In this document: piece after piece, positions 1 to 60,847 of the stretch
How positions within the stretch are numbered: the first letter of the stretch is position 1
Layout of the letters: each line of letters opens with the position of its first letter
Made by a program: the position numbers and the translations under genes
Origin: a virus
Lineage: Duplodnaviria > Caudoviricetes
IMG/VR virus record: IMGVR_UViG_3300020042_009006
Location: 1-60,847 of that record
Strand: one strand, 5' to 3'
DNA length: 60,847 nucleotides
Notes under the pieces: model-generated
Seen by the model: only the letters and a program-made list of their open reading frames with translations
The model's database searches: none
Told to the model about the DNA's origin: nothing

Positions 1-231
1 GGCCGAATCCGCCTCTGTAACAGAGGGGTATATTATGGGAACTCCTGTAATAGCCCTATGTGGCAAGGTATTTATACCCTTCAGAAACCCTGAAAAACTA
101 AGGGTTTGCCCGAGTTGCAAAGAAATTATGGATGCACTATTCTTGTAATACCAGAAATACTCGAATCTAAAAAGTCGAGGTATACTGGTATTCCAATCAA
201 TACTCCCCTACTAGAAACGGTATAACTACAT

Positions 232-2265
232 ATGTTCTCATTTAAATTAAATGAAGAGTTCGTAGCGGAGTACAAACAAAAAGAATCACCTTTTGGTTAC
301 AAAGATGCCGCTGGCAACTCTGTAGGCGAAATTACATTCTTGCGTACGTACTCTCGCAAAAAAGAAGATGGCTCAAAAGAAACTTGGGCAGAAGTTTGTG
401 AGCGTGTAACTAACGGCACTTACTCAATCCAAAAAGATCACGCAAAGCAGAATCGCTTGCCTTGGTCTGATGCTAAAGCTGCTGCCTCGGCAAAAGAGTT
501 TTTTGACTCTCTATTTAATTTAAAGTGGTCTCCTCCGGGTCGTGGACTTTGGGTTATGGGAACCAACATCGTAAACGTTCAGAAGAACTCAGCTGCTCTG
601 CAGAACTGTGCTTTTGTATCTACTTTGGAAATGACCAAGCAGAACCCAGGTAAGCCATTCGCGTTCCTCATGGAGGCATCAATGCTCGGTGTGGGTGTTG
701 GCTTCGATGACAAGGGTGCAGACAAGGGCTTTGAAATTTATAGCCCTGGAACTCCTCAGGATTATGATATTCCGGACACCCGTGAAGGTTGGCAGGAGTC
801 AACAGTTGCACTTATCAACTCGTTCCTAAAGCCAGACCAGCCGCGCTGGGATTTCAACTATGACCAGATTCGCCCATACGGTTCGCCTATCGCTACCTTC
901 GGTGGAACTGCTTCGGGTCCAGATCCGCTAATTGCACTTCACAACAAAATCACTAGTATCTTCGAGGGTCGCAAGGGTGAGCTACTTACCACTGTTGACA
1001 TTGCAGACATTGGTAACCTAATTGGTCGCTGTGTAGTGTCAGGTAACGTTCGTCGCTCAGCAGAGCTTTTGATTGGTCGAATTGACGATGACAACTTCTT
1101 GAACCTCAAGAATGCTGACAAGTTCCCGGACCGTAACTCATATGATGCGGAGAGCCCGGGTTGGGGTTGGATGTCAAACAACTCGGTCATGGTCAACGTT
1201 GGAACTGACTTCTCGAAGATTATCGACGGAATCATCCGCAATGGTGAGCCTGGCGTTATCTGGGAAGACATCTCTAAGGCTTATGGCCGTCTAGGTGACC
1301 CAATCAACAACAAGGACCACCGCATCATGGGCTACAACCCTTGTGCAGAGCAGTCGCTTGAGAGCTACGAAATGTGTACTCTTGTTGAGACTTACCTAAA
1401 CCGTCACGACTCGTTGGAAGACTACAAGCGTACTTTGAAGTTCGCTTACCTCTATGCCAAGACCGTGACCCTACTTCCTACTCACTGGGAAGAGACCAAC
1501 GCCATCATGCAGCGTAACCGTCGTATCGGAACTTCAATGTCTGGTATTGCTAACTTCGCTGACAACAAGGGCATCCCTGCTCTTCGTACATGGATGGACG
1601 AAGGCTACGCAGTTGTAAAGCGTTACGACACTGTCTACTCGGAGTGGTTGGGTATTCGTGAGTCAATCAAGACCACGACCGTCAAGCCATCAGGTACTGT
1701 GTCTATTCTTGCTGGTGAGTCTCCAGGTGTTCACTGGACTCCAGGTGGCGAATATTTCATGCGTGCAATCCGCTTCGGAAACAACGACCCAATGTTGCCA
1801 CTATTCAAGATGGCTAACTACACAATTGAGCCAGCCTCTGAATCACCAGAGACTACTTCAGTAGTGTTCTTCCCAATCAAGTCAGGGGCTAAGCGTGCAG
1901 AGCGCGACGTCACTATCTTTGAGAAGATGGCGCTCGCGGCAACTGCTCAGCGTTACTGGTCAGACAACTCTGTGTCGGTGACTATTTCGTTCGACCCTGA
2001 GACAGAAGCTAAGCACGTTGAGTCTGTACTTCACATGTATGACGGTCAGCTAAAAACTGTATCGTTCTTGCCATCTGGTAACTTTACTTATCCTCAGATG
2101 CCGTACACCCAGATTACTAAGGAAGAGTTCGAGGACGCAGCTGGTAAGTTGTTCCCTATCTCATTCGACGGTGTCTACCAGGGTCTTGGTGTCGAGGCTA
2201 TCGGTGAGGCATATTGCACCACAGACGCCTGTGAAATCAAATTGATTGTGGAGAACCAGAAATAA
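232..2265 (+). CDS. nrdJ: Class II (adenosylcobalamin-dependent) ribonucleotide reductase, monomeric RTPR type
   Basis: RTYSR, PPGRGLW, NCAF, GNVRRSA, NPCAEQ, TTVKPSGT motifs and C-terminal CTTDAC redox pair. Confidence 0.95.
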   Translation: MFSFKLNEEFVAEYKQKESPFGYKDAAGNSVGEITFLRTYSRKKEDGSKETWAEVCERVTNGTYSIQKDHAKQNRLPWSDAKAAASAKEFFDSLFNLKWSPPGRGLWVMGTNIVNVQKNSAALQNCAFVSTLEMTKQNPGKPFAFLMEASMLGVGVGFDDKGADKGFEIYSPGTPQDYDIPDTREGWQESTVALINSFLKPDQPRWDFNYDQIRPYGSPIATFGGTASGPDPLIALHNKITSIFEGRKGELLTTVDIADIGNLIGRCVVSGNVRRSAELLIGRIDDDNFLNLKNADKFPDRNSYDAESPGWGWMSNNSVMVNVGTDFSKIIDGIIRNGEPGVIWEDISKAYGRLGDPINNKDHRIMGYNPCAEQSLESYEMCTLVETYLNRHDSLEDYKRTLKFAYLYAKTVTLLPTHWEETNAIMQRNRRIGTSMSGIANFADNKGIPALRTWMDEGYAVVKRYDTVYSEWLGIRESIKTTTVKPSGTVSILAGESPGVHWTPGGEYFMRAIRFGNNDPMLPLFKMANYTIEPASESPETTSVVFFPIKSGAKRAERDVTIFEKMALAATAQRYWSDNSVSVTISFDPETEAKHVESVLHMYDGQLKTVSFLPSGNFTYPQMPYTQITKEEFEDAAGKLFPISFDGVYQGLGVEAIGEAYCTTDACEIKLIVENQK

Positions 2266-2841
2266 TTGGTAGTAATCAGTAGCGTCTACACAAAGACTGG
2301 CGACCAAGGAACTACTTCTCTCGGAGACGGGAGTCGTACTTCTAAGAACGATGCCAGACTTGAAGCGTTCTCAACCGTAGATGAGGCCAACTCCAGCATT
2401 GGAGTTGCCTTGTCTATGGACATTGATGCTGATGTGAAGGAGGTCCTGCTCCGCATTCAAAACGACATGTTTGATGTTGGGGCAGACCTCTGCACGCCAG
2501 TTATTGATGACCCTAAATATCCACCGCTAAGAGTTACGGAAGAACAGGTTACTCGCCTAGAGAATCTAATCGACCACTACAACGAACCCCTGAGCACTCT
2601 TAGAACTTTTGTGCTTCCTAGTGGGACTCCGCTAGCCGCTCAGCTTCATGTAGCTAGAACGGTAGTTCGCAGAGCGGAACGTCAGACTTGGAATGCTATT
2701 CACGCATTTGGTGAGGGAGTAAACATCACCACTGCCAAGTATCTCAACCGTCTTTCTGACTTACTATTTGTATTATCTAGACATGCTAATCGAGAGATCG
2801 GCGATGTCCTATGGGTTCCAGGTGCTAACCGTGAAAAATAA
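2266..2841 (+). CDS. pduO: ATP:cob(I)alamin adenosyltransferase, PduO type
   Basis: YTKTGDQGTT, TVDEANS, ARTVVRRAER and YLNRLSDLLF signatures. Confidence 0.93.
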   Translation: MVVISSVYTKTGDQGTTSLGDGSRTSKNDARLEAFSTVDEANSSIGVALSMDIDADVKEVLLRIQNDMFDVGADLCTPVIDDPKYPPLRVTEEQVTRLENLIDHYNEPLSTLRTFVLPSGTPLAAQLHVARTVVRRAERQTWNAIHAFGEGVNITTAKYLNRLSDLLFVLSRHANREIGDVLWVPGANREK

Positions 2842-3301
2842 ACTATTAATTGCTACCGGTATTACCGCAGCTGTGCTTGCTGGTCTGTGGGTAAATAAAG
2901 AGGTATCTACTCCAAATTCGAGCTCTGAGCTATCTGAAGTTGGCTGTGTAAATCTCATTGTTGACTATGGAGATCTGCCTACAGAAAAAACTCCTATTAA
3001 CAGTTGTATTTCAGTTGGAAATGGTAACGCATTGGACTTAGTAAAGTCCATTGGAATCAAGATCGATGGTACAGACAAGTATGGCGATCAGATTGTGTGC
3101 CTAGTAAATGGGCTACCAGAGAAAGCTGATTGCTCGGATATGCCGCCTCAGGACGCGTACTGGGCTATTCTCGTACGTCGTCCCGGTGTTATTTCTGAGT
3201 GGGGCTGGGCCGATAAAGGTATCTCCGATTTAGAAGTAAAGGCTGGAGACTCTCTTGCCCTAACATTTACAGTTAACAATGAAGTTAGGTGGCCTCAGTA
3301 A
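2831..3301 (+). CDS. Membrane-anchored or secreted protein, probable DUF4430/transcobalamin C-terminal-like (B12-binding) domain
   Basis: N-terminal hydrophobic segment from GTG 2831; pattern IVCLVNGLP..YWAILV..WGWADKGI..L..GD; adjacent to pduO and nrdJ. Confidence 0.55.
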   Translation: MKNKLLIATGITAAVLAGLWVNKEVSTPNSSSELSEVGCVNLIVDYGDLPTEKTPINSCISVGNGNALDLVKSIGIKIDGTDKYGDQIVCLVNGLPEKADCSDMPPQDAYWAILVRRPGVISEWGWADKGISDLEVKAGDSLALTFTVNNEVRWPQ

Positions 3302-3456
3302 TGAGTACAATCGTATTGACCGGAGTTAAATCAATTAACCTGACTTCATTGACATATTTAGCAAATATTGCGGCTATCACTGCCATGCAGCTACTTGCTA
3401 TATATGCTCTCTATCCAGTGGGCGTCTATGTTTGGCGTCTACTTTATTGCTGCTAA
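3301..3456 (+). CDS. Small membrane protein (51 aa, not in ORF track)
   Basis: ATG overlaps upstream stop; hydrophobic translation MSTIVLTG...WRLLYCC. Confidence 0.45.
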   Translation: MSTIVLTGVKSINLTSLTYLANIAAITAMQLLAIYALYPVGVYVWRLLYCC

Positions 3457-3468
3457 GAAAGAAGAAAA

Positions 3469-3699
3469 ATGAGCGTAATCGTTTATAGCAATCCGAACTG
3501 CACTGCCTGTGAGCAGACCAAGCGTTTCTTGACCGTCAAGGGTATCGAGTTTGAATCTAAGATGATTCAAGATAGCCCAGAGGTGTTTGCTCTTATCGAG
3601 GAGAAGGGCTACGCATCTGCTCCTGTGGTTGTAGCTGGCACTGAAAGCTGGGCTGGATTCCGCCTAGATAAACTGAACACCCTAGTACACCAGGACTAA
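3469..3699 (+). CDS. nrdH: NrdH-like glutaredoxin
   Basis: CTAC active site, APVV, WAGFR. Confidence 0.9.
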   Translation: MSVIVYSNPNCTACEQTKRFLTVKGIEFESKMIQDSPEVFALIEEKGYASAPVVVAGTESWAGFRLDKLNTLVHQD

Positions 3700-3701
3700 T
3701 C

Positions 3702-3896
3702 ATGCCTACATACCCATACAAATGTTCCGAAAATCCTGAGCACGAGCATCAGATGACTCGCTCTATTACCGAAGAAGAGCCAGAAACCCAAACTTGCGTA
3801 GAAGAGGGTTGCGAAGGTAAACTAGTTAGAGTGTTCACTGCACCTCCTATTAATTTCAAGGGTCAGGGCTTTAGCACTAGTCAAAGTTGGCGTTAA
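3702..3896 (+). CDS. FmdB-like zinc-ribbon protein
   Basis: MPTYPYKC start and FKGQGF tail. Confidence 0.7.
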   Translation: MPTYPYKCSENPEHEHQMTRSITEEEPETQTCVEEGCEGKLVRVFTAPPINFKGQGFSTSQSWR

Positions 3897-3911
3897 TAGA
3901 GAGAAATAAAT

Positions 3912-4226
3912 ATGGTTGAGTTCTTCCCATCTGATTACCCCGATTTTATGGAACATGGAGAACCACCGTGTGCTTCTAGCTATCCTGACGCTTTTTTCAC
4001 TGACGAGGCTCCTGAAGGGAACTTCCCTAAGCGCGGTGTATATTCAATGGAGCGCGAGGCTAAAATGACATGTATGGAGTGTCCGTACACTGCTCGTTGC
4101 CTAGAGTATGCTCTAAAAAACCCTGAATTAGTGGGTATCTGGGGCGGTACTACAGAAAATCAAAGAAAAGCTTTACGTAGAGGTATCCCCATCAGCGTTG
4201 GGCTACCTCCAAGACGCAATCGTTAA
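3912..4226 (+). CDS. whiB: WhiB-family Fe-S transcription factor
   Basis: Four Cys (C..CMEC..C) and GIWGG motif. Confidence 0.9.
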   Translation: MVEFFPSDYPDFMEHGEPPCASSYPDAFFTDEAPEGNFPKRGVYSMEREAKMTCMECPYTARCLEYALKNPELVGIWGGTTENQRKALRRGIPISVGLPPRRNR

Positions 4227-4296
4227 AGTACGATAAAATAGTATTGAGCTCTTGGGAGAGAGATGTCTTATACCCTACTATCTCCCGGGAGAAATT

Positions 4297-4563
4297 ATGA
4301 ATGTAGTAAAAATGATTCTCAAGAGAACCGTTGCTCTTGTAATCCTAAAAGTCAGTGCTGTTTTAGCTGCTGGTTCTATCGGTGGCGTTGAGCTTTGGCA
4401 GTCAGCCCTAATCGCGGCTTTCGTTGGTGTTATGGAAGTTGCAGAATCGCTAGCTCGTGCTTACGTTGTTGACGGTGTTCTTGACGAGCAAGAAATTAAC
4501 ATTGCTTTTGCTTCCTCTGCTGAAGCAGAAGTTGCTCGTGGCAAGAAAGAATCAGAACTCTAA
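4297..4563 (+). CDS. Membrane protein
   Basis: Two hydrophobic helices; GGAGA RBS before ATG 4297. Confidence 0.6.
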   Translation: MNVVKMILKRTVALVILKVSAVLAAGSIGGVELWQSALIAAFVGVMEVAESLARAYVVDGVLDEQEINIAFASSAEAEVARGKKESEL

Positions 4564-4577
4564 AATTAGAGAAACAG

Positions 4578-4605
4578 GTCCCTCTGAGAAATCAGGGGGA
4601 TTTGT
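4578..4605 (+). terminator. Intrinsic terminator
   Basis: CCCTCTGA-GAAA-TCAGGGG hairpin followed by T-rich tail. Confidence 0.6.
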
Positions 4606-4660
4606 TGCATTTACGGGGAAAGTTTGATACTATTTCTCTACAACAGTAGAAAGAGAATAA

Positions 4661-4894
4661 ATGACTTTTGAAGAATGGCTAGAGCTAGGAATCAACAACG
4701 GTTGGATTGGTCCATCTGTGTGCTACACGCACGATGGTCTTCCTACAAGTGAAGCAGAAGATCTGGAATTTGAAGAGGGCGATCCTTGTATCCACATTCT
4801 TCGACTTTACGAAGACTTTGATCACAAGCGTGCTGTGCAAGAAAACCACTCGCCATCAGTTTGGCGTGCAACTAATCGTGGATTAGACGTATAA
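4661..4894 (+). CDS. Hypothetical protein
   Basis: ORF with purine-rich RBS. Confidence 0.6.
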   Translation: MTFEEWLELGINNGWIGPSVCYTHDGLPTSEAEDLEFEEGDPCIHILRLYEDFDHKRAVQENHSPSVWRATNRGLDV

Positions 4895-4922
4895 TAAATA
4901 CGTTCAGATAAAAAGGAGAATC

Positions 4923-5066
4923 ATGGCAAAAGGTAAAGGTGGAGGCAGTAAGCCTACAGCTAAAGATGCTAACGACGATCGAGTAAGCATGAAGAAAAAA
5001 GCTTACAAGAAGCGTCCAAAAATTTTTGATGCAATTAAGCGTCGTTTGGTTACAAAGAAGGACTAA
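4923..5066 (+). CDS. Small basic protein (47 aa, not in ORF track)
   Basis: AGGAG RBS; MAKGKGGGSK...VTKKD; stop overlaps next ATG. Confidence 0.6.
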   Translation: MAKGKGGGSKPTAKDANDDRVSMKKKAYKKRPKIFDAIKRRLVTKKD

Positions 5067-5812
5067 TGTCTGTAAAGCTTGTAGCTTTTGATTTAGATGG
5101 AACCCTTGCACCTAGCAAGGGTTTTATCTCTTTGGAGATGGCGTACTCATTGAGTATGCTTCTATCTAGCACTCAGGTGTGCATAATCACTGGTGGCACC
5201 AAAAAGCAGATTCTTTCTCAGGTTGTAAAGAAGCTACCTAAGGGAGCTAATCTAAAAAACTTATCTATAATGCCAACTAGTGGAGCATCTTATCTAAAAC
5301 TTGGTCTATTTGGTTGGAAGCCCGTCTACTCACTAAAACTAAAGAGACGTGAGATTAGAAGAATTAATCGAGTTGTAAAAGCTTCGGCTATCTTACTTGG
5401 TTACTGGCCCACAGAAAGCTATGGCAAAACCATTGACAATAGAGGTGCTCAGATTACCTTCTCTGGGTTAGGTCAGAAAGCCCCTGGGTATCTTAAGGAT
5501 TCCTGGGATAAAAATGGCGATAAGAAGAAAAAACTTAAATCCAAGATTTCTGGGTACTTGCCTGAGTTTGAAGTTAGATCTGGTGGGTCTACCAGCATAG
5601 ACATAACAAAAAAGGGTGTTGACAAAGGGTTTGCAGTTCTAGAACTTATCAGACTAAACTCTCTTAATACTGAAGAAGTAGTTTTTGTTGGCGATAGATT
5701 AGATAAAGACGGCAATGACTTTCCAGTGCTACAAACTGGAGTTAGATGTATAGAAGTAAAAAACCCCTGGCAAACCCTGGGAGTAATATCTGATTTGCTA
5801 AAAAGCTTATAA
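5066..5812 (+). CDS. HAD-IIB phosphomannomutase-like enzyme
   Basis: FDLDGTL, RGAQITFSGLG, GGSTSIDI, KGVDK and FVGD..GND motifs. Confidence 0.8.
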   Translation: MSVKLVAFDLDGTLAPSKGFISLEMAYSLSMLLSSTQVCIITGGTKKQILSQVVKKLPKGANLKNLSIMPTSGASYLKLGLFGWKPVYSLKLKRREIRRINRVVKASAILLGYWPTESYGKTIDNRGAQITFSGLGQKAPGYLKDSWDKNGDKKKKLKSKISGYLPEFEVRSGGSTSIDITKKGVDKGFAVLELIRLNSLNTEEVVFVGDRLDKDGNDFPVLQTGVRCIEVKNPWQTLGVISDLLKSL

Positions 5813-5852
5813 GTCTGATATAATGTACTTACAACTAAATATCGACAAACAA

Positions 5853-6193
5853 GGGGATGACTGGTTTCGACAGTTATTCTGAAGTTGGTGAAGCAAGCCG
5901 AGATGGCGGAGTCTCGTAAAACCGCTAAACAAAATAAATGCTGAATCTCGTTCTGCATTCGCTCTAGCAGCCTGATAGTTGTTAGACGCCCCTAGCAAAG
6001 CACCAGTCCTAAGTGGGCAGCTAGGTTTTAAATAAATAGGACACCAAAGCAACAGGGCTAAATCGCTTGCCTGGAAAAGCGAAAATATAGTGGTCTGGCA
6101 GGTCAAACACTATTTATATTCAAACTGCCTAAGCTTGTAGAAGAACAATGAATCCGTAACTGGACCGGGGTTCGATTCCCCGCATCTCCACCA
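5853..6193 (+). ncRNA. ssrA: tmRNA; tag peptide (A)AESRSAFALAA encoded at 5940-5975
   Basis: GGGGATG/CATCTCC acceptor stem with G3:U wobble, T-arm GGTTCGATTCC, 3' ACCA, tag reading frame ending FALAA-stop. Confidence 0.95.
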
Positions 6194-6194
6194 A

Positions 6195-6266
6195 TGATCA
6201 CTAGCTCAACGGCAGAGCATCCGACTGTTAATCGGACGGTTCCTGGTTCGAATCCAGGGTGGTCAG
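6195..6266 (+). tRNA. tRNA-Asn(GTT)
   Basis: Full cloverleaf; anticodon arm TCCGA-CTGTTAA-TCGGA. Confidence 0.9.
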
Positions 6267-6453
6267 CGCTCTAGACAGAGAGGCGTAAAGCGGTCTAGGT
6301 TCCATTTGCATGTGGGACACCCTCTCAACTATGAGAGACCATGGAGCTAGCAGAAATGCTAGGGTGCCATTGATCTACTGAATAGACCTCGGTTGCAAAC
6401 GAACTATTTGGTAAGTCGCATATCGCTGGATGATGGGTCGTATGGTTCCAGTG

Positions 6454-6537
6454 GAGCTAAATGGGGATGCTTGTCAGGCTTCGCAAGAAGTACCTTCGGG
6501 TTCTCTGACAGGGCAGGTTCAAGACCTGCGTAGCTCG
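6454..6537 (+). ncRNA. tRNA-like structured RNA without an anticodon loop (class unknown)
   Basis: GAGCTA/TAGCTC acceptor-like stem, GCAGG-TTCAAGA-CCTGC T-arm, TTGTCAG/CTGACAG stem enclosing GCAA and cUUCGg tetraloop hairpins. Confidence 0.6.
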
Positions 6538-6605
6538 CAAAGTTAATGTACAAAACTATTTTGTATAATCGTCGTATAAACTTAGGATTAAGTTTGTATA
6601 CTGGT

Positions 6606-7115
6606 ATGGAAGCTTTCAAAAGACCCTCTTGGACAGAGATTAGATTCGAAAATGCCAAGAGCATTGCCAAACGCTCACGCTGTAGCCGTGCCCAAATAGG
6701 CGCAGTTATTGTTGATAGACGCGAACGGATCATTGCCGAAGGGTATAACGGTCCAGCTGCTGGATTAGATGTGTCTGGACAGTGCATGGAGTGGTGCGAA
6801 CGTGCTCAGGGTAAGACTGGACTAGGTGCAGCCTATGATGGCTGCCCGTCAATTCACGCTGAAGCAAACGCCCTTCTTTATGTAGACCGCTGGTCTGTTG
6901 AAGGTGGCAGTATCTATGTGACTGCTCCACCCTGCATGGGTTGTGCCAAACTGATATCTAACTCTGGCATCAAAACTGTCCACTGCTTGATAGGCGAAGA
7001 GGATTACCACAGAAATCCAGAAACTGTTATGGAATACCTTGAAAAATGTGGAATAGACGTGTATGCTTATAACCGAATTACCAACGAAATCGAAGGAACC
7101 TATTATGGAAAATGA
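6606..7115 (+). CDS. dCMP deaminase
   Basis: RSRC, GYNG, HAEANA and PCMGC zinc motifs. Confidence 0.92.
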   Translation: MEAFKRPSWTEIRFENAKSIAKRSRCSRAQIGAVIVDRRERIIAEGYNGPAAGLDVSGQCMEWCERAQGKTGLGAAYDGCPSIHAEANALLYVDRWSVEGGSIYVTAPPCMGCAKLISNSGIKTVHCLIGEEDYHRNPETVMEYLEKCGIDVYAYNRITNEIEGTYYGK

Positions 7116-7599
7116 CGACCAAATTAACGCAATCAAAGAAGCTAGAGCAAATGAGCAGATAGAAGCTGCTGGAGCTCATGCGGCAGAAGTGCACCACAAT
7201 CTAATGAATGCACTTGAAGACCACTTTGAGTACGAAAAAGTGAAGAAGGACCGTAGCCGAGCTGAGATAGTAAAAGGCTACCTCCTAGAGGAGTGGACCT
7301 GGCTGACAACCCTTGAAGATAAAGTGAATGCCGAGGAGGATGTCCCTGCTCCAGACCACTGTGCTCACGTCGACCCCCTAAACCCAACCGTCTGGATTGG
7401 GATGTTAGCTCAGCCAAATAAGCTTTATTGTATGGAATGTGCTATAGACCAGGCAAACAAAGATGTCAGCACTGGTCAAGAGCTTTGTGACCGTTGTCAC
7501 ACAACTAACGAAAGCGGCGAATTCTACGAGTTTGTTATGCCTATCGTAAACATCCAGTTCATGGGTTCTATCTGTAAGAGCTGTCTAGACAAAGTCTAA
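7105..7599 (+). CDS. Hypothetical Cys-rich protein
   Basis: Three CxxC pairs. Confidence 0.6.
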   Translation: MENDDQINAIKEARANEQIEAAGAHAAEVHHNLMNALEDHFEYEKVKKDRSRAEIVKGYLLEEWTWLTTLEDKVNAEEDVPAPDHCAHVDPLNPTVWIGMLAQPNKLYCMECAIDQANKDVSTGQELCDRCHTTNESGEFYEFVMPIVNIQFMGSICKSCLDKV

Positions 7600-7603
7600 A
7601 GTA

Positions 7604-8308
7604 ATGGACGCCCCTAACGACCCTGGAAAAGCCCTACTCTATGCCCGCGTTTCTACGCAGATGCAGGTAAACGATGGTGTATCTCTAGATGTTCAGGAGC
7701 GACAGCTTATAACGGCTGCCGAGTTCCACGGGTTTACTTCGTATGAAGTTATCCGAGAGGAGGGCCGTTCCGGAAAAAGCGTTAAGGGACGCCCTGTTTT
7801 GCTGGGTGCTTTGAGTGCCCTGGAACGAAAAGAAGCAAACGCCCTTATTGTTACTAGAATCGACCGACTTGCTAGGTCGACCACCGACTTCCTAGATATC
7901 GTGGATATGGCTAACAAGCAGGGGTGGCGACTAATCATGTTGGATCTGAACCTAGATACATCTTCTTATCAAGGTAGGTTCGTTGTTACTGTGATGTCAG
8001 CGCTCGCGGAAATGGAGCGAGGCATTATTGCTGCCCGTCAAAAGGATGTGCATAAGGACCGCCGAGACCGTGGAGTTGTCTGGGGTGTCGATATGGGACC
8101 TAAAAATAAAACACCACTTGACATTAAAGAGCGTATTATGGTAGAAAGAAGTAGTGGACGCAGCTACGCTAAGATTGCCGAAGGTTTGAACCGAGACGAG
8201 GTTCCTACACAAAACGGTGGTAAGTGGTATGCTTCGACGGTAAAGAACATAGTAGACGCCATTATTGTTGAAAAGGAGGCAGACGATGGGACGCCGAAAG
8301 AAGAGTAA
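7604..8308 (+). CDS. Serine recombinase (resolvase catalytic domain plus short C-terminal DNA-binding domain)
   Basis: YARVST catalytic Ser, SG..RP, RIDRLARS, AEMER. Confidence 0.9.
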   Translation: MDAPNDPGKALLYARVSTQMQVNDGVSLDVQERQLITAAEFHGFTSYEVIREEGRSGKSVKGRPVLLGALSALERKEANALIVTRIDRLARSTTDFLDIVDMANKQGWRLIMLDLNLDTSSYQGRFVVTVMSALAEMERGIIAARQKDVHKDRRDRGVVWGVDMGPKNKTPLDIKERIMVERSSGRSYAKIAEGLNRDEVPTQNGGKWYASTVKNIVDAIIVEKEADDGTPKEE

Positions 8309-8627
8309 TGTTCCTGATGAACCAAAGCCGAATGACTTGTGGGAAATACAGACCGAGATGCTGATTAATGGACGCCACGTAAAGCCTGGAACTGAGCTGA
8401 AGATTGCAGGGTGGACTGGCCGTTATCGTTTTGTTAAGTACGTGAAGACTGAAAAAGGTCACGAGTGGGTGGATGTTATCGGTGGGCCTAAAGGCTCTAA
8501 TGCTTTTAGAAGCTGTAGCTTAGAAATGATTAAGCGTGTGCACTACAAGAATCAGACTTATCAGAACCTAGCCATTGACTACAAAATTAAAAAGAAGGCT
8601 CTCAAAGAGGAGAATGATGCCGTATAA
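8286..8627 (+). CDS. Hypothetical protein
   Basis: AGGAGG RBS before ATG 8286. Confidence 0.65.
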   Translation: MGRRKKSNVPDEPKPNDLWEIQTEMLINGRHVKPGTELKIAGWTGRYRFVKYVKTEKGHEWVDVIGGPKGSNAFRSCSLEMIKRVHYKNQTYQNLAIDYKIKKKALKEENDAV

Positions 8628-8994
8628 AGATAAAGACAAACAACGTAAGTTTCAGGTTGAGTGGCGTAGAGCCAACCGAGATGCATTTATAACTTCTCGT
8701 GGCGGGTGCTGCGAAAGCTGTGGATCTTTTGACAGACTTGAAGTAGACCACATAGACGGCAAACTAAAAACTATGAATCCGACTAGAATATGGTCACGTA
8801 CTCCTGAGATACAAGCAAAAGAGTTGTCTAATTGCCAGGTATTATGCTATGGTTGTCACAAGGAAAAAACTATAAAAGAACGCCACGTAGATAATCCCCA
8901 CGGGATTTATGCAAAATACAAAGAAGGTTGCAGATGCACAGAGTGTCGTGCAGCTAATGCTAAGCGTTCAAGAATTGCTAGAGGGAAGGAATAA
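8614..8994 (+). CDS. HNH endonuclease
   Basis: CESCG..LEVDHID..NCQVLCYGCH. Confidence 0.85.
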   Translation: MMPYKDKDKQRKFQVEWRRANRDAFITSRGGCCESCGSFDRLEVDHIDGKLKTMNPTRIWSRTPEIQAKELSNCQVLCYGCHKEKTIKERHVDNPHGIYAKYKEGCRCTECRAANAKRSRIARGKE

Positions 8995-8998
8995 CAGA

Positions 8999-9166
8999 GT
9001 GAGTGAGAACGTAACTAAAAAAGAGATTGTTGTCTTTGCTGGAATTATTGTTGCGATGATTGCGTCTCTGGTTTATGGATTCTTTTTTGCTGGGGTTGGA
9101 AAAGTCGACAACTGCTGGGACAACTACACGACGGAACGTGAGGCGATCTTAAATTGCGAACAATAG
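8999..9166 (+). CDS. Small membrane protein
   Basis: AAGGA RBS, GTG start, one TM helix. Confidence 0.5.
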   Translation: MSENVTKKEIVVFAGIIVAMIASLVYGFFFAGVGKVDNCWDNYTTEREAILNCEQ

Positions 9167-9687
9167 TACTTGTAACTGGTGGATTTGATCCAATGCATAG
9201 TGGGCATATTGCTTACTTAAAAGCTGCACGCGAATTAGGAGACGCCCTTATTGTTGGATTAAACTCCGACGAATGGCTAAAGCGCAAAAAAGGGCTATAC
9301 TTTATGTCCGCTGATGACCGTCGAGCCGTCCTGGAGGAGCTGAAGAGCGTAGACGGTGTTTTAGAGTTTGATGACGAAGATGGGACCGCAATTGACGCAA
9401 TTAAGTGGACTTTGGCCGAACATCCGTTCGATAAAGTGATTTTTGCCAACGGTGGAGACAGAACACTTGACAACATACCAGAGATGGTGGTACAGTCAGA
9501 GAGACTTGAGTTCGTCTTCGGAGTTGGAGGAGAAGACAAGAAGAATAGCTCCAGCTGGATTCTAGAAGAGTATAGAAAAAAGCTAGAGATTCAGTTGATT
9601 GAAATTCTTGACAAAGAGAAAGAACGCTCTAAACTTGGATTCATTCAATACAAAAGAATTATAGAGTTGATAGAGGAGAGCAAATAA
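9154..9687 (+). CDS. Cytidylyltransferase-like nucleotidyltransferase (TagD/RfaE-II family)
   Basis: GGFDPMHSGH (HxGH), GLNSD, FANGGDR, KKNSSS. Confidence 0.88.
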   Translation: MRTIVLVTGGFDPMHSGHIAYLKAARELGDALIVGLNSDEWLKRKKGLYFMSADDRRAVLEELKSVDGVLEFDDEDGTAIDAIKWTLAEHPFDKVIFANGGDRTLDNIPEMVVQSERLEFVFGVGGEDKKNSSSWILEEYRKKLEIQLIEILDKEKERSKLGFIQYKRIIELIEESK

Positions 9688-9927
9688 GTGAGCACTTCAG
9701 AAGAGTTATATAGAAAATACAACCCCATGCAAGCCGAGGAGAAACAAGTGAGCATTGAAGCATATGATTATGGCAAAAAAGATGGTAGTGCGGAAGAGCG
9801 TGAACGCATTATCAAGCTGCTGACTGAGCTTGGTGCGATTCGTCGAGACGCGCTTGGACTATTGTGTGCATTCAACACCGAAGGTACAGAGGTAATTTAC
9901 CTGCCTGGATTGGAACCTCGTGAATAG
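9688..9927 (+). CDS. Hypothetical protein
   Basis: ORF in operon context. Confidence 0.5.
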   Translation: MSTSEELYRKYNPMQAEEKQVSIEAYDYGKKDGSAEERERIIKLLTELGAIRRDALGLLCAFNTEGTEVIYLPGLEPRE

Positions 9928-10243
9928 CGAGTACGAAAACATAGACGCAAGTATTGATGCCTTAGCAGAACGAATCGAGCTGGCTGGTATTGGGTTGTCG
10001 GTTATGCGTGAAAAGATTGAATCTATTGGTGATAGATTAACTATTCTTCAGATGGAGGTTGACCTTGGAGAAGAAGATTTATAGAGGCTATCCGTGCCGT
10101 AAACACAGAATTAGATTCATGGGAAGTTACTGCCCTAAGTGCTACAAAGAGCGCAGGGATACTGAAAGAAATCGTTAAGCCGATTTGACTTCTACATTGT
10201 GTTACTAGAGAATAGTAATACTGCAGTATGTAGAAGGAACTAA

Positions 10244-10768
10244 ATGTTTGATATGAGCCAGGCCATATGCCAAAAAGAAAAAGATATAAATATCTTCTTT
10301 CCAGGTGAAGACGATGTATATGACCCTCAGGTTCTAAACTATGCAAAATCAGTTTGCATGCAGTGCCCTATAAAAATGGAATGCCGTAAAGAGGGCATAA
10401 GACTAGATGCAATCGGAGTCTGGGGTGGACTTACTGAAAAAGAAAGACGCCGAGTTGCGAAGGGCACAGATAAAGTTAAACTTAGCGGAAAAGCCATACA
10501 AATATTTAAAGCTGTAAATGCTGAGAGATCTTTACTAGCCGCAACAGCTGACATACCTTTATATAAGAAAGCGTTAAAGTTGTATGGTAAAAACATGCCA
10601 GTTGACTTCCGTAGAATTTTAGAAGCAAGAATTGATAATCCAACACTGTCTTTGACACAGCTGGGTGATATGCTTGGTATACGTAAAGACGCTGTGTCCG
10701 GAAGACTTCGTCGCACTAAAGATGCCATACTTTCTGAAAAAGAGTTAGTATGGAAACTGCCCCAGTAG
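10244..10768 (+). CDS. WhiB domain fused to a WhiA C-terminal HTH domain
   Basis: N-term C..CMQC..C and GVWGGLTEKERR; C-term N..RS..AA..AL..G..P..R..SL..LG..KDAVSGRLRR matches the actinobacterial WhiA HTH pattern (KDAVAGRIRR). Confidence 0.8.
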   Translation: MFDMSQAICQKEKDINIFFPGEDDVYDPQVLNYAKSVCMQCPIKMECRKEGIRLDAIGVWGGLTEKERRRVAKGTDKVKLSGKAIQIFKAVNAERSLLAATADIPLYKKALKLYGKNMPVDFRRILEARIDNPTLSLTQLGDMLGIRKDAVSGRLRRTKDAILSEKELVWKLPQ

Positions 10769-10830
10769 CTCAACGGTAGAGCAACGCTCTTGTAAAGCGT
10801 AGGTTGTGATCTCGGAATTCACCTGGGGCT
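10759..10830 (+). tRNA. tRNA-Thr(TGT), atypical T-loop
   Basis: GCCCCAG/CTGGGGC acceptor; ACGCT-CTTGTAA-AGCGT anticodon arm; T-loop CTCGGAA. Confidence 0.8.
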
Positions 10831-10946
10831 CGCTGCTGTGCAGTATGTTGTTTCTTTAGCGGTCTATCTTTCTCCCGCTGGGTTTGTGGCTTCATACTGC
10901 TCTTGCGATAGGTCTGGCCCACCTGTGTAGCAAAACGGGCCACTTA

Positions 10947-11023
10947 CGGGACTTAGCTCAGCTGGTTAGAGCCCCGAACTCATAATTCGGTCGTCGTGGG
11001 TTCAAGTCCCACAGTCCCGACCA
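10947..11023 (+). tRNA. tRNA with CAT anticodon (elongator Met or Ile2)
   Basis: Cloverleaf with encoded CCA; C1-G72 is paired, so not initiator-like. Confidence 0.9.
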
Positions 11024-11040
11024 TTTAGTTAGGAGCAGAT

Positions 11041-11442
11041 GTGAGAGATTTCAAGAACCCATATTACGATGGTCCTGAATGTGTTTGTTGTACAAAAGCA
11101 GCTCCCGTAGATTGGGAACGCCCTTGGGGTGGCTACAGTGTTTTAGAAGATGTCGATCCGCCTGTATGCGTGAAAGTCTTATCAATAAACCCTAAAAGCA
11201 GACTATCCCTGCAGACGCATGAAAAGCGTTCCGAGAGATGGTATATCTTAGACGCCGGTATTGTTGTAACCGTCGGAGACAAAACCTGGGAAACAGAGGT
11301 CGGAGAGACGGTGTATGTGCCTTTTATGGAAAAACATCGCATAGAGAACATTTCAAATAGACTTGCACGAATCGTCGAATTGATGTATGGTGAATATCAC
11401 GAGGAAGATATCACTCGCATTGAAGACGATTATGGAAGATAA
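11041..11442 (+). CDS. Mannose-6-phosphate isomerase type II C-terminal-like cupin
   Basis: ERPWGGY, RLSLQTHEKRSERW, HRIEN, EEDITRIEDDYGR. Confidence 0.85.
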   Translation: MRDFKNPYYDGPECVCCTKAAPVDWERPWGGYSVLEDVDPPVCVKVLSINPKSRLSLQTHEKRSERWYILDAGIVVTVGDKTWETEVGETVYVPFMEKHRIENISNRLARIVELMYGEYHEEDITRIEDDYGR

Positions 11443-11553
11443 TGAGCCCGACAAACGACCAAGAATACGAACGTATTATTAAGGCAATTCGCTTAGATAG
11501 ACAGATGAAAAGAAAGCGTCTATATGAGCAAGTAAAACGGGCTAATGCAAAAT

Positions 11554-11626
11554 CCTCCGGTACTCCAATGGCAGAGAGAGCCGACTTAAAATCGGTACAG
11601 TGCGAGTTCGAGTCTCGCGCGGAGGA
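11554..11626 (+). tRNA. tRNA-Leu(TAA), short variable arm
   Basis: GCCGA-CTTAAAA-TCGGT anticodon arm, GCGAG-TTCGAGT-CTCGC T-arm, CCTCCG/CGGAGG acceptor. Confidence 0.8.
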
Positions 11627-11652
11627 CAGTAAAAAGGGACTAGGATAGATAC

Positions 11653-11910
11653 ATGATCAACGACTTTGAATATGTATCCAACCCTCTAGACATTGAGGAG
11701 GGGGAGATTACTAGCAAGCAAGGCAATATTGTCAATAACTATCTAGCTAGTAAGGTTGCTTTAGACGCATCTATTTCGGAATCCCTTAACTCTTCGTATG
11801 ACTTTGGATACCTAATGGGTATGAAGGACGAGCGTCTAGCTGTAATTGAATTGCTTAAAACTTCTGGTCTAGAAGAAGCTGCTAAGTTCTTGGAGGAGTC
11901 TGATGACTGA
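11653..11910 (+). CDS. Hypothetical protein
   Basis: ORF coupled to thyX. Confidence 0.55.
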   Translation: MINDFEYVSNPLDIEEGEITSKQGNIVNNYLASKVALDASISESLNSSYDFGYLMGMKDERLAVIELLKTSGLEEAAKFLEESDD

Positions 11911-12601
11911 TATTAAATACCGTAGCGACATGACGGTCGAGCTTGTGCAGAGCATGGGTAGCGACGAGATGGTTGCTATGTCTGCTCGTGTAAGCACTGG
12001 TGCTGGAGCTTCTACACCAGAAAAAGATGCTGGTCTAATCAACTATCTAATGCGAGACCGTCATGGTTCTCCGTTCGAGCACAACGCATTTACCTTTTAC
12101 ATCGAAGCTCCTATTTTTGTGTTCCGTGAGTTTATGCGTCACCGTATTGCTTCATACAATGAGGAAAGCGCTCGCTACAAAGAACTTGAGCCTATGTTCT
12201 ATGTTCCTTCACTAGAGCGTAAATTAGTTCAAAAGGGTAAGCCAGGTGCTTATGAGTTTGAATTGGGAGATCTTAGACAGCTATCTACTGTTTATCGCTC
12301 TAGCTATGAAGCTAACAAGGTTGCCTACGAAGAATACCAAAAGATGCTAGACGCAGGTATTGCTAGAGAAGTAGCACGCGGAGTACTTCCAGTAAACATC
12401 TACTCGTCTATGTTTGTAACTATGAACGCACGTTCGCTAATGAACTTCCTCTCGCTAAGAACTATGCGAGAAGGTACACAGTTTCCATCATTTCCGCAAC
12501 GGGAGATTGAAATGGTTGCAGAGATGATGGAATCCCTTTGGGCTGAAAAGATGCCTATAACCTATGAGACATTTAACAAGAATGGTAGAGTAACGCCCTA
12601 A
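11903..12601 (+). CDS. thyX: FAD-dependent thymidylate synthase
   Basis: HGSPFEH and RHRIASYNEESARY (RHRx7S) motifs. Confidence 0.95.
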   Translation: MTDIKYRSDMTVELVQSMGSDEMVAMSARVSTGAGASTPEKDAGLINYLMRDRHGSPFEHNAFTFYIEAPIFVFREFMRHRIASYNEESARYKELEPMFYVPSLERKLVQKGKPGAYEFELGDLRQLSTVYRSSYEANKVAYEEYQKMLDAGIAREVARGVLPVNIYSSMFVTMNARSLMNFLSLRTMREGTQFPSFPQREIEMVAEMMESLWAEKMPITYETFNKNGRVTP

Positions 12602-12819
12602 TGGACGCATATGGAGTAATTCAGCTGGATGGATATTTACTATCTATTCCTGGGCTACTCTTTTATTTGTTCTCGTCTGTTGTATTTGTTTTCCTACTTT
12701 GGAGATTGTCTGACGGATATTTCCGCCTTACTAAGTTTGTTATCTTGTCGGTAGCAACTATTGTTTTTTGGACTCTTGGTCTAATTGAACTAGGGATGTG
12801 GTTCTATGTCAAAGCGTGA
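12601..12819 (+). CDS. Membrane protein
   Basis: Two TM helices; coupled to thyX. Confidence 0.6.
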   Translation: MDAYGVIQLDGYLLSIPGLLFYLFSSVVFVFLLWRLSDGYFRLTKFVILSVATIVFWTLGLIELGMWFYVKA

Positions 12820-12975
12820 TATTTGGACAGCACTAATTATCTACTTCATCTCGGGTGAGATTGTTTGGACGATTATCTCTATGGAGCTTCCTTGGCAGAT
12901 TTGGTTGCTAGGTCAACCTGTTATCGTAGCCGCAAGTATGCTTATCGTTGGACTAACTATGGGAGGTAGAAATAA

Positions 12976-13680
12976 ATGAAAATCGACGCCGCTATTGTTG
13001 TCCCGTGGAGAAGTAATCCCGAACGAGAATTTTCATTTGAGCTTGCTTGGAGATATAACGGTCCTGCATTCTCTGACTTTAAAATATACTTTTCTGATAG
13101 CGTCGGAGAAAGATTCAACGTATCTGAAGCTAGAAATCGTGGATGCATACAGGCCATAGAAGATGGCTACAAGTTCTTGATTGTCATGGACGCTGACACT
13201 ATCTTTGATCGGGACTCTGTAATAGACGCTCTTAAGGTTGTATCAGAAGAAGAAGTTATCTCTTACCTATACACAAGGTCCATGGAACCATACATGACTA
13301 CTTGTGCAGCATTAGATAGGGGAGACATACAACTACATGAAATAGAAAAACAACACGCGACTCCTGCGATAGAACATGTTGGTAGTGGTTGGGCTATGAG
13401 TAGTGAAATGTTTTGGAAGATGAATGGTTGGGACGAAAACTTTATTGGTTGGGGGTATGAAGATACAGCTTTTGATAAAGCATATAAAGTTCTACATGAT
13501 AAGCCGATGTTGCGTGTTCCAGGGGAATGCTATCGACTATATCACTCGATGAGAGACGATAAAGACTTTGATAAAAATTCTCAAAGATTCAATTTACACT
13601 ACGAGAATCCAGAAATAGACTTTAAAGATCTTTTAAAAAGAAACATGGTGCATAGAGAGGTAGCCAATGAAAGTTCCTAA
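12976..13680 (+). CDS. Glycosyltransferase (GT-A fold, GT2/GT7-like)
   Basis: VVPWR, ARNRG, DAD, NGWDENFIGWGYED. Confidence 0.88.
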   Translation: MKIDAAIVVPWRSNPEREFSFELAWRYNGPAFSDFKIYFSDSVGERFNVSEARNRGCIQAIEDGYKFLIVMDADTIFDRDSVIDALKVVSEEEVISYLYTRSMEPYMTTCAALDRGDIQLHEIEKQHATPAIEHVGSGWAMSSEMFWKMNGWDENFIGWGYEDTAFDKAYKVLHDKPMLRVPGECYRLYHSMRDDKDFDKNSQRFNLHYENPEIDFKDLLKRNMVHREVANESS

Positions 13681-14014
13681 GTCAGTGCAAATTGGTACTC
13701 AGATATTTGAAATTGTTCTACGTGACCGCAAGGATGACGGTATGCTCAATGACGCGATCATGGGCTACACCCTAGGCACAGAGAATCTTATTATTATCGA
13801 TAGCAGTCTTAAGTATTCAAAACAAAGAACTACTCTTATACATGAAATACTTCATGCAATACATGACGTGTTTGACAACACTGTAAAGCCGACTAAGAAA
13901 GATGACTTCGAAGTTTGGGAGCACTACTTTATTGGAATGTATGAAGAGCCGCTACTGCTTATCCTTAGAGACAACCCTGAGTTGGTTGACTATCTAAGAG
14001 GGCAATCAAAGTAA
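13667..14014 (+). CDS. HEXXH metallopeptidase-like protein
   Basis: TLIHEILHA. Confidence 0.65.
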   Translation: MKVPKSVQIGTQIFEIVLRDRKDDGMLNDAIMGYTLGTENLIIIDSSLKYSKQRTTLIHEILHAIHDVFDNTVKPTKKDDFEVWEHYFIGMYEEPLLLILRDNPELVDYLRGQSK

Positions 14015-14023
14015 GAAGACGAA

Positions 14024-14914
14024 ATGAAAATATACATCGCCGGACCTATGTCTGGAGTAGAAGACTGGAACTTCCCTGCATTCTTTGAAGCTGAGCGTCA
14101 GCTGTTGGAGTTGGGACACGAAGTTGTAAACCCTGCACACAATGACGGATCGACTTACGAAGAAGCACTAGCCTCTGCTAATGCTGGAAAGCATTCGTGG
14201 GACTGGTACATGCGTCGTGACTTGACTAACCTTATTACCTGCGATGCAGTTTGTCTTCTTCCTGAGTGGAGGAACTCTAAAGGTGCTTCGCTAGAAGTGC
14301 AAGTTGCTAGAGGTCTAGACATGCCTTTATATATTCTTCGTGATGAAGAGTTAGTGCCGCGGGTTGAGATTCTAGGACTAAGCGGATGGGCTAGAAACGG
14401 TAAAGATACTGTTGCAGACCACCTAATTGAGAACTATGGATATGAGCGAGTATCGTTTGCTGCCCCTATGAAAGAGGCACTTTACAGACTTAACCCTAAA
14501 ATCACAATCAATGGTATCCCTAGTCTTTCAGTAAAACTTGGTGTAGACCTTTATGGTTGGGATGACCTAAAAGCTCATGGTCCAGAGATTCGTGAGCTAT
14601 TACAACGCTTTGGTACTGAAGTTGGACGCGAAATGTTTGGCGATGACTTTTGGGTAAACGCAGCTATTGATAGCATCAAGGATGGCAGCAGAGTAGTTGT
14701 TTCTGATGTCAGATATCCAAACGAAGCAGACGCAGTTAAAAAGCTTGGTGGTGAAGTTTGGAGAGTTGTGAGACCTGGATATGGTGCTGCTAACGATCAT
14801 GCTTCGGAACATGCCCTAAATGACTACAATTTTGACTATGTATTGGAGAATAATTCTGGTGTGCAGTCGTTATATGACTCTGTTGACTCGAAACTTGCTG
14901 TAAAATCCTACTAA
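14024..14914 (+). CDS. DUF4406 (nucleoside deoxyribosyltransferase-like) fused to dNMP kinase
   Basis: IYIAGPMSG..SKGASLE N-domain; GLSGWARNGKDT, LQRFGTE, DVRYPNE, HASE C-domain. Confidence 0.85.
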   Translation: MKIYIAGPMSGVEDWNFPAFFEAERQLLELGHEVVNPAHNDGSTYEEALASANAGKHSWDWYMRRDLTNLITCDAVCLLPEWRNSKGASLEVQVARGLDMPLYILRDEELVPRVEILGLSGWARNGKDTVADHLIENYGYERVSFAAPMKEALYRLNPKITINGIPSLSVKLGVDLYGWDDLKAHGPEIRELLQRFGTEVGREMFGDDFWVNAAIDSIKDGSRVVVSDVRYPNEADAVKKLGGEVWRVVRPGYGAANDHASEHALNDYNFDYVLENNSGVQSLYDSVDSKLAVKSY

Positions 14915-15161
14915 ATTTCGGAAAGTAGCATAAAAATTACTGAAGGTCAAGAGGAGTTTTCTGAAGAAATTCAGGAAATTGTCAATCAAGAAGTTCTAAA
15001 AGCTAAAAAACTGCTTCTAGATGACCTTGTAAGGCTAGAAATTTTGAACTATAGCAGTTATGACGGAATTTACTTTAAGATGGTCAACGGATATTTGGTA
15101 ATTGTCAGTGATGAAATAGATGTATGATTGAAGTATCTAGACCAAATAGGAAGAGCATATT

Positions 15162-15446
15162 GTGATTAACGAACGTCAATTACTCAAAATACAGAAACAA
15201 CGACACTTTAGCGAAATTCGCATCATGCTTATGAATAATACGCTATTTAAAAACCTATCTGAGCGTGAGATACGTCAGATGATAAAGCTTATCTACAAAG
15301 CTGAGATGATTGAGATTCATGCCCGTGATAAGCGTATTGTTCGCGTAAATGAGTCATTCCAGGACATTATGAACGCTATTATGAATAGCCCAGACTTTAC
15401 TGACGAAGATGACGACAAGGACCCGTTTCGCGACGACGAACGCTAA
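15162..15446 (+). CDS. Hypothetical protein
   Basis: ORF at the end of the plus-strand block. Confidence 0.5.
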   Translation: MINERQLLKIQKQRHFSEIRIMLMNNTLFKNLSEREIRQMIKLIYKAEMIEIHARDKRIVRVNESFQDIMNAIMNSPDFTDEDDDKDPFRDDER

Positions 15447-15525
15447 AAATTGTGTATAATGATTATGCGGACTTAAAGTTTTTTTGGTTCTCTTTAAGTT
15501 CGTGGTAATTCCTTTCTGTTGGTAA

Positions 15526-15620
15526 GAAAGCCCCTCGGTTGAGTTAAGTGTTTCTCCCGGGGGGTTTTCTGTATCCAAAAGATAATCCCCTGGTGATCAT
15601 TTCCAGGGGATTTCTTTCTA
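15526..15620. terminator. Hairpins at the convergence of plus and minus gene blocks
   Basis: AAAGCCCCTCGG/CCGGGGGGTTTT and AATCCCCTGG/CCAGGGGATT inverted repeats. Confidence 0.6.
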
Positions 15621-15676
15621 GGGGCTTTTATTATGCGTTATACAGTCTGAACGGAGAAAGCGCTTTTATGCCTTGT

Positions 15677-16534
15677 CTAGTCTAAGAGGGCCCAAGTTTT
15701 TGGACCTACAATACCATCTACAAGTAGACCGTGCTTCTTCTGAAGAACCTTTACAGCCTTGTCGGTACCTGCTTCAAAGTTTCCAGTTACAACAATCTTT
15801 AGTTGCTGTTGGATGAACTTAACTGCCTCTCCCTTTGAACCAAGCTTCACGTATGCACCTGGGTAGCCTGGGTTTGCAATTTTAGGTTTAGCGGCAGCTG
15901 GAGCTGGTGTAGCTTTTACTGGAGCTTCTTTTACAACCTTTGCTTCGCTAGGTACAGCAACGGTTGGAATCTCTGCTACAGAGTGTGAAGGTGCAACAGT
16001 TACTGGTGCTTTTTCTGGAGTTTCTTTGTGTGCATTGACGTTTGCTTTTTCAAAAGCAATTACAGCCTTGCAGAAATCCATTGGGTCGTAATAACCCTTG
16101 CCTGTTGCAAACCCAGCTAGTGGCTGAGACTTGATGTGACCTGCCCAGATTTCCCAGTGGAGGTGCTTGCCAGTTGCAAAGCCAGTCATACCCATCTTTC
16201 CAATGACTGTGCCAGCTTCAATCTTCTGACCAGCCTTGACCTTGATTGAGCCCTTGACCATGTGGAAGTAGGTCCAAGTGACCTTCTTGCCCATAACGGT
16301 CGACTGGACGATTACTGAGTGACCGCCTGAGGTTGGGCTGTCGTTAGGGATTACCTTGATAACCTTGCCATCTGCCCAAGCTTCTAGGTAGGTGGTGTCC
16401 CCGCCCTGCCAGATGTCAACACCATTGTGGTGCTTCTTTGTTTTCTTGATTGGGTGAATTCGGTAGCCGAAAGGGCTGGTTACCTTCCAAGACTTGCCTG
16501 GGATGCCATCTACTGGCCACTGTGACTTTGCCAT
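15677..16534 (-). CDS. Endolysin: M23 peptidase plus peptidoglycan-binding domain
   Basis: HNGVD, YFH, GKHLHWE; C-terminal DGIVGPKTW. Confidence 0.88.
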   Translation of the reverse strand: MAKSQWPVDGIPGKSWKVTSPFGYRIHPIKKTKKHHNGVDIWQGGDTTYLEAWADGKVIKVIPNDSPTSGGHSVIVQSTVMGKKVTWTYFHMVKGSIKVKAGQKIEAGTVIGKMGMTGFATGKHLHWEIWAGHIKSQPLAGFATGKGYYDPMDFCKAVIAFEKANVNAHKETPEKAPVTVAPSHSVAEIPTVAVPSEAKVVKEAPVKATPAPAAAKPKIANPGYPGAYVKLGSKGEAVKFIQQQLKIVVTGNFEAGTDKAVKVLQKKHGLLVDGIVGPKTWALLD

Positions 16535-16599
16535 AATCTAATCCTTAATAAGAAGTTATATAGTACTATTTTACAACTTCAGGGAGGTTTTGATTCGAG

Positions 16600-16830
16600 C
16601 TACTTCTTAACTGCCTTCTTGCGAGGAGCTGGTTTCTTAGGCTTTTCTTCCTCTGGCTTCTCGTAGCGTAGAGGGAAGGTAAGAATCCAGATACCTAGTG
16701 TCAGGGCAATTAGCTTGCCTGTTAGGTCTTTAGCTGAGCCCTCTAGAACTAGCCAAGCTACAGCCATACCTAGCAGGGTCCAAGCCTGGTCGATGATGTC
16801 TTTGAACAGACCTTTTAAGAAGTTCTTCAT
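16600..16830 (-). CDS. Small two-TM protein, possible holin
   Basis: Two TM helices, basic tail, next to endolysin. Confidence 0.45.
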   Translation of the reverse strand: MKNFLKGLFKDIIDQAWTLLGMAVAWLVLEGSAKDLTGKLIALTLGIWILTFPLRYEKPEEEKPKKPAPRKKAVKK

Positions 16831-17246
16831 TAGTTTTCTTCTTTCTGAGCAAGTGCTCGTTTAGCTTTAAGTTCTTCAAAGTTCTTTATTTTGGTGTCGC
16901 CCATATACCCCCACGCATAGCCGCCTGCGATAAGTGCGTGGTTTACTGACTCTCCATCCCCATCGAGATACAACCAACCAAGGACTCGACCGTACTTCTC
17001 TGATGAGTCTGGCTTCTCGGTTCTTATTACGATGTTGCTGGCAGCCTTCAGCTTCTTCTTAAGAAGTTCTTTGACTTCGAGTCCTAGAACTTTTTCTTCT
17101 TTGTTTGTTGTGCGAGATTCTGGGGTATCAATACCAGCAAGACGAACTCGCTTAGTTATTGAAATGTCGAAGCCTAAGTCAATCTCAACGTCGATGGTGT
17201 CTCCGTCAATTACTGCTATGACTGTCTTTACTCTGTATTCGTACAT
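16830..17246 (-). CDS. Thermonuclease (SNase-like) protein
   Basis: VIDGDT, RLAGIDTPE, KYGRVLG. Confidence 0.88.
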   Translation of the reverse strand: MYEYRVKTVIAVIDGDTIDVEIDLGFDISITKRVRLAGIDTPESRTTNKEEKVLGLEVKELLKKKLKAASNIVIRTEKPDSSEKYGRVLGWLYLDGDGESVNHALIAGGYAWGYMGDTKIKNFEELKAKRALAQKEEN

Positions 17247-17248
17247 GA

Positions 17249-20200
17249 TTACTTTCCTACTCTTCTTGAACCACCAGAGCTAGCTGCTCCAGCGGAAGCT
17301 GTGCTGGCAGCGGCTGCTGCACTTTGAATCGCTGCTCCAGCGGCAACAACGGCTGTAACAACTACCTTCTCTGACTCTTCACGAACCTTTGGTGACATGT
17401 CAGCACCAGCGTTACCAAGGAAGTTCAGAACTTCTACTGCACCAGCAAGACCTGGAATGGCAGCAAGTTCTTCTGGTAGTTCGATGTCATCTTGCTCCGC
17501 AGCAAGGTAAAGAGCATTAAGAGCTTGTTCGTATTCAGGGGAGCCAGCCTCGGCAGTTTCAAATGTTTCAAGAGCTGCTTCAACTAGTTGCTCTGCTTGA
17601 GCCTCTGTAAGTTCGGTAGGGTCTACTTCTTCTAGGTTGACTTCCATAAGGTTCTCGGCAGATAGTTCAGCAGGGATTTCCTTAGACCCTTCTTCGACTG
17701 GAGGTTCTTGGTTGGCAATAGTTGTGATGTTTTCGAAGTCTGCTCTAGATGGTAGGTCGGTATTTCTTACTTCTTGTACAGATGTTTCGTAGGAAGCTAC
17801 TGATTCTGAAACAGTTGTATCTGCTGCTTCCTTAGTGGAAAGTCTCTCTGAAGTTACTTTTTGTGCAGAAGTAAGCGACGCGGTTAATGTAGTTAGTTCA
17901 GATTCCTTGGCAGTAACTTCAGCTTGAGAGGTTGTTACTTCTGATGAGGCGACATCCACTGATTGCTGAGAAGTTGTTAAAGTGTCGGTGGCTGAAAGTA
18001 AGGTTACTTCGGCAGAGGTCTTAGTTGAAGTTGCAGTTTCTAAAGTAGAAGTTGCTAAGTCCTTAGCTGTTTGTGCTGAAGTCTTGGCTGCTAATGTGTC
18101 TGACTTATTGGTTGTGGCAATAGCTAGGTTATTGGTTGCTGTCTCGTAGTTTGTTGTAGCAGTGTCTACATTTGTAGATGCAGTCTCGTAGTCAGTGACT
18201 GCTGCGTCATAATTAGACTGTGCAACGGCTACTACATCAACGGATGAGTTGTGGGTAGTTAGTGATAAGACATATGCATTAGTAGCTGCTTCTAGATTAT
18301 TGGCTGCTGTCTCCTTGGCTGCAAGTAGAACTGCCACTGTTTGGATCTGCTGCTCTTGTTGAGAAGTTAGAGAAACGATTGAGTTGGAAGCTTGAGTCTT
18401 CTGGTTGTTTAGAATTCCGACTGTTTCCCAGATTGAGTCTCTGTTGATTAGTGCTGCGTCGTACTCAGACTGTGCTTGCTGGACTTCTGGTGATGCAGCA
18501 TTGAGTGTGTTGGATGCGCTGATTAGATTGTCGTAACCTACGTTCGACTGCTGGGCTGCTGCTTGCTGAGATGTTTGGGCTGCTGTCCATTCTGAGTTCG
18601 CGGTATTGTACGCAGCGAGGGCAACATCATAGTTTGATTGTGCAGTCTGAAGTGCTGGAAGTAGAGCAGGGTCTTTGATTAGAGGGGCAGAGGCACCATT
18701 TGAATACCACGCTGCAGGAACTACACCTTGACCAGTTGCTGACTGGTAGTACAGAGTAGAACATGCTCCACCACCCCACTCGAAGAACCAAGCGTCAATA
18801 GCGTAGGACTGACCTGCTTGTAGGGAGACAGAGTTCCAGTTTCCGCCGCAACCTTTGAGGCTCCAGTTATTGATAACGTTTGTCCCATTGAGGTCCATGT
18901 AGAAGCCATCATCCGCTTGGTTCATTAGATAGGTGATGTTCTCTGTTGGTCTTAGGTATCCTGTGTAGTGAATAAGTACTCGGTCACTACCACAGCCTAG
19001 AATGTCTCCGCCTCCCCAGTTATTCTCAATACTGGTGATCGTAGTAGTTAGACATAAGTTGTATGCAGTATCAGAACGCTGTGGGTTCGATGTAGGTAGG
19101 TTGTTGTAAACCCTAACTGTTAGACCTTGCTGAGGCTGAATAACTTCTGTTGTGTAGTAAGTCTCATAGGTGTAGTAGGTTTCTTCCTCGTAAGTGATTA
19201 CTTCGTCGTAAACAGTCTGAGTTACTAGCTGCCCGTAAGAAACTTCTAGTGCTGGATTTTTCATACGAGGTCCATACATGCCATACCAAAAACCGTGATC
19301 TATTCCAGAGAATGAAACAGTTATGTAAGAAACAGGTCCCGTGGCTGTGAGGGTTACACTTCTATTTGTCCAGTCATGTGATGTTCTTGTGTTGGTGTAT
19401 GTGGCAGTTCCAACTGGGTTTCGGTTGATGTCTTCTGCTGTGACAGTCATCGAGTAGCTGTCGGCGGTCCAGTCGCTGAACCAGTCGGCAGATAAAGTAA
19501 GTGTTGCGTTCTCGAAGGGACCAGAGAAGAGTCCTTGGCTGACTGTTTGGTCCATATAAGAGAAGGTAATCTCTCCATCATACATACCGGGCTGTGAGCC
19601 TTGCCACCCTGGGTAAACTCCGCTCCAACCCTCTGTGGTGGTTAGTGTTGGGTTAGGTAATAGGTTTGGGATTACCTGCTCTTGTAGAACTGTCTCGGTA
19701 CGCGGAACAAGAGTCCTAACTTCTACTTGTCTAGTGTTTGTGATTGTTCGGATGTTCTCTACCTGTCGGGTAGGAGCTGTCCAGTTAGGGTCGGGGATGA
19801 GGTTGTTGTCGTAGTTGCTCTGAGCTGTACTTAGACTGCCTTGTGCTTCGTCTAAAGTAGTCTGTGCTTCATTGAAGGCAGATTGCTTATTTAGGTAGTT
19901 TGTGTAAGCAACATCGTACTCAGTCAGATACTGGTTGTAATTAGCAACTGCTTGGGTGTAGTTAGCTTGAGCAGTAGCTAGGGCTGCTTGCTTGATATAA
20001 AGATTAGAAGTACTTGAGCCTAGCTCGGAATTTGCTTGCCAGAAGTTAGACCAGGCAATATCTAGTGGAGCGAGTACAGCTTCGTAAGAAGCTTGAGCAG
20101 ACTCGAGTTGAGAAGTTGTTAGAGCTAGGGCATCAACGCTTGAGTCGTAGTTAGAGGTTGCTTGATTGAAAGCTAGCTGTGCAGAGTTCTTGGCAGCAAG

Positions 20201-21079
20201 TGCTAAGTCTAAGTTGGTTGTGGCTTCAGCGAGATTGGTTTCGGCTGTAACTAAATTATTATATTTAACTTCTTTACTTTGGTTAGAAGTTGAGAGAGCT
20301 AGCTGAGCTTCTTCTAGCTCTTGGCTGAGATTTGCTTTTAAGCTAACGGCAGTATTGTAGGCATCAACGGCTGCATCATAATTATCCTGAGCATTGTTAA
20401 GAAGTTGGATAGCTGTGTTGTGGTTGTTGGCGGCAGTTGTTAAGTTAGTGGTTGCAGCAGTTAAGGCAGCTTGAGCGTCATCTTTTAATTGCTGGGCTGT
20501 TGCTAAGTTGGAGTTGGCTGCAGCTAGGGTGGCAGTCTTATTTGTAAGGATAAGTTGCAGGTCGTCGTATTCTGCCTGAGTTAGGGTCTTCTTGGTGCTT
20601 AAGGCAGTTTCGGACTCTAGAGCAGTGTTGTACTTAGATAGGGCGTCAGCAAGGGTTTTAGAGGCTTCTTGATATTGAGAGTAGGCTGTCTTGGCTGCTG
20701 CTAGTTTGAAAGTGTAGGAGTCCACCTTAGCCTGGGCTACTTCAATTTGGGCCTTGATTTTTTGGGCATTTGCTGGGTCTTTAGGAATTAGGTTGTTCAG
20801 CGTTGCTAATTGACTTTTGGCAGTAGATAGACTAGACTCTAGAGTATTGATATCCCCTAAGGAAGGAATAGAAGAAAATGGTAGTAACCGTAAACCTTGA
20901 TTCGTTTTGGGTAGGCTTTGTTTCAGCTTATCTGGTGCTATTTGTTGTTGGTATTGTGGTCGGTCTAGTCCGAAAGAAGAACCCGAAGAAGCGCTAGCAA
21001 CTTCTGCCATACATATTGGCGTAGCTAAAAAGAGGGCCGTTGTTAAAAATAACGGTCCTTTTGCTATTTTCTTAAGCAA
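17249..21079 (-). CDS. Large exported coiled-coil protein with central beta-sandwich and PA14-like domains
   Basis: Signal-peptide-like N-terminus, long Ala/Thr/Gln heptad regions, ADDGFY..INNW..FEWGG PA14-like motif. Confidence 0.7.
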   Translation of the reverse strand: MLKKIAKGPLFLTTALFLATPICMAEVASASSGSSFGLDRPQYQQQIAPDKLKQSLPKTNQGLRLLPFSSIPSLGDINTLESSLSTAKSQLATLNNLIPKDPANAQKIKAQIEVAQAKVDSYTFKLAAAKTAYSQYQEASKTLADALSKYNTALESETALSTKKTLTQAEYDDLQLILTNKTATLAAANSNLATAQQLKDDAQAALTAATTNLTTAANNHNTAIQLLNNAQDNYDAAVDAYNTAVSLKANLSQELEEAQLALSTSNQSKEVKYNNLVTAETNLAEATTNLDLALAAKNSAQLAFNQATSNYDSSVDALALTTSQLESAQASYEAVLAPLDIAWSNFWQANSELGSSTSNLYIKQAALATAQANYTQAVANYNQYLTEYDVAYTNYLNKQSAFNEAQTTLDEAQGSLSTAQSNYDNNLIPDPNWTAPTRQVENIRTITNTRQVEVRTLVPRTETVLQEQVIPNLLPNPTLTTTEGWSGVYPGWQGSQPGMYDGEITFSYMDQTVSQGLFSGPFENATLTLSADWFSDWTADSYSMTVTAEDINRNPVGTATYTNTRTSHDWTNRSVTLTATGPVSYITVSFSGIDHGFWYGMYGPRMKNPALEVSYGQLVTQTVYDEVITYEEETYYTYETYYTTEVIQPQQGLTVRVYNNLPTSNPQRSDTAYNLCLTTTITSIENNWGGGDILGCGSDRVLIHYTGYLRPTENITYLMNQADDGFYMDLNGTNVINNWSLKGCGGNWNSVSLQAGQSYAIDAWFFEWGGGACSTLYYQSATGQGVVPAAWYSNGASAPLIKDPALLPALQTAQSNYDVALAAYNTANSEWTAAQTSQQAAAQQSNVGYDNLISASNTLNAASPEVQQAQSEYDAALINRDSIWETVGILNNQKTQASNSIVSLTSQQEQQIQTVAVLLAAKETAANNLEAATNAYVLSLTTHNSSVDVVAVAQSNYDAAVTDYETASTNVDTATTNYETATNNLAIATTNKSDTLAAKTSAQTAKDLATSTLETATSTKTSAEVTLLSATDTLTTSQQSVDVASSEVTTSQAEVTAKESELTTLTASLTSAQKVTSERLSTKEAADTTVSESVASYETSVQEVRNTDLPSRADFENITTIANQEPPVEEGSKEIPAELSAENLMEVNLEEVDPTELTEAQAEQLVEAALETFETAEAGSPEYEQALNALYLAAEQDDIELPEELAAIPGLAGAVEVLNFLGNAGADMSPKVREESEKVVVTAVVAAGAAIQSAAAAASTASAGAASSGGSRRVGK

Positions 21080-21113
21080 TTTAGAGACTCCTGCTGGAAA
21101 GCCTCTCCCTTAC

Positions 21114-21365
21114 TTATATTTTATCAGGGTCCTCGTCATCTGATTCCTCGCCCCAGACATAAGTTTTGGTAGTCTGAAGGAGGTCGATGGTCTCAAAAGT
21201 AAGGGCTTCTACTGCTATTAGTAGGTCTGCTTTATCATCTGCCTCTTTAGGTTCTTCGAGGAGGTAGTGAACTTCTTGGATAACCTCTGTGCAGAGTTGG
21301 AGACGTTCTAATAGACGCTCTAACGGATCCGAACTGGTCGGTATCGTGAACTCTTCTGGCTCCAT
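21114..21365 (-). CDS. Hypothetical protein (probably leaderless)
   Basis: TAAACT -10-like hexamer 6 nt before ATG. Confidence 0.55.
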   Translation of the reverse strand: MEPEEFTIPTSSDPLERLLERLQLCTEVIQEVHYLLEEPKEADDKADLLIAVEALTFETIDLLQTTKTYVWGEESDDEDPDKI

Positions 21366-21466
21366 GAAATAAGTTTAAGGGTTGATTTGAGAGCTGATTT
21401 AGGCTCTGTAGTATAGCATAGTGGGGTAGTAAGGTTACCCTATAGTGGAAGAAGATGCAAAAAAGT

Positions 21467-21567
21467 TATTAGCAAGAAAAGAGTAAGTTGGCAGAGAATT
21501 ATTTGCTAATAGATAAAAAAAGTATTAGCAAGAAAAAGTGGTGAAGAAGTGGAAAAATCTGCTAATA
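21467..21567. repeat. Four TATTAGCA boxes in alternating orientation with a 56-bp period
   Basis: TATTAGCAAGAAAA at 21467 and 21523; inverted T(T/C)TGCTAATA at 21502 and 21558. Confidence 0.8.
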
Positions 21568-21725
21568 CAACTAAACTAATATATACTATATGAATTAAGT
21601 GAACTTATTTACACTACGCGCGTAAGAAATTTAATTTCACGGTGACTGTAAAAATAGTCGACTTAATCCATTAATTATATTTAGGTATATTTAGGTTGCT
21701 TTAGGTTGTGCTAGAATAAAGGCAC

Positions 21726-21744
21726 TTGACAAAAGTTTTGTCAA
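21726..21744. promoter_or_regulatory. Perfect inverted repeat containing TTGACA (operator or -35)
   Basis: TTGACAAAA-G-TTTTGTCAA just upstream of ORF 21761. Confidence 0.6.
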
Positions 21745-21760
21745 GTAGGAAGATGGAGTT

Positions 21761-22219
21761 ATGACAGAAAACAACGCATTTGACTTCTTTGACTTTTCAG
21801 AAGAAGAAGCAGTAGAACAAGCACGTCTATTTGAATCGGACAAGTATGACCGAGACGGACGGATATGCATTTGCGGACATCCAATGAAGAGACACGCAAA
21901 CTATGGAGGAGCATCTACTTGCTCACCATCACGATTGATTTGCCCATGTAAGAAATCAAGACCAGTACTTGAGACATCAGACACTAGAGTGTTCTTGAGA
22001 AAGACTCGTGGGTCAGGTTCAGGACATGCTTTGGCTCAAGGTATTCTTGCAGCTAAGGGAAAGCACGACATTACTTGGTTAGTTGAGATGCAGTGTGACA
22101 AGTGTGGAGTCGAAGGAAAAGTCTCACCTGTGGCAGTATCACAACGAGGTACTATCATGGATGAAGCAACTGGCTTTGATGCCTTGCTTTGCCAGAAGTG
22201 TCGAGAGGAATCTGTTTAG
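21761..22219 (+). CDS. Cys/His-rich hypothetical protein
   Basis: CICGH..H..C..C and CxxC pairs. Confidence 0.65.
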   Translation: MTENNAFDFFDFSEEEAVEQARLFESDKYDRDGRICICGHPMKRHANYGGASTCSPSRLICPCKKSRPVLETSDTRVFLRKTRGSGSGHALAQGILAAKGKHDITWLVEMQCDKCGVEGKVSPVAVSQRGTIMDEATGFDALLCQKCREESV

Positions 22220-22887
22220 TGGAACACTACGATGTTCTGATTGCAACACCAGGGAAACTTCTACATGCTGAGTATGTAGGCAGTCTGATTGAGACAACCA
22301 AGTGGTTGAACTCAAAAGGGCTGACTTATAAGTTCCTGAACAAGCAATCTTCATTTATCCCTAGCGGACGAGAACTAACGGCTTTAGACCAATACGAGAA
22401 TGATTGGAAGACTCGAAGTGTTGGGTCTGGACTATACACCTATGGCAAGATTATTTGGATTGATAGCGATGTTCAATGGGAAGTCGAAGACTTTATACGA
22501 ATCTTTGAATCTGAGTTAGATGTCGTAAGTGGGCTGTATGCTACCCACCCCAATGGAACTGTTGCATGTGCAACTTTTCATCTAGACTACGAAGAACCAA
22601 AACCAGCCAAAACTCACGAAAGCTTCTTCTTCATGCACGACGAACCAGTCGAAGTCTTTGGAGTTGGCTTTGGCTTTGTGGCAATCAAGAGTGGCGTCTT
22701 TGAGAATATGGATAGACCTTGGTTCAAGATTGAACACATCATCTGGGATAAAGAACTTGACTTCGCAACCAATGTGGGTGAAGACTACTCTTGGTGTATG
22801 AATGCCAGACGGAACGGCTATAAGATTTTTGTAGACCCAACGGTCAAAGTCCTACATCACAAAGAAACGATTTACCAACTTCCATGA
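22219..22887 (+). CDS. Glycosyltransferase-like protein (GT-A)
   Basis: IATP, WIDSD, VSGLY, GFGFVAIK, GEDYSWC, DPTV. Confidence 0.8.
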   Translation: MEHYDVLIATPGKLLHAEYVGSLIETTKWLNSKGLTYKFLNKQSSFIPSGRELTALDQYENDWKTRSVGSGLYTYGKIIWIDSDVQWEVEDFIRIFESELDVVSGLYATHPNGTVACATFHLDYEEPKPAKTHESFFFMHDEPVEVFGVGFGFVAIKSGVFENMDRPWFKIEHIIWDKELDFATNVGEDYSWCMNARRNGYKIFVDPTVKVLHHKETIYQLP

Positions 22888-23120
22888 GACCCAGAAATGC
22901 AGACCCAGGCAGACCCATGTGTGGGTTCTGCATGACAGGGCATCACGAAAGTTGTAAACCAGTAATCAAGTATTACGACAAAGAATGGTTTTGCTATTGC
23001 AAAACTTGCCACCCTGATGTACCATCAGATGTGGATGAAACCAAACAAGAACAGGAAATAGAAAATGACGAAGGAACAAGCCCTAGCGAAGATATCGAAT
23101 CATCTGGAACTTCTGACTGA
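22884..23120 (+). CDS. Small Cys-rich protein
   Basis: CGFC..H..C..CYC..CH. Confidence 0.55.
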   Translation: MRPRNADPGRPMCGFCMTGHHESCKPVIKYYDKEWFCYCKTCHPDVPSDVDETKQEQEIENDEGTSPSEDIESSGTSD

Positions 23121-23295
23121 TTACGATGTCATAGAGGCAACATTTGCAGACACCCTCTTCACATACCTCGGCGAGATTATTATGGATATCGATGAAAATG
23201 CAGATGACTCCAGAGTCAAGGCATTGGCGGACATGATGGACCTATGGTCAAACATCAAACTCCACGATGACGACAATGACTTCGGCAGACCATAA
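23065..23295 (+). CDS. Hypothetical protein
   Basis: AGGA RBS; coupled to next ORF. Confidence 0.55.
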   Translation: MTKEQALAKISNHLELLTDYDVIEATFADTLFTYLGEIIMDIDENADDSRVKALADMMDLWSNIKLHDDDNDFGRP

Positions 23296-23555
23296 TGCTG
23301 GAAGACTACAACAACAAACTTATCAAGATTGGCCTAGCGGCTAAGTGGCTCGATGTAACTCAAAAGACTATCTACAACTGGATTGAAAGTGGTCTACTTG
23401 AGATGCCAGAGAAGGGCAAAGTCCGAAGGGGCGATGTCGAAACTGTACACAAAAAGCAGATTATGTCACGGTCAACCATGGCTAGAATGAAAGCTCTAGG
23501 TATCGGGCGAGATGAAAAGGGTCGCTTCATAGACCTACCAAAAGACCCGATTTAG
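23295..23555 (+). CDS. MerR/excisionase-like HTH protein
   Basis: AAKWLDVTQKTIYNWIESGLL. Confidence 0.75.
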   Translation: MLEDYNNKLIKIGLAAKWLDVTQKTIYNWIESGLLEMPEKGKVRRGDVETVHKKQIMSRSTMARMKALGIGRDEKGRFIDLPKDPI

Positions 23556-23821
23556 AAAACGTTGTTTATACTAAGAGAAAAAGGCAGCCGTTTCCCTCTC
23601 CGCGCGCAAAAATTCGTCCGAGGTTCTTAACTTACTAATTTCACAATTCACCTTTCGGCTCGACGATTTGCCCCCGTGCTAAAATTAATAGCAGCGGCGG
23701 TCATCTTTCAAGCCCTCTCCCCGGTAAAGGTGGCCGTCGCCCAATCCGCGTCCTTGGTTAAAAGTTGGAAGCTCGGCACGGATCCTATCAACTTCCAACG
23801 GTTAAAGTAAAGAGCTCAACA

Positions 23822-24781
23822 ATGGACGAATCGAAAGAACTAACCGGCGGCCTGCATCCTTTCACTTCTGACGAAGAGACCCGCGCCGAATACCAGATCG
23901 ACGAACCTGTAGACTTACGGCCCGATCTATCTACCCTTGGTATAGAAGAAGCGGAGAAGGGTGTCTGCGAAGACAACTACCAGAACCGTGCTATATTACG
24001 TCGTGCGAAGTTAGCCTGGGATCCGGTCTACTCCACCAACGGAGTACCAACGGGTCTCATCAGAGCCCGCTCCAAAGAGTCAACAATGGAGAGACGTCTA
24101 CTATCTTTAGCGGAGAAGCGTCCCATCATGGTGGACTCAACTTCCAACAACTCGGACTATCTAACGGGCCTGGATCTTCTAGCTGAAGAAGCCGCGGACT
24201 TCCTAGTCCCACCTTGGGTGATCCACTCAACCCGCCTCTACTTGAAAGAGCAAAACGAAGGCGGCCCGAAGTCTGACAAACGAAAGCCGCTAGCTCAGCC
24301 GCATCGATGCCGCCAGGTAAAAGACGACGGTATTCGTTGTATGTTGTGGAGCTCCGGTCGACCTAAGGACGACGGCTTGTGCCGGATCCACTTACGATCA
24401 ACGCAGCACAAGACATCGGATGACATCGAACGGGCTCGTCAGAAGTTGGTGCAAGCTGCGCCGTACGCCGTTGACATGCTCGAAGATCTCATGGAGAACG
24501 CCGAGTCAGAACCGGTTAAGCTAAAAGCTGCAACGGAGATCCTGGACCGTGCAGGAATTCGAGGCGGCGTGGAGATTGACACGTCTGTTAACATCGACGT
24601 AAGGCCCGCCGCACAAGTTATCGCGGAGCGTCTTGACCGGCTCGCTCAAGGAGCTATCCAATCTGCTGCTAAGCTTGCAGATGCCGGCCTGCATGTACTG
24701 CCGGACGAAGACATCATTGATGCGGAAGTAGTACCCGCGTCTACTAAGAAAGAAGAAGCAACGGATGAGCCTGACAATTAA
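23822..24781 (+). CDS. CCCH zinc-finger protein with helical C-terminus; possible terminase small subunit
   Basis: RC..RC..LCRIH; VKLKAATEILDRAG and IIDAEVV tail (function is inference). Confidence 0.45.
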   Translation: MDESKELTGGLHPFTSDEETRAEYQIDEPVDLRPDLSTLGIEEAEKGVCEDNYQNRAILRRAKLAWDPVYSTNGVPTGLIRARSKESTMERRLLSLAEKRPIMVDSTSNNSDYLTGLDLLAEEAADFLVPPWVIHSTRLYLKEQNEGGPKSDKRKPLAQPHRCRQVKDDGIRCMLWSSGRPKDDGLCRIHLRSTQHKTSDDIERARQKLVQAAPYAVDMLEDLMENAESEPVKLKAATEILDRAGIRGGVEIDTSVNIDVRPAAQVIAERLDRLAQGAIQSAAKLADAGLHVLPDEDIIDAEVVPASTKKEEATDEPDN

Positions 24782-25046
24782 CGAACTAGTGGAGCTTGCC
24801 CGCCTTCACTTCAACCATCTTCAAGCGGATATAACAAACGCGTCTAACCGGATCGAGCACATTCGATTAACGACGTTGACTCAGGAAGCTGCGAATCTTC
24901 TCACGAATCTTGAGAACTTCGCTGCAGGATCTCCCGGATCCGAACTTCCAACGAATGAACTTTCAACTAACGGTGCAGCTATAGCTCTTCCAGGTAACTC
25001 ATCGGGTTGCTGCGGTGGCTCGGGTTCTTGCGCTTGCGGTAACTAA
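24765..25046 (+). CDS. Hypothetical protein with Cys/Gly tail
   Basis: Ends GCCGGSGSCACGN. Confidence 0.5.
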   Translation: MSLTINELVELARLHFNHLQADITNASNRIEHIRLTTLTQEAANLLTNLENFAAGSPGSELPTNELSTNGAAIALPGNSSGCCGGSGSCACGN

Positions 25047-25107
25047 TTAAAAATCAACCCCCCTTTAGGGGGTTTCAAAAGATCTCATCCTGTGATATGA
25101 TTCGAGC

Positions 25108-25965
25108 ATGAAGAAAATAGCTGCAGCAAAACTCGAGCTCTTCCTCGCCACTGCCAGGAAGTACATCGGATACCAGTCCGAGCTCCTCGGCCGGAATGCA
25201 TTCGGTAACCGCGTCGGATATGACTCAGGTCCCTGGAGCGGAGCGTTCATCGATGTGGTGGCCAGAGAAGCGGGCCTGAATTTACCAAGCTTTACGTATA
25301 CCCCAGCGGCGCTCGCGGAGATGCTCAGATCCGGTAACGTCTCACGAAGACCGAGGCCTGGTGACATTGCGATCTTCAACTTCTCATCAATCGGCCTACA
25401 AGGTTCCGCGGCGAGCGCTTTCAACATGCCAGCTGCAGGTATTGTTACCGACGTCCGGGAACTTCGAACGAACGGACGGTTCCTCTCCATCGAAGGTAAC
25501 TCAACCGGTGCCACTTCGTACCAGGACAAAGACGGCGTGCATCAACGTATTAGATACTTAACGGATGTCGTTATTTTTTGTAGGCCTGCCGAGTTTGAGA
25601 GCTCAGCGATGAGACGGATCCTCCAACTTCTCACGAACGTTGGTAAGAAGCTGCGCGGCCAGCTACCGGATAAGCTCGAGACCAAGGGCCTGGAGGAACT
25701 GACTTCACAACCAGAGACGGTTCGCCTTCGTAACTTCAAACCAGGTACCCGCAACCGTTCGATCGAAGTGATCCAGCTAGCTCTGTCACAAGTAACGGAT
25801 CTCCAGGGAGCCGAACGTGGGAAGTGGGACGCTGCCAGTACTGCTGCATGCGCTCGCTTCCAACGAACCATCGGAAGAGTCGGTCCGGATGCGACGGGTG
25901 CTCTTGACATCCCGACTCTTCAGAGACTGTCCCAGGCAACTGGACTTTTCATCGTTGGTGAGTAG
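25108..25965 (+). CDS. CHAP-like domain with substituted catalytic residues plus peptidoglycan-binding domain
   Basis: ARKYIGY..PWSGAF..PRPGDIAIF..AAGIV..IEGNS; C-terminal IQLAL..ARFQR. Confidence 0.65.
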   Translation: MKKIAAAKLELFLATARKYIGYQSELLGRNAFGNRVGYDSGPWSGAFIDVVAREAGLNLPSFTYTPAALAEMLRSGNVSRRPRPGDIAIFNFSSIGLQGSAASAFNMPAAGIVTDVRELRTNGRFLSIEGNSTGATSYQDKDGVHQRIRYLTDVVIFCRPAEFESSAMRRILQLLTNVGKKLRGQLPDKLETKGLEELTSQPETVRLRNFKPGTRNRSIEVIQLALSQVTDLQGAERGKWDAASTAACARFQRTIGRVGPDATGALDIPTLQRLSQATGLFIVGE

Positions 25966-26105
25966 CTCAGATCTGCAGCTACCGGGAAAACTTCTCACGA
26001 ACATTCATTAGTTGTTGCGGCCGCGGGCACGCTTCGAATTCCTGACTTGACATAATCTCCTCAGGGTGCTACAGTGGAATCATTAATCACTGATGAGGAG
26101 GCGGC

Positions 26106-26306
26106 ATGCCAAAGTACTTTGTAAGATTCGATGTTCGTGAGGAATGGAAAGGCACGTTTGATGCCGATGACCTCGAGCACGCGAAAGAATTAATTCGTCA
26201 ACTGAACGAAGACGAAATCGGCACGGATGAACTTCCAAACTTCGAGGACCGTAACTCAGGAATCTTTATTGAGGTTTACGAAGAAAGCCTGGAGGAACTA
26301 CCGTAA
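26106..26306 (+). CDS. Hypothetical protein
   Basis: GAGGAGG RBS; TTGACA promoter at 26047. Confidence 0.65.
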   Translation: MPKYFVRFDVREEWKGTFDADDLEHAKELIRQLNEDEIGTDELPNFEDRNSGIFIEVYEESLEELP

Positions 26307-26635
26307 TGTGTTACCAGTGTCCAGATGCTTATTACCAGGAACCGTGCAAAGATAAATTTCCAGGATGCAACGGAGACTGCGAAATTTTCGAATGCGCGGC
26401 ATGCAGTGTCAACACACTTCACATTAACGAGTACTACATGGTTACCGATGAGGTTTGGAAGACGGCCCACCCCGAGGACCGCGGCATGCTTTGCATCGGT
26501 TGCCTGGAAGACAGACTCGGTAGACAACTCACGAGCGATGACTTTACGGATGCTCCAATTAACCAGGGATACTTCGGATATTCAGAACGACTTCGTCAAC
26601 GGCTAGCTGTATCCATCCCAACTTCCAACGAATAG
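26306..26635 (+). CDS. Cys-rich hypothetical protein
   Basis: YMV.DEVW..LCIGCLEDRLGR.L..DF. Confidence 0.65.
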   Translation: MCYQCPDAYYQEPCKDKFPGCNGDCEIFECAACSVNTLHINEYYMVTDEVWKTAHPEDRGMLCIGCLEDRLGRQLTSDDFTDAPINQGYFGYSERLRQRLAVSIPTSNE

Positions 26636-26855
26636 TTGGCTCGAGCTCAGCCGCTGCCGGATCCAGGTAAACTTCCAACGAAGCGCTCATCAAAAGTCAC
26701 AGTGTAACCGGCTAGCTCAGCAGCTTCTAACTTCCAACGAACACTCATAAGAAGTAACCGGACTCGCAGCGCGCTGTAGGAATTTTTCATTTTTTCGAAC
26801 GGACTTGACAAGTTAACGGCACGGGGTATACTGGAGGTACCTAGAAGGAGAAACA

Positions 26856-27137
26856 ATGGACGAGCAATGCTCCACATGTCTAAACGGGCCTGAAGATAGC
26901 CCGATGGTATCTACGTACATCAATCACAAAGACGAGAAGCGACTCCAGTGTCAAGATTGCATGGACGGCTCGAACTGCTTCACATGCGAATCCTGCGGAG
27001 ACGGCCTAGCCACTGAGCAAGTTGACTACGTACCAAGCGGCCTACGTGAGTGGTGGTGCAGTGACTGCACGGAGGACGATGAGGGAAGACTCTTCAAATC
27101 AAAGAAAGAAAACGAATGGGTGTTCAAAAATGATTGA
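26856..27137 (+). CDS. Zinc-finger hypothetical protein
   Basis: Four CxxC; TTGACA(26805)-16-TATACT promoter and AAGGAG RBS. Confidence 0.65.
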   Translation: MDEQCSTCLNGPEDSPMVSTYINHKDEKRLQCQDCMDGSNCFTCESCGDGLATEQVDYVPSGLREWWCSDCTEDDEGRLFKSKKENEWVFKND

Positions 27138-27348
27138 CCCGTGCGTATATTGTGGCGAGTCAACCGCATTCGGTTTCGGCAAGTTCGTGAACCGTCTCCC
27201 TGTAGATGACGGATGGGGTTGTGCCGAGTGCTCGGGATTCGAGTGCGACGGATGCGAGAAACAAATCTATCTTGACAGTGACGTCACGGACTCGAATGGC
27301 GAGGGACACTACCACGAGCAATGCGTACCAGAAGACGGCAAGCCTTAG
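27130..27348 (+). CDS. Zinc-finger hypothetical protein
   Basis: CxxC pairs; ATG overlaps upstream ORF end. Confidence 0.55.
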   Translation: MIDPCVYCGESTAFGFGKFVNRLPVDDGWGCAECSGFECDGCEKQIYLDSDVTDSNGEGHYHEQCVPEDGKP

Positions 27349-27472
27349 GCCCGCAGCTAGCTGAAGCTGACACTTCTTACGAACGGTTCGTTAAAAGTTA
27401 GGCCCGCATCCGGATCCGGCGAGCGCAACGGTACCTCAAATCACACAGTTGACTAACGGGTATATTTGAACC

Positions 27473-27781
27473 ATGAGGTCAATTGAACTACACGTAATAA
27501 ACACGGCGAGCGACGTGGACACTGCCATAAACAACGGCTTGGCTGAGCCAGAGGAACTGGACTTAGCAGAATGTGCGGCGTGCGCTGACGAGGTCGGACA
27601 GGTTGACGGACTGTTCCACGCGTTCGCATTGCTACTCGACGAACGGGACGTCCCTTGGTTCGTGTGCTACGCGTGCCTAGAAGATGCGATTGACCCTCAG
27701 CCTCTGACGGACAGCACGCTCTCATACATAGATGATGACGGAGAAGAGTTTGAGCAGTTCACCCTTAGAGATGACGAGTAG
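27473..27781 (+). CDS. Acidic hypothetical protein
   Basis: Two CxxC pairs. Confidence 0.55.
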   Translation: MRSIELHVINTASDVDTAINNGLAEPEELDLAECAACADEVGQVDGLFHAFALLLDERDVPWFVCYACLEDAIDPQPLTDSTLSYIDDDGEEFEQFTLRDDE

Positions 27782-27917
27782 AAGTTAGGGTTGCCTAACT
27801 AAACACTTCCAACGAATAGTAAGAAGTCCTGAAATACATTCCCGCTGCCAACTTCGCACGAAACTTCGCCAGCCAAAAAATGAAAAATAGTTTTCTGGAA
27901 CTCGCCAAAAAATAAAG

Positions 27918-27946
27918 TTGCGTCAAAAATAAAATCGTGCTACCTT
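27918..27946 (+). promoter_or_regulatory. SigA-type promoter; similar ones at 28598, 30333, 32412, 33977, 35723, 37169, 49070
   Basis: TTGCGT-17-TACCTT with extended -10 TG; the others are TTG(C/A)NN-16/18-T(A/T)NNNT. Confidence 0.7.
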
Positions 27947-28003
27947 TCTCTAAGCAACATTTCTTTATAGAGAGAGGACACCAAAATCCACACGATACAA
28001 CTA

Positions 28004-28567
28004 ATGCTCGTAGAGGCAGATAACGCAGTAGGGGCTTTTCAGCAAGTAGCAAGCAAACTAGACGAGGGCGAGCCACGCTGGTCTGATTGGCACGAGGCAG
28101 TAAATGACCCAAGCACTCTCAACTTTGCTGGTCGCTGGTCAGGGGAAGTTTTTATGACCCCAGAGCAACTAAAAGCAAGAGATGAAAAACAAGAAGTAGA
28201 TGTATCTGAAAATCCAAACTACCTACGCTTTTCAGACGACCCTAATCTTGCTGACGAAGTTATCCAGCGTTTCATCTCTTATCGTATGAACGAGATTGAG
28301 AGCATAAAGAAAACTCTCGCAACTGACTACGCCAGCATTGACCTAATGTCTTATCTCTATGACCCAAACAAAGAGCCAGACTTCCGAACAACAGGTATGG
28401 GTCTTTACTACATAAAGAAACTTGTATCTCTTTATGGAAACGATTGGACTTCTGATACTGCTATCTACGACTTAGAGGATTGGAACGCAAGCCTCACTAC
28501 TTTCTATAAGCGTGTCCAAAATAACCCAGAGCGTCAGTTCCTAATACCTGTTGATTTTCACCATTAG
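28004..28567 (+). CDS. Hypothetical protein (possible upstream in-frame ATC start at 27986)
   Basis: WSDW..AGRWSG and VDFH motifs; AGAGGA RBS lies 7 nt before ATC 27986. Confidence 0.7.
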   Translation: MLVEADNAVGAFQQVASKLDEGEPRWSDWHEAVNDPSTLNFAGRWSGEVFMTPEQLKARDEKQEVDVSENPNYLRFSDDPNLADEVIQRFISYRMNEIESIKKTLATDYASIDLMSYLYDPNKEPDFRTTGMGLYYIKKLVSLYGNDWTSDTAIYDLEDWNASLTTFYKRVQNNPERQFLIPVDFHH

Positions 28568-28680
28568 CGAACAAAGCAAAAAACTTTTAGAAAGTGCTTG
28601 CGAAAACTAAATAGTCGTGTAAAGTCAGATGTATTGGAAAACTCCAATGAACCAAAAACCAAGTTAGGACGAAAAACAAA

Positions 28681-29193
28681 ATGACCCCAGAGTTCGGAAC
28701 ACTAGACCCAGAAATGGCAGAGGCAGTAGCAACTGCTGAAACTATGGGTTCTAGCAACGCACCAAAGGTTGTAGGAAAAGGTATCTACCTAGAACTACAC
28801 ACAGCAGACGAGATGAACACCACCCAAGTTCTGATTACCCCAGAGGGTATTGACGAAAAGGGTAAGGCAGTATCTATGGCTATTATCTATCGCACCATTT
28901 CAGAGTGGTCGCCTCGCAGACAATGGCGAGTAAACTTTGTGCGACCAAAGGCAGAGAAGTCTGCCCCAGAGAACACAACTGAAATGTTGGCAGAAGTAGT
29001 GAAGTTCTTAGAGCGTCAGATGATGTATTCTGCTGACCTAACACTACGCAACAACACTCCTATCGTTTTTGAGGTAAGCAACATTGACCTCGCAGATGTA
29101 GCAGAGTGGAAAGCACCAGCACCAGCCCTACGCAGACTTGCCAAAGCAAGAACAGCAGTAGGTTTCCCAACCGAGTTTTACAAGAACCACTAA
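28681..29193 (+). CDS. Hypothetical protein
   Basis: Own promoter and AGGACGAA RBS. Confidence 0.7.
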   Translation: MTPEFGTLDPEMAEAVATAETMGSSNAPKVVGKGIYLELHTADEMNTTQVLITPEGIDEKGKAVSMAIIYRTISEWSPRRQWRVNFVRPKAEKSAPENTTEMLAEVVKFLERQMMYSADLTLRNNTPIVFEVSNIDLADVAEWKAPAPALRRLAKARTAVGFPTEFYKNH

Positions 29194-29219
29194 GTCATAA
29201 GAGAGGACGAATAACTAAA

Positions 29220-30230
29220 ATGACTACAACAACTGAAACAACAGCAACCAGCAAACTACACGCTGACCTTGATGAACTAATCAAGGGTGTAGTTCTACAC
29301 AGCACTAAGACAGAGGCTATCCCTGCTATTATGGAAACGCTAATGCCTATCGCTGGTCGTGCGAACCTGCGAGCAAAAGCAGGAACAGCAAAACCAAAGA
29401 CAGCAAAGGCGACCAAAGTGGTAGAACCTATGATTGGCGAGAGCCAATACCTGCGTCCAAATGGACAGGCTTACTATTCTCGTATGTGGGGCGAACACTC
29501 CGACATTGAGGTTCTAAGAACTGCGAGAGCAAACAAGAAGTTCATTTTGCTCTATGGAAGTCCGGGCTGTGGTAAGACAGCACTTGTTGAGGGTGCGTTC
29601 CCAGACGAACTTTACACCTTGCTTGGAACAGGCGACACCGAAGTTTCAGACTTCGTAGGTGGCTACATACAGACACCGAGTGGTGGCTTTGAGTGGGTGG
29701 ACGGAGTTCTGACCAAAGCAGTAGCAGAGGGCAAGGTTCTCTTGATTGACGAAGTTGGTCTGATTGACCCAAAGGTTATGTCTATCGTTTATGGTCTTAT
29801 GGACGGACGAGATGAACTAACTATTTCGTCTAACCCAGAGCGTGGCGTAGTAAAAGCCCAAGAGGGTTTTTATGTAATCTGTGCTACCAACCCGAACGCT
29901 CACGGAGTGCGTCTATCAGAGGCACTTCTATCTCGTTGCCTAATCCAAGCAGAAATGACTACTGATTGGACGCTTGCTAAGAAGTTGGGCGTTCCAGCAC
30001 CAGCAGTTTCAGCAGGTATGAACCTCGCTAAGAAACAACTAGCAGGTGAAGTATCTTGGTCGCCTCAAATGCGAGAACTCCTAGCGTTCCGTGATGTATC
30101 AGAACTCTTTGGTATGAAGTGGGCGATTGGAAACTTGCTTGCGTCAGCACCAGAGATTGACCGAGTTGTGGTCGCTGATGTATTCCGTAGAGTGTTCGGT
30201 GATGATGATTGCCGACCAGCAAAGATTTAG
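29220..30230 (+). CDS. MoxR/CbbQ-NorQ-like AAA+ ATPase
   Basis: GSPGCGKT Walker A, LLIDE Walker B, ATNP, ALLSR. Confidence 0.9.
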   Translation: MTTTTETTATSKLHADLDELIKGVVLHSTKTEAIPAIMETLMPIAGRANLRAKAGTAKPKTAKATKVVEPMIGESQYLRPNGQAYYSRMWGEHSDIEVLRTARANKKFILLYGSPGCGKTALVEGAFPDELYTLLGTGDTEVSDFVGGYIQTPSGGFEWVDGVLTKAVAEGKVLLIDEVGLIDPKVMSIVYGLMDGRDELTISSNPERGVVKAQEGFYVICATNPNAHGVRLSEALLSRCLIQAEMTTDWTLAKKLGVPAPAVSAGMNLAKKQLAGEVSWSPQMRELLAFRDVSELFGMKWAIGNLLASAPEIDRVVVADVFRRVFGDDDCRPAKI

Positions 30231-30393
30231 TGGTTCGTCCTACTAAATCGGGGAGTGCCGAGTTTCCCCACTTGGCACTCCCCACCCTAAAAACTTCATA
30301 AAAACTATTTTTCATTTTTGCTAGAAATGAACTTGCGTAGAAAATAAATCTGTGCTTTACTTATCTTGTTAGCCTAACGAAAGGACAAAACAA

Positions 30394-32220
30394 ATGGCTC
30401 ACTATGTATCACGACTAGACACACGCACCAGCACTACTCCCCCAGAGTGGTTGGCTACTTGCTCACAGATTGGGCAGGTTGTAAATGCTTGGGCAGGTCG
30501 CCACGACCTAGTTGTTTATGCTGGCTCTGACGCTGGCTATGGACATACTGCTTGCTTTATCAAATCGTCTGCTGAAATAGAAATCAACATACCTATCGCT
30601 TTTGGCGAGTGGGCAACCCCAGCGTTCGTTGGCGATTTCACAGACAGAGCCACGCAGTTTGATTGGGCTAATGCCACAGGCGTTATCTACCACGAGGCTT
30701 TACACGCTCGCTATTCAGAGTGGGACATTGAGGCATTAGAGGCTATGCCAGAACAAGTGTTCTCTGTGTTCTCTGTATTGGACGAGGCTCGCATTGAGCG
30801 TTATGGCGTAATCGCTATGCCAGAGAACCAGCCCCTACTAAGAGCGTCTGCTATGAACCTTGCTCTGGGCGACCTTGATGATAAGGCTATTGCTGAAATG
30901 TCTGATGTTCGTCAGGTTGCGTTTGTCTGTGCTTTGGCTATGGCGAGAGTGGACGCTGGCGTTCTAAAACTCTCTGATGTTCGTGCGACCTACGACAAAG
31001 TGATTGAGGTCATTGGTCAGGAACTCTTTGATAACCTACGCTCTATCTGGGTTGAGTTCCAGAAACTACGCACTAGCGAAGTTGAGCGTGGTCGTGAACT
31101 TGCTGAAAAGTGGTTGGCACTTCTAAACGAGGCTGACCCACAACCAGAGGGGGGCTGTGAGTTCCCTAGTGGTGAGGGTGAGGGTGAGGGTGAGGGCGAA
31201 CCAGACCCAACCAAGTCAGGCAAAGGCAAAGGCAAGTTCCTCAAAGAACTCAAAGACGCTATGAACGAGGACGCAGACAACTCTGCTACTGATGTTGAGC
31301 AGAGCCTACAAGACCAGCAGGGCAAAGAGGAACAGCAGAAAGAACTCAAAGAGCGTGGCTCAAAGAGCGAGCGTCAGGCTAAGGCTAAGAAAGAGGCTGG
31401 CAAAGTTTTCTCTAACTCGTCAAGTGGTGGAACAGGAACTACCTACTCCACGCTACAAGAACAGCGTTCGCCAAAAGGCAACGAACGAGCAAGTGCTGTT
31501 CGCCTAGCCCAGATGTTGGACAAGGCAAAGTATCGTGAGCGTTCTATCACCGAAGTCAAGAGCGTTCTGCCACAAGGTCGTCTGAAAACTCGTATCGCTA
31601 TTCAGAACTCGGCTATGAAGTCAAAGGGTATTCACTCGGAACTTCCAGCGTGGCGACACACTAAGCGTAAGCATACTGACGACCCAACTCTCTCTATCGG
31701 AGTAATGGTGGACATTTCAGGTTCTATGTCGTCTGCTATGGAAAGTATGGCTACTACTGCTTGGGTTCTATCAGAGGCAGGTCGCAGAGTTCAGGCGAGA
31801 ACTGCTATGGTCTATTTTGGTCAAGATGTATTCGCAACTCTCAAAGTTGGTCAGAAGTTGGAACAGGTTTCGGTATGGTCAGCACCAGACGGAACGGAAG
31901 TTTTTGGTCGTGCCTTTGACGCTTTGGACGGACACCTAAACCTCGTCTATGGCGAGGGAGTGAAGTTGCTGGTCATTGTGTCGGACGGACACTACACAGG
32001 CAACGAAACACAGAACGCCAAAAACGCTATCAAGATGTGTGCCGATAATGGCGTGGCTGTTCTCTGGCTCGCACCGAACACAGGTTGGTCTGGTTCTATG
32101 GGTGGAACGATTGTCGGTCAGAACGGAGTGGTCGTAGAGAACCTAGATGTGAACGAGATTGCTAATGTGATTGGTAAGTCTGCGACCAACGCTCTACTGA
32201 AAGTTGCGTCTGGTATGTAA
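30394..32220 (+). CDS. vWA-domain partner protein (CobT-like) with N-terminal HEXXH
   Basis: YHEALH, EARIE, acidic GEGE linker, VDISGSM MIDAS, VSDG. Confidence 0.85.
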   Translation: MAHYVSRLDTRTSTTPPEWLATCSQIGQVVNAWAGRHDLVVYAGSDAGYGHTACFIKSSAEIEINIPIAFGEWATPAFVGDFTDRATQFDWANATGVIYHEALHARYSEWDIEALEAMPEQVFSVFSVLDEARIERYGVIAMPENQPLLRASAMNLALGDLDDKAIAEMSDVRQVAFVCALAMARVDAGVLKLSDVRATYDKVIEVIGQELFDNLRSIWVEFQKLRTSEVERGRELAEKWLALLNEADPQPEGGCEFPSGEGEGEGEGEPDPTKSGKGKGKFLKELKDAMNEDADNSATDVEQSLQDQQGKEEQQKELKERGSKSERQAKAKKEAGKVFSNSSSGGTGTTYSTLQEQRSPKGNERASAVRLAQMLDKAKYRERSITEVKSVLPQGRLKTRIAIQNSAMKSKGIHSELPAWRHTKRKHTDDPTLSIGVMVDISGSMSSAMESMATTAWVLSEAGRRVQARTAMVYFGQDVFATLKVGQKLEQVSVWSAPDGTEVFGRAFDALDGHLNLVYGEGVKLLVIVSDGHYTGNETQNAKNAIKMCADNGVAVLWLAPNTGWSGSMGGTIVGQNGVVVENLDVNEIANVIGKSATNALLKVASGM

Positions 32221-32473
32221 AAGAACTCCGTTAGCAGATTGAGCAACTGCCCCCCAACTCTCGCTCTCTGCTAACGGACTAGAACCCCCGATACTTTTTA
32301 TTGTCCTTTCTTGTATCGGGGGTTCGCCTTTATCTGGGTTAGGTTTTCTGGAAACTATTTTTCATTTTTACAAGAGAGATTAGACACACCGAAAAAAGTT
32401 TTGATTAGGTATTGCGTATTCGTGAAAAGTGTGCTTTACTCTTACTAAGCACAAACGAAAGGACGAAACCAAA

Positions 32474-32755
32474 ATGTGTGAAACTTGCGAACAGAACATA
32501 GACGAGGCAGACGACCGAGAACTGCTACTTCTATCGCTGGCTATGATTGGTGGCTTAGTTGAGAACTATGTTGAGGAAGGCTACTGCGACCCTGTGATGT
32601 ATAAGGCTGTGAAGTTGGCAGAGCGTATCACCCTCAAACTAGGGATTGCTGAAATCACCGAGAAGTTTACTTTCCTGAAAATCCAAGCAGGGGAAATCAT
32701 TGAGGCAACTATTGAGCGTGAGGGTCTTGACCTCAAACGAGAGGATTGGTCATAA
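32474..32755 (+). CDS. Hypothetical protein
   Basis: GAAAGGAC RBS. Confidence 0.65.
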   Translation: MCETCEQNIDEADDRELLLLSLAMIGGLVENYVEEGYCDPVMYKAVKLAERITLKLGIAEITEKFTFLKIQAGEIIEATIEREGLDLKREDWS

Positions 32756-33558
32756 TGCCAAATTGGGTTTACAACAGCGTTTCTGTGTATGGAACAAAAG
32801 AAACTATTGAGGCGTTCTACGAAAAGGCGATTGCCCCACACCCTGAAACTTTTGACGCTGAAACTAAAAAGGTTGTCTATACAGACAAGCCAGAGTTCTC
32901 GTTTTGGAACTTTGTTTCCCCACCACAAGACGCAGTAGAGAGTGGCGAATACTTTGGCACTCACGGCTGGGCTGACGGCGAGAAAAAGGGTGATACCCCT
33001 GTGAATTGGTATAATTGGAACAACGATAATTGGAACACCAAGTGGGACGCTTGTGATGTTTATGGCGAAACAACTATCAACAAAGACGGAACTGCTGAAC
33101 TAAGCATTTCTTACAACACGGCTTGGTCTATTCCCGAACCTGTTATGACGGCTATGGTTGAGCAACACCCAGAACTAACTTTCCATTTTTCGTGTGAAGA
33201 AGAACAGGGTTGGGGTGCTGACTATTCAGGCACGGACGGCGAGTTGGTGGAAACCAAATCTTGGGACATACCCGACAGCCACTCCGACTATGTAGAGCGT
33301 GATAATGAGGACGGCTGTATCTGCTCTCACTATGACGACGAGGACGATTGGTATGCCGATTGCCCAAGAGAAACCAAAGAGTTCTTTGTAGAGATTACAC
33401 GGACTTACAAAGTCATAGCCAAAGACGCTGAACAGGCGTGGGAACTAGCAAACGATACTGCTGACGGCTTGGAACTACAAACGGACGAAACTACCTGCGT
33501 GGTCAAGAACGAGAACGGACAGCGTTTGTATCCGATAGCAGAGAACGGCGTGGAGTGA
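32755..33558 (+). CDS. DUF1281/YubB ferredoxin-like domain protein
   Basis: MPNW, WYNWN..NWNTKWDA, TAWSIP. Confidence 0.75.
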   Translation: MPNWVYNSVSVYGTKETIEAFYEKAIAPHPETFDAETKKVVYTDKPEFSFWNFVSPPQDAVESGEYFGTHGWADGEKKGDTPVNWYNWNNDNWNTKWDACDVYGETTINKDGTAELSISYNTAWSIPEPVMTAMVEQHPELTFHFSCEEEQGWGADYSGTDGELVETKSWDIPDSHSDYVERDNEDGCICSHYDDEDDWYADCPRETKEFFVEITRTYKVIAKDAEQAWELANDTADGLELQTDETTCVVKNENGQRLYPIAENGVE

Positions 33559-33761
33559 TGAGCGAACAGGTGATACGGATACGGCTTGGTCATACAAGCG
33601 ACCCCTACACAGAACTAACGAACGGCTCGCTTGGAACGAAGTTGGGTGAACGCATTGACCCCTACGGAGATTTGATTGTTCGTGTGAAGTGGGACAATGG
33701 TTCGTCTATGAGCCTGATTGACGGACACGATAGTTGGACGGAGTTCGTGGAAAATGATTAG
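33555..33761 (+). CDS. DUF4314-like protein
   Basis: DPY..G..GT..D..V.WDNGSSMSL..D. Confidence 0.6.
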   Translation: MMSEQVIRIRLGHTSDPYTELTNGSLGTKLGERIDPYGDLIVRVKWDNGSSMSLIDGHDSWTEFVEND

Positions 33762-34051
33762 CACCAAGACGGGGAATACCCTGCTGGAAACGGAACTTGA
33801 TTGCCGAGAGTGTGGTGCGATAGTCGTGGACTTCTATGAGGTTGAGGGAGTTTCAGACGGACGAGGATACATAAGTTGTTATGAGTGTGGAGAGATAGCC
33901 GAAGTTGAGATTGAGTGAAGTATTTTTCATTTTTACAAGTGAGATAAAAAAAAATAAAAAAACTTGTGAAATGAACTTGACTTATCAGAACTACCTGTGC
34001 TTTACTTATAGAGCAACACACCCAACGACAATCTAACGAAAGGCAAGTCCA

Positions 34052-34423
34052 ATGGGAAACGCAACTAAGAACCAAAGCACCACCACTATCAGCACCACAA
34101 CTCCAAATGTGGTAGTCCTGAAACCAGCACTCCAAAAGCAAGTAAAGAACTTGCGTGATGGGCGTGATTTAGGCAAGCAAGCAAAAGAGATGAGCGAGAA
34201 CGCTCGTCAGGCTCTACTTGACGCACTTGGCTCAATCGCCTCTGACCTTGTTGGAACTGACGCTAAGGGTAAGCGTCTGATTGCTGTAAAGGTAATCCCC
34301 TCGTCCGAAAAGATTGACTTTGAGCGTATGGCAGTAGAGAACCCAGAACTCTACGAACTTGTCCAGACCTACAAAGTCGCCAAAGGTGCTGGTCAGCCTA
34401 CTCTGCGAGTAGATGTTCTCTGA
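34052..34423 (+). CDS. Hypothetical protein, paralog family A
   Basis: IDFERMAVENPELYE, similar to 41762 and 46936. Confidence 0.7.
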   Translation: MGNATKNQSTTTISTTTPNVVVLKPALQKQVKNLRDGRDLGKQAKEMSENARQALLDALGSIASDLVGTDAKGKRLIAVKVIPSSEKIDFERMAVENPELYELVQTYKVAKGAGQPTLRVDVL

Positions 34424-34609
34424 CCAGAACTAGCAACACCCCTATAACTAAATAATCCCCTTTCCGAATAACGCTGGCAGACTTCCTATCGTTTGCCAGC
34501 GTTATTTTTTATCTGGCGATTGGGAAAACTATTTTTCATTTTTACAAGAGAAATAAAAAACACACGAGCCTACTTGTGCGAAGTTGCTTATACCTGTATA
34601 GTCGCTTGT

Positions 34610-35074
34610 ATGAATACAACTTTACTTTTTATCCCCATTGTCTATCTACTAGCAGTTAGCCTACCTATCGTTTTCGCTGACCTGCGTGTAGCACGAGTGC
34701 CTAACAAATACACTCTCCCTGCTCTCTACCTGTGGCTAATCTGTTCTACCACCTACGCTGTTCTATCTGGCGAGTGGCTTTGGTCGCTTGTGCTACCTAT
34801 CATCTTTGGAATAGCGACTTTGCTTGTTGGAGTTTATTTCTCTGGCAAGGGAACTCTGGGTATGGGTGATGTGAAGTTGCTCGTCTTTATGGGTCTATCT
34901 CTATCTTGGAAGTCTGCTTGGGTCTGGTTGCTACTCCCTGCTGGCTCGTTGCTAATCGCATTTGGGATTTTTCTTTTCTACTACTTCACACGAACAAACA
35001 AACTTTCCATAAGACTTGCCCCTGCTATCTACTTCGTGTATCTTATTCTTACAGCAACACTATTTCTGAACTGA
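34610..35074 (+). CDS. Prepilin peptidase (A24 family)
   Basis: Multi-TM; ADLR..RVPN and GMGDVKL aspartate motifs. Confidence 0.85.
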   Translation: MNTTLLFIPIVYLLAVSLPIVFADLRVARVPNKYTLPALYLWLICSTTYAVLSGEWLWSLVLPIIFGIATLLVGVYFSGKGTLGMGDVKLLVFMGLSLSWKSAWVWLLLPAGSLLIAFGIFLFYYFTRTNKLSIRLAPAIYFVYLILTATLFLN

Positions 35075-35088
35075 AAGGACAACTGAAA

Positions 35089-35379
35089 ATGCTAATGCGA
35101 CACGCACTCGGCGAGGTCTTACGAGAACTCCGAAACGAACAGGGTCTAACCCTGCGACAAACTGCTAAGACTTCTTGTATGGCTCTTGGCTACCTCTCTG
35201 AAATAGAACGAGGACACAAGGAAGTTTCGTCCGAAGTCTTGGACAACTTGGCTCGTGGGCTTGGATACGAAACACACGAGGTAATCATCTTGGCTGGATA
35301 CCGACTAGGTGGCTTGGACAGAGTGCCGAACACACCGAGAGAACTTATTGAGCAATACACCGACTTAGTGGCTCGCTAA
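35089..35379 (+). CDS. ClgR-like XRE HTH regulator
   Basis: LGEVLR..R..QG.TLR..LGYLSEIERG.KEVSSE. Confidence 0.8.
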   Translation: MLMRHALGEVLRELRNEQGLTLRQTAKTSCMALGYLSEIERGHKEVSSEVLDNLARGLGYETHEVIILAGYRLGGLDRVPNTPRELIEQYTDLVAR

Positions 35380-35406
35380 GAACACCGAGAGAATAGGAAC
35401 GAACCA

Positions 35407-35613
35407 ATGAACGAACTAAGACTATTGACCAGAACCGAACACGAACACCTAGCCGACTTGGTATTCCAAGAACTACGCAAAGCAACTCACGAGGACACTA
35501 AGCGTATGTGGTTATCTATCGGGGACAAGATTGACGCACAGGTAATCCGAGAGGGATACTCCAACGCTGACGGACGAGAGAACGAAGAACCAGAGATAGA
35601 CCCGACACCATAA
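35407..35613 (+). CDS. Hypothetical protein
   Basis: ATAGGAA RBS. Confidence 0.6.
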   Translation: MNELRLLTRTEHEHLADLVFQELRKATHEDTKRMWLSIGDKIDAQVIREGYSNADGRENEEPEIDPTP

Positions 35614-35788
35614 TCTTTATTCGGTAGCCCGACCCTCTGGGTCGGGTTATCTTTTTGTCGGCTCGGTCTGGAAACTATTTTTCATTTTTACAAGTGGAGT
35701 AAAAAATAATCACCGACCCTACTTGCGAAAACTTCTAATGTTGGTATTCTTATCTCACGACAAAAACCTACTGAAAGGAAAAAATCAA

Positions 35789-36307
35789 ATGGGTATGGAT
35801 GTCTATGGAAAAAACGCCGTCAATCAAACGGGCGAGTATTTTCGCCGTAATGTTTGGGGCTGGCGACCACTCTGGGATTACTGCCTAGACCAACACGGCG
35901 AACTTGCCGGCAAGGTAGAACACGGACACAGCAACGACGGCGACGGGCTTGACGGCGAGGACAGCGTAGCATTGGCTCGCCTCATAAAGACGGCTATCGC
36001 TGACGGCTCGGCGAGTGCCTACATTGAGAAACGCAACGGATACCTCGCAGGCTTGGAACGACCTGCTTGCGAACTCTGCGAGGGAACGGGTATTCGCTCT
36101 GACCAAGTTGGAGTAGAGAACGGAATGCCTGACCGAGAGTTGCCTGACGAGATGAAAATGCTCACGGGTCGCTCGCACGGGTTCTGTAATGCTTGCTCTG
36201 GTGAGGGTAAGCGAGATGCTTGGGAAACTAACTACTTCCTTGACCTTGACGACCTTGCCGAGTTTGCCGAGTTTTTGGAAAACTCTGGTGGGTTCTCAAT
36301 CTGTTAG
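35789..36307 (+). CDS. Hypothetical protein with DnaJ-like CxxCxGxG repeats
   Basis: MGMDVYG, FRRNVWGWRPLW, CELCEGTG, CNACSGEG. Confidence 0.7.
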   Translation: MGMDVYGKNAVNQTGEYFRRNVWGWRPLWDYCLDQHGELAGKVEHGHSNDGDGLDGEDSVALARLIKTAIADGSASAYIEKRNGYLAGLERPACELCEGTGIRSDQVGVENGMPDRELPDEMKMLTGRSHGFCNACSGEGKRDAWETNYFLDLDDLAEFAEFLENSGGFSIC

Positions 36308-36483
36308 ACCATTTCCTATCAACAGGAAAACACCTGAGCAAGTGTCTAAACTGCTCAACTTTTTTGTCTCTCGGTTTAGGAAACATTTTTCATTTTTACA
36401 AGTGAGATAGAAAATAAACTTGCTGATGTCTGTGGTTGTGATTAGTATGAACTTACATAACAAATAACGATTGGAGAAAAGTT

Positions 36484-37040
36484 ATGAGCGACAACTATCC
36501 AGATGGCTCAATGATGGGTTCTGGTATCTATGCCAAAGAAGTTTCGTATGACGAGTTTGAGTGCGAAAACGAGGAGTGCCTAAAAGAAAATGGTGCTGGG
36601 GAAACTACAACTGACGATTGGGGAAACTACACGATTGAGTGTGAGTTTTGTGGTGCTACCTATCGTGAGAGCAGTATCGCTGACGACAGAGATGATTACT
36701 ACGCAGACCAAGACGACAGAGATGAGTATTACGACTAATGGAATACGACCTATACTCACCTGAACGAAACTTCTCTGCTATTCCTGACCTGAAACTTGTA
36801 AAGATTTCTGGTGATGATAGAGATAGAAGTATCCATTTCCTTTGGCGAGGCGAGGCTCAATGGCTCGCTATGAGCAAGGACAACCACTATGACGATAACT
36901 GCTGGCTGGTAGTCAAGACAGACTACACAGACGAGTTTCAGGAGTTTCTTGACGAGGAACTTGGTGGCTACGATAGCCTAGAAAGCACCTTTGAGTTGGC
37001 TGACCTTATTCCCCTTGATTACGAACTTGTTTTTGTCTAA
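36484..37040 (+). CDS. Two coupled acidic hypothetical ORFs (36484-36738, 36738-37040)
   Basis: One cassette; TAATG coupling. Confidence 0.6.
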
Positions 37041-37230
37041 GTAATCTCAACACGATTTCCCCCTTGCTCGCACAAGCAGGGGGGATTTTTTTGGTGAAAA
37101 GATTGTGTGGGCATTTTTCATTTTTACAAGTGAGATAAAAACAACACACCGAAATAATCAAAATGAACTTGACGAGAGTTTGTGAATTGCTATACTGAAA
37201 CTCCACCTAGATAGAGAGGACACTAGAAAA

Positions 37231-38042
37231 GTGGAACTTACCAACAAAGAAGCAGAGCGTATCAAACTTATTTACAACCAATACCACGCTGGCGTAATCA
37301 CACCAGAGCAAGCACTAGACGAACTAGAACTTGTAATCAACGAGGAGAACTAAAATGGGAAGACAACTAGCATTAGACATAGCCAACACCGACTTATCAT
37401 TAGAGCGACAAGTGGCGTGGCACTTACAGGGCAACCACTATCCACCTATTCCATTGGTAATGGTAGAGATTTGCGTTGAGGCTATTCAGTTAGCACGGCT
37501 CGGCTATTACACGGCAGAAGTAAAGTTGCCACTCGGCGAGAGCAAAGACGGCGAGCCGTTCCAGATTACTTGGCACGGACAAGACACCGCACCCGTATCG
37601 GCTATCGTTGAGAGCCACCACCTAGACGCATTTATCCAAGACGGCGAGGACTAAAATGGGAGACCGCTCATACATACAAGTTGAGAGCAACCGCTTTGCC
37701 TCACCGATAGTTTTTTACGGACATTGGTCAGGCACGGATAACCTCACGGCAGTAAAAAATGTTCTGGCTCGCACGGCTCGCATTGGAGACCCGTCTTACC
37801 TAACCGCTCAACTATTTCACGGGTTCGCTATGGAACTCGGCGAGTATGACGGCTCGCTAGGGTTCGGGATAGAGAGCGGACACCTAACGGGTGGAGAGTG
37901 GAGCGACAATCCTATCGTGGTCGTCAATGCCGATACAGGAGAGTATGCCTACGACGGAGAGGTATTTAGCGAGTTTGTGTCGCCCGTAGCCGATAAAGCG
38001 TTGCTGTGGAGTAAGACGGGAACGGAAACTGCCAACACATAA
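37231..38042 (+). CDS. Three hypothetical ORFs (37231-37353 not in track, 37355-37654, 37656-38042)
   Basis: One cassette; GAGGA RBS for each. Confidence 0.6.
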
Positions 38043-38257
38043 GCCCTAGTCGCTTGTCCCCTATCCAAGCCGACTAGATAAGAGAGCAGGTCAGTTAGTA
38101 AAGTCCCCCTTTACTAACTGCCTGTTTTTTTTTGTTGGTTGGAAGTTTTGGAAACAATTTTTCATTTTTACAAGAGAGATAGAACTAATGGGAAAAAGTT
38201 GAGAGTTTTAGGGTTAGTATTTATGTAGCAACAACAACTAACGAGATAGGAACTCAA

Positions 38258-38479
38258 GTGAGCAAAACAACAGAGCAACGCCTAGATACAACAACTCAAC
38301 AACTCAACATAGCGTTTGACCTAATCAACGAACTATGGACTAACAATAATCTCAACTTGCTATTGGACACTCCAGAACTAACTGAAACTGAACGCCAAGT
38401 GAGAGAGATTATCATCTCAACAAGATTGGCGATTATGAACGCCAGCAACGAACTTACTTTATTGCGAATACAAAACTAG
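38258..38479 (+). CDS. Hypothetical protein
   Basis: GATAGGAA start motif. Confidence 0.65.
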   Translation: MSKTTEQRLDTTTQQLNIAFDLINELWTNNNLNLLLDTPELTETERQVREIIISTRLAIMNASNELTLLRIQN

Positions 38480-38666
38480 CAATAATCTAAAAAGTCCCCT
38501 AGCCCAAAAAGTTAGGGGACATTTTTTTAGTCAATGTCGTTTAGGCATTTTTCATTTTTACTAGATGAGTTGGAAACTTCTCACGAATAATCAAAAGTTA
38601 GTTTTGGATACGATAATCTTTATTTAGGCAAACGCCAAACAAACTGATAGATAGGAAACTCTCTCA

Positions 38667-39101
38667 ATGGAAACTACTAACAACACCGAAACTCTAACTC
38701 TCCAATACGAGTTGTCTAACAACTGCGAGTGCGTAGATTATGACGAAGATACTGCCACCGAAACTCCTAGCCCTTTCTGCTTGGGTTGCTATGATGACGA
38801 CTTAGACAACATCAAACACGACTTACTAAACAAGTGGATAACTGCTAACGAGTTTGAGTTAGATACACCAATAAAGATTATTGGCTCTAAGATGACTTGG
38901 CGTGGAGTTTCAGGATACAAGATGACGACACCTGAAAACCTAATCTCATCTCTTACAGGTGATTACGACTTCACACTGCGTTTCTACGCCAGCGACGACT
39001 ACAAGACACTACGAGTAGTGCGTTCATCACACGACGAACTTGGTGCGAGTTTTGAGTTTGAGCAAGCGACACCAGACGAGTTAGACGAATACTACAACTA
39101 A
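38667..39101 (+). CDS. Acidic hypothetical protein
   Basis: GATAGGAA start motif. Confidence 0.7.
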   Translation: METTNNTETLTLQYELSNNCECVDYDEDTATETPSPFCLGCYDDDLDNIKHDLLNKWITANEFELDTPIKIIGSKMTWRGVSGYKMTTPENLISSLTGDYDFTLRFYASDDYKTLRVVRSSHDELGASFEFEQATPDELDEYYN

Positions 39102-39241
39102 CTAACTTCACACCGAAATAGTCCCCTTGATTAGTCAGGGGGATTATTTTTTGGTCGCTCTTTCACGAAGGCATTTTTCATTTTTACTAGGTAGATAACA
39201 AACAATAAAAAAATGTCCCCCCCTAGACTTAGGATTGAGTT

Positions 39242-39796
39242 ATGGCTAATACAAACTCACACAAGGCTCTCCCTGAACTTACAGAGCAGAGCGTTCTAAC
39301 ACCGATAAATGCGAACATCACCGAAATCAACTTCGCTCGCCGAGTTGAGATTATGGATAATGGTTGCTGGCTCTGGCACGGAAGTTTCCAACCTGCTAAG
39401 GCTAGTAATGGCTACAAACGCCGACCTTTGCTCTGGTCAGGTCAGGGTCGCCAAAATGGCAAAATGGTATTTGCTCACCGATACGCTTACGAGAGCCGAG
39501 TAAGTGAGTTGCCAAATCAACGCTATTACGCTCTAGAGCAGACTTGCGAACTAGACCTATGCGTAAATCCAAATCATTACGAACTGAAACACCGAGAAAT
39601 CTTTGCTCACAACTCTCACCCTAACTTGATTGCGAGTATCAAGGCTAGACCTAAATGTAAAAATGGACTACACGATAGAACTCCTGAAAATACTTTGATA
39701 CGAAACACAACTCCAACTTGCCGACCTTGCCAAAAGGTTTCTGCCAAAAAAGCGAGCGACAAGTTTCAGGCTAAGAAAAAAGCCAACAAAAAATAA
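39242..39796 (+). CDS. HNH endonuclease-like protein (leaderless)
   Basis: GCWLWHG, AHRYAY, C..LCVNPNH; TAGGAT 6 nt before ATG. Confidence 0.75.
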   Translation: MANTNSHKALPELTEQSVLTPINANITEINFARRVEIMDNGCWLWHGSFQPAKASNGYKRRPLLWSGQGRQNGKMVFAHRYAYESRVSELPNQRYYALEQTCELDLCVNPNHYELKHREIFAHNSHPNLIASIKARPKCKNGLHDRTPENTLIRNTTPTCRPCQKVSAKKASDKFQAKKKANKK

Positions 39797-39963
39797 ACAC
39801 GGAAACTCAAACGCCCAGAGCGAGCGAGGTTGCCTCAGCCATTTTTCATTTTTTCTAGATAGAATGACGACTTCGTGAGAAGTTGTAATAAATGTCTGTG
39901 GTTTGTGATTGACTATCTATGTAAGAGCAACACCCCAAACACCGAATAGATAGGAAAACCGAA

Positions 39964-40365
39964 ATGGCAGTTATAGATTGGGACGAAGTGGAATACGCAC
40001 TAGACGACGCTAAGGCTATCACTTGGGACACTTGCCACAAGATTTATGTTCTTATGGACGACGAGCAGGTTGCCGAAACTCGTGGCTATGGTTATGGTGA
40101 TGAGCCTGATAGTTTCTTTACTTGCGAAGAGAAGACACCGAGCCAAATGCTCTCCATACTAAAAGAGTGGTTTGAGAAGTCCTGTTCCCTGAAGTTTATT
40201 CAGGCAGTAGAAACTAATCACGAAGACGCTAACGCTGGCTATACGAGCCTGATTGAGCAGGGTGCTACCGAATACGAAGTCTGCTGGATTTGTGGCACCG
40301 AAGGTTGCGAAGGTGAGTGCGAAGACGAAGACGAAGACGAAGAAGACGAAGACGAAGAAGATTAG
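39964..40365 (+). CDS. Acidic hypothetical protein
   Basis: GATAGGAA motif; WDTCHKIY; poly-ED tail. Confidence 0.7.
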   Translation: MAVIDWDEVEYALDDAKAITWDTCHKIYVLMDDEQVAETRGYGYGDEPDSFFTCEEKTPSQMLSILKEWFEKSCSLKFIQAVETNHEDANAGYTSLIEQGATEYEVCWICGTEGCEGECEDEDEDEEDEDEED

Positions 40366-40561
40366 TCCAAGTCGCTAGACACCGAAATCCCCCTAGTCAA
40401 AATGGTTAGGGGGATTAGTCTTGCCCAGCACGAACCTTGTTCGTCTAGGCATTTTTCATTTTTTCTAGATGTAGGAAAATAATAATGAAAACACGGAAAG
40501 AAATGTCCGTGGTCAAGGTTATTATTTATGTAGCAACACAAACCAAACGATAGGAAACCAA

Positions 40562-41007
40562 ATGTCCAAGAACACAAAATGCCTAGCCTGTCTAGCAACC
40601 TTTACCAACTCCTACAACTTGTCTTTTTGTGGCGAGTGTGGGGCTGACCAGCAATACCTAATGGAATACCAAACAAACACGGAGAGAACCTTGCCAACTC
40701 AAAACGAACTACTGATTGCTCGCCTAGACGCTCTAATCGCTGAACTAGAACTGACCAAGCAAAACCTAAAAGACCTTGCTGACCTAGTGGGGATTGACCT
40801 GACTACTTCCCCTAGTGGTGATAACTAATGACCAACAAACCAAAAGCAACACCAGAACTATTGGTAGGTCGCCAAGCAAGTTGCTCTATGATTGGCGTTC
40901 AGGGATTTCACGCTATCAAGGCATCAAGCCTAGCCCTAGCGTTCTTTGAGTATCGCCCTGAACACGATTACGATTTCTACTATTGTGGCTGTATTGGGTG
41001 GGACTAG
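40562..41007 (+). CDS. Two hypothetical ORFs (40562-40828; 40828-41007 not in track)
   Basis: GATAGGAA motif; TAATG coupling; second ends YCGCIGWD. Confidence 0.6.
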
Positions 41008-41217
41008 ACCCCCAGACACCGAATAAAAACTTCCCCCCTACTTATTCCAAGGTTCGTAGGGGGGAACTTTTTTGGCTGTCGTTCGTCTAGGGATTTTTCA
41101 TTTTTACTAGATGTATAAAAACTTCATTAGAAGTTGAGATAAATCCAAACCAAAAGTGGTTAGATAGTTATGTAAGCAAAAACGCTTACTCAAGTTAGAT
41201 AGGAAATCTAAACCAAA

Positions 41218-41565
41218 ATGACCAAGCAAGTAATCGTAATCACACCAGAACACGAAGTATCTGTCCAGCAAATGCCAAGCACCAGCCCTGATGAATACAA
41301 CTTTCTAAACACGGCAGTAGCAGGTTGGATACAGGCAGTCGCTCTAGCAGATGACCTAGAAGGTATTACCCTTTGGGTCAATGAAGAAGGTAAGTTGGAT
41401 AACCTGCCCTACAACCCCCTAGCAACTCTCCTTTGGGAAATGTCCTATGGCTTTACTGATGTAATCTGTGGCACAGCAGTCCTAACAGGTGGCACTGATG
41501 ATGAAGGTGAAACACTTCCCCTAACTGATGAGCAGGTCGCCAAAATCTTAGCAGTCGTGAAATAA
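41218..41565 (+). CDS. DUF3846-like protein
   Basis: VAGWIQAV, VNEEGKL..LPYN..A, ICGT. Confidence 0.75.
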   Translation: MTKQVIVITPEHEVSVQQMPSTSPDEYNFLNTAVAGWIQAVALADDLEGITLWVNEEGKLDNLPYNPLATLLWEMSYGFTDVICGTAVLTGGTDDEGETLPLTDEQVAKILAVVK

Positions 41566-41761
41566 CCAAACACGGAAAAGATACTCTGCCAGAAATGGCA
41601 GGGTATTTTTTTGCCCAGCGTTGAGCGAACTTCGTCTAGCCATTTTTCATTTTTTCTAGATGTAAGACCAAAATACAAAGAACTTGTATTTGATGTCGGT
41701 CGTAGGGTATAGAGTGGTCTTACAGCAAAACGCTGAAACCAAAATCAAGGAGATACCAAAA

Positions 41762-42127
41762 ATGGCAACTGCCAAAACAGCCGAGAAGGCAACCAGCAAC
41801 ACCGAGCCTAAGAAGGCTAGAAGCAACAAGAAGGCAACACCAGCAGTATCAGTAGAACTATCAGCAGAAGGCAAGAAGGCACTAGCCGCTTTCCGTGAAG
41901 CCAAGAAGGCAGAAGCCCTAGCCAAAGAGCAGAAGGAAATGGCAGAACTAGCCCTTCGTGAAGCACTAGGCGACCACAAAGAAGGTCTAGTGGAAGGTAT
42001 GGTCGTAGTCAAGGTTGTAAATGGCAAGAACACTCATTTTGACCGAGAACTAATGAAGGAAATCTTCCCAGAAGCCTACCAAGCAACCCTTCGTGAAACT
42101 CTTTACGATTACCTAAGAACTCTCTAA
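41762..42127 (+). CDS. Hypothetical protein, paralog family A
   Basis: FDRELMKEIFPEAYQ. Confidence 0.7.
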   Translation: MATAKTAEKATSNTEPKKARSNKKATPAVSVELSAEGKKALAAFREAKKAEALAKEQKEMAELALREALGDHKEGLVEGMVVVKVVNGKNTHFDRELMKEIFPEAYQATLRETLYDYLRTL

Positions 42128-42314
42128 CACCGAGAGCCAAGCGAACTCCTGAACTTCGGTTCGGGAGTTTCGTTTTATCTTTTTTTGCGTTTCTTGTAGC
42201 CATTTTTCATTTTTTCTAGATACATAGTAAAAAGTGCGACAGCACTTCACACAAAGTAGATAAATGTCGCCCCCTAATGTAAGAATAGAGATACCAAAGA
42301 GATAGGAACTCAAA

Positions 42315-42527
42315 ATGGCAAACCGAAAAGAACTTCAGCAAGTTATCAAGATTGTAGCCAAGCACGGCTGGTCTATCGCCCTAAACAAGAACAACCATTA
42401 CAAGTGGATAGCCCCTAGTGGTGCGTTCTTCTATTCTTCTAGCACTCCAAGCGATAGGCGTAGCCTAGAACGAATAAAGAGAGATTTACGCCGACTAGGC
42501 TTTGACCTGCGAAAACTAGACAACTAA
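42315..42527 (+). CDS. HicA-like toxin/mRNA interferase
   Basis: GW..NHYKW..P.G..STPSD..L...GF. Confidence 0.65.
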   Translation: MANRKELQQVIKIVAKHGWSIALNKNNHYKWIAPSGAFFYSSSTPSDRRSLERIKRDLRRLGFDLRKLDN

Positions 42528-42538
42528 GGAGATACAAA

Positions 42539-42826
42539 ATGGCACTCACTCACGGAGATTACAACTGCGATAGTTGTGGAACTTGGTGCGACCTAGACCC
42601 TGTGGCACTTCTAGGCAGAACCCCTAAACTCTATGGCTTGGAAGACCCCGCTAAAGTCCTAGAACTAACTCACTTCTGGCTCTGTGGCGATTGCTCGCCT
42701 GATTACCCCAATGGTGCTAAAGACTTCTTCACCGAAGATTACTTTGAGATAGAAGAACCCTACTGCTCTGGGTGCGAGGTTGAGCCTGTGCTGGCTTGGG
42801 GAAACTCCTGTGCCTACTGCGACTAA
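42539..42826 (+). CDS. Cys-rich hypothetical protein
   Basis: Four CxxC; AAGGAG RBS. Confidence 0.6.
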   Translation: MALTHGDYNCDSCGTWCDLDPVALLGRTPKLYGLEDPAKVLELTHFWLCGDCSPDYPNGAKDFFTEDYFEIEEPYCSGCEVEPVLAWGNSCAYCD

Positions 42827-43011
42827 CTAAAAGAACTCCCCCTGATAAGTCAGGGGGAACTTTTTTTTCGGCTTTTCGTCTAGCCATTTTTCATTTTTAC
42901 AAGAGAGATAAAAATACTTCGTTAGAAGTAGTTGTAATGTCGGTGGTTTATGGTTTGATAGTTATGTGAGCAACACCGCCCACAAAACTAAAAAAGATAG
43001 GAAGTGCCAGA

Positions 43012-43407
43012 GTGTCCAACGACAACCTAGCAAACCAACTAGCAGAACTACTGAACGAGTTGGAAGAAGTATCAAGCGAACTAAACGACATTGACCTAGA
43101 TGTTGCCAGCGAACTAAAGTCAGCAATAGACGAAGCAGAACAGGCTAAGTCCAACGCCGAAGAAGCAGTCAGCAATCTAGAAGATGTAATCAGCAACCTA
43201 GAAGCAATCTCTCTACCAGACCCTAGCGACCTAGAGAGTGCCACAGACCGACTAGACAAAGCAGTTGCCACAATCAAAGAACTAGCCGAGCAGTTGGAAA
43301 CTCTAGCCCCTAAGTCCCTAACCCTAATCGTCAAGCAGGGTTCGGCAGAGCAGAAGTTTTATCTTCACCCAGACAGCCCAGCCGTGATTGAGATTATCAC
43401 CGAGTAA
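43012..43407 (+). CDS. Acidic coiled-coil protein
   Basis: GATAGGAA motif; heptad pattern. Confidence 0.65.
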   Translation: MSNDNLANQLAELLNELEEVSSELNDIDLDVASELKSAIDEAEQAKSNAEEAVSNLEDVISNLEAISLPDPSDLESATDRLDKAVATIKELAEQLETLAPKSLTLIVKQGSAEQKFYLHPDSPAVIEIITE

Positions 43408-43597
43408 TCTCTCGCTACGAAGAAGTCCCCTTGACCTTAGGAAAGTCAGGGGGATTTTTTTATGCCCAGATTTTTTTGCTTTTCGTGTAGGCATTTTTCA
43501 TTTTTACTAGATAAACTAAACAAAAATGCCAACACGGCATTTTATTTTTTTTTATCTCTGCTACATTGGAACTAGCCAATAGATAGGAGAAACCAAA

Positions 43598-44114
43598 ATG
43601 GCTGAACAGAAAACATTTCCTAGCGTAGTGGAATACCTAAAACAACGAGAGCAAAAACTAGCAGACCTTATAGAGTGGATGTCGGCAACTAACTCCAACT
43701 CCATTGTGGTCAAACTAACCAGAACAGCGTTAGCAGAAGTTAGACACGCTCTACTGATTGCCGAACTAAACGAGCAAAAGACAAAGGAAAACTAAAATGG
43801 CTAAAATCGCAAACTACGAGATAGAGGCACACATCTCGGCACTAGCCCCGTTCATCAACTACAACAGCAGTATTGTTGCTAATCGTGAAAATGGGTTCTA
43901 TCGTGTTTGGCATTGGGAAACACAAATCCTAACTTACAACATCAACACGGGTGTTATAGACCACCTATACTCTCACAATCGCTCTCAAACCACTAGCACC
44001 CTAGTCGGTCGTATCGTTCGTAATCTGCCCCGTCAAGCAGTCGTAAAGTTTCTAGTGGAAACCGAACTTGGCAAGTATGACCGAACTCGTATCGTGAAAA
44101 TGGCGAGATTGTAA
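43598..44114 (+). CDS. Two hypothetical ORFs (43598-43795, 43797-44114)
   Basis: GATAGGAG and AAGGA start motifs. Confidence 0.6.
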
Positions 44115-44306
44115 AAGTCCAAAAGAGATAGCCACGAACTTCGGTTCGTGGTTATTTTTTAGCCTCGTCATCACAAAGGCATTTTTCATTTTTTCTAGAT
44201 GTATAAAACACTTCGTAAGAAGTTGTTGATAAATGTAGGTGGTCGGGTATAGATTGGAAACACGGGATAAGGAAAAGCCAAGTCCCCCAGACAGATAGGA
44301 AGTCTA

Positions 44307-44619
44307 ATGACTACTTACAAGTGCCTAAAGTGTGGTGCTACCACAACAGACCCAAAGCACGCTCTAATCAAGTGGTTCCACGCTAACTGCCCAGCAGAGA
44401 AAGGGGGGAAGTAAAATGGAAGTCAAGTATCCAGAAGTCAAAAAAGTCAAGTTGATTGGTGAAGACGGAAACGCCTTTGCTATTCTTGGTCGGGTAATGA
44501 AAGCGATGAAAGTCGCAGGATTACCGAAAGAAGTCATTGACGCTTACTACACGGAAGCCACAAGTGGCGATTATGACCACTTGCTACAAACCACTATCAA
44601 GTGGGTCAAGACCAAGTAA
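44307..44619 (+). CDS. Two small ORFs (44307-44414 not in track; 44416-44619 GEDGNAF-motif phage protein)
   Basis: GATAGGAA motif; LIGEDGNAFAILG..SGDYDHLL. Confidence 0.65.
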
Positions 44620-44794
44620 AGCCCCGTCAGGTATTCGGTCAATACCTAAAGCCCCCTTGCTCAAAGAGAGCAGGGGGGTTTCCACTTGTCCAGAGAAACG
44701 CATTTTTCATTTTTGCGAGAGTAGGGGAAAAACTTTTTGGAAATCGGGAAAAAATCTCAAACAACTTTAGTTATCTCTAGTGGAAAGGAAATAA

Positions 44795-45316
44795 ATGTTC
44801 ATAGAACGCCCAGAAGACGCAGAGCAAGCAGAACTATTTGCTATGGGTCTAATCAAAGAACCGAAAGACAATGGCACGCTACTCCTTGTCCCTTGTCGCC
44901 ACAAAGTATTCTGCCGAACACACGGAACACTTTGGATACATCTAAGAACCAACAAATCCAAAATCAAAATCAAAACAAGAGAGATACTAGGTAAATGACT
45001 AACCAGAACCCAGACCCAGACCAGAACCCCCTACTGAACCCTAAGTTCCTTGTTGGAGAGAACCCAGACATCAAAGGTTTCCTAGCGTGGCTGTTTGACC
45101 CAGAAGTAGATAAAGCGTTTCAGGAAGCGTTCCCGATTGACGAGAGTGAGCAAGATGAGAACTAAACTAACCCCAGAGCAAATCACCGAACTAGATAAAT
45201 ACCAGACACGGAAAACTTTTGACTTGATAAGAGTTGGTATGGTCTTAGGTCTAGTCCCTTGGTCTAACAAGATTACGATTACTCGCAAAGTTCGCAAACT
45301 GAAAACTGAAATCTAG
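44795..45316 (+). CDS. Three short ORFs (44795-44998, 44995-45165, 45155-45316)
   Basis: GAAAGGA RBS; overlapping start and stop codons. Confidence 0.45.
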
Positions 45317-45494
45317 CCAAGCCTAGCCTAGTAATCCCCGTCATTACTAGGCTCGGCAGGGGTGGTTGGCTAGGCATTTTTCATTTTTCCTAGATGAATA
45401 AAAAAACTTTTGGAAAATGCTAGACACGGCAACTTTTATTTTGTTAGGCTGGTCTTGTTGGAACAATCCAACGCTGAGAGATAGGAAACTCAAA

Positions 45495-45832
45495 ATGAAT
45501 AAGTATGTAATCCGTAGAGCAGTGCTAGGTATCGTAATCACTCCCCTAGTTGCTCTGGTCTGGCTAATCGGTATCGCTGTGCTAATCGGTATGGGTGCTG
45601 AACCAACTGCTAGTGCTAGTCAAGTCTGGGTAGATGGTCTATGGCTTGGCGTGGCAGTATCGGTGGTATTCGCTGGAAGTGTCTGGGGTAAGCGATAATG
45701 GCTAACAAAGATGTCTGGCTAATAGTTGCTTGCTCAATGCTGGTATCTGGCTCGGTAGGTCTGGGCTTTATACTTGGTAGAAACTCCGTCTATCGCAAAC
45801 TGCGAACACGGACTAAAAAATGGCTTGATTAG
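45495..45832 (+). CDS. Two small membrane-protein ORFs (45495-45698, 45698-45832)
   Basis: GATAGGAA motif; TM helices; TAATG coupling. Confidence 0.6.
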
Positions 45833-46070
45833 ATTGTCCTATCCAATCTAATCGGGAGAGATGAAACTCTCTATCGGGGCTAGGCGAAAAGATACCCCCC
45901 TATTTATCGCCTAGCCCCACTTTTATTTTTGCTTTTTCTTTTAGGCATTTTTCATTTTTTCTAGAGTTATGGAAAACTTCGTGAGAAGTTGTAGATAAAT
46001 GTCGTTGGCTGGGTGTAGATTTACTACACGGGATAAATAAAAAAAATCCCCTGAATAGATAGGAAACAAA

Positions 46071-46597
46071 GTGAAGTATTTTCTCGCTGGACTAGGTGCT
46101 TACTCAATCGGGGTTGGCTCTCTATCCTTTATGGAACACAACCACCCGAACTCTCTGCTGGTCGGTTGGTTCTTGGGCCTGCTCTTGCTGGTCGGCTCTA
46201 TGGCTCTATTCTTAGGTGGTAAGAAGTAATGACTACTAATGAAGACAACCTAATCACAATCCCTATTAGCATTGACCGAAACTTGCTCTGGCAATCCACC
46301 TTTGGTGGTGGCTGGGAACACTCGTCTTGGTGGGTAGGGCTGAAATACGGAGTTGGTGGCGATTGGGACAAGATTGGCGACGGAACTTTTACTCTAACTG
46401 CCTGCGACCCTGATGATGATGACGAACCTGAAGTCAAGAAGACCCTGACCATAGATGACCTTGCTCGTGCTTGGGGTGTGGCTCTTACAGAGAACTACCA
46501 CCACTGCGGGCAACGCTGGGACTTGGAAGACCCTGACCATTGTGTAAGCGACGGAATACTCCAACTAGCGTTCTTCGGTGAGATTATCTACGGATAA
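46071..46597 (+). CDS. Small membrane ORF (46071-46229) plus hypothetical protein (46229-46597)
   Basis: GATAGGAA motif; second ends D..LQLAFFGEIIYG. Confidence 0.65.
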
Positions 46598-46787
46598 CAA
46601 CACGGCCTCAAAAAAATCTCTCGGCTTCGGTTCAGGGATTTTTTTTGATTATTTTTTTTGTTTGTCTAGGCATTTTTCATTTTTACAAGAGAAGTTGAGA
46701 AACTTCTAGAAGTTGTTGATAAATGTCGGTGGTCTGTGGTTGACTTCTTATGTAGGCAGAAATGCTGAATGATGATAGGAAGTCAAA

Positions 46788-47268
46788 ATGACCACTCCAA
46801 TTTGTAGCGATTGCGGAAACTTTATTGCTGGTAAAGTTTTCCAAACTCTATCCCCTTACACAAACTCTAAACTCTGTGGCAAGTGCCACGCTGAAGAACT
46901 AGAGATGACCATTACAGAAGAACAGGAATAAACCAATGACCACAAACACCGAAACCAACACGGCCAAGGCTACGCTGAAAGTCGTTGCCCTGATTGACGA
47001 ACTAACTGATGTTCGTGCCGAGATTACTCGCCTTGAGAAAATCAAGACTGCCCTAACTGCCGAAGTCAATGAAATCTTTGATAAGGCTGGCGTTGATACT
47101 CTGGTTCATCGCAACATAGATGTTGCTCGTAGAGATTGGCGTGAGCGTTCTGGAACTGATGAAAAGAAGTTAGCCGAGATGTTCCCCGAAGTCTATGAGC
47201 AGACCCGCAAGACCACTCGCTACTCCGTCCTAGTGTCGCTCTATCGCAAGGCAGTCGCCAAGAAGTAG
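46788..47268 (+). CDS. Zinc-finger ORF (46788-46931) plus paralog family A protein (46936-47268)
   Basis: GATAGGAA motif; TDEKKLAEMFPEVYEQ. Confidence 0.65.
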
Positions 47269-47447
47269 AGCAACACCGCTGATCAACAAACTCCCGATTA
47301 GTCGCAAGGCTGGTCGGGAGTTTTTTTGGTCGGCTTTTGGTCTGGGCATTTTTCATTTTTTCTAGATGACTGGGGAACACTTCGTTAGAAGTGGAAACCC
47401 TGTTTGTTTTTTGATAGGCTGAAACTCCAAACGAGATAGGAACTCAA

Positions 47448-48063
47448 ATGTCAAAAATCGCAAACCCTTACAACAACTTCTCTGCTGAAACTCTTGGCTA
47501 CGCCATAGAGGAGGCTTATCGCCAACTCTCTCTGGGTGGCAACCCTGACCGCCTACTCCCTATGATTGAGCAGATGAGCGAGGTCTTAGAGCGTAAGCGT
47601 AAGACTGACTACTGCCAACACGGCGTTTTTCTCTATGGAGATGTTTCTCCGTCTTGCTGGGAGTGTGAGGTCTAATGGCTCTCAACAAGGCTGAACAGGC
47701 TAGGGCTAGGGCTGAACGCTCTGCCTTGTCCCTAGTCCTGCGTGAGCGTGCTAGAAGCAACGCTTCGGGGGTTCACAATAACAAAGGTGCTAGGCGTGCG
47801 AGAACTCGCTCTGCTAGTATCGCTAAGGCTGTATCTCAATGGAAAGTAGGTTCGTAATGCGTTGGTTCTGGTTAGGTCTTTACAAGACTTCACGGGTCAT
47901 AACACGGGTGATGTTTGGGCTGGGTCATAAGGCTCAATGGCTAGGCTGGAAAGCCTATGACAAGGCTGGGCTGGGTGGTGGCGTGGTTCGTGGTCGTAGT
48001 CGTAAGCCTTTGACTGCTATCTGGCGTGCGTGGCGTAAGTTGCTGGCTCGTGTCCAATCGTGA
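47448..48063 (+). CDS. Short ORFs (47448-47675, 47675-47857, about 47857-48063)
   Basis: GATAGGAA motif; TAATG couplings; last two are basic. Confidence 0.55.
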
Positions 48064-48329
48064 AGCGTTGGGGGTCGTGCTTACTTCGCTGGGTGGGTTC
48101 TTCGTATTCTTGGGAGTAGGTGAGTGGGTGCGTCATAACCATTTGGGTTGGGGGTCGCTGGCTTTGGCTGGGCTGTTGTTCTTTTTTGGGTCGTTGCTGA
48201 AACGCTGATTTTTTTTTGGAGTTGGTCTAGGCATTTTTCATTTTTTGGCCTAAACCCTAAAGGGCATAACACGGTGATTAGTAAAAAAAAACTAACCCCC
48301 TCACTCGAAGGGGGTCAGCTTTTTTCTGG

Positions 48330-48563
48330 CTACTTTTTTACAAAGAAGGTGGCTAGGTGGGTGGAGTAGTTCCAGACTTGGATTTCAGCAATCTTGGTGA
48401 GTTCGTGGCCTTGGTAGAAATCCACAAACTCTGCGACCTTGCTCCAAGAGTGGCACTCATAGACTGGGCGAAGGATTTCGTTGCCCTCGTGGTCTTGGAC
48501 AACAACAACCAAAGTGGTTGGAGTGCCTAGAAGTGCTAGGGGGCTGGTGGCGATTGTGTTCAT
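48330..48563 (-). CDS. Hypothetical protein (minus-strand cassette-type gene)
   Basis: AGATAGGA on the minus strand upstream of ATG; hairpin at about 48293-48318 downstream. Confidence 0.65.
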   Translation of the reverse strand: MNTIATSPLALLGTPTTLVVVVQDHEGNEILRPVYECHSWSKVAEFVDFYQGHELTKIAEIQVWNYSTHLATFFVKK

Positions 48564-48840
48564 TTGGTTCTGTCCTATCTGTAAGGGCTTGCCCTGCTGG
48601 CTTGCCTATGGCAAGCGTAGCAGGTGTCTAGTTGTAAATACAAGTTATTTAGATAACAGATTGATAACAGATTATTTGTCTGGTCTGGGTGTGAGGGGCG
48701 TCTGCGCGTGAGGGGTTCATACCTACACGGAAACTAACACGGCCAGATGTCTGGACCGGCTGGGGTATAGGTCTGGTATCTGTATAGTTTTGGGCTGAAA
48801 CTATACAAGTCCGTTAGGTGTGTATAGTCCTGACCCTTCC

Positions 48841-48970
48841 TGCCTACCTCTGTCCACCTGTGTCCACTTGTGTCCACTTGTGTCCACTTGTGTCCATCTC
48901 TGTCTGTCTGTGTCTATCTTTGTCCCTCTGTGTCTAGGTGTGTTCACTTCTGTCTACCTCTGTCTACCTT
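48841..48970. repeat. Tandem 10-bp repeat, 13 units, consensus TGTCYACYTS
   Basis: TGTC (two units with one mismatch) recurs exactly every 10 bp from 48841 to 48961. Confidence 0.9.
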
Positions 48971-49148
48971 GTCACCTCTGTCCTCTGTCTATGTGTATAT
49001 TGCTCTGGGCTGGGGCTAGAACACGGTGAAGTCTGGGGGCTGGGTTGTTATCAAGTTGTTATCTAGATGTTGCGTATTTTGCTTTTTATGCTATAGACTG
49101 GTCGTAGACCAGTCAAAGAGGCTGGCAAGTCAGATAGGAAAATTTCAA

Positions 49149-49586
49149 ATGTCAGTTAGTTTTTATGGCTACAACAAGACCACTCAGTCATTCTCAGAGG
49201 CAGAGGTCAACCTCTCTAACCTCAATGCCTCAGGTCTGCTAGACCTGCTAGGTATTCAGGTAGGCGAGGACTTCTCAGAGCGTTGCTGTGGCTCTATGTC
49301 TGCTGATGACCTGCTAGGTCGTGTCTTGATTGCTCAGGCTATCAACCCTGCTGATGAGGGACTACCTGCCTACAAGATGACTGGGGCTGACGCTGGCAAC
49401 CACTCAGGTCTGCTAGGTGGTCTGCTAGGGGGGCTTGCTCAGGCTGAGGCCGAGGGTGAGGCTGGTCCTAGTATCTGGTTTGGTGGTCGCTCTGCTGGCT
49501 ACTTTGATGAGAGGCTTGCTCAGGTTAGAGAGTTGGCTGAGGAGGTCAAGGCGCTAGGTGATGACTGGGTTATCAAGTGGGCATAG
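49149..49586 (+). CDS. Hypothetical protein
   Basis: Promoter at 49070, GATAGGAA motif, terminator at about 49602-49635. Confidence 0.7.
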   Translation: MSVSFYGYNKTTQSFSEAEVNLSNLNASGLLDLLGIQVGEDFSERCCGSMSADDLLGRVLIAQAINPADEGLPAYKMTGADAGNHSGLLGGLLGGLAQAEAEGEAGPSIWFGGRSAGYFDERLAQVRELAEEVKALGDDWVIKWA

Positions 49587-50321
49587 CCTAGCCCTACACG
49601 GAACCCCTCACGGCTAAGTCTGTGGGGGGTTTCTCTATGTCTGGGTTAGTTAGGTGGGTGGGGGCTGCTCTGGGCTTGTGTGTGGCTGTGTAGATGGGTA
49701 GATGGGCAGATGATAGGTGTGAACTAACACGGCTGCTTTCTGTCGGGTTTGACGGCTAACCCTTTGTAGCCGGCGTCTTTGTCTGCCTCTATTTTGAGTT
49801 CGTTAGATGGGCTGGTCGGGTGGCGGCTGGTTGTAGGTTGGTCGGGTATCTACCGGGGCTGTCCTCTTGATGTGCCTAGTTTTTATGTGCCTATCGTGGA
49901 GTAGTTCCTAATCTTTTTCTAGAGGCTCTCTAGGCTGCTGAGTTCCTACAAACTCCCGAGAACTATCGGCTCTGTTTCTAGGACTTCATCGGGGGCATCT
50001 AGAAGAAGACAATTCTTCGGGTGGCTTTTTTCTAGAGCCTTTGTCTAGCTTTTTTTGTATCTACTTTTACTTAGGTGTTTCTTTGAGATTTTAAAAATGT
50101 TTTTGCTTTTTAGTTAGTCAAAGTAGATAGTCGTTTGAGAATTCTATGAACAAACTTTAGGGGGGCGATTGAGTGCTAAAAATAAGGGGGGGTCGGTTTT
50201 AGGAAACAAATTAGGGTTTTTGGATTTCCATGCGCTACCCTCTCACAGGCCAAAAGCAGTTAGCGTTAAGGTACTAAATTTTAAATAAAGTACACTTCCT
50301 TTTGCCCGCTATACTAGTCCT

Positions 50322-50849
50322 ATGACAGATCGCCGTTCAGCTCGCAAGCAACCACTCCCTCCAGAAGAAAAACGCTACCTACGCTCCCTCCCGCAAGAGG
50401 AACTGATTAAGCGCGTCTACGATCTTTACCACTCCGGATGGACTCTTCAAGCTATCGGCGACTCCCTTACTCCGCCACGTCCACGCTCAACCGTTCGTTC
50501 TTGGTTGCTCCGCTTCACTCCCCCAACCGAACGCGACTTAGTAGACGCCCCTATTTCTACCCCCGTTCCAAGCCCCGACTATCTAACCCATCCAGACGGG
50601 TATCAGAAGACCACTCCGGTCTCTCCAGGGATCCTCCCCGACGAAGCTGAGCTGATTCAGTCCATTGCTCCGATTGCTCGCCAGTATCGAGCAAAGATGT
50701 CTACCTCCTCCGCAGCAGCTGTGGCAAACGACCAGCTGACCGCTATTTGCCTGCGTTTACACGCTAACGGCGTCCCTGTTAAAGACCTGGCCAAAGCAGC
50801 CGGAGTAACCTATCGAGCTATGTATCGACGCATAAAGTTGACAAAATAG
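50322..50849 (+). CDS. Tandem HTH DNA-binding protein (leaderless)
   Basis: GWTLQAIG and LAKAAGVTYRAM; TATACT 6 nt before ATG. Confidence 0.7.
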   Translation: MTDRRSARKQPLPPEEKRYLRSLPQEELIKRVYDLYHSGWTLQAIGDSLTPPRPRSTVRSWLLRFTPPTERDLVDAPISTPVPSPDYLTHPDGYQKTTPVSPGILPDEAELIQSIAPIARQYRAKMSTSSAAAVANDQLTAICLRLHANGVPVKDLAKAAGVTYRAMYRRIKLTK

Positions 50850-51005
50850 ACGCACCTACTCTAGAGTTGTGATATCCTAGAAGTACGGAGAGCACATTCT
50901 TTCACTAAAAGGAAGGATGTGCTTTTTTGTATCTAAAACTAAATAGAATGTCACTTTGACAATAAACGACCCCAGTACTAAAGAAATGAAAGGTAAGGTC
51001 GCTAA

Positions 51006-51632
51006 ATGAAAAAGAAAAACAAACTAGTGTCAATATCATCTGCAATTGTGTTGACTCTCGCAGGTTGTGCAGCATCAGCTGCTAACGCCTCTGTTGTTGA
51101 AAATGTATCTACTCCTACAGTTATTGCGTCTAAAGCAAAAACTGTAAAGTACTCATTAATGGATACATTGAACAAACATAAAGCCGCTCAGACTATGTTA
51201 AAAAAGCATGAGCTTCGCATAAAGAAGCTAATGACTAACGAAATCAAAATCCGAGCAGCTCTTAAAAAAGTGAAAAAGTACGCAGGTCAAACCTGGTACG
51301 TTTTCTCTGGTGCAACCCCGAGAGGGTGGGACTGCTCCGGTCTCGTACGCTGGACGTATGAACAAGTTGGTATCGAGTTAGAACATCGAGCCAGTGCCCA
51401 AGCCAATTCTGGCGAAAAAGTAAAACACCCAATCCCTGGCGATGTCGTCGCTTTCTACCACAAAGGTAGCAAGCGCTCATTCCACGTTGGAGTCTACTTA
51501 GGCAACGGCAAAATGATCCATGCTTACCGACATGGCATGCGTACAGTGATTCAACCAGTTAAAGAAGTTGTAAAAGAGAATTGGGGAGCTCGTGTGACAT
51601 ATACACGAATTCTCCCTCAGCTGCAGAACTAG
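51006..51632 (+). CDS. NlpC/P60 cell-wall peptidase, exported
   Basis: Signal peptide, WDCSGLV, HVGVYLGNGKMIHA. Confidence 0.9.
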   Translation: MKKKNKLVSISSAIVLTLAGCAASAANASVVENVSTPTVIASKAKTVKYSLMDTLNKHKAAQTMLKKHELRIKKLMTNEIKIRAALKKVKKYAGQTWYVFSGATPRGWDCSGLVRWTYEQVGIELEHRASAQANSGEKVKHPIPGDVVAFYHKGSKRSFHVGVYLGNGKMIHAYRHGMRTVIQPVKEVVKENWGARVTYTRILPQLQN

Positions 51633-52147
51633 TGTGCTAGTATTCAACTATGACATCTCAAACTGTATTGGTAATCGCAACTGTTGTTCTACTCCTAGTT
51701 GCGCCTAACGTTTACAGTATCTGGAATTTACTAAAGATCCGCTCCGAGCAGAAGAAAGAGGCTCAACTCCAACCTCTGCTCGGGGTGGTTCTTCCAAAAG
51801 ACAAGAAAGAAAAATGACACGTTTCATCCTTTGGCTTCGTTCCATCTCTTGGATCACTGTTGCCGCCGTTGCTTTAGTAGTAGCGGCCGTTATCTTCAAC
51901 TCAACCGTTCTGGCACTCTCTGCAGTGCCTCTAGCACTACTAGCTGCTAAGGAGTAGAAATGCCAGAAACACTTCTCTATATCGGCCTAGGGCTGCTTAT
52001 TATGTCTGTCGCCGCACTCGGTTTGACAGTGCTAGCTTCAATTGCTATAGTTTTTATAAGTGGTACAGATTCGTATTCTGACGATCTGGATTACGATTTC
52101 GAAGATTAAAAATAAAACCACAGCAACCATAACTAAATAGGAGAAAC

Positions 52148-52435
52148 ATGACATCAAAAAACGTAATTCTTAGAGTCGAGAACTTCGACGAGCTAAGAGA
52201 TTCGCTACACCAAACCGGACTGTTTGACATGGCTGACTGCATTGTAGAGATCAGCTGTAACTTAGACAGTTCAATTAATGAAGTAGAAAAAATGTTCAGT
52301 TTTATCAAGACAACAATCAATGTTGTAGACACAACTGTTATTACTGACAATGAAATAGAAGATTACAAAATCCAGTTACGAGAAGTTGACCCACCGTATA
52401 TGCGTGGACCAGCTCGACGTGCACGCAAAAGCTAA
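52148..52435 (+). CDS. Hypothetical protein
   Basis: AGGAG RBS. Confidence 0.55.
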   Translation: MTSKNVILRVENFDELRDSLHQTGLFDMADCIVEISCNLDSSINEVEKMFSFIKTTINVVDTTVITDNEIEDYKIQLREVDPPYMRGPARRARKS

Positions 52436-52473
52436 TTTGACAAAACCGAAAGATAACCTGTAAAGTGACGATT

Positions 52474-53025
52474 ATGACAACTACATTTATTAAAAAGAAC
52501 CAGATGCTCCCTCAGTACATTTACGAGGAGTTTGAAGGTCTATCCAACAACGACCACCGAGACACATTGATTCGTTCTCTACGTTCAGCTGGCTGGACAC
52601 TAGAAGCAATCTCTGCAGCCTCTAACATCACCCGTGAACGCGTGAGACAGATTGCTCTTTCTCCTAGCTCAGCTGGAATATCCGTTCCAGTTGAGATTCC
52701 AGAGCCACCAGTTAAGCCAGAGAAGGCTAAGCCTGTTTACATTGAGCCGACTCCGGAGACTCTTAAGCGTTTGCTTGAACTCCAGCCTTACGCTCAGCAG
52801 GTTCGCTCGAACGGCAAAAAGTATCGTGCCGAGGCAGAAGAGTACACAGCCCTTCTAAACCACGCTCACGTTGTTGAAGGTGTAACTCTTTACCGACTAG
52901 CAAAGCGTCTTGGCGTTACTCACGGTGCTCTACGCTTCCGTCTTGTTCGCTACGGCTACAAGCAACCTGTAACTGCAACTTCTAAGGTCTACACCCCGAT
53001 CGTTCAAGAGAACCGCCTAAAGTAG
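52474..53025 (+). CDS. Tandem HTH DNA-binding protein, paralog of 50322
   Basis: GWTLEAI..TRERVRQI and LAKRLGVTHGAL. Confidence 0.7.
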   Translation: MTTTFIKKNQMLPQYIYEEFEGLSNNDHRDTLIRSLRSAGWTLEAISAASNITRERVRQIALSPSSAGISVPVEIPEPPVKPEKAKPVYIEPTPETLKRLLELQPYAQQVRSNGKKYRAEAEEYTALLNHAHVVEGVTLYRLAKRLGVTHGALRFRLVRYGYKQPVTATSKVYTPIVQENRLK

Positions 53026-53039
53026 GGTAAAATAGCCCT

Positions 53040-54440
53040 ATGGGTAAATCTATTATGGAGCAAATTGCTCTTCTGCCACCAGAGGAGCAGTATGCTGCAT
53101 TAGCTGGAATGGATCCAGAAGCATTAATGTGGGACTGGTCTGTTTGGGGTCGACCTGAACAGCAGGCTCCCCCAGGGGATTGGAATATCTGGCTTGTACT
53201 TGCTGGACGTGGTTTTGGTAAAACAAGACTCGCGTCCGAGTGGGTTCGTGAGCAAGCTAGGTATACCAATACTGGCCAACGTCGTTTTGCTCTCGTAGCT
53301 CGTACTGCAGCAGACGTTCGTGACGTTATCGTTGAAGGTGAGTCTGGCATTATGAATGTCACGCCTCCAAGCGAACGTCCACTCTACGAGCCATCTAAGC
53401 GACGCCTAACTTGGCCTAACGGAAACGTTGCCTCACTCTTTACCGCTGATGAACCTGACGGTTTGCGTGGTCCGCAGTTTACCCACGCATGGGGTGACGA
53501 GATTGCTGCTTGGAGACAGACTCCTGATGCCGCAGGTATGACCGCGTTTGATAACTTACGTGTCGGTACTCGTCTAGGTCAACAGCCAAAGATTCTAGTT
53601 ACCACTACTCCGAAGCGCACTCCGCTTCTCTACAAACTTATTGAAGAATCCCGTACTGACCGAGTCGTCATTACCAAGGGTTCAACTATGGACAACGCTG
53701 GAAACCTTTCCGGCTCCTACCTAGATACAATGCTCGGCGTTTACGAAGGAACTGCCCTAGCTCGTCAAGAGCTTTATGGTGAAATGCTTGAGGCCATGGA
53801 AGGAGCAATGTGGACAGAAGAAATTATTGAAGCTGGACGCCAGCTCTACATGCCCACCTCAACACCTCTTCGCTGTATTGGAGTCGACCCGTCTGTTGCT
53901 GAAAACCCTCGTGACGAGTGTGGAATTGTTGTTGTTGGTTCAAGTGCAGAGCATGACCTCTATAAACGCAACGCTTGGGTTCTAGAAGACGCCTCTATTC
54001 ATGGTTCTCCAGATGTCTGGGCTAACCAGGTCGTAAAAATGGCCCGTAAGTGGGGCTGCCCGGTCATCGCTGAAGTAAACCAGGGTGGTGCACTCGTAAG
54101 AAACGCCATCAACACAATCGACCCAACTATTAAGGTCCTCGAAGTCCACTCCAAGCAAGGTAAGCAGCTTCGTGCAGAGCCAATTACTATGGCATACCAG
54201 CAAGAACGTGTTCACCACGTAGGTCACGCACTAACTGACCTTGAAACTCAGATGATTACGTGGATTCCAGGTGAAGGAAAGTCTCCTGACCGCGTTGACG
54301 CACTGGTTCACGCCCTCACTGCACTACTGATTAAGCCACCTCCTGGTTTTTCTGGCGGAAAAATCCGTGCAAAGAGCATGGGAGACAGAAAAATCCCTGG
54401 AATCACTAATCGAGGCGGAAGCGTGTTTAAAATCCGATGA
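53040..54440 (+). CDS. terL: Terminase large subunit
   Basis: AGRGFGKT Walker A, LRGPQF..WGDE, TTTP, IGVDP, SPDRVDA. Confidence 0.93.
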   Translation: MGKSIMEQIALLPPEEQYAALAGMDPEALMWDWSVWGRPEQQAPPGDWNIWLVLAGRGFGKTRLASEWVREQARYTNTGQRRFALVARTAADVRDVIVEGESGIMNVTPPSERPLYEPSKRRLTWPNGNVASLFTADEPDGLRGPQFTHAWGDEIAAWRQTPDAAGMTAFDNLRVGTRLGQQPKILVTTTPKRTPLLYKLIEESRTDRVVITKGSTMDNAGNLSGSYLDTMLGVYEGTALARQELYGEMLEAMEGAMWTEEIIEAGRQLYMPTSTPLRCIGVDPSVAENPRDECGIVVVGSSAEHDLYKRNAWVLEDASIHGSPDVWANQVVKMARKWGCPVIAEVNQGGALVRNAINTIDPTIKVLEVHSKQGKQLRAEPITMAYQQERVHHVGHALTDLETQMITWIPGEGKSPDRVDALVHALTALLIKPPPGFSGGKIRAKSMGDRKIPGITNRGGSVFKIR

Positions 54441-54793
54441 AAATACTTTTTGACCTATTTCCAGCCGTATTAGTGGCCGCTGCACCCGGTTTACTTGAAG
54501 ATTTGGACCAAATTAAGGTAGTTCCGCCTACCGAAGAGGCATTTATGGTCGACAAATGTCGAATCGTGGTTGATGAAGATCTAATTATTGTCGCTGTAGA
54601 TTCGCCAGAGGGTGCTAAGATCATATTTCAAGAAGAATATGACGTTTTTATCAAGAATCGCCCTGGTGAAAGCAAAATTTTAACTAAAAGTGGAAAAATG
54701 CTGGCTTTCAAGCGAGACGAGAACTGTGGATGTGGGTCTAGACTTAGAAGTTGGAACCCTACTCGCACTCTAAACACTTTGAAAGGTAGATAA
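54437..54793 (+). CDS. Hypothetical protein
   Basis: Coupled to terL; CGCGSRLR. Confidence 0.65.
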   Translation: MKILFDLFPAVLVAAAPGLLEDLDQIKVVPPTEEAFMVDKCRIVVDEDLIIVAVDSPEGAKIIFQEEYDVFIKNRPGESKILTKSGKMLAFKRDENCGCGSRLRSWNPTRTLNTLKGR

Positions 54794-55074
54794 TGCTACT
54801 GGAGCCGTTGACTTTTGTAATACTTGCGTTAGCTGCGTTTAGAGTTACTCGTGTAATTACGACTGACGTAGTTTTTGAAGCTGTTAGAGAGAGAATTTGG
54901 AAAAGATTCCCTCCATCTAAGGGTTTCGGATATCTAATCACTTGCGATTGGTGTACTGGATTTTATGTATCAATCGCTTTTGTCCTTGCTTACCTACTAG
55001 TCCCAGTAATTGTATATGTGGTATCATTAGTACTGTCCATATCTGCAATTATTGGTCTACTGGCGAATCGCTAA
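54793..55074 (+). CDS. DUF1360-like membrane protein
   Basis: LAAFRVTR..TD..R..LITCDWCTG. Confidence 0.75.
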   Translation: MLLEPLTFVILALAAFRVTRVITTDVVFEAVRERIWKRFPPSKGFGYLITCDWCTGFYVSIAFVLAYLLVPVIVYVVSLVLSISAIIGLLANR

Positions 55075-55089
55075 ACCTAGGAGCCCCCT

Positions 55090-56832
55090 TTGGGAATTTT
55101 TAAAAAGAACGCAGACCAGCCGAGACGTAGATCTGCCACCGGCTTGCGTGCATCCGCACCACGAACTGCTACTCCAGTTGCCCCTGGCATTTCAGTAGAC
55201 TCTTTTGGACTTGTTTACGCCGAGCCCGTTGCCTTTAATGCTCCTCGTCCGCTTACTGCAGCAGCTGCTCAAATCAAAATTGGTGACAGAGGCGAAGCCG
55301 AGCTTTTTAAATCCCGCCGTCAGTCTGCTTCATCTAGCTGGCAGACCGAAGCATGGGAATACTACGATTCAATTGGTGAAGTTAAGTATGCATTCAATCT
55401 TGTTGCGTCTGTTGTCTCTCGCATCCGACTTTACGTTGCTGTTGTAGACGACCCAGCCGAGTCTCCTGTTTCGGTAGATAAGTCAAACACAATCGACCCT
55501 CAGCTAGCTGCCGCAGCAAAGCGTGCTCTTGCTCGTCTTGACTCTGCTTATGGAGGCCAGTCAGGTCTTCTCAAAGACTGCGCTCTTAATCTTCAGGTTA
55601 CTGGTGAGTGCTACCTAGTCCAGATTCCAGAGCGTATCGGTTCTGGTCTTCCAGAAAGCTGGGACATTCGTTCCGTAGACGAACTACAGGTCGACTCTAA
55701 GGGCAACTACGTAATCCAACCTCGTCGTGAAGTTGGTGGTGGTGTTCCTTCGGCTATGTCAGCTGGTAAGGGTGCTATCAAACTTCCAAATGATGCGTTT
55801 ATCGGACGCGTTTGGAAAGCTCACCCTCGCTACTCCCAAGAATCCGACAGCTCGCTACGTGGTCTACTCGATCTTTGTGCGGAACTACTTCTACTCAACC
55901 GTACATTCCGTGCGACGGCGCGTTCCCGTCTGAACGCTGGCGCTCTCTACTTACCAGACGGTCTATCAGTAGCTGCGTCTCCAGACCCAGACTACCCTTA
56001 CGATGAAGACGGCAACTACAACGAACAGTACAACCCTGAAGAGGCTGCCGACGACTTCGAAGACCAGCTCATCGATGCGATGACAACTCCAATTAAGGAC
56101 GAAGATTCAGCGTCAGCTGTCGTGCCGCTGATCATTCGTGGTCCAGCAGAGCTTGGTGACAAGATCAAGCAGTTCAAGTTTGAGCGCTCATTCGACGCAT
56201 CTCTCGTTCAGCGTGCTGACCGTGTACTAGAGCGAATCATGCAGGGTCTAGACGTCCCTAAAGACGTCGTTACAGGTCTTGCTAACGTTAAGTACTCTAA
56301 CGCTCTTCAGATCGATGAAGCCCTCTACAAGGCTCACATCGAGCCGTTGATGCTTCTTATTGCTGACGCACTGACTGTTGTCTACTTGCGTCCATACTTG
56401 ATTGCAAATGGCTACGCTGAAGCAGACGTTAAGCGAGTACACATCTGGTATGACCCAAGCCAGATTGCAACTCGTAACGACCGTGCATCAGATGCCGACA
56501 TGGGCTTTGACAAGATGGCCGTCAGCTACGACACTTGGAGACGTGCTCACGGATTCTCAGACCAAGATGCTCCAAGCCCTCAAGAACTTGGACTACGTTT
56601 GGTCATTAGCAAGGGTATGATTACTCCAGAGTTTACCGAGTCCATGCTTGCTGCTGTTTCCCCGGAAATTATGGATCTAGTCCGAGCTAGGTCTCAGGCG
56701 AATAACCCAGCTCCGATGACACCAGACATTCAACAACTTCTAGAGGGAGGCGGCCCAGGGGCAGTTCCTGTAGTAGAAGGAACTCCTCCACCTGCTCAAC
56801 CGCCAATCCCGCTAGCCGAACCCGAGGTATAA
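55090..56832 (+). CDS. Portal protein
   Basis: Position after terL, size, WQTEAWEYYD..GEVKYA..SRIRL pattern seen in actinophage portals. Confidence 0.75.
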   Translation: MGIFKKNADQPRRRSATGLRASAPRTATPVAPGISVDSFGLVYAEPVAFNAPRPLTAAAAQIKIGDRGEAELFKSRRQSASSSWQTEAWEYYDSIGEVKYAFNLVASVVSRIRLYVAVVDDPAESPVSVDKSNTIDPQLAAAAKRALARLDSAYGGQSGLLKDCALNLQVTGECYLVQIPERIGSGLPESWDIRSVDELQVDSKGNYVIQPRREVGGGVPSAMSAGKGAIKLPNDAFIGRVWKAHPRYSQESDSSLRGLLDLCAELLLLNRTFRATARSRLNAGALYLPDGLSVAASPDPDYPYDEDGNYNEQYNPEEAADDFEDQLIDAMTTPIKDEDSASAVVPLIIRGPAELGDKIKQFKFERSFDASLVQRADRVLERIMQGLDVPKDVVTGLANVKYSNALQIDEALYKAHIEPLMLLIADALTVVYLRPYLIANGYAEADVKRVHIWYDPSQIATRNDRASDADMGFDKMAVSYDTWRRAHGFSDQDAPSPQELGLRLVISKGMITPEFTESMLAAVSPEIMDLVRARSQANNPAPMTPDIQQLLEGGGPGAVPVVEGTPPPAQPPIPLAEPEV

Positions 56833-56835
56833 CAA

Positions 56836-57288
56836 ATGGAACGCAAAGTCGAACTAGTAGAGAAGCTAAGCCACCTACTTTCTGATGTAGTAACCGCAAG
56901 GGCTATTGCCCAGGGATATCACTGGAATGTCAAGGGTGTCGAGTTTACTCAGATGCACGATTTTTTTGGTGAAATCTACGAAGATTTTGAAAGTGCTGTA
57001 GATCCCCTAGCCGAATACATTCGTAAGCTCGGATATGACTCTCCGTATTTTCTAACCGACTTCACTGAAATGACTTGTCTTGGAGACGAGCCTCGTCTTT
57101 TTGGCGACTGCGTCGAAATGCTTGAGTCCCTATTAAACATCAATAACACTCTCAACGCATGTGTGCTCGGAGCTTTTCAGTTGGCTGATGCCTGCAACGA
57201 GCAAGGCATTGCCGACTTCCTAGCTGGCCGTGATGACATGCACAAGAGATGGAGCTGGCAGCTCCGCTCTTCACTCGGTACTCGATAA
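56836..57288 (+). CDS. dps: Dps-family ferritin-like protein
   Basis: HWNVKG..F..MH..F.E.Y..D..AE ferroxidase signature. Confidence 0.88.
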   Translation: MERKVELVEKLSHLLSDVVTARAIAQGYHWNVKGVEFTQMHDFFGEIYEDFESAVDPLAEYIRKLGYDSPYFLTDFTEMTCLGDEPRLFGDCVEMLESLLNINNTLNACVLGAFQLADACNEQGIADFLAGRDDMHKRWSWQLRSSLGTR

Positions 57289-57290
57289 TC

Positions 57291-60200
57291 GTGTCTGACT
57301 ACCTAAGAGATGTCTTAGGTGCTGGTAATCCTTATTCTGCTCAGCCCCTAGGACTGGTTGCTGATTCCGGTCCGGATATTCCGGGCGGGGAGGGTGCCAA
57401 CAAAGGTTTCTGGCGTAGGCAGTTAAAAGATCGTCTTATGCGATTTGCCAAAATGTATGGCAACGTATTGTTCGATGTCGAGATAGAAAACATAGGCCGA
57501 GTTTCAGGTCACGGGCAAATTATTGATGCCGTTGCATCTAACATTGCACTAATTCGTATAAAAAATCACCCTATCCTAGGCGACATGGATTTACCAATCC
57601 CGTCTACCCAGTTCGAGGTAGTTGACGCCATTATTCCAGATGCGGACTACGAACGTATCAGCGGCAATGACGTTACACCAAATAACGAGCCAACTCCCGA
57701 ACTAAAAGACTCAATTACTGGAGACGAAGCTCTTCAAAAGATTTATGGCCAGATGGGCCTTCACGCTAAAAAGTCTGGAAGATTTGCTGTTGGACGTAGC
57801 GTCAAAGATGTCAGAGCTGCCGCCAAAGAAACTTACAAGCCTGTTTACGAAAAGCTCAAGGTCGAGTATCCAGAGCTTGTGTCCGAGTTCCCTGACTACG
57901 AGTCCTACTGGGACTATGCTTCAAGTAGTCTTGCAGCTGGAGTCTTCACTAGGTGGGCTGACTCAGTTGACGAGATCCCTGAACTAACTAAGGCCAGCAA
58001 CAAAATCTATGCCAGAGAAATCCTTGGTCTCAAGGAAGACGGCATGATTGAGTTTTATCGTAACTCTATAAATCACAAGAGCAGCGAAGAACTTGCTGGT
58101 GCTGGTTATGCGTCCCTAGACCGCCGCATGGCCTGGGACTACAACTCTTATTTGATTAAGTACGAAGACAATGGGCTTACTGAAAATGATGGACGATACA
58201 CTGTCAGAGCAAAACCAGACGAAGTAACTGGACTTCTCGGTATCAGCGGAGCTGAAGACGAGTATGGTGTTGTAATCGGTCTTGATGTCACTTCTCAGCC
58301 TGGTCGCGTTACACGAGTAGGCGATCTAGAGATGCAGCAGGTTGCCCCATGGAGCAATGACATTCAGACATTCGACCGAAGTGGCGGTGGCTCTCCATTT
58401 AGACGCGTTAGCCCAGCTTCTCAGTTTGAGGTATTTGCTACTGAAACCCCGGTTCCAGGGGAAAACTACTCGGACTTCTATGAAGCTTTTAATCTTGATA
58501 AAGAATCTAGACCCATTCCAACCAAGTGGGATGAAATGTTTGGCGAAGGATCATTCGACGCCTTGAATGGTGACTACCCAGGTTATAGAAGTATTCAACG
58601 TCTTTTTATTGATGCCGGTGATGGCAAAGTTGGTCTAGACATGATGGAGTTAGATCAGATCAGTTCCCGTGATTCTCAGGATCCGCAGGCAAATGACACC
58701 TACGACAAAACTCTAAAAATGCTTTCTGTTATTCAGGAGCTTTCTGGTAAAACCTTTATGGTACATCGCGGGCATAATCCAGATGACCCACGATTAGATG
58801 AAGTTAAAGACAAAGAACCTGCTGTAAACGTAATAGATTTTTCTAACTTTGAAAAGGTCTCAGGGCAGCTAGGCTCTAACCCTGGTGGCGTCTACAGGGA
58901 TCCAGAAACTGGCAACCAGTATTATGTCAAGATTCAAGACAAGGATCGTGGTAACAATGAAGCACTGGCATCTGCAATCTATAAAGAAGCTGACTTAGGA
59001 ACTTTAGAAGTTAAAGACGGAATCTTAGACGGTGAACCAATAACATATACCGAGTGGAAAGAAGGGTTAACTCCACTATTTGGACCTAAAGCAAATGATT
59101 TAGGCTACTCCAAGCGTCAGGAAGCTTTAGATGCTGCAAAAGAGGGCTATTTAATCGATGCCTGGATTGCCAACTGGGATATTGTTGGTGAGGGTCTAGA
59201 CAATATCAGTACAGATAAAGACAGTAATCCTATACGACTTGATTCTGGAGGTGCTCTACTTTATAGAGCTAGGGGTTCAAGAAAAGGCGGTGCATTTGGC
59301 GATGAGGTCGTAGAGCTAGAGACATTTAAAGATAGTTCCAATACTGCTGAGTTAATGTATGGGAGTATGTATCTTTTTCCAAAAGCGGAGCGGGACTCTT
59401 ACGAAAAACTAAAAGCTATTAGTCCCGAACGTATTGACCAGCTAGTTGACCAGTATATCTCTAACCCGGACGACAACAAAGAGCTAAAGGATAAGCTTAA
59501 GGCTCGTCGTCAGTTTATTCTTGACAAATATGAAAATAGCTATTTACTCACTGGTTCTGAGTCAAAGCTTTACGGGTCAAAAACTACTCAGAATATTTCT
59601 AAGGAAGATAAAAAAGCAGTTAATAACTACACCAATGCCGGACACCGATATATAAATAAATATTTACGTGATCCAGAAAATCCTGAATATCAAAAATCTA
59701 AAGAATCTGCTGAAAAGCTAAATAATATTATTAAAGACAATACTTTAATTGAAGACACTACTCTTCTTAGAGTCGCTGGAAACTTTGATGAAGATTACCA
59801 GCCAGGTGACATTATAGAAGATGCCGGAATTCAAAGTACAACTAAGGTTGGACGTTCTGCAATCCACTCCACTGTTATGGACAAACTCTATCCTGGTGAT
59901 CCCGAAGCAGCAGAATTCCTAGGCTACACAACGTACACAATTAAAGCCCCTGCAGGAACTCCCGCACTTGATGTTACGGACATGAGCCAGTTCAGAAGCG
60001 AGGGAGAGGTTCTTCTTCCTGCTGGAACAAAGTTCAAGGTCCTGTCTTACGAGCGTAAACCAGTGAGCGAGTTTGGAGGCAGCTACAGAAATATAACCGT
60101 TGAAGTAGTTACTGACCAAGAGGTAGAAGAACTTTCTAAGCCTAACGTAGAGCAACCTGTTGACTCTGCCCCCGAAAAGCCCGTGCCAACATCTGCAGTT

Positions 60201-60847
60201 CTTGACCGCTTAATTAAAGACGGAGTTGTTTACTTAGATTCAATTCCAGACAGCACTATTGTAAGTGACCTAAGTGTTGACGATATACCCGAGGATCAAA
60301 GAAGAGCTTTATCAACATATTCAGGTAGTGATTATCAGGTAATTAATAATCTATTAAGATTTGGTCCTGAAAGTGCATATACTCCAACTAAAAGTATCAA
60401 TAAAGTAGTTAAAAATCTTGATGACTTAATTGAATCTAAAGGAACTGTAGAATCAGACAGCGTTGTTTTTAGGGGAATGATTGAGACAGAAAGATATGAG
60501 GATAGCGACATTCTTATGTCAGAGATGCTTGATGATTTAAAACCTGGTGATGTAATTTCAGACCCTGCATTCCTTTCTACTAGCTCTGATAAAAATGTTG
60601 CATTACGTAAATTTGGGCCAGGCAACATGACAGACGAGGACTCAGAACTTGATGCATCAAATCCAGTGTATCAATCCTCATCATTTTGGGTAATCAAAGT
60701 TCCAGGGGGGTCTAAGGCATTTGCTACGCCAGAAAAAGGCTTTGGCTACGCAAGTATTGAAAAAGAAGTTCTTTTACCTAGAAATACTCAGTTAAGAATT
60801 GATGGTATTAAGAAGGTTGCTCAGGAAGAAGAGGGCGGCGAAAACGG
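57291..60847 (+). CDS. Large multidomain protein, truncated by window end: atypical kinase-like domain plus two VIP2/Alt-type ADP-ribosyltransferase domains
   Basis: Open frame from GTG 57291 to the end; GSNPGG..YYVK..NE..DAWIANWD..DN..RLDSGG; LLR..QSTT..EGEVLLP; VFRG..FLSTS..EKEVLLP. Confidence 0.85.
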   Translation, partial: MSDYLRDVLGAGNPYSAQPLGLVADSGPDIPGGEGANKGFWRRQLKDRLMRFAKMYGNVLFDVEIENIGRVSGHGQIIDAVASNIALIRIKNHPILGDMDLPIPSTQFEVVDAIIPDADYERISGNDVTPNNEPTPELKDSITGDEALQKIYGQMGLHAKKSGRFAVGRSVKDVRAAAKETYKPVYEKLKVEYPELVSEFPDYESYWDYASSSLAAGVFTRWADSVDEIPELTKASNKIYAREILGLKEDGMIEFYRNSINHKSSEELAGAGYASLDRRMAWDYNSYLIKYEDNGLTENDGRYTVRAKPDEVTGLLGISGAEDEYGVVIGLDVTSQPGRVTRVGDLEMQQVAPWSNDIQTFDRSGGGSPFRRVSPASQFEVFATETPVPGENYSDFYEAFNLDKESRPIPTKWDEMFGEGSFDALNGDYPGYRSIQRLFIDAGDGKVGLDMMELDQISSRDSQDPQANDTYDKTLKMLSVIQELSGKTFMVHRGHNPDDPRLDEVKDKEPAVNVIDFSNFEKVSGQLGSNPGGVYRDPETGNQYYVKIQDKDRGNNEALASAIYKEADLGTLEVKDGILDGEPITYTEWKEGLTPLFGPKANDLGYSKRQEALDAAKEGYLIDAWIANWDIVGEGLDNISTDKDSNPIRLDSGGALLYRARGSRKGGAFGDEVVELETFKDSSNTAELMYGSMYLFPKAERDSYEKLKAISPERIDQLVDQYISNPDDNKELKDKLKARRQFILDKYENSYLLTGSESKLYGSKTTQNISKEDKKAVNNYTNAGHRYINKYLRDPENPEYQKSKESAEKLNNIIKDNTLIEDTTLLRVAGNFDEDYQPGDIIEDAGIQSTTKVGRSAIHSTVMDKLYPGDPEAAEFLGYTTYTIKAPAGTPALDVTDMSQFRSEGEVLLPAGTKFKVLSYERKPVSEFGGSYRNITVEVVTDQEVEELSKPNVEQPVDSAPEKPVPTSAVLDRLIKDGVVYLDSIPDSTIVSDLSVDDIPEDQRRALSTYSGSDYQVINNLLRFGPESAYTPTKSINKVVKNLDDLIESKGTVESDSVVFRGMIETERYEDSDILMSEMLDDLKPGDVISDPAFLSTSSDKNVALRKFGPGNMTDEDSELDASNPVYQSSSFWVIKVPGGSKAFATPEKGFGYASIEKEVLLPRNTQLRIDGIKKVAQEEEGGEN

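Follow-up and report, generated by a model that had tools for sequence, protein, structure and literature searches.

Why has one block of a phage genome lost nearly all of its short restriction-type words, while the rest of the genome retains them? The question is raised by a block of about 22 kb (27677-50010) in an uncultured lake phage. The window, i.e., the whole stretch of DNA analyzed here, is 60,847 nt long, and the block, which has no assigned strand, consists of a core (27677-48246) and a tail (46176-50010).

Loss of restriction-type words in the block

The original prediction was that about 20 kb is nearly purged of 4-bp palindromes except CTAG and TATA. Our counts show that the purge is real and stronger than first noted. 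Within the core (20570 bp), 14 four-base palindromes occur 13 times compared with 857 expected under a Markov-2 model; outside the block the same palindromes reach 41.8 per kb. Ten of them (ACGT, AGCT, ATAT, CATG, CGCG, GCGC, GTAC, TCGA, TGCA and TTAA) are absent from the core, where the Markov-2 expectation for each is 36-104. This includes the five first reported as missing (AGCT, TGCA, CATG, GTAC and TCGA). The remaining copies are GATC (1, at 47281 as reported), GGCC (3), AATT (7) and CCGG (2), and the manual count of about seven four-base palindromes in 27961-29640 proved exact (four CTAG, two TATA and one CCGG). TATA is found 21 times in the core against 69 expected, and CTAG is not depleted. 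When 4-mers are ranked by Markov-2 observed/expected ratio, the lowest 15 are the 14 palindromes and GCGG. Stray sites bunch in single genes, e.g., four AATT within 32761-33028.

The loss is not limited to uninterrupted palindromes. Seven of the 16 interrupted palindromes are purged, with no copies of ACNGT, GANTC, GTNAC or TTNAA, one each of CCNGG and GGNCC, and two of GCNGC (expectations 49-141); the other nine are unpurged or partly purged. Several type-IIS-like asymmetric words are also rare when strands are summed (observed/expected: GTCTC 3/41.6, ACTGG 1/26, CTCAG 4/40, TGACA 2/37.6, GCTCC 1/21 and CCATC 4/27). Words of similar composition, such as CTAG, AANTT, ATNAT and AGNCT, are retained. 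Since palindromes, interrupted palindromes and asymmetric words in both orientations are lost, recognition of double-stranded DNA is indicated. ATAT, TTNAA, TGACA and GCTCC would be specificities for which no enzyme is known to have been described.

The Markov and codon-shuffled nulls suggested with the original prediction were both run, and neither accounts for the depletion. For the codon shuffle, 33 + strand ORFs (13680 nt) were shuffled 300 times. The 14 palindromes were observed 7 times compared with 575±20 in the shuffles (minimum 523) and the seven interrupted palindromes twice compared with 195±12.5, while CTAG stayed as expected (81 vs 78.5). Codon usage and protein sequence thus do not account for the purge, and nulls of dinucleotide and trinucleotide composition fail as well. 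That many type II sites are avoided at once, as had been proposed, is strongly supported.

Borders, boxes and genes of the block

The left edge is a step, with 53 sites in 26671-27670 and none in 27671-28670, in agreement with the sharp edge first described. It falls in a conserved gene for an acidic 102-aa protein (27473..27781, + strand), which holds the last ordinary palindrome (27670), and homologues of this gene occupy the same border in five related genomes (G001, G003, G004, G006 and G007). The right edge had been placed at about 48250, but the purge continues to about 50010 in a form that is relaxed for G/C-only palindromes. These reappear from 46176, with 13 copies in the tail, where the seven mixed palindromes are nearly absent (3 copies in all). 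From 50011 on, the usual site density is back, and the first kb there contains 39 sites. The right border (48600..50320, no assigned strand) is repeat-rich and mostly non-coding, holding one ORF (49026-49586), a 14-copy array with a 10-bp period (48846-48983) and short direct repeats with GATAAC/GTTATC. Comparable borders are found in G001 and G007, and little of that sort in G003, G004 and G006. The first gene after the block (50322..50849, + strand) has a C-terminal HTH_23 domain and is a candidate for a small terminase or DNA-binding protein; its homologue adjoins the block in G001, G006 and G007. The large terminase (Terminase_6N/6C) follows at 53040..54440 (+ strand). The right edge adjoins this HTH/terminase module.

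A 13-nt box, ATTTTTCATTTTT, is present in 24 exact + strand copies within 30307..48245, about 0.4-2 kb apart and each heading a cassette of small ORFs. A T-run lies at most 60 nt upstream of 17 of these 24 boxes, and terminator-like sites number 41 compared with 18.6±4.5 in shuffles. Sigma-70-like sites were not enriched (14 vs 22.8±4.8 in shuffles), and the same scan found no sigma-70 hexamer pair in the box. The block doubles as an early-type regulon in which small ORFan cassettes are headed by these promoter-like boxes, most of which lie behind terminator-like hairpins. For the window, 25 of 26 box copies fall inside the block, for G001 38 of 40 and for G003 14 of 15, and the box variant differs by phage lineage. 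Inside the left edge, 200 bp from it, lies a lone inverted copy (27876..27888, - strand) that points outward, leftward; the original prediction had placed the edge close to it. The two non-block boxes of G001 lie about 0.4 kb left of the block edge. The one in the window (26782..26794, + strand) is found about 0.9 kb beyond the edge and heads unpurged genes. As this box-headed unit (26782-27781) is unpurged, the purge tracks position rather than promoter class.

A similar arrangement is described for hyperplastic regions of T4-like phages, where PeSL terminator and early-promoter repeats are reported to flank small ORFans and to mediate modular shuffling (PMC2839356, PMC4122927). Likewise, the 24 boxes here stand behind terminator-like hairpins at the head of small ORFs, and joints across boxes occur in contigs from other samples. 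Public contigs from three runs, which are of mixed strains, have joints or loose ends at boxes: a loose end at 40464 runs on into the sequence that follows 48246, and 45315 is joined to 39209 and 45932 to 42878. However, the box is not sigma-70-like and its variant is lineage-specific, and the PeSL regions are not reported to be free of restriction sites.

Among the cassette genes is one resembling an HNH endonuclease (39242..39796, + strand). The block also encodes an AAA_5 (MoxR/CobS-like) ATPase (29106..30230, + strand), which is present in all six block-bearing relatives, and its conserved partner, a VWA (CoxE/CobT-like) protein (30394..32220, + strand). Searches of 34 distinct block ORFs (33 in Pfam and 20 in PHROGs, 19 shared) found no known anti-restriction family. 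A WhiB domain and the nearest cellular homologues of an auxiliary gene point to a freshwater acI actinobacterium (Nanopelagicaceae / Ca. Planktophila) as the likely host.

Equivalent blocks in related phages

A block 13-30 kb long was found in each of the six related phage genomes examined, always flanked by the same genes, with a homologue of the 27473..27781 gene on one side and the HTH/NlpC/TerL module on the other. The set of purged words differs from genome to genome, also within orthologous genes. In the AAA_5 and VWA genes, the window and G001 have no copies of nearly all words. The orthologues in G004 hold 30 CGCG and 35 GCGC, yet no ACGT, ATAT or TGCA, while those in G006 hold 31 AGCT and 21 TCGA, yet no CGCG, CCGG, GGCC, GATC or GTAC. 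The TerL orthologues of the same phages have ordinary site content throughout. At loci with enough flank, at least three palindromes are purged upstream of TerL in 13 of 20, compared with 2 downstream. No gradient of purge strength along the block was consistent across genomes.

Selective loss of palindromic recognition words is known from phages and giant viruses (Rusinov et al., 2018, PMC6286503), and a 4-mer anomaly is reported from pandoraviruses (10.1101/712018). Genome-wide avoidance of this kind is also seen here, as G001 lacks GATC in all of its 125.8 kb and DSL-LC01 lacks ATAT and TTAA in 129 kb. In contrast, the loss described above is regional and sharp-edged and affects nearly all short palindromes together. 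DSL-LC01 is the nearest named relative (TerL 72% identical) and shares the synteny, but the block is absent. Zooman and GodonK, which are cultured relatives judged by TerL, carry long terminal repeats that lie upstream of the terminase and are rich in small genes; the final 6 kb equal bases 11080-17079 in Zooman and 1582-7581 in GodonK. No 4-mer purge was seen in these two repeats.

The lost words resemble restriction sites, the dinucleotide, trinucleotide and codon nulls fail, and the word sets differ in orthologous genes of related phages; restriction-driven site avoidance is therefore well supported as the source of the purge.

Restriction and the order of entry

The most likely cause of the purge is that a block of early genes meets host restriction enzymes ahead of the self-defence of the phage. 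We give a probability of roughly 0.55 to restriction-driven avoidance that is confined, as in T5/BF23, to a pre-early block entering or acting before anti-restriction. The block would then be the pre-early host-takeover compartment of a tailed phage of about 125-155 kb. Its DNA would meet host restriction endonucleases while the phage has no protection yet, probably from first entry like the first-step-transfer region of T5/BF23, and this unprotected exposure might explain why words were removed from the block only. The remaining genome would enter or become accessible once functions encoded in the block have neutralised restriction. Selection would strip the block alone of all short words cut by the restriction enzymes that circulate in the host population, with a different set stripped in each phage lineage. 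About 25 cassettes in the block may each be transcribed independently, all from a single promoter class specific to the phage, with rapid cassette turnover through recombination at the box repeats.

That the block enters first is plausible from indirect evidence: its sharp edges, conserved in 6/6 genomes, the position of the right edge at the HTH/terminase module, the block-restricted promoter regulon, the long terminal repeats of cultured relatives, and the precedents in T5/BF23 and Murciavirus. In T5-like phages, restriction is reported to act only via sites in the first-step-transfer repeat, with a repeat-rich non-coding border dividing this region from the rest. Like the block, the pre-early repeat of T5/BF23 (Tequintavirus) is a discrete compartment holding small host-takeover genes, most of them unknown, and its inner border has a counterpart in the right border found here. 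The block additionally has step-like borders and a private promoter class. However, the T5 region is about 10 kb with no reported global purge, compared with 13-30 kb cleared of more than 20 words, and the host here is an actinobacterium. In Murciavirus (Autographiviridae, T7-like), restriction sensitivity is reported to depend on motifs in the first-injected region alone, which is highly variable and anti-defence-rich. Those are single Type I motifs in a few-kb region of small podophages, whereas we find 4-5 bp words lost wholesale across 22 kb of a phage genome of about 130 kb.

For a long terminal repeat collapsed into one copy, about double the flank depth would be expected in the block. 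For X13, contig word depth was 4.8-6.9 in the block and 6.2-7.75 in the flank; the X3 values were 27-49 and 28, respectively, both with mixed strains and a flank of 1.7 kb. Contig depth thus gives no support for a doubled terminal repeat and is mildly contrary to a collapsed one. Unlike in T5/BF23, a terminal repeat and entry in two steps are only candidate features here.

The undoubled depth would also fit entry of the whole genome at once, with a purge because the block has to remain intact and open to transcription in the first minutes, and the rest shielded by virion-borne proteins, DNA modification, an early-protein compartment or recombination repair. The block coincides with the early-type regulon, and the nucleotide and sugar genes of the window (dCMP deaminase, ThyX, dNMP kinase/DUF4406, glycosyltransferases and cytidylyltransferase) could serve modification. 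However, cutting a linear genome at any point normally kills it, so that purging one region alone requires protection of the rest, and modification during replication would also cover the block. Together with the unpurged box-headed unit and the step-like, conserved borders, this makes whole-genome entry unlikely.

It is still less probable that the block is a highly mobile accessory region swapped among phages of different hosts, where cassettes would meet far more restriction systems than the core genome and the purge would reflect breadth of exposure and not timing. The cassettes of the window and G001 do differ greatly and are alignable over short stretches only, contigs are joined between promoter repeats, and stray sites are grouped in single genes. 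Yet the non-mobile, conserved AAA_5 and VWA genes are equally purged in a lineage-specific manner, intergenic DNA is purged too, and the purge ends at fixed flanking genes. Self-immunity, where the phage breaks down the DNA of its host with short-site nucleases and keeps the early block free of their sites until the genome is otherwise protected, is more doubtful again, even with an HNH endonuclease-like gene in the block and a similar idea proposed for T5 A1. More than 20 distinct words are far too many to be put down to the nucleases of one phage, all of them are retained in the rest of the genome, and close relatives differ in their sets. An assembly chimera or sequencing artefact is hardly conceivable, as at least 70% of the sampled words of the block are present in 16 independently assembled public DNA runs (all as contigs) spread over at least 11 studies, a virome contig spans the left edge (27129-28028), synteny with G001 is continuous through both edges, and 6/6 relatives have equivalent blocks.

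Returning to early exposure to restriction, the data may tentatively be read together as an abundant freshwater actinophage family with a 'landing pad', a first-entering compartment of 13-30 kb with essentially no short restriction site. The edges could mark two-step (T5-like) or transcription-pulled entry, with the lone outward-facing box at the inner edge as the puller, and the purged words could be a negative imprint of the restriction specificities in the host population.

Strong local selection can escape whole-genome avoidance statistics. If our reading is true, the purge would be a sequence-only marker of the first-exposed genome part in uncultured phages, and both entry order and host defence repertoire would be legible from sequence alone. 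The T5/T7 principle, that only the sites of first-entering DNA matter, would be widened to a large and widespread actinophage group. Because each lineage has its own set of purged words, these sets would read out the restriction specificities met by natural acI Actinobacteria, which are hard to culture, and would predict as yet undescribed enzymes. The approximately 25 cassettes per phage would be candidates for new anti-restriction and host-takeover proteins.

Extent of the purged block and the words lost from it

In this linear IMG/VR record of 60847 bp, which is about 45% complete according to CheckV, the 16 four-base palindromes together number 59-160 per 2-kb bin outside 28-50 kb and 6-40 inside, and nearly without exception those left within 28-50 kb are CTAG or TATA in the bin counts. 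When CTAG and TATA are set aside, the other 14 palindromes occur 13 times in the core of the block (27677-48246) compared to 857 expected under a second-order Markov model, and their density outside the block is 41.8 per kb. TATA is also lowered in the core (21 vs. 69 expected), while CTAG is not. The left edge is a step from 53 sites per kb to 0, where the final ordinary palindrome is CGCG at 27670 and the next site is CCGG at 29562. On the right side, seven mixed palindromes are nearly missing up to 50010, palindromes made of only G and C are back from 46176, and ordinary density resumes at 50011. Taken between these two edges, the block is about 22.3 kb long. The original prediction described about 20 kb (27700-48250) nearly without four-base palindromes other than CTAG and TATA; each number in its counts was borne out by the site lists, which also set the edges, and the block is present as described, but its true length reaches somewhat beyond that extent.

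The block is not an assembly artefact. Between 70 and 83% of the sampled words of 27001-37000 were present in 16 public DNA runs, which come from 11 or more studies and are freshwater in nearly every case, and contigs covered the stretch in 30 of 30 bins in a virome and in 29 of 30 bins in a deep metagenome. One virome contig spans the left edge. RNA contigs covered parts of the block in two runs (17/30 bins in X17 and 21/30 in X18), a presence that is no proof of transcription. No phage record matched the block in a megablast search.

Interrupted palindromes are purged as well: seven of 16 (ACNGT, GANTC, GTNAC, TTNAA, CCNGG, GGNCC, and GCNGC) are found at 0-2 copies compared to 49-141 expected, while the remaining nine are retained or just partly lowered. 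A third-order 5-mer scan showed that the asymmetric words GTCTC, ACTGG, CTCAG, TGACA, GCTCC, and CCATC are depleted in both orientations, and a fourth-order 6-mer scan found further depletion of degenerate hexamers and of CCTAGG, ACTAGT, and GCTAGC. We take most of the purged words to be recognition sites of known type II or IIS enzymes; to our knowledge, no enzyme is known for ATAT, the full TTNAA, TGACA, or GCTCC.

Composition, dinucleotide, trinucleotide, or codon bias as the cause is ruled out by the Markov and codon-shuffle nulls. Synonymous-codon shuffling of 33 plus-strand ORFs gave an expectation of 575 ± 20 for the 14 palindromes (7 observed) and of 195 ± 12.5 for the seven interrupted words (2 observed). 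CTAG matches its codon-shuffle expectation (81 vs. 78.5), and part of it sits in the flanks of a repeated promoter-like box. Met-His, Met-Gln, and Trp-Pro, the three dipeptides whose codons necessarily create a purged word, do not occur, with 7.6 expected in total. Avoidance of hairpins or cruciforms is rejected because a palindrome of four bases is unable to fold, several members of both palindrome classes (uninterrupted and interrupted) are retained, and asymmetric words are also lost.

Block position and word sets in related phages

Five of the 441 TerL relatives in IMG/VR, whole or in large parts, were compared with the window. All five, like the window, carry a purged block between the homologue of the left-border gene (27473-27781) and the HTH/NlpC/TerL module, with approximate lengths of 30 kb in G001 and G007, 18 kb in G004 and G006, and 13 kb in G003. 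The word set of G001 is that of the window, with the addition that GATC is absent from its entire 125776 bp. The block of G003 retains CATG, TCGA, GCGC, CGCG, GANTC, ACNGT, and TTNAA, that of G006 retains AGCT, TCGA, GCGC, TGCA, and AATT, and that of G004 is purged only of ACGT, ATAT, CATG, GTAC, TATA, TGCA, and TTAA. Bases 1-40000 of G007 contain no GATC and a single CCGG. Genome-wide purges of single words, as in G001 and G007, are superimposed on the block.

The opposite word repertoires are displayed directly by the orthologues of AAA5+VWA, a conserved ATPase gene and its partner inside the block, and TerL is ordinary in every genome. Unpurged palindromes are heavily used in these orthologues (35 GCGC and 30 CGCG in 3.1 kb in G004, and 31 AGCT in G006), and permitted words seem to fill the room vacated by forbidden ones. 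Selection by restriction enzymes would be expected to cause just such loss, word-specific, strand-symmetric, and variable between lineages in identical genes, and we regard restriction-driven avoidance in an early block as highly probable, at roughly 0.9.

Among the 20 loci with enough flank, per-word counts showed at least three purged palindromes upstream of TerL in 13 and downstream in two. A first survey of 27 loci by total palindrome density placed three at ≤10%, 11 at ≤25%, and 16 at ≤50%; this measure gave too low a count of blocks with partial word sets and was dropped for per-word counts. DSL-LC01, the nearest named relative, is syntenic and has no block. Across all 129469 bp of its record, no 2-kb bin contains ATAT or TTAA and AATT is low, i.e., avoidance across the genome and not a block; palindromes are not mentioned in the DSL-LC01 paper.

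Promoter-like boxes, genes, and host

The block contains 24 exact plus-strand copies of the box, a 13-nt sequence heading cassettes of small ORFs, together with a single inverted copy that lies 200 bp in from the left edge. A further copy is found 0.9 kb outside the block and none in the other 37.6 kb (chance expectation 0.29). Most boxes are preceded by a terminator-like hairpin and a T-run. G001 and G003 have related boxes of their own (40 and 15 copies, respectively), every one of them within or next to the respective block. At the inner edge, the window and G001 each have a box that faces outward, which G003 lacks. The unit at 26782-27781 is box-headed but unpurged, and the purge therefore tracks position and not promoter class. 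Contigs of other samples link box to box (window positions 40464, 42878, 45315, 45932, and 48247); for example, a loose end at 40464 leads to sequence found after 48246, and back-joints were seen at 45315>39209 and 45932>42878. This suggests that cassettes are gained or lost, by deletion or duplication, through recombination at repeats.

The block genes are mainly small ORFans, many of them strongly acidic. Pfam matches are AAA_5, VWA_CoxE, DUF1281_C, DUF4314, Peptidase_A24, and DUF3846, PHROGs adds an HNH nuclease, and no known anti-restriction family is among these recognizable matches. Many small, very acidic proteins (36484-36738, 39964-40365, and others) have a pI of about 4.1 and up to 31% Asp+Glu, and judged by composition their acidity resembles that of DNA-mimic inhibitors. 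Looking up one of the acidic cassette proteins in the ESM Atlas gave no usable match.

The right border (48.6-50.3 kb) is rich in repeats, largely non-coding, and adjoins an HTH gene and the terminase. A possible packaging, origin, or stop element is the 10-bp-period array of 14 copies at 48846-48983, which has a strongly T/G-rich strand and is flanked by short repeats carrying GATAAC and its complement. A conserved box core in this array was rejected, as a tandem run of four TGTCCAC is peculiar to the window and the word is unenriched overall (8 vs. 6.8); no clustering of TGTCCAC was found in relatives. GTTATC is dense only at the border of G001 (13 in 1 kb).

A WhiB domain, which indicates Actinobacteria, and a C-terminal HTH of the WhiA type are joined in a single ORF (10244-10768). 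The gene for a class II (B12-dependent) ribonucleotide reductase precedes that for a cobalamin adenosyltransferase (both in 232-2841), whose nearest cellular homologues, at 69-74% identity, are from Ca. Planktophila, Nanopelagicus, and Nanopelagicaceae genomes. Jointly, the WhiB domain and these homologues point to acI Actinobacteria, a group with cultured isolates, as host. CRISPR-spacer-like matches to the block were found in none of four host-like genomes and in none of 301 genomes of the same family, 20 of which had just short matches of 78-93% identity, falling on two stretches of the block, one of them an acidic repeat. A serine recombinase with Resolvase and Recombinase domains (7604-8308, in the metabolic gene region) may reflect a temperate phage or an enzyme acting on the phage's own DNA. 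After the portal and ferritin-like genes, a plus-strand ORF that runs off the end (57249-60845) encodes a protein of >1199 aa whose residues 1013-1193 form an ADP-ribosyltransferase exoenzyme domain; it may be an ejected virion protein. The large structural-module ORFs of G001 gave no Pfam support for a virion RNA polymerase.

Possible first entry of the block

If the block were a T5-like first-step-transfer region, this would explain why the purge is limited to a single compartment whose borders are step-like and conserved, in line with the first-entering, unprotected block of the original prediction. In published accounts of T5-like phages, restriction acts only via sites in the first-step-transfer repeat, which is bordered by a repeat-rich non-coding region, and for Murciavirus it is reported that motifs matter only in the first-injected region. 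In cultured TerL relatives, small genes lie upstream of the terminase within long terminal repeats, with identity verified for the final 6 kb: the last 6000 bp are 100% identical to bases 11080-17079 in the Microbacterium phage Zooman and to bases 1582-7581 in the Gordonia phage GodonK. This implies direct terminal repeats full of small genes, with a predicted total extent of 17079 bp in Zooman and 7581 bp in GodonK. Against first entry count that contig depths show no twofold excess in the block, that the purge does not follow a gradient in strength, and that no anti-restriction gene was identified in the scanned block ORFs. On balance, we slightly favor first entry as the reason for the purge. 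Literature searches turned up the principle, as well as avoidance across whole genomes, and no description of a purge that is both regional and near-total.

Follow-up and report, generated by a model that had tools for sequence, protein, structure and literature searches.

Why does a phage of freshwater Actinobacteria place the same 13 nucleotides (ATTTTTCATTTTT, here called the box) ahead of one group of short genes after another, and what might read them? The DNA analysed, referred to as the window, is a stretch of 60,847 nucleotides, i.e. ~45% of a phage of ~130 kb that was detected in at least 14 DNA runs from at least 10 studies. From the comparison of sequences we think it rather probable that a large phage of lytic type here carries its early gene array, of the host-takeover type, and that the box regulates the early promoters in cis, being neither a part of the core promoter nor a recombination core.

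The box and the array

The 13-mer is present in 26 exact copies in the window (25 on the + strand and one on the - strand), where 0.01 would be expected by chance; this number was reached in none of 100 shuffles of the sequence. Allowing up to two mismatches gave 33 matches, comprising the 26 exact copies, none with one mismatch and seven with two (3.87 expected by chance). No further copies were found in the whole record. Repetition of the box is thus confirmed, and exact searching agrees with the original prediction of 24 copies in one orientation between 30307 and 48245, a direct copy at 26782 and an inverted copy at about 27876 (Table 1). The predicted spacing of 521-725 bp from 38547 to 47348 agrees with the coordinates.

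The box is asymmetric, lacking dyad symmetry, and rich in T; all lineages have a tract of T5-T6 in it. Its flanks fall into the two classes described previously, GGAAACT-box-ACAAG[AT]GAGAT in the left copies and TCGTCTAGGC-box-TCTAGATG in the right ones. To these we add two mixed copies (42886 and 46672), with right-type sequence upstream and left-type sequence downstream. For n cassettes there are n+1 boxes, so that the array is bounded by a box at both ends. The coding fraction is just 68% across 33.9-48.2 kb. The array is rich in ORFans, with two of the 30 small array proteins scanned passing the Pfam cut-off, and no paralogs were found among its 45 ORFs.

Relatives have the same layout, each with its own invariant type of box: TATTCGTTTTTT, and also TATTCA, TATTTA and TATCCAC. 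All 41 copies of the TATTCGTTTTTT 14-mer in genome G001 are exact, as are all 43 in G002, while the 17-mer of G004 is found as 14 exact copies and one flank variant. In G001, G004 and G005 every copy lies inside a single array of 14-29 kb. The 41 of G001 (125.8 kb, 93% complete) are all within 49.9-78.6 kb, and the 15 of G004 (complete, 153.7 kb) are all within 131.4-145.1 kb.

Table 1. Positions of the boxes and associated features in the window
Feature	Position	Strand	Remarks
Entire array (early genes with interspersed boxes)	26782..48245	+	~24-25 small units, 45 predicted ORFs
Box 1	26782..26794	+	~10 nt upstream of TTGACA-16-TATACT; without preceding terminator
Inverted box	27876..27888	-	Divergent region, leftward gene 27453-27725 / rightward gene 28004-28567
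Core genes, left part of array: AAA_5 (MoxR-like) ATPase and VWA protein	29106..32220	+	
Box before VWA gene	30307..30319	+	Exact 13-mer
Box	32357..32369	+	Exact 13-mer
Box	33922..33934	+	Exact 13-mer
Box before long leader of HTH_3 gene	34531..34543	+	Exact 13-mer
HTH_3 (XRE-type) protein	35089..35379	+	Sole recognised DNA binder in array
Box	35677..35689	+	Exact 13-mer
Box	36385..36397	+	Exact 13-mer
Box	37113..37125	+	Exact 13-mer
Box	38157..38169	+	Exact 13-mer
Box	38547..38559	+	Exact 13-mer
Box	39173..39185	+	Exact 13-mer
Box	39841..39853	+	Exact 13-mer
Box	40451..40463	+	Exact 13-mer
Box	41093..41105	+	Exact 13-mer
Box	41642..41654	+	Exact 13-mer
Box	42202..42214	+	Exact 13-mer
Box, mixed flank types	42886..42898	+	Exact 13-mer
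Box	43493..43505	+	Exact 13-mer
Box of best documented unit	44181..44193	+	Exact 13-mer
Promoter of 44181 unit, TTGATA-18-TAGATT	44226..44255	+	Predicted
Two genes of 44181 unit	44307-44414, 44416-44619	+	Covered by RNA contigs 44271-44592, 44271-44621
Hairpin CCCCCTTGC...GCAGGGGGG closing 44181 unit	44652..44678	+	
Box	44702..44714	+	Exact 13-mer
Box	45376..45388	+	Exact 13-mer
Box	45947..45959	+	Exact 13-mer
Box, mixed flank types	46672..46684	+	Exact 13-mer
Box	47348..47360	+	Exact 13-mer
Last box	48233..48245	+	Then two-way terminator 48295-48315; without recognisable promoter or gene

Layout of the unit and phasing to the promoter

The order of elements is terminator, box, sigmaA-type promoter, RBS and 1-4 unrelated genes. 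A hairpin with a T-run lies no more than 75 nt upstream of 17 of the 25 + strand boxes of the window. Over seven genomes, 143 of 168 boxes are preceded, at a median distance of 25 nt, by a hairpin of dG at or below -9 and a T-run that ends 11-80 nt upstream. Terminator-like sites are over-represented in the window (39, against 18.6 expected), and the recurring CCCCTTG/CAGGGGG hairpins that had been noted are present. The first start codon is 69-130 nt past the box start for 23 of the 25 + strand copies, the boxes at 34531 and 48233 having no gene assigned close by, and 13 of the 16 cassettes between 38157 and 47348 have the start motif GATAGGA ahead of their first gene. The original prediction of terminator, box, promoter and start motif in this order needs one correction, in that the promoter of the window is not a consensus sigma-70 site, for which a strict scan gave 13 sites against 20.6 expected. 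The window promoters are recognisable just through comparison with relatives, where a canonical CTTGACTTT -35 and a TAGACT or TAGAAT -10 lie behind the box. For the unit of box 44181, RNA contigs from two studies begin at 44271, 16 nt past the predicted -10, and stop before the terminator; assembled contigs cannot prove 5′ ends, and this is weak evidence on the transcript. None of the 24 RNA pieces of X15, X16 and X18 overlaps a box, among the pieces listed.

For 110 promoters in seven genomes the distance from the box end to the -35 peaks at 10, 20, 30-31, 40-42, 51-53, 61-64 and 71-72 nt. The phasing has R = 0.40 at a period of 10.5, reached by none of 5000 jittered sets; the promoters are computational calls, and modules of one genome or of different genomes do not count as wholly independent observations. 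It persists without G001 and G002 (n = 53, R = 0.45), and in the window alone, where 18 of 25 promoters were scored, 11 of the 18 lie at 29-33 nt (R = 0.73). The box centre is thus near -51, -61, -72, -82 or -93. Sequences of equal length between box and -35 are unrelated to each other. As judged by its position, the box would be an element on one face of the helix, at whole-turn spacing upstream of the -35.

Orientation is tied to transcription in the window but not in G001, where eight inverted boxes are found in the same slot inside rightward units. Seven of these have a + strand promoter scoring at least 10 at 32-60 nt further on. Retention of the slot on inversion fits a bound factor, not a core promoter. 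Of the 23 G001 promoters that fit the same strict definition, about eight lack a box in the 100 nt upstream, so the box is not required for such a promoter to exist.

In each unit the intrinsic terminator of the previous unit is followed after ~25 nt (median, from the stem end) by the box and usually after a further ~31 nt (also ~10, 20 or 42) by the host sigmaA-type promoter (-35 TTGNNN, -10 TANNNT), leading into a leader with a strong RBS and 1-4 short unrelated genes. Given this constant helical face with respect to the -35, the box is most likely bound by a sequence-specific factor that either contacts RNA polymerase or bends the DNA towards it. All early units might in this way be switched together, either boosted at the start of infection or shut off later. 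We infer the binding of protein, its contact with polymerase and whether the effect is positive or negative. The previous suggestion of a host-takeover region, in which the box would be an activator-like site upstream, gains support from the position, the phasing and the occurrence of both orientations in one lineage. We note that a number of observations count against a regulatory site. The complete invariance of the box is stricter than usual for transcription-factor sites, and the box is nearer to the terminator than to the promoter. There is no terminator before box 26782 and no recognisable promoter behind box 48233, and three of the inverted G001 copies (36-38 nt) land between the phase peaks.

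Exchange of genes in the array

The box had also been proposed as the junction of a gene-capture or shuffling platform, which in that form is not supported. The array is plastic, in that the presence of its genes is patchy among nine relatives and the gene order of the right half is scrambled, with cassettes gained, lost and reordered. The AAA_5 ATPase and VWA core is colinear and conserved in all eight relatives covering the left part. However, the homology ends at gene borders and not at the box. None of the 11 homology blocks shared with genomes of other box types spans a box or promoter, their ends lying at start and stop codons, in a comparison among relatives at most 95% identical across the array. 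Genes with 78-87% DNA identity between the window and G001 lie in each case behind the box type of their own genome. The genes within a cassette differ in phyletic pattern in 10 of 11 multigene cassettes, and the two genes of one window cassette are 20 kb apart in G001. As read from these alignments, exchange occurs at the level of the gene rather than that of the box.

No tyrosine recombinase (PF00589) is encoded in the window or in G001, G004 or G007 (the control being positive in 14 of 14 genomes). An integron cassette array was rejected, as there is no IntI-type tyrosine recombinase and no dyad in the box, and the units carry their own promoter and terminator; integron cassettes are promoterless, with attC-type imperfect inverted repeats at their ends, neither of which is seen in the phage units. 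An array of serine-recombinase sites was likewise rejected, the recombinase (Resolvase domain) being absent from the complete G004 with its 15 boxes and hence not co-occurring with them. DSL-LC01, which lacks the box, has an annotated recombinase family protein.

Another role in recombination would be that of a scaffold, with the terminator-box-promoter modules, of which the box is the identical core, serving mainly as patches of homology that allow cassettes to be exchanged, lost or cut out as circles. We think this unlikely. It would be in keeping with the hyperplastic array of paralog-free genes with few Pfam matches, the patchy presence and scrambled order, the box at each end, the joining of flank types at boxes 42886 and 46672, and the passage through a box of five of the 14 blocks shared with L098 and L019, which have the same box core. 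But the blocks shared with other box types stop short of box and promoter, the genes of one cassette come apart in relatives, and phasing to the -35 is left unexplained. Efficient homologous exchange also needs more than 13 identical bases.

There is precedent for such a scaffold in the promoter-early stem-loop (PeSL) cassettes known from T4-type phages (Arbiol et al. 2010, PMC2839356; Comeau et al. 2014, PMC4122927), with junctions within the modules and excised minicircles as features. These resemble the units described here in being intergenic composites, in which a terminator hairpin is combined with a strong early promoter for the host sigma and the DNA ahead of the -35 is AT-rich, and in occurring by the dozen per genome, concentrated in hyperplastic, ORFan-rich regions that vary in content and order among relatives. 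The present modules differ in adding an invariant, genome-specific, asymmetric box of 13-17 bp that is helically phased to the -35, in having an actinobacterial host and a hairpin that precedes the box and is not placed within the promoter, and in the exchange junctions observed at gene borders, beside the RBS and stop codon, among relatives not more than 95% identical.

Other functions of the box and its possible reader

A further role would be that of an insulator, whereby a factor bound to the box, or its T-runs acting as a pause signal, would halt polymerases that have read through the terminator before it and so keep the units transcriptionally separate. The box is indeed close behind the terminator, and all 24 copies of the window array are co-oriented with transcription. 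Similar in this respect are the stoperators of cluster A mycobacteriophages (PMC9283540), asymmetric sites of 13 bp located in short intergenic spaces, present in more than 20 copies, mostly in one orientation and different between related phages. This analogy, drawn in the original prediction, breaks down on distribution and orientation. Stoperators are reported to occur across the whole genome of temperate phages and to lose function when reversed (PMC9283540), whereas the boxes are restricted to one array and their inversion is tolerated in G001. Stoperators are read by an immunity repressor; the boxes show phasing with promoters, and scans of the array proteins with Pfam and PHROGs gave no repressor of this kind. 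The terminator-to-box distance is far less periodic (R = 0.20) than that from box to promoter, and the first box has no terminator before it. Insulation is therefore quite unlikely as the function.

It is improbable that the box acts without any dedicated factor, its T-tracts strengthening the promoter through an intrinsic bend or UP-like contact with the alpha-CTD. The T-rich composition, the dependence on helical face and the position of box 26782 at UP-element distance, ~10 nt before its -35, would suit this. Yet the non-T positions are invariant in each genome and differ between genomes (G-TATTCG, TATCCAC, TTTTCA), which a bend alone would not demand, and the majority of copies, with centres at about -72 or farther out, exceed the distance usual for UP elements. 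A site for some other strand-specific transaction, such as a sequence-specific nick (as in the nicked genomes of T5-type and phiKMV-type phages) or DNA entry, would suit the enzyme-like invariance over 13-17 bp and the strong strand bias but leaves the array confinement, promoter slot, phasing and inverted G001 copies unexplained, and is very improbable.

In kind, the box is closest to the T4-type PeSL modules and to class I activator or UP-like sites. Class I activator sites, UP elements and the phi29 p4 sites are upstream AT-rich or protein-bound DNA acting from one helix face, and centres near -61, -72, -82 and -93 are the spacing series of CAP at class I promoters. T4 early promoters have UP-like parts, and the alpha subunit is modified by Alt. 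The box differs in being asymmetric, invariant and repeated before 15-43 promoters of one phage. Actinobacterial polymerase is not known to use such upstream sites.

Scanning the array proteins with Pfam and PHROGs revealed no reader of the box. The HTH_3 protein is not supported in this role; genomes with three different box types have an identical recognition helix in it, its sequence diverges most in L098, whose box core is that of the window, and G007 encodes it too, although no T-rich box is found there. At 96 aa it is too short for a two-domain repressor (HTH plus stoperator domain). No phage polymerase or sigma factor was found, Sigma70_r2 being absent from five of five records with a positive control.

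More tentatively, each lineage of this widespread group of freshwater actinophages might have a private promoter code, in which an invariant, enhancer-like site of 13-17 bp and a dedicated factor act on sigmaA promoters from whole-turn distances, in the manner of class I activators, switching 15-43 early units at once. Because genes are exchanged without their box, the code would decide which incoming genes can be expressed. Candidates for the factor could be an array-linked phage protein, a protein delivered with the virion, or host polymerase alpha altered by a packaged Alt-like ADP-ribosyltransferase. Should there be a dedicated reader, it would add to the phage transcription factors a new one that recognises a long, asymmetric site, and orthogonal pairs of box and factor might provide expression tools for Actinobacteria. 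Early transcription in phages of Actinobacteria is little known, least so for the abundant freshwater lineages, and these arrays offer a clean, testable grammar of terminator, private box, phased sigmaA promoter and RBS, repeated 15-43 times per genome. They show that a hyperplastic, ORFan-rich region can retain a uniform regulatory signal while its genes exchange singly, which bears on how phages domesticate new genes.

The SAS/ESAS repeats of cluster K mycobacteriophages are also 13 bp long and asymmetric, but they lie 3-7 bp before the start codon in the position of the RBS (PMC3203893). Like the box they have one orientation and are limited to the non-structural half of an actinophage genome (PMC3203893). 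The box, at 69-130 nt before the start codon and upstream of the promoter, does not have the SAS position. The start motif AGATAGGAA and the SAS GGGATAGGAGCCC have GATAGGA in common.

Copies of the box and anatomy of the unit

The window contains 26 copies of the 13-mer ATTTTTCATTTTT (25 on the + strand, one on the − strand), against a chance expectation of 0.01. No variant with one mismatch is present, and there are seven with two mismatches against 3.87 by chance; the box array is real, and well past chance. The box is asymmetric, without a dyad. The predicted box coordinates, and the spacing of 521-725 bp from 38547 to 47348, were borne out by exact matching, and the two flank classes and recurring CCCCTTG/CAGGGGG hairpins were evident on inspection of the copies.

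Alignment of the 25 + copies, compared with relatives, reveals a common order. A stop codon and intrinsic terminator are followed by a gap (measured from the stem end, its median is ~25 nt; 143 of 168 boxes), the box, in many window copies the palindrome ACTTCGTnAGAAGT, a −35 region that reads GTTGnTGATAAATGTCGGTGG in the window and CTTGACTTTTGTCGGTGG in relatives, a TANNNT −10 (TAGATT, TAGGCT, TAGAAT or TAGACT), a leader, a strong RBS (13 of 16 right-hand cassettes have AGATAGGAA, the left ones GAAAGGA) and 1-4 genes. A hairpin with a T-run lies just upstream of 17/25 + boxes, and in 23/25 the first start codon is 69-130 nt past the box. The original order of terminator, box, promoter and start motif stands, with one correction: the window shows no enrichment of consensus sigma-70 sites (13 observed, 20.6 expected). 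The start motif AGATAGGAA(A/C)nnAAATG, found at 13 first-gene starts from 38258 to 47448, has GATAGGA in common with GGGATAGGAGCCC, the start-associated sequence of cluster K mycobacteriophages (PMC3203893). Between box and −35, enrichment of GACAC and ACACGG varies from genome to genome.

Features of the window, and the box in relative phage genomes (G) and loci (L)
Feature	Position	Remarks
Box, window		(GGC)ATTTTTCATTTTT(TCTAGA)
Box, L098		AGTTTTCATTTTTTCTAATAGA
Box, L019		GATTTTTCATTTTTTCGAAA
Box, G001 and G002		GTATTCGTTTTTTC
Box, G003 and L026		GTATTCATTTTTT
Box, G004		GGTATTTATTTTTTCTG
Box, G005		GTATCCACTTTTTTAC
Second WhiB	3912-4226	short
tmRNA	5853-6193	full-length; Rfam 149 bits; tag AESRSAFALAA; adjoins tRNA-Asn
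Four tRNAs	6195-6267 (tRNA-Asn), 10759-10830, 10947-11023, 11554-11627	
Serine recombinase	7604-8308	Resolvase domain
WhiB fused to WhiA-type C-terminal HTH	10244-10768	174 aa; Pfam E 9e-14 and 4e-9
MoxR-like AAA_5 ATPase and VWA protein	29106-32220	each behind a box-bearing promoter
HTH_3 protein	35089-35379	
Palindrome ACTTCGTnAGAAGT, examples	39880-39893, 44211-44224, 45975-45988	just upstream of the −35 region
Tandem 10-bp units	48846-48990	~15 units, TGTGTCCACT-like; right of the last box
ORF open at window end	57249-60845	at least 1199 aa; head-maturation-protease-like and Alt-like ADP-ribosyltransferase parts

The coding fraction at 33.9-48.2 kb is only 68%, and no paralogs were found among 45 array ORFs. 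Two of 30 small array proteins scanned pass the curated Pfam cut-off (the HTH_3 protein and a DUF3846 protein), and so do two larger products encoded in the left part, the AAA_5 ATPase and a DUF1281_C protein; PHROGs, applied to 10 conserved array proteins, assigned a function to the HTH alone. The AAA_5 ATPase and VWA protein are the most conserved array genes, present in all eight relatives that cover the left part (identity 42-70%).

A slight indication that the array units are real comes from RNA contigs of four metatranscriptomes, contig ends not being proof of transcript ends and stretches without contig cover carrying no information. Contigs of two studies both start at 44271, 16 nt past a predicted −10 (44250-44255), and end at 44592 and 44621, short of the hairpin. 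The 24 RNA pieces listed for runs X15, X16 and X18 all lie clear of the boxes, several of them beginning 9-26 nt past a predicted start. Run X17 represents a 90-95% relative, half diverging from the window; its contig crosses the box at 33922 and has a loose end at 34543. The box with CTAGATGTATAAAA was considered as a stand-alone promoter from its likeness to TCTAAAGATGTTATAAT of the phage DSL-LC01. This was rejected as a general reading, since no −10 follows the G001-type boxes and the RNA contigs begin at points further downstream.

Helical phasing of the box and the −35 region

The best −35/−10 pair up to 130 nt downstream of every + box was taken in seven genomes, and 110 predicted promoters passed. 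Measured from where the box core ends, the distances to the −35 hexamer cluster at 10, ~20, 30-31, 40-42, 51-53, 61-64 and 71-72 nt. At a period of 10.5 the vector strength comes to 0.40; of 5000 sets with a jitter of ±5 nt, none attains this value. Phasing persists on removal of G002 (n=82), G001 (n=81) or both (n=53, R=0.45). The intervening sequences at equal spacing are unrelated, and therefore recent copying does not explain the spacing. Taken by itself, the window yields 18 well-scoring promoters out of 25 (R=0.73), 11 at 29-33 nt, three at 42-43, two at 10 and two at 18-22. Placing the −35 hexamer at −35 to −30 centres the box near −51, −61, −72, −82 and −93, the series of positions from which CAP acts at class I promoters.

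With moderate confidence we read the box as a putative face-of-helix upstream regulatory site of early sigmaA-type promoters. It is set inside a hyperplastic array like the PeSL (promoter-early stem-loop) cassettes of T4-type phages.

We note that at 76.3-79.5 kb of G001, the TerL (large terminase)-proximal end of its array, there are seven strict TTGACTTT-N15-TANNNT promoters with no box within 100 nt upstream. These may be a separately regulated subset.

The array in relatives and the alternatives to regulation

Comparison of the relatives indicates a conserved unit layout with a box own to each. Of the TerL-relative loci, 25 with 7 kb or more of sequence upstream of TerL were compared: 15 carry at least three copies of a T-rich box belonging to this family, three have CGCGCTCGCGG in its place, and seven lack any dominant repeat. 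In records covered as a whole, boxes lie solely within the array, at 49.9-78.6 kb of 125.8 kb in G001 (41/41), 131.4-145.1 kb in the complete G004 (15/15) and 102.5-119.4 kb in G005 (18/18). All copies in G001 (41/41) and G002 (43/43) are exact 14-mers, and none is found at one or two mismatches. DSL-LC01 (OQ999401) has a syntenic array at 23.6-43.3 kb from which the box is absent; it carries ~25 extended −10 promoters GATTCTAAAGATGTTATAAT(T/A)GAATC, inverted GATTC/GAATC arms and the RBS ACGACGAAAGGACAA. In the literature on the motif and on conserved intergenic motifs of actinophage early promoters, the DSL-LC01 paper (PMC10611076) lying outside that coverage, no description of the box was found. 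In two relative loci, L026 (~390-427) and L035 (~40-80), the first array box comes immediately after a poly-T tract of 38 nt or longer.

Box type and the TerL tree are incongruent: TTTTCA, TATTTA and TATCCAC each occur in separate TerL clades, and near-identical TerL genes lie beside arrays both with and without the box. Box type can therefore not be termed strictly lineage-vertical, and the early array and packaging genes have been reassorted.

The box had also been proposed as a recombination junction at which genes are shuffled, with breakpoints among relatives as the check. Gain and reordering are indeed seen. In the left part of the array, a 170-aa protein, the AAA_5 ATPase, the VWA protein, a 267-aa protein and the HTH_3 protein are conserved in colinear order; presence in the right half is patchy, with the order scrambled in G001 and locally transposed in L098, and in L019 three cassettes that are apart in the window are adjacent. 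Some part of the modules in exchange is favoured by the presence of a box at both ends of the array, by the mixed flank types of boxes 42886 and 46672, and by the precedent of the PeSL cassettes (PMC2839356, PMC4122927). The breaks, however, fall at gene borders, and genes travel without the box. In 10 of 11 multigene cassettes the phyletic patterns differ among genes of the one cassette. The neighbouring genes 36484-36738 and 36738-37040 have 78% and 87% DNA identity to G001 genes that are 20 kb apart, and the homology stops within a few bases of the gene borders. We compared the right half of the window with eight relatives, giving 25 homology blocks of at least 120 nt. Five of the 14 shared with L098 and L019, which have the same box core, run through a box, but none of the 11 shared with genomes of other box type reaches a box or promoter; thus genes move without the box, each genome retaining its own type. 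No tyrosine recombinase was found in the window, G001, G004 or G007, and the serine recombinase is absent from the complete G004, which has 15 boxes. The array is plastic; in these alignments the gene appears as the unit of exchange, and a role of the box as junction is unlikely.

A 1286-nt metagenome contig (L113) matches the window at 44154-44937 (96.6%) and continues, from a junction inside the gene at 44795-44998, into a G001-type module with TATTCGTTTTTT, an CTTGACTTT-type promoter and the RBS GAAAGGGAAAC. With a coverage of 1.6 it may be a recombinant or an assembly chimera, and was not used as evidence.

It is quite unlikely that the box is a roadblock or insulator; the periodicity of its distance from the terminator is weak (R=0.20, matched by 69 of 5000 jittered sets). 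Ten of the 41 G001 boxes are inverted. Of these, two belong to a leftward promoter at the array's left edge; the remaining eight occupy the usual slot past a rightward terminator, and seven of these have a good rightward promoter 32-60 nt on. Inverted copies of this kind would not be tolerated by a core promoter element or a stoperator (the asymmetric repressor site of cluster A mycobacteriophages), but might be by a bound factor. A protein-free bend or UP-like element is decidedly unlikely. That the box is the site of some other DNA transaction such as nicking is highly improbable.

Host, candidate readers and neighbouring features

The window is an estimated 45% complete (IMG/VR record) and encodes a class II ribonucleotide reductase, ThyX, dCMP deaminase, two WhiB proteins, an endolysin-like protein, large terminase and portal. 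Among named records the closest is the metagenome-assembled Actinomycetia phage DSL-LC01 (TerL identity 72%), ahead of Microbacterium phages (63%). The host is therefore an actinobacterium; among control genomes the WhiB family matched in Corynebacterium only. The ORF at the window end suggests a packaged, injected modifier of host proteins. IMG/VR holds 441 TerL relatives, several of 125-154 kb, and array sequence was found in at least 14 DNA runs from at least 10 studies, chiefly of freshwater; runs X1-X14 contain 75-86% of the words of the array. A Megablast search with the array gave no match in the phage collection, and the extended box had a single match in IMG/VR, of chance kind. In a metagenome scan with the box plus CTAGA, three of 80 loci compared with the window were relatives, among the matches listed: L148 is colinear at 99% identity, L123 has 90-92% identity at the left edge of the window only, and L113 is of low coverage.

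For a factor reading the box, no Sigma70_r2 match was found in five records, with a positive control; PF00940 gave no match to a T7-type phage RNA polymerase, with a control that was also silent. The HTH_3 protein is present in 7/7 arrays examined and absent from the phage collection, DSL-LC01 included. It was rejected as the reader by comparison. The recognition helix ALGYLSE(I/V)ERG is identical in arrays of three box types, the protein diverges most in L098, whose box core is that of the window, and it is present in G007, which has no T-rich box. ACTTCG/CGAAGT is enriched 2-4x in the arrays of all genomes but L098, whose HTH_3 recognition helix differs; the protein may read ACTTCG palindromes, ACTTCGTnAGAAGT being a candidate operator. 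The WhiB-HTH fusion was likewise rejected, as in G001 and G005 the long WhiB proteins carry another kind of C-terminus, rich in Cys. Since box type and TerL have been reassorted, the reader is unlikely to be encoded in the structural module; an array-linked reader or a host factor fits better.

To the right of the last box the AT-skew shifts strongly at 48-50 kb. The tandem units there are possibly an origin or packaging site, and relatives have other iterons at that place, TTCGTATCCAAA in L035 and L036 and GTGTCCTAATGA in L023.

Follow-up and report, generated by a model that had tools for sequence, protein, structure and literature searches.

The region described here belongs to a 60.8-kb record from a freshwater actinobacterial phage (Caudoviricetes, IMGVR_UViG_3300020042_009006), analysed as one window of 60,847 nt. 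Its features are listed in Table 1. They include an AAA_5 ATPase gene, with a start codon picked by SD context, and a gene for a CobT-like protein that is 42% identical to the "cobalamin biosynthesis protein" of DSL-LC01. Synteny of these two genes holds throughout the family, with no signs of mobility. An occurrence search of the record returned the ribosome-binding site (RBS) words of the initial annotation as given there: GATAGGAA has 13 copies on the + strand, GAAAGGAC lies at 30379, 32457 and 35073, and AGGACGAA at 28666, 29204 and 32460.

Table 1 Genes, ribosome-binding sites and hairpins of the region (positions in the window)
Feature	Position	Strand	Details
RBS TAGGACGAA	28665..28673	+	Serves 170-aa gene starting at 28681, first in the operon ending at hairpin 30224
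RBS AGGACGAA of ATPase gene	29204..29211	+	8-nt antisense match to loop of hairpin 30224-30249
AAA_5 (MoxR/CobS-like) ATPase gene	29220..30230	+	336 aa; Pfam AAA_5, E 5.4e-20
ATPase-end hairpin	30224..30249	+	10 bp, loop UUCGUC, next CU in stem, dG -9.6, z -5.4
Second hairpin after ATPase gene	30250..30283	+	14 bp, C-rich loop UUCCCC
RBS GAAAGGACAA of CobT-like gene	30379..30388	+	
VWA-domain (CobT-like) gene	30394..32220	+	608 aa; Pfam VWA_CoxE, 24.5 bits (under the cutoff of 26.4), E 2.2e-5
Hairpin A	32227..32278	+	Lower stem, GAGC/GCUC upper stem, 18-nt C-rich loop
Hairpin B	32282..32325	+	13 bp, 18-nt loop with TTGTCCTTTC, dG -23.1, z -6.5
Terminator-type hairpin	34466..34507	+	17 bp then T-run, loop TTCCTATC, dG -26, z -9.1
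Small hairpin UUUCCU/AGGAAA	36312..36329	+	Second TTCCTATC, partly inside stem
Hairpin	38046..38077	+	11 pairs, one bulge, loop TCCCCTATC (also listed as UCCCCUAUC), z -5.8
Terminator hairpin	38080..38131	+	Loop UCCCC, T-run
RBS GATAGGAA	45480..45487	+	Two-gene cassette 45495-45832, two small proteins
Hairpin	45824..45856	+	13 bp, loop UCCUAUC (45837-45843), z -5.3
Terminator-type hairpin	45876..45918	+	Loop CCCCCC

Hairpins downstream of the array genes

The initial annotation had described five 3'-UTR hairpins with loops antisense to RBSs (30224, 32282, 34466, 38046 and 45824). All five were recovered to within 1-3 nt of those coordinates, with strong folds and the loops as described, and 0 of 200 shuffles per hairpin folded as well for any of them. 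Two details changed: the hairpin placed at 34467-34506 keeps its loop with a stem of 17 rather than 16 bp, and the one placed at 45827-45853 keeps its loop TCCTATC and extends to 45824-45856. The ATPase stop codon TAG (30228-30230) lies inside the 5' arm of hairpin 30224-30249, and hairpin 45824-45856 is built in the same way, with the stop codon TAG (45830-45832) of a 44-aa gene inside its 5' arm. Hairpins 30224, 38046 and 45824 lack a T-run, and a second, stronger hairpin comes after each of them.

Plain terminators with a tetraloop and a T-run make up most of the 35 hairpins in the array 3'UTRs. The region is rich in C-rich 5' arms and loops, and the C-rich loops reported beside the five hairpins were recovered at 30250, 32227, 38080/38092, 45321 and 45876; duplex ranking against 46 RBS regions found no own-RBS match for them. 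The loop of hairpin 30250 had no RBS partner in this ranking, the RBS regions of its own cassette coming 39th and 41st of 46 by duplex energy. The terminator loop at 43419-43461 carries a sense-like CTTAGGAAA, contrary to the antisense pattern.

Antisense matches within the window

The loop UUCGUC(CU) of hairpin 30224 is antisense to the ATPase gene's own RBS, and the RBS at 28665-28673 has a 9-nt antisense match to 30234-30242. In hairpin B, the loop word UUGUCCUUUC (32301-32310) is antisense to the CobT-like gene's own RBS (30379-30388), and the loop word UUCCUAUC (34483-34490) of hairpin 34466 is antisense to the GATAGGAA RBS family. TCCTATC occurs seven times on the + strand of the record, three times in array 3'UTRs. 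Seventeen eight-letter words are common to at least 3 of 47 RBS regions, and 5 of the 19 antisense copies of these words on the + strand fall in the 25 array 3'UTRs, at four sites (30234, 32303, 34483 and 36312/3); these UTRs total 2108 nt, about 3.5% of the record, and a uniform spread would predict about 0.7 hits.

Among the 35 UTR hairpins (at least 8 pairs), 14 matched some RBS region in antisense over at least 7 nt, against a mean of 7.0 with shuffled loops (14 was reached in 1 of 1000 shuffles) and seven each with reversed RBS regions and with sense matching. By these controls, the antisense relation of the loops to the phage's own RBSs that had been proposed goes well beyond chance. The UTR 3' of the ATPase gene matched RBS words of its own operon over 9 and 8 nt, and the 9-nt length was reached by 0 of 42 other RBS regions; the UTR 3' of the CobT-like gene matched its own RBS over 10 nt, a length reached by 1 of 45 others. 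When RBS regions were ranked by duplex energy, those of the own cassette came 1st to 5th among 46 for each of the five anti-RBS loops. Only 2 of the 25 window 3'UTRs fitted RBS regions of their own cassette better than almost any other. At about -13 to -15 kcal/mol, the predicted duplexes are modest, and they would have to form over 1-1.8 kb against competing ribosomes.

Own-RBS matches and co-variation in relatives

The comparison set for the CobT-like gene comprised 67 dereplicated loci drawn from the window, DSL-LC01 and the best 80 of 172 IMG/VR relatives, and each locus was scored by the longest exact antisense match between its own RBS region (-28 to -3) and the 146 nt 3' of the stop codon. 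The antisense copy had a median length of 9 nt and reached 15 nt; it was at least 7 nt long in 64 of 67 loci, at least 8 in 52 and at least 10 in 33. The average for random same-strand windows was 5.3 nt, and in 54 of 67 loci the observed length was reached by at most 5% of control windows. Matches of at least 8 nt were found for 78% of CobT-like (n=67) and 59% of AAA (n=61) genes, compared with 4% of other genes with a 3' gap (n=827; Mann-Whitney p 3e-36 and 2e-25, respectively). Not every locus has the feature: the match was shorter than 7 nt in 3 of 67 CobT-like loci and shorter than 8 nt in about 40% of AAA loci, no complementarity with the own RBS was found in Microbacterium phage Pumpernickel (one cultured relative) or in one genome-contig relative (L214), and the ATPase hairpin of the type-I clade (GCCAAG..CTTGGC) has no anti-RBS loop. 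Orthologues of the ATPase-end hairpin in relatives otherwise have loops that co-vary with the gene's own RBS.

Co-variation was assessed with one representative per RBS type. CobT-like 3' regions matched their own RBS over 9.02 nt and those of other phages over 6.30 nt (42 representatives), and AAA regions over 7.34 and 5.36 nt (44 representatives), with 0 of 10000 label permutations reaching the observed sum for either gene, a test that is inflated by relatedness among the sequences. Fine-scale partner specificity is imperfect: the own RBS was the strict best partner in 8 of 42 and tied best in 9 of 42 CobT-like representatives, and in 5 and 15 of 44 AAA representatives. Unusual CobT-like RBS variants are mirrored by the loop, namely ACAAGAAAGGT (L190/193), AGAGACAGG (L206), GGACACAA (L164), TTTTGGAAAGG (L140-143), CTTTTAGAAAGGG (L142) and CAACGAAAGGACGAA (L136); the sequences of L136 and L206 were re-read directly. 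The match extends to flanks outside SD:16S pairing (CAACGAAAGGACGAA in L136, TGACGGAAGGATA in L163 and AGAGACAGG in L206), and the loop tracks the gene's own variant where the general RBS consensus of the phage differs. In most type-I loci, the matched word is present in one of 13-36 RBS regions. AAA loops likewise track GGACGAA, GGACGGAAA, GGACAGG, AAGGACAC, AGGACTAA, GATAGGACAA, AAGAGAGG, CACAGGGAG, AAGGGAGT, GACACAAC and GACACGAA. Hairpin A bears the conserved motif GAUUGAGC, and in some relatives (L140-143, L142/153 and L145) the own-RBS antisense word lies in the loop of hairpin A.

The matched words sit in exposed positions, with 85% of their letters unpaired in the local MFE fold compared with 49% in the surroundings, and 53 of 64 words at least 70% unpaired. 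Across 18 type-I hairpins with 14 stem pairs, 95.9% of cells were paired, compared with 37-51% in slid registers, and both sides had changed in 13 of 14 pairs, matched by 0 of 500 shuffles. Many of these cells are G.U, which would be A.C mismatches if read on the other strand. Judged by sequence, the stems form genuine helices of + strand RNA. Counts of A.C and G.U in the helix flanks did not discriminate (33 versus 9 for CobT-like, 11 versus 7 for AAA). Conservation of the loops in relatives, set beforehand as a test of the earlier proposal, was found together with co-variation for two of the five hairpins (30224 and 32282). Metatranscriptome contigs span parts of the region and carry no transcript-end, strand or pairing information.

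Models for loop function

Given the own-RBS match and the co-variation of loop and RBS in relatives, hairpin 30224 and hairpin 32282 (with 32227-32278) are best explained as conserved self-targeting 3'-end RNA elements rather than generic trans-acting anti-SD RNAs, a reading to which we give a probability of about 0.6. Pairing of loop and RBS in the cell, and repression by such pairing, would follow from this reading. They would work like the 3'UTR of the Staphylococcus aureus icaR message, in which UCCCCUG pairs with the SD; action in cis and in trans was not separable there either (PMC3868564). In Bacillus subtilis, pairing of the RBS with anti-SD-like 8-mers hundreds of nt downstream promotes decay and prevents initiation (PMC12697547).

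The initial annotation had instead proposed stable trans-acting anti-SD RNAs, derived from 3'UTRs or terminator fragments, that shut off many phage cassettes or host mRNAs. We consider this unlikely overall. In its favour can be cited the GATAGGA-type loops (34466, 38046 and 45824). These loops and the GATAGGAA ribosome sites occur together in this lineage only (GATAGG is counted 0 times in the closest relative, L133, and twice in L135). Hairpin 34466 is a strong terminator (17 bp and T-run), the type of fragment able to persist; antisense matches of its loop and inner stem run to 12-13 nt with RBS regions in two distant cassettes (40545 and 44294) and to 8 nt with 12 GATAGGAA sites, and its own gene's RBS pairs imperfectly (dG -14.5, rank 5 of 46). 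This hairpin may act in trans, although part of this complementarity is buried in the stem. The best duplex of hairpin 38046 among 46 RBS regions is an imperfect one with the first RBS of its own cassette (37231, dG -13.0), and the orthologous 3'UTRs of relatives have C-rich loops beside G-rich own-RBS words. Hairpin 45824, for which the own-cassette RBS ranks 5th of 46, would have that cassette as its target. All three loops most likely share the pairing logic of hairpins 30224 and 32282, here against the GATAGGAA sites of this phage and in cis or in trans, although they fit 13 RBS regions about equally well. At the two hairpins that can be compared, the loop follows the adjacent gene's RBS including its non-SD flanks, and not the phage's general consensus or the 16S-complementary core, which argues against a generic anti-SD family directed at host SD-led mRNAs or at all early cassettes. 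The restriction to these genes (4% of 827 others) speaks in the same direction, as does the search result: neither a sign of separate stable small RNAs in the metatranscriptome contigs nor a match to an Rfam sRNA family was found.

The 3' end of 16S rRNA, as quoted in the initial annotation, is CCUCCUUUCU, and many loops resemble this tail (GUCCUUUCU in the window and CCCCCUUUC in relatives). Protein-binding sites or decoys that mimic the tail and titrate, for example, a ribonuclease toxin or an RNA-binding regulator could account for this, and for the C-rich loops that lack an RBS partner. Phages sharing host ribosomes would be expected to keep a decoy unchanged, yet the loops co-vary with own-RBS letters outside the 16S-complementary core (UGACGG.., CAACGA.., ..ACAA) and with two leader words that lie upstream of the SD (GACACAAC and GACACGAA), and we regard such a role as improbable.

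That the hairpins are merely terminators or 3' stabilisers, resembling RBSs through composition (pyrimidine-rich loops, purine-rich sites) and chance, seems very improbable. It would fit the ordinary terminators and C-rich arms and loops of the array, the T-run after hairpin 34466 and the sense-like word at 43419-43461, but the signal is not reproduced by shuffled loops, random same-strand windows, other genes' 3' regions or cross-phage permutation. At 11-25 nt, moreover, the loops are unusually long, they are conserved where the stems vary, and three of the hairpins lack a T-run and precede a stronger one. A DNA-level origin, with RBS word and inverted copy as terminal inverted repeats or recombination sites of a mobile gene cassette, can be set aside as highly implausible: a 7-15-bp inverted repeat does bracket each of the two genes in a region built of cassettes, but the 3' copy always lies in the loop of a hairpin in which compensatory changes and sense-strand-specific G.U pairs maintain the stem, the 5' copy is a working SD correctly spaced to the start codon, and the genes are syntenic without mobility signs.

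If the elements are self-targeting, pairing of the loop with the RBS of its own message would hide the RBS from 30S subunits and probably expose the mRNA to decay, and each transcript would therefore yield a limited burst of protein. At the ATPase hairpin and at 45824, terminating ribosomes would have to melt the hairpin that holds the stop codon, which would couple the switch to ribosome traffic. We infer action in cis for these elements from the gene-by-gene match. At the ends of two neighbouring genes, in this phage and in dozens of its relatives, loops that mirror the RBS of the same gene point to mRNAs that silence themselves at the level of translation.

The cassette array and its 3' hairpins

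The complete record (60,847 bases) represents a freshwater actinobacterial kind of phage, whose ribonucleotide reductase shares 76% identity with its counterpart in Actinomycetia phage DSL-LC01 and whose 608-aa VWA/CobT-like protein shares 42% identity with a DSL-LC01 protein. Searches with megablast and blastn found no nucleotide-level relative of the array among named phages. Near-identical sequence (73-85% of sampled words) was present in 15 runs from 11 studies of 2015-2025, out of 20 runs with matching sequence in 16 studies; the 15 are labelled freshwater metagenome (12), fungus metagenome (2) or viral metagenome (1). The phage seems to have a wide distribution among lakes.

The sequence TTTTTCATTTTT occurs 25 times on the + strand between 26783 and 48245, where about 0.9 copies are expected; NC(T/A)AGA follows every copy, and the whole looks like a phage-specific promoter or regulator-site array. 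The cassette plan runs from this promoter-like sequence through a leader of about 80 nt and a very uniform ribosome-binding site (RBS) to 1-4 small genes and 1-3 hairpins, and in many cassettes the leader is preceded by three elements: the small hairpin AACTTCGTNAGAAGTT, the block GATAAATGTCGGTGGT and one resembling TATGTA. Two RBS families were distinguished, GAAAGGAC/AGGACGAA in the first cassettes and GATAGGAA, with 13 copies, from 38.2 kb onward. In four metatranscriptome runs, assembled contigs overlap stretches between 28.3 and 48.2 kb. Downstream of motif 34532, the next cassette (34585-34612) is without an SD-like word and has TATAGT 7 nt ahead of its ATG, an arrangement that may mark a leaderless start. 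DSL-LC01 (L125, positions 16484-34994 of the locus) has an analogous cassette array with a different promoter word of the extended -10 type, (GA)TTCTAAAGATGTTATAAT, in 16-17 copies, and with the RBS ACGACGAAAGGACAA in 17-18 copies.

An initial annotation had described hairpins in the 3'UTRs of this array whose loops are antisense to its RBS motifs, and had read them as a family of anti-SD RNAs. All of the hairpins it listed are present and fold far better than shuffled sequences (z from -5.2 to -9.6; 0 of 200 shuffles for each), and their loop sequences are as it described. Some details needed amendment: the hairpin starting at 34466 has a stem of 17 pairs instead of 16, the one placed at 45827-45853 extends beyond these ends (Table), and in hairpin 30224 the loop holds UUCGUC as claimed, but the next CU is paired.

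Within the window, 14 of 35 UTR hairpins are antisense to one or another RBS region over 7 nt or more, compared with 7.0 for shuffled loops (1 of 1000 reaches 14), 7 for reversed RBS regions and 7 for sense matching. TCCTATC occurs seven times on the + strand, three of them in array 3'UTRs. Antisense copies of 17 consensus RBS 8-mers number 19, and five of these, at four sites, lie inside array 3'UTRs, which make up about 3.5% of the record by summed lengths. The loop/RBS antisense enrichment inside the window is real but modest, and the array hairpins are mostly ordinary terminators with tetraloops. The loop of terminator hairpin 43419-43461, CTTAGGAAA, resembles a sense RBS word, not an antisense one.

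Table. Features of the phage record and words shared by the CobT-like RBS and its 3' loop in the window and its relatives (L-numbers denote loci of relatives)
Feature	Word	Positions or loci	Remark
tmRNA gene, full-length		5853-6193	Rfam RF00023, 149 bits, E 1e-58
tRNA directly after tmRNA gene		6195-6266
Three further tRNA genes		10759-10830; 10947-11020; 11554-11626
AAA_5 ATPase gene		29220-30230	+ strand
VWA/CobT-like gene		30394-32220	+ strand
Hairpin 30224		30224-30249	end of ATPase gene
Hairpin 32282		32282-32325	end of CobT-like gene
Hairpin 34466		34466-34507
Hairpin 38046		38046-38077
Hairpin 45824		45824-45856
RBS of gene 44416, unusually G-rich	GAAAGGGGGGAAG	44398-44412
Co-varying CobT-like RBS/loop word	GAAAGGACAA	window, L188, L200
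Co-varying CobT-like RBS/loop word	CAACGAAAGGACGAA	L136	re-read directly
Co-varying CobT-like RBS/loop word	TTTTGGAAAGG	L140-143
Co-varying CobT-like RBS/loop word	CTTTTAGAAAGGG	L142
Co-varying CobT-like RBS/loop word	GAAAGGAACGG	L145
Co-varying CobT-like RBS/loop word	TGACGGAAGGAT(A)	many type-I loci
Co-varying CobT-like RBS/loop word	ACAAGAAAGGT	L190/193
Co-varying CobT-like RBS/loop word	AGAGACAGG	L206	re-read directly
Co-varying CobT-like RBS/loop word	GGACACAA	L164
Co-varying CobT-like RBS/loop word	GAGAGGAA	L179/180

Hairpin loops and ribosome sites of the CobT-like and ATPase genes

Scans of IMG/VR with the promoter motif gave no hit, or single chance hits (L007-L124) that were left unused, and a metagenome scan with the same motif returned 7 short contigs with 96-99.5% identity to the window. 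These contigs show hairpins 38046 and 45824 without change, and are too close to the window for this to be informative. Since the promoter motif found only near-identical metagenome fragments, the conserved VWA/CobT-like protein was used as the anchor. An alignment of five homologues (A1) led to 172 IMG/VR relatives, and the best 80 of the 172 (41-68% identity) were taken, which, with the window and DSL-LC01, gave 67 non-identical loci for the own-RBS comparison.

Nearly all of the best 80 relatives have a long-looped hairpin with a C/U-rich loop word directly 3' of the CobT-like stop codon, the stems being unrelated in sequence between relatives. This loop word is antisense to the RBS of the CobT-like gene itself, about 1.8 kb upstream. 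DSL-LC01 also has this hairpin, with GTCCTTT in its loop, the single + strand copy of that word in the 41.8-kb stretch of this phage that was analysed; in the window, GCCTTTATC lies directly 3' of hairpin 32282. As a measure, we took the longest exact antisense match between a gene's own RBS region and the 146 nt after its stop codon. The results showed a median of 9 nt and a maximum of 15 over the 67 loci, with at least 7 nt in 64, at least 8 nt in 52 and at least 10 nt in 33.

The words shared by RBS and loop differ among the relatives (Table), and several of them hold letters outside any SD:16S pairing. In the type-I phages, one clade of the relatives, the general RBS consensus is ACGACGAAAGGAC, and the CobT-like loop matches the gene's own TGACGGAAGG variant instead, which is present in only 1 of 13-36 RBS regions at most type-I loci. 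The idea that the loops act as a decoy for the 16S tail or as a protein site is therefore disfavoured, because they co-vary with non-SD letters.

Folding gave a consistent picture of how the word is presented: in local folds the matched word is 85% unpaired, compared with 49% for its surroundings. In the stems of 18 type-I hairpins, 95.9% of cells are paired and 13 of 14 pairs are changed on both sides, which 0 of 500 shuffles equalled, and slid registers gave 37-51% paired; many G.U pairs point to the sense strand. Judged by this comparison, compensatory change has kept the CobT-like hairpin stems paired. With a plain MAFFT alignment of the two-hairpin form (A2), RNAalifold gave 5 pairs only, because that alignment was not structure-aware, and trimmed hairpins were taken instead. 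At the flanks of the loop-RBS helix, G.U and A.C showed no discrimination. An inverted repeat working at the DNA level is disfavoured by the display of the word in a loop and by the sense-strand G.U pairs.

The upper part of the first 3' hairpin after the CobT-like gene contains a conserved G(A/G)TTGAGC (32238-32245 in the window, and many relatives among L133-L159), which recurs in the 3'UTRs of gene-37656 orthologues. In one metatranscriptome contig, from run X18, position 32440 is connected back to 30374 through 14 letters of other sequence; this contig may come from a related variant with another arrangement around the CobT-like gene or be an assembly artefact.

Same-strand random windows at the same loci gave a mean match of 5.3 nt, and at 54 of the 67 loci no more than 5% of the control windows were as long as the observed match. 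With one representative per RBS type (42), the CobT-like value was 9.02 nt for the own RBS and 6.30 for the RBSs of other phages, and 0 of 10,000 label permutations reached the observed sum, although relatedness inflates such tests. The own RBS was the strict best in 8 of the 42 and tied for best in 9, so the signal is strong for word families and imperfect per single letter.

The AAA_5 ATPase gene (Pfam E 5e-20), directly upstream of the CobT-like gene, ends in a short hairpin whose 5' arm contains the stop codon (..GATTTAG..) and whose loop mirrors the ATPase's own RBS. More than 15 co-varying loop/RBS variants were found among the relatives; for 44 representatives the own value was 7.34 and the cross-phage value 5.36, and again 0 of 10,000 permutations reached the observed sum. 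In the window, hairpin 30224 is complementary to both RBS words of its own operon, to one over 9 nt and to the other over 8; a 9-nt match is seen for none of 42 other RBS regions. The ATPase gene of the type-I clade is without the loop-RBS feature.

A match of at least 8 nt was found for 78% of CobT-like genes and 59% of ATPase genes, compared with 4% of 827 other genes with a 3' gap at the same loci; the property therefore belongs to the ATPase and CobT-like pair. Own-RBS complementarity is no general habit of these genomes, nor a by-product of purine RBSs and pyrimidine loops. Composition or chance does not explain the match, since shuffled loops, random windows, other genes and cross-phage permutation all fall short of it. 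The complementarity was not found, by eye, in the cultured relative Microbacterium phage Pumpernickel, nor in L214, the sole relative from a genome-contig scan, and on the sequences compared the feature fades in distant relatives.

The initial annotation had looked to covariation of the loops across related phages, and the CobT-like and ATPase loops do change together with their own RBS. Its interpretation finds partial support, in that the loops do target ribosome sites; the host or array-wide target that it proposed does not hold for the conserved cases, where the comparison points to the gene's own ribosome site as the target.

Remaining hairpins of the array

Only this lineage has the GATAGGAA RBS family and the anti-GATAGGA loops, GATAGG being found 0 and 2 times in the closest relatives, L133 and L135. 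The loops of hairpins 34466 and 45824 match 12-13 GATAGGA(A) sites; the words of the conserved hairpins are found in 1-5 RBS regions per locus. Hairpin 45824 is built like the ATPase hairpin, with the stop codon in its 5' arm and a 7-nt loop, and its own-cassette RBS, a GATAGGAA site, ranks 5th of 46 by duplex energy. Hairpin 38046 forms its best though imperfect duplex with the first RBS of its own cassette (1st of 46), and its orthologous 3'UTRs have C-rich loops beside G-rich own RBS words, with weak counts. For orthologues of genes 34052 and 37656 the own-RBS match is suggestive in some (e.g. L139, L133, L145) and weak overall.

Hairpin 34466 has an antisense match of 12-13 nt, spanning its loop and inner stem, with the RBS regions of two distant cassettes (40545 and 44294), and pairs only imperfectly with the RBS of its own gene. 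For this hairpin, the pattern of complementarity makes the trans model of the initial annotation a live option. Terminator features (a G+C-rich stem plus a T-run) are present in 34466, 38092 and others, 34466 being a true terminator; hairpins 30224, 38046 and 45824 have weak stems, no T-run and a second hairpin after them. The neighbouring C-rich loops (30250, 32228, 38092, 45321, 45876) match no own RBS, and partners for them within their own cassettes are not above background. Taken over the whole record, gene 44416, with its G-rich RBS, supplies the best predicted partner for several of these loops.

Comparison with known systems and proposed function

In hok of plasmid R1, a toxin mRNA that is activated by 3' processing and controlled by Sok antisense RNA, the 3' end (fbi) of the full-length mRNA pairs with the 5' translational region (tac) and keeps the message closed until the 3' end is changed. 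The phage messages would likewise bring an mRNA 3' end to the 5' translational region, by pairing of loop to SD, and neither a partner antisense RNA nor processing as in hok was seen at the phage hairpins. RNAIII and RsaE of S. aureus and the actinobacterial 6C RNA use C/U-rich hairpin loops to seed on G-rich SD regions, and several window 3'UTRs resemble 6C RNA in having two C-rich-loop hairpins. The phage elements differ from these RNAs in lying at gene ends and matching the adjacent gene, not a regulon. Rfam 15 assigned no family to the window hairpins at the gathering score, and at E<=10 no sRNA family, 6C included, was found on 32200-32360 or in relatives L135, L140, L147 and L151, so a 6C-RNA identity was dropped.

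By analogy, the closest precedent for the putative self-targeting hairpins is icaR of S. aureus, where the word UCCCCUG in the 3'UTR base-pairs with the message's own SD, keeps the initiation complex from forming and yields a substrate for RNase III (Ruiz de los Mozos et al. 2013, PMC3868564). The icaR and phage cases share a pyrimidine-rich anti-SD word in the 3'UTR with complementarity to the message's own SD, a proposed block of initiation and the question of cis versus trans action (PMC3868564). The ATPase and CobT-like genes both have such a word in the 3' end of the same unit, in a hairpin loop 0-95 nt past the stop codon, whereas the icaR word lies in a long 3'UTR, and the exact match of 7-15 nt in the phages compares with about 40 nt in icaR (PMC3868564). 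The own SD is favoured over those of other genes, imperfectly at the fine scale (CobT-like strict or tied best in 17 of 42), and predicted loop-RBS duplex energies are -13 to -15 kcal/mol. The phage case further differs in that one gene has its stop codon inside the stem, that two adjacent phage genes, not a bacterial regulator, each have their own matched loop, and that its support is comparative (co-variation in dozens of phages) rather than experimental.

For B. subtilis, a preprint reports on synthetic substitutions in which anti-SD-like 8-mers lie hundreds of nucleotides 3' of the RBS: they pair with it in vivo, accelerate mRNA decay and inhibit initiation. Natural genes are depleted of anti-SD-like words, and a possible role of such self-interactions in sensing ribosome traffic is put forward there (Gill et al. 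2025, PMC12697547). Unlike the natural genes described in that work (PMC12697547), the phages have such words fixed in place and matched to the flanks of their own RBS, and natural selection appears, from this comparison, to keep anti-RBS words in these phages. A 5'/3'-UTR contact within one mRNA also ties stability to translation in B. subtilis hbs; as far as the source describes it, that contact concerns ribonuclease access in a highly structured 5'UTR (Braun et al. 2017, PMC5737220).

The known kind to which the phage hairpins would belong is 3'UTR-to-SD self-pairing, and what seems new is its occurrence in phages, its presentation in a loop by or over the stop codon, and the extensive natural co-variation. 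Once the 3' hairpin is transcribed, its loop would close the gene's own RBS, so that only a limited burst of protein would come from each message. With the stop codon inside the stem, ribosomes that terminate would have to melt the hairpin, and the switch may therefore read ribosome traffic. We speculate, at roughly one chance in five, that a widespread freshwater actinophage clade has a modular, ribosome-gated, self-limiting switch, in which a hairpin at or over the stop codon shows the antisense of the gene's own RBS and ribosome traffic decides between open and closed, the device being perhaps re-targeted here to the GATAGGAA family, with at least one copy (34466) a phage-made anti-RBS riboregulator working in trans over a 13-cassette regulon.

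To our knowledge, bacterial messages have yielded no more than a handful of single examples of a natural long-range contact between 3' region and SD, and a limited search of the literature, which does not prove absence, found no phage example. Here dozens of divergent phage genomes repeat one design in two neighbouring genes, and ribosome site and loop change together, which is evidence of a sort mostly confined to classic structured RNAs. The phage hairpins offer a test bed for cis versus trans action of 3'-to-SD contacts, and a reason to scan gene ends, besides leaders, when phage regulation is annotated. If confirmed, they would be a compact natural part for setting the protein yield per transcript.
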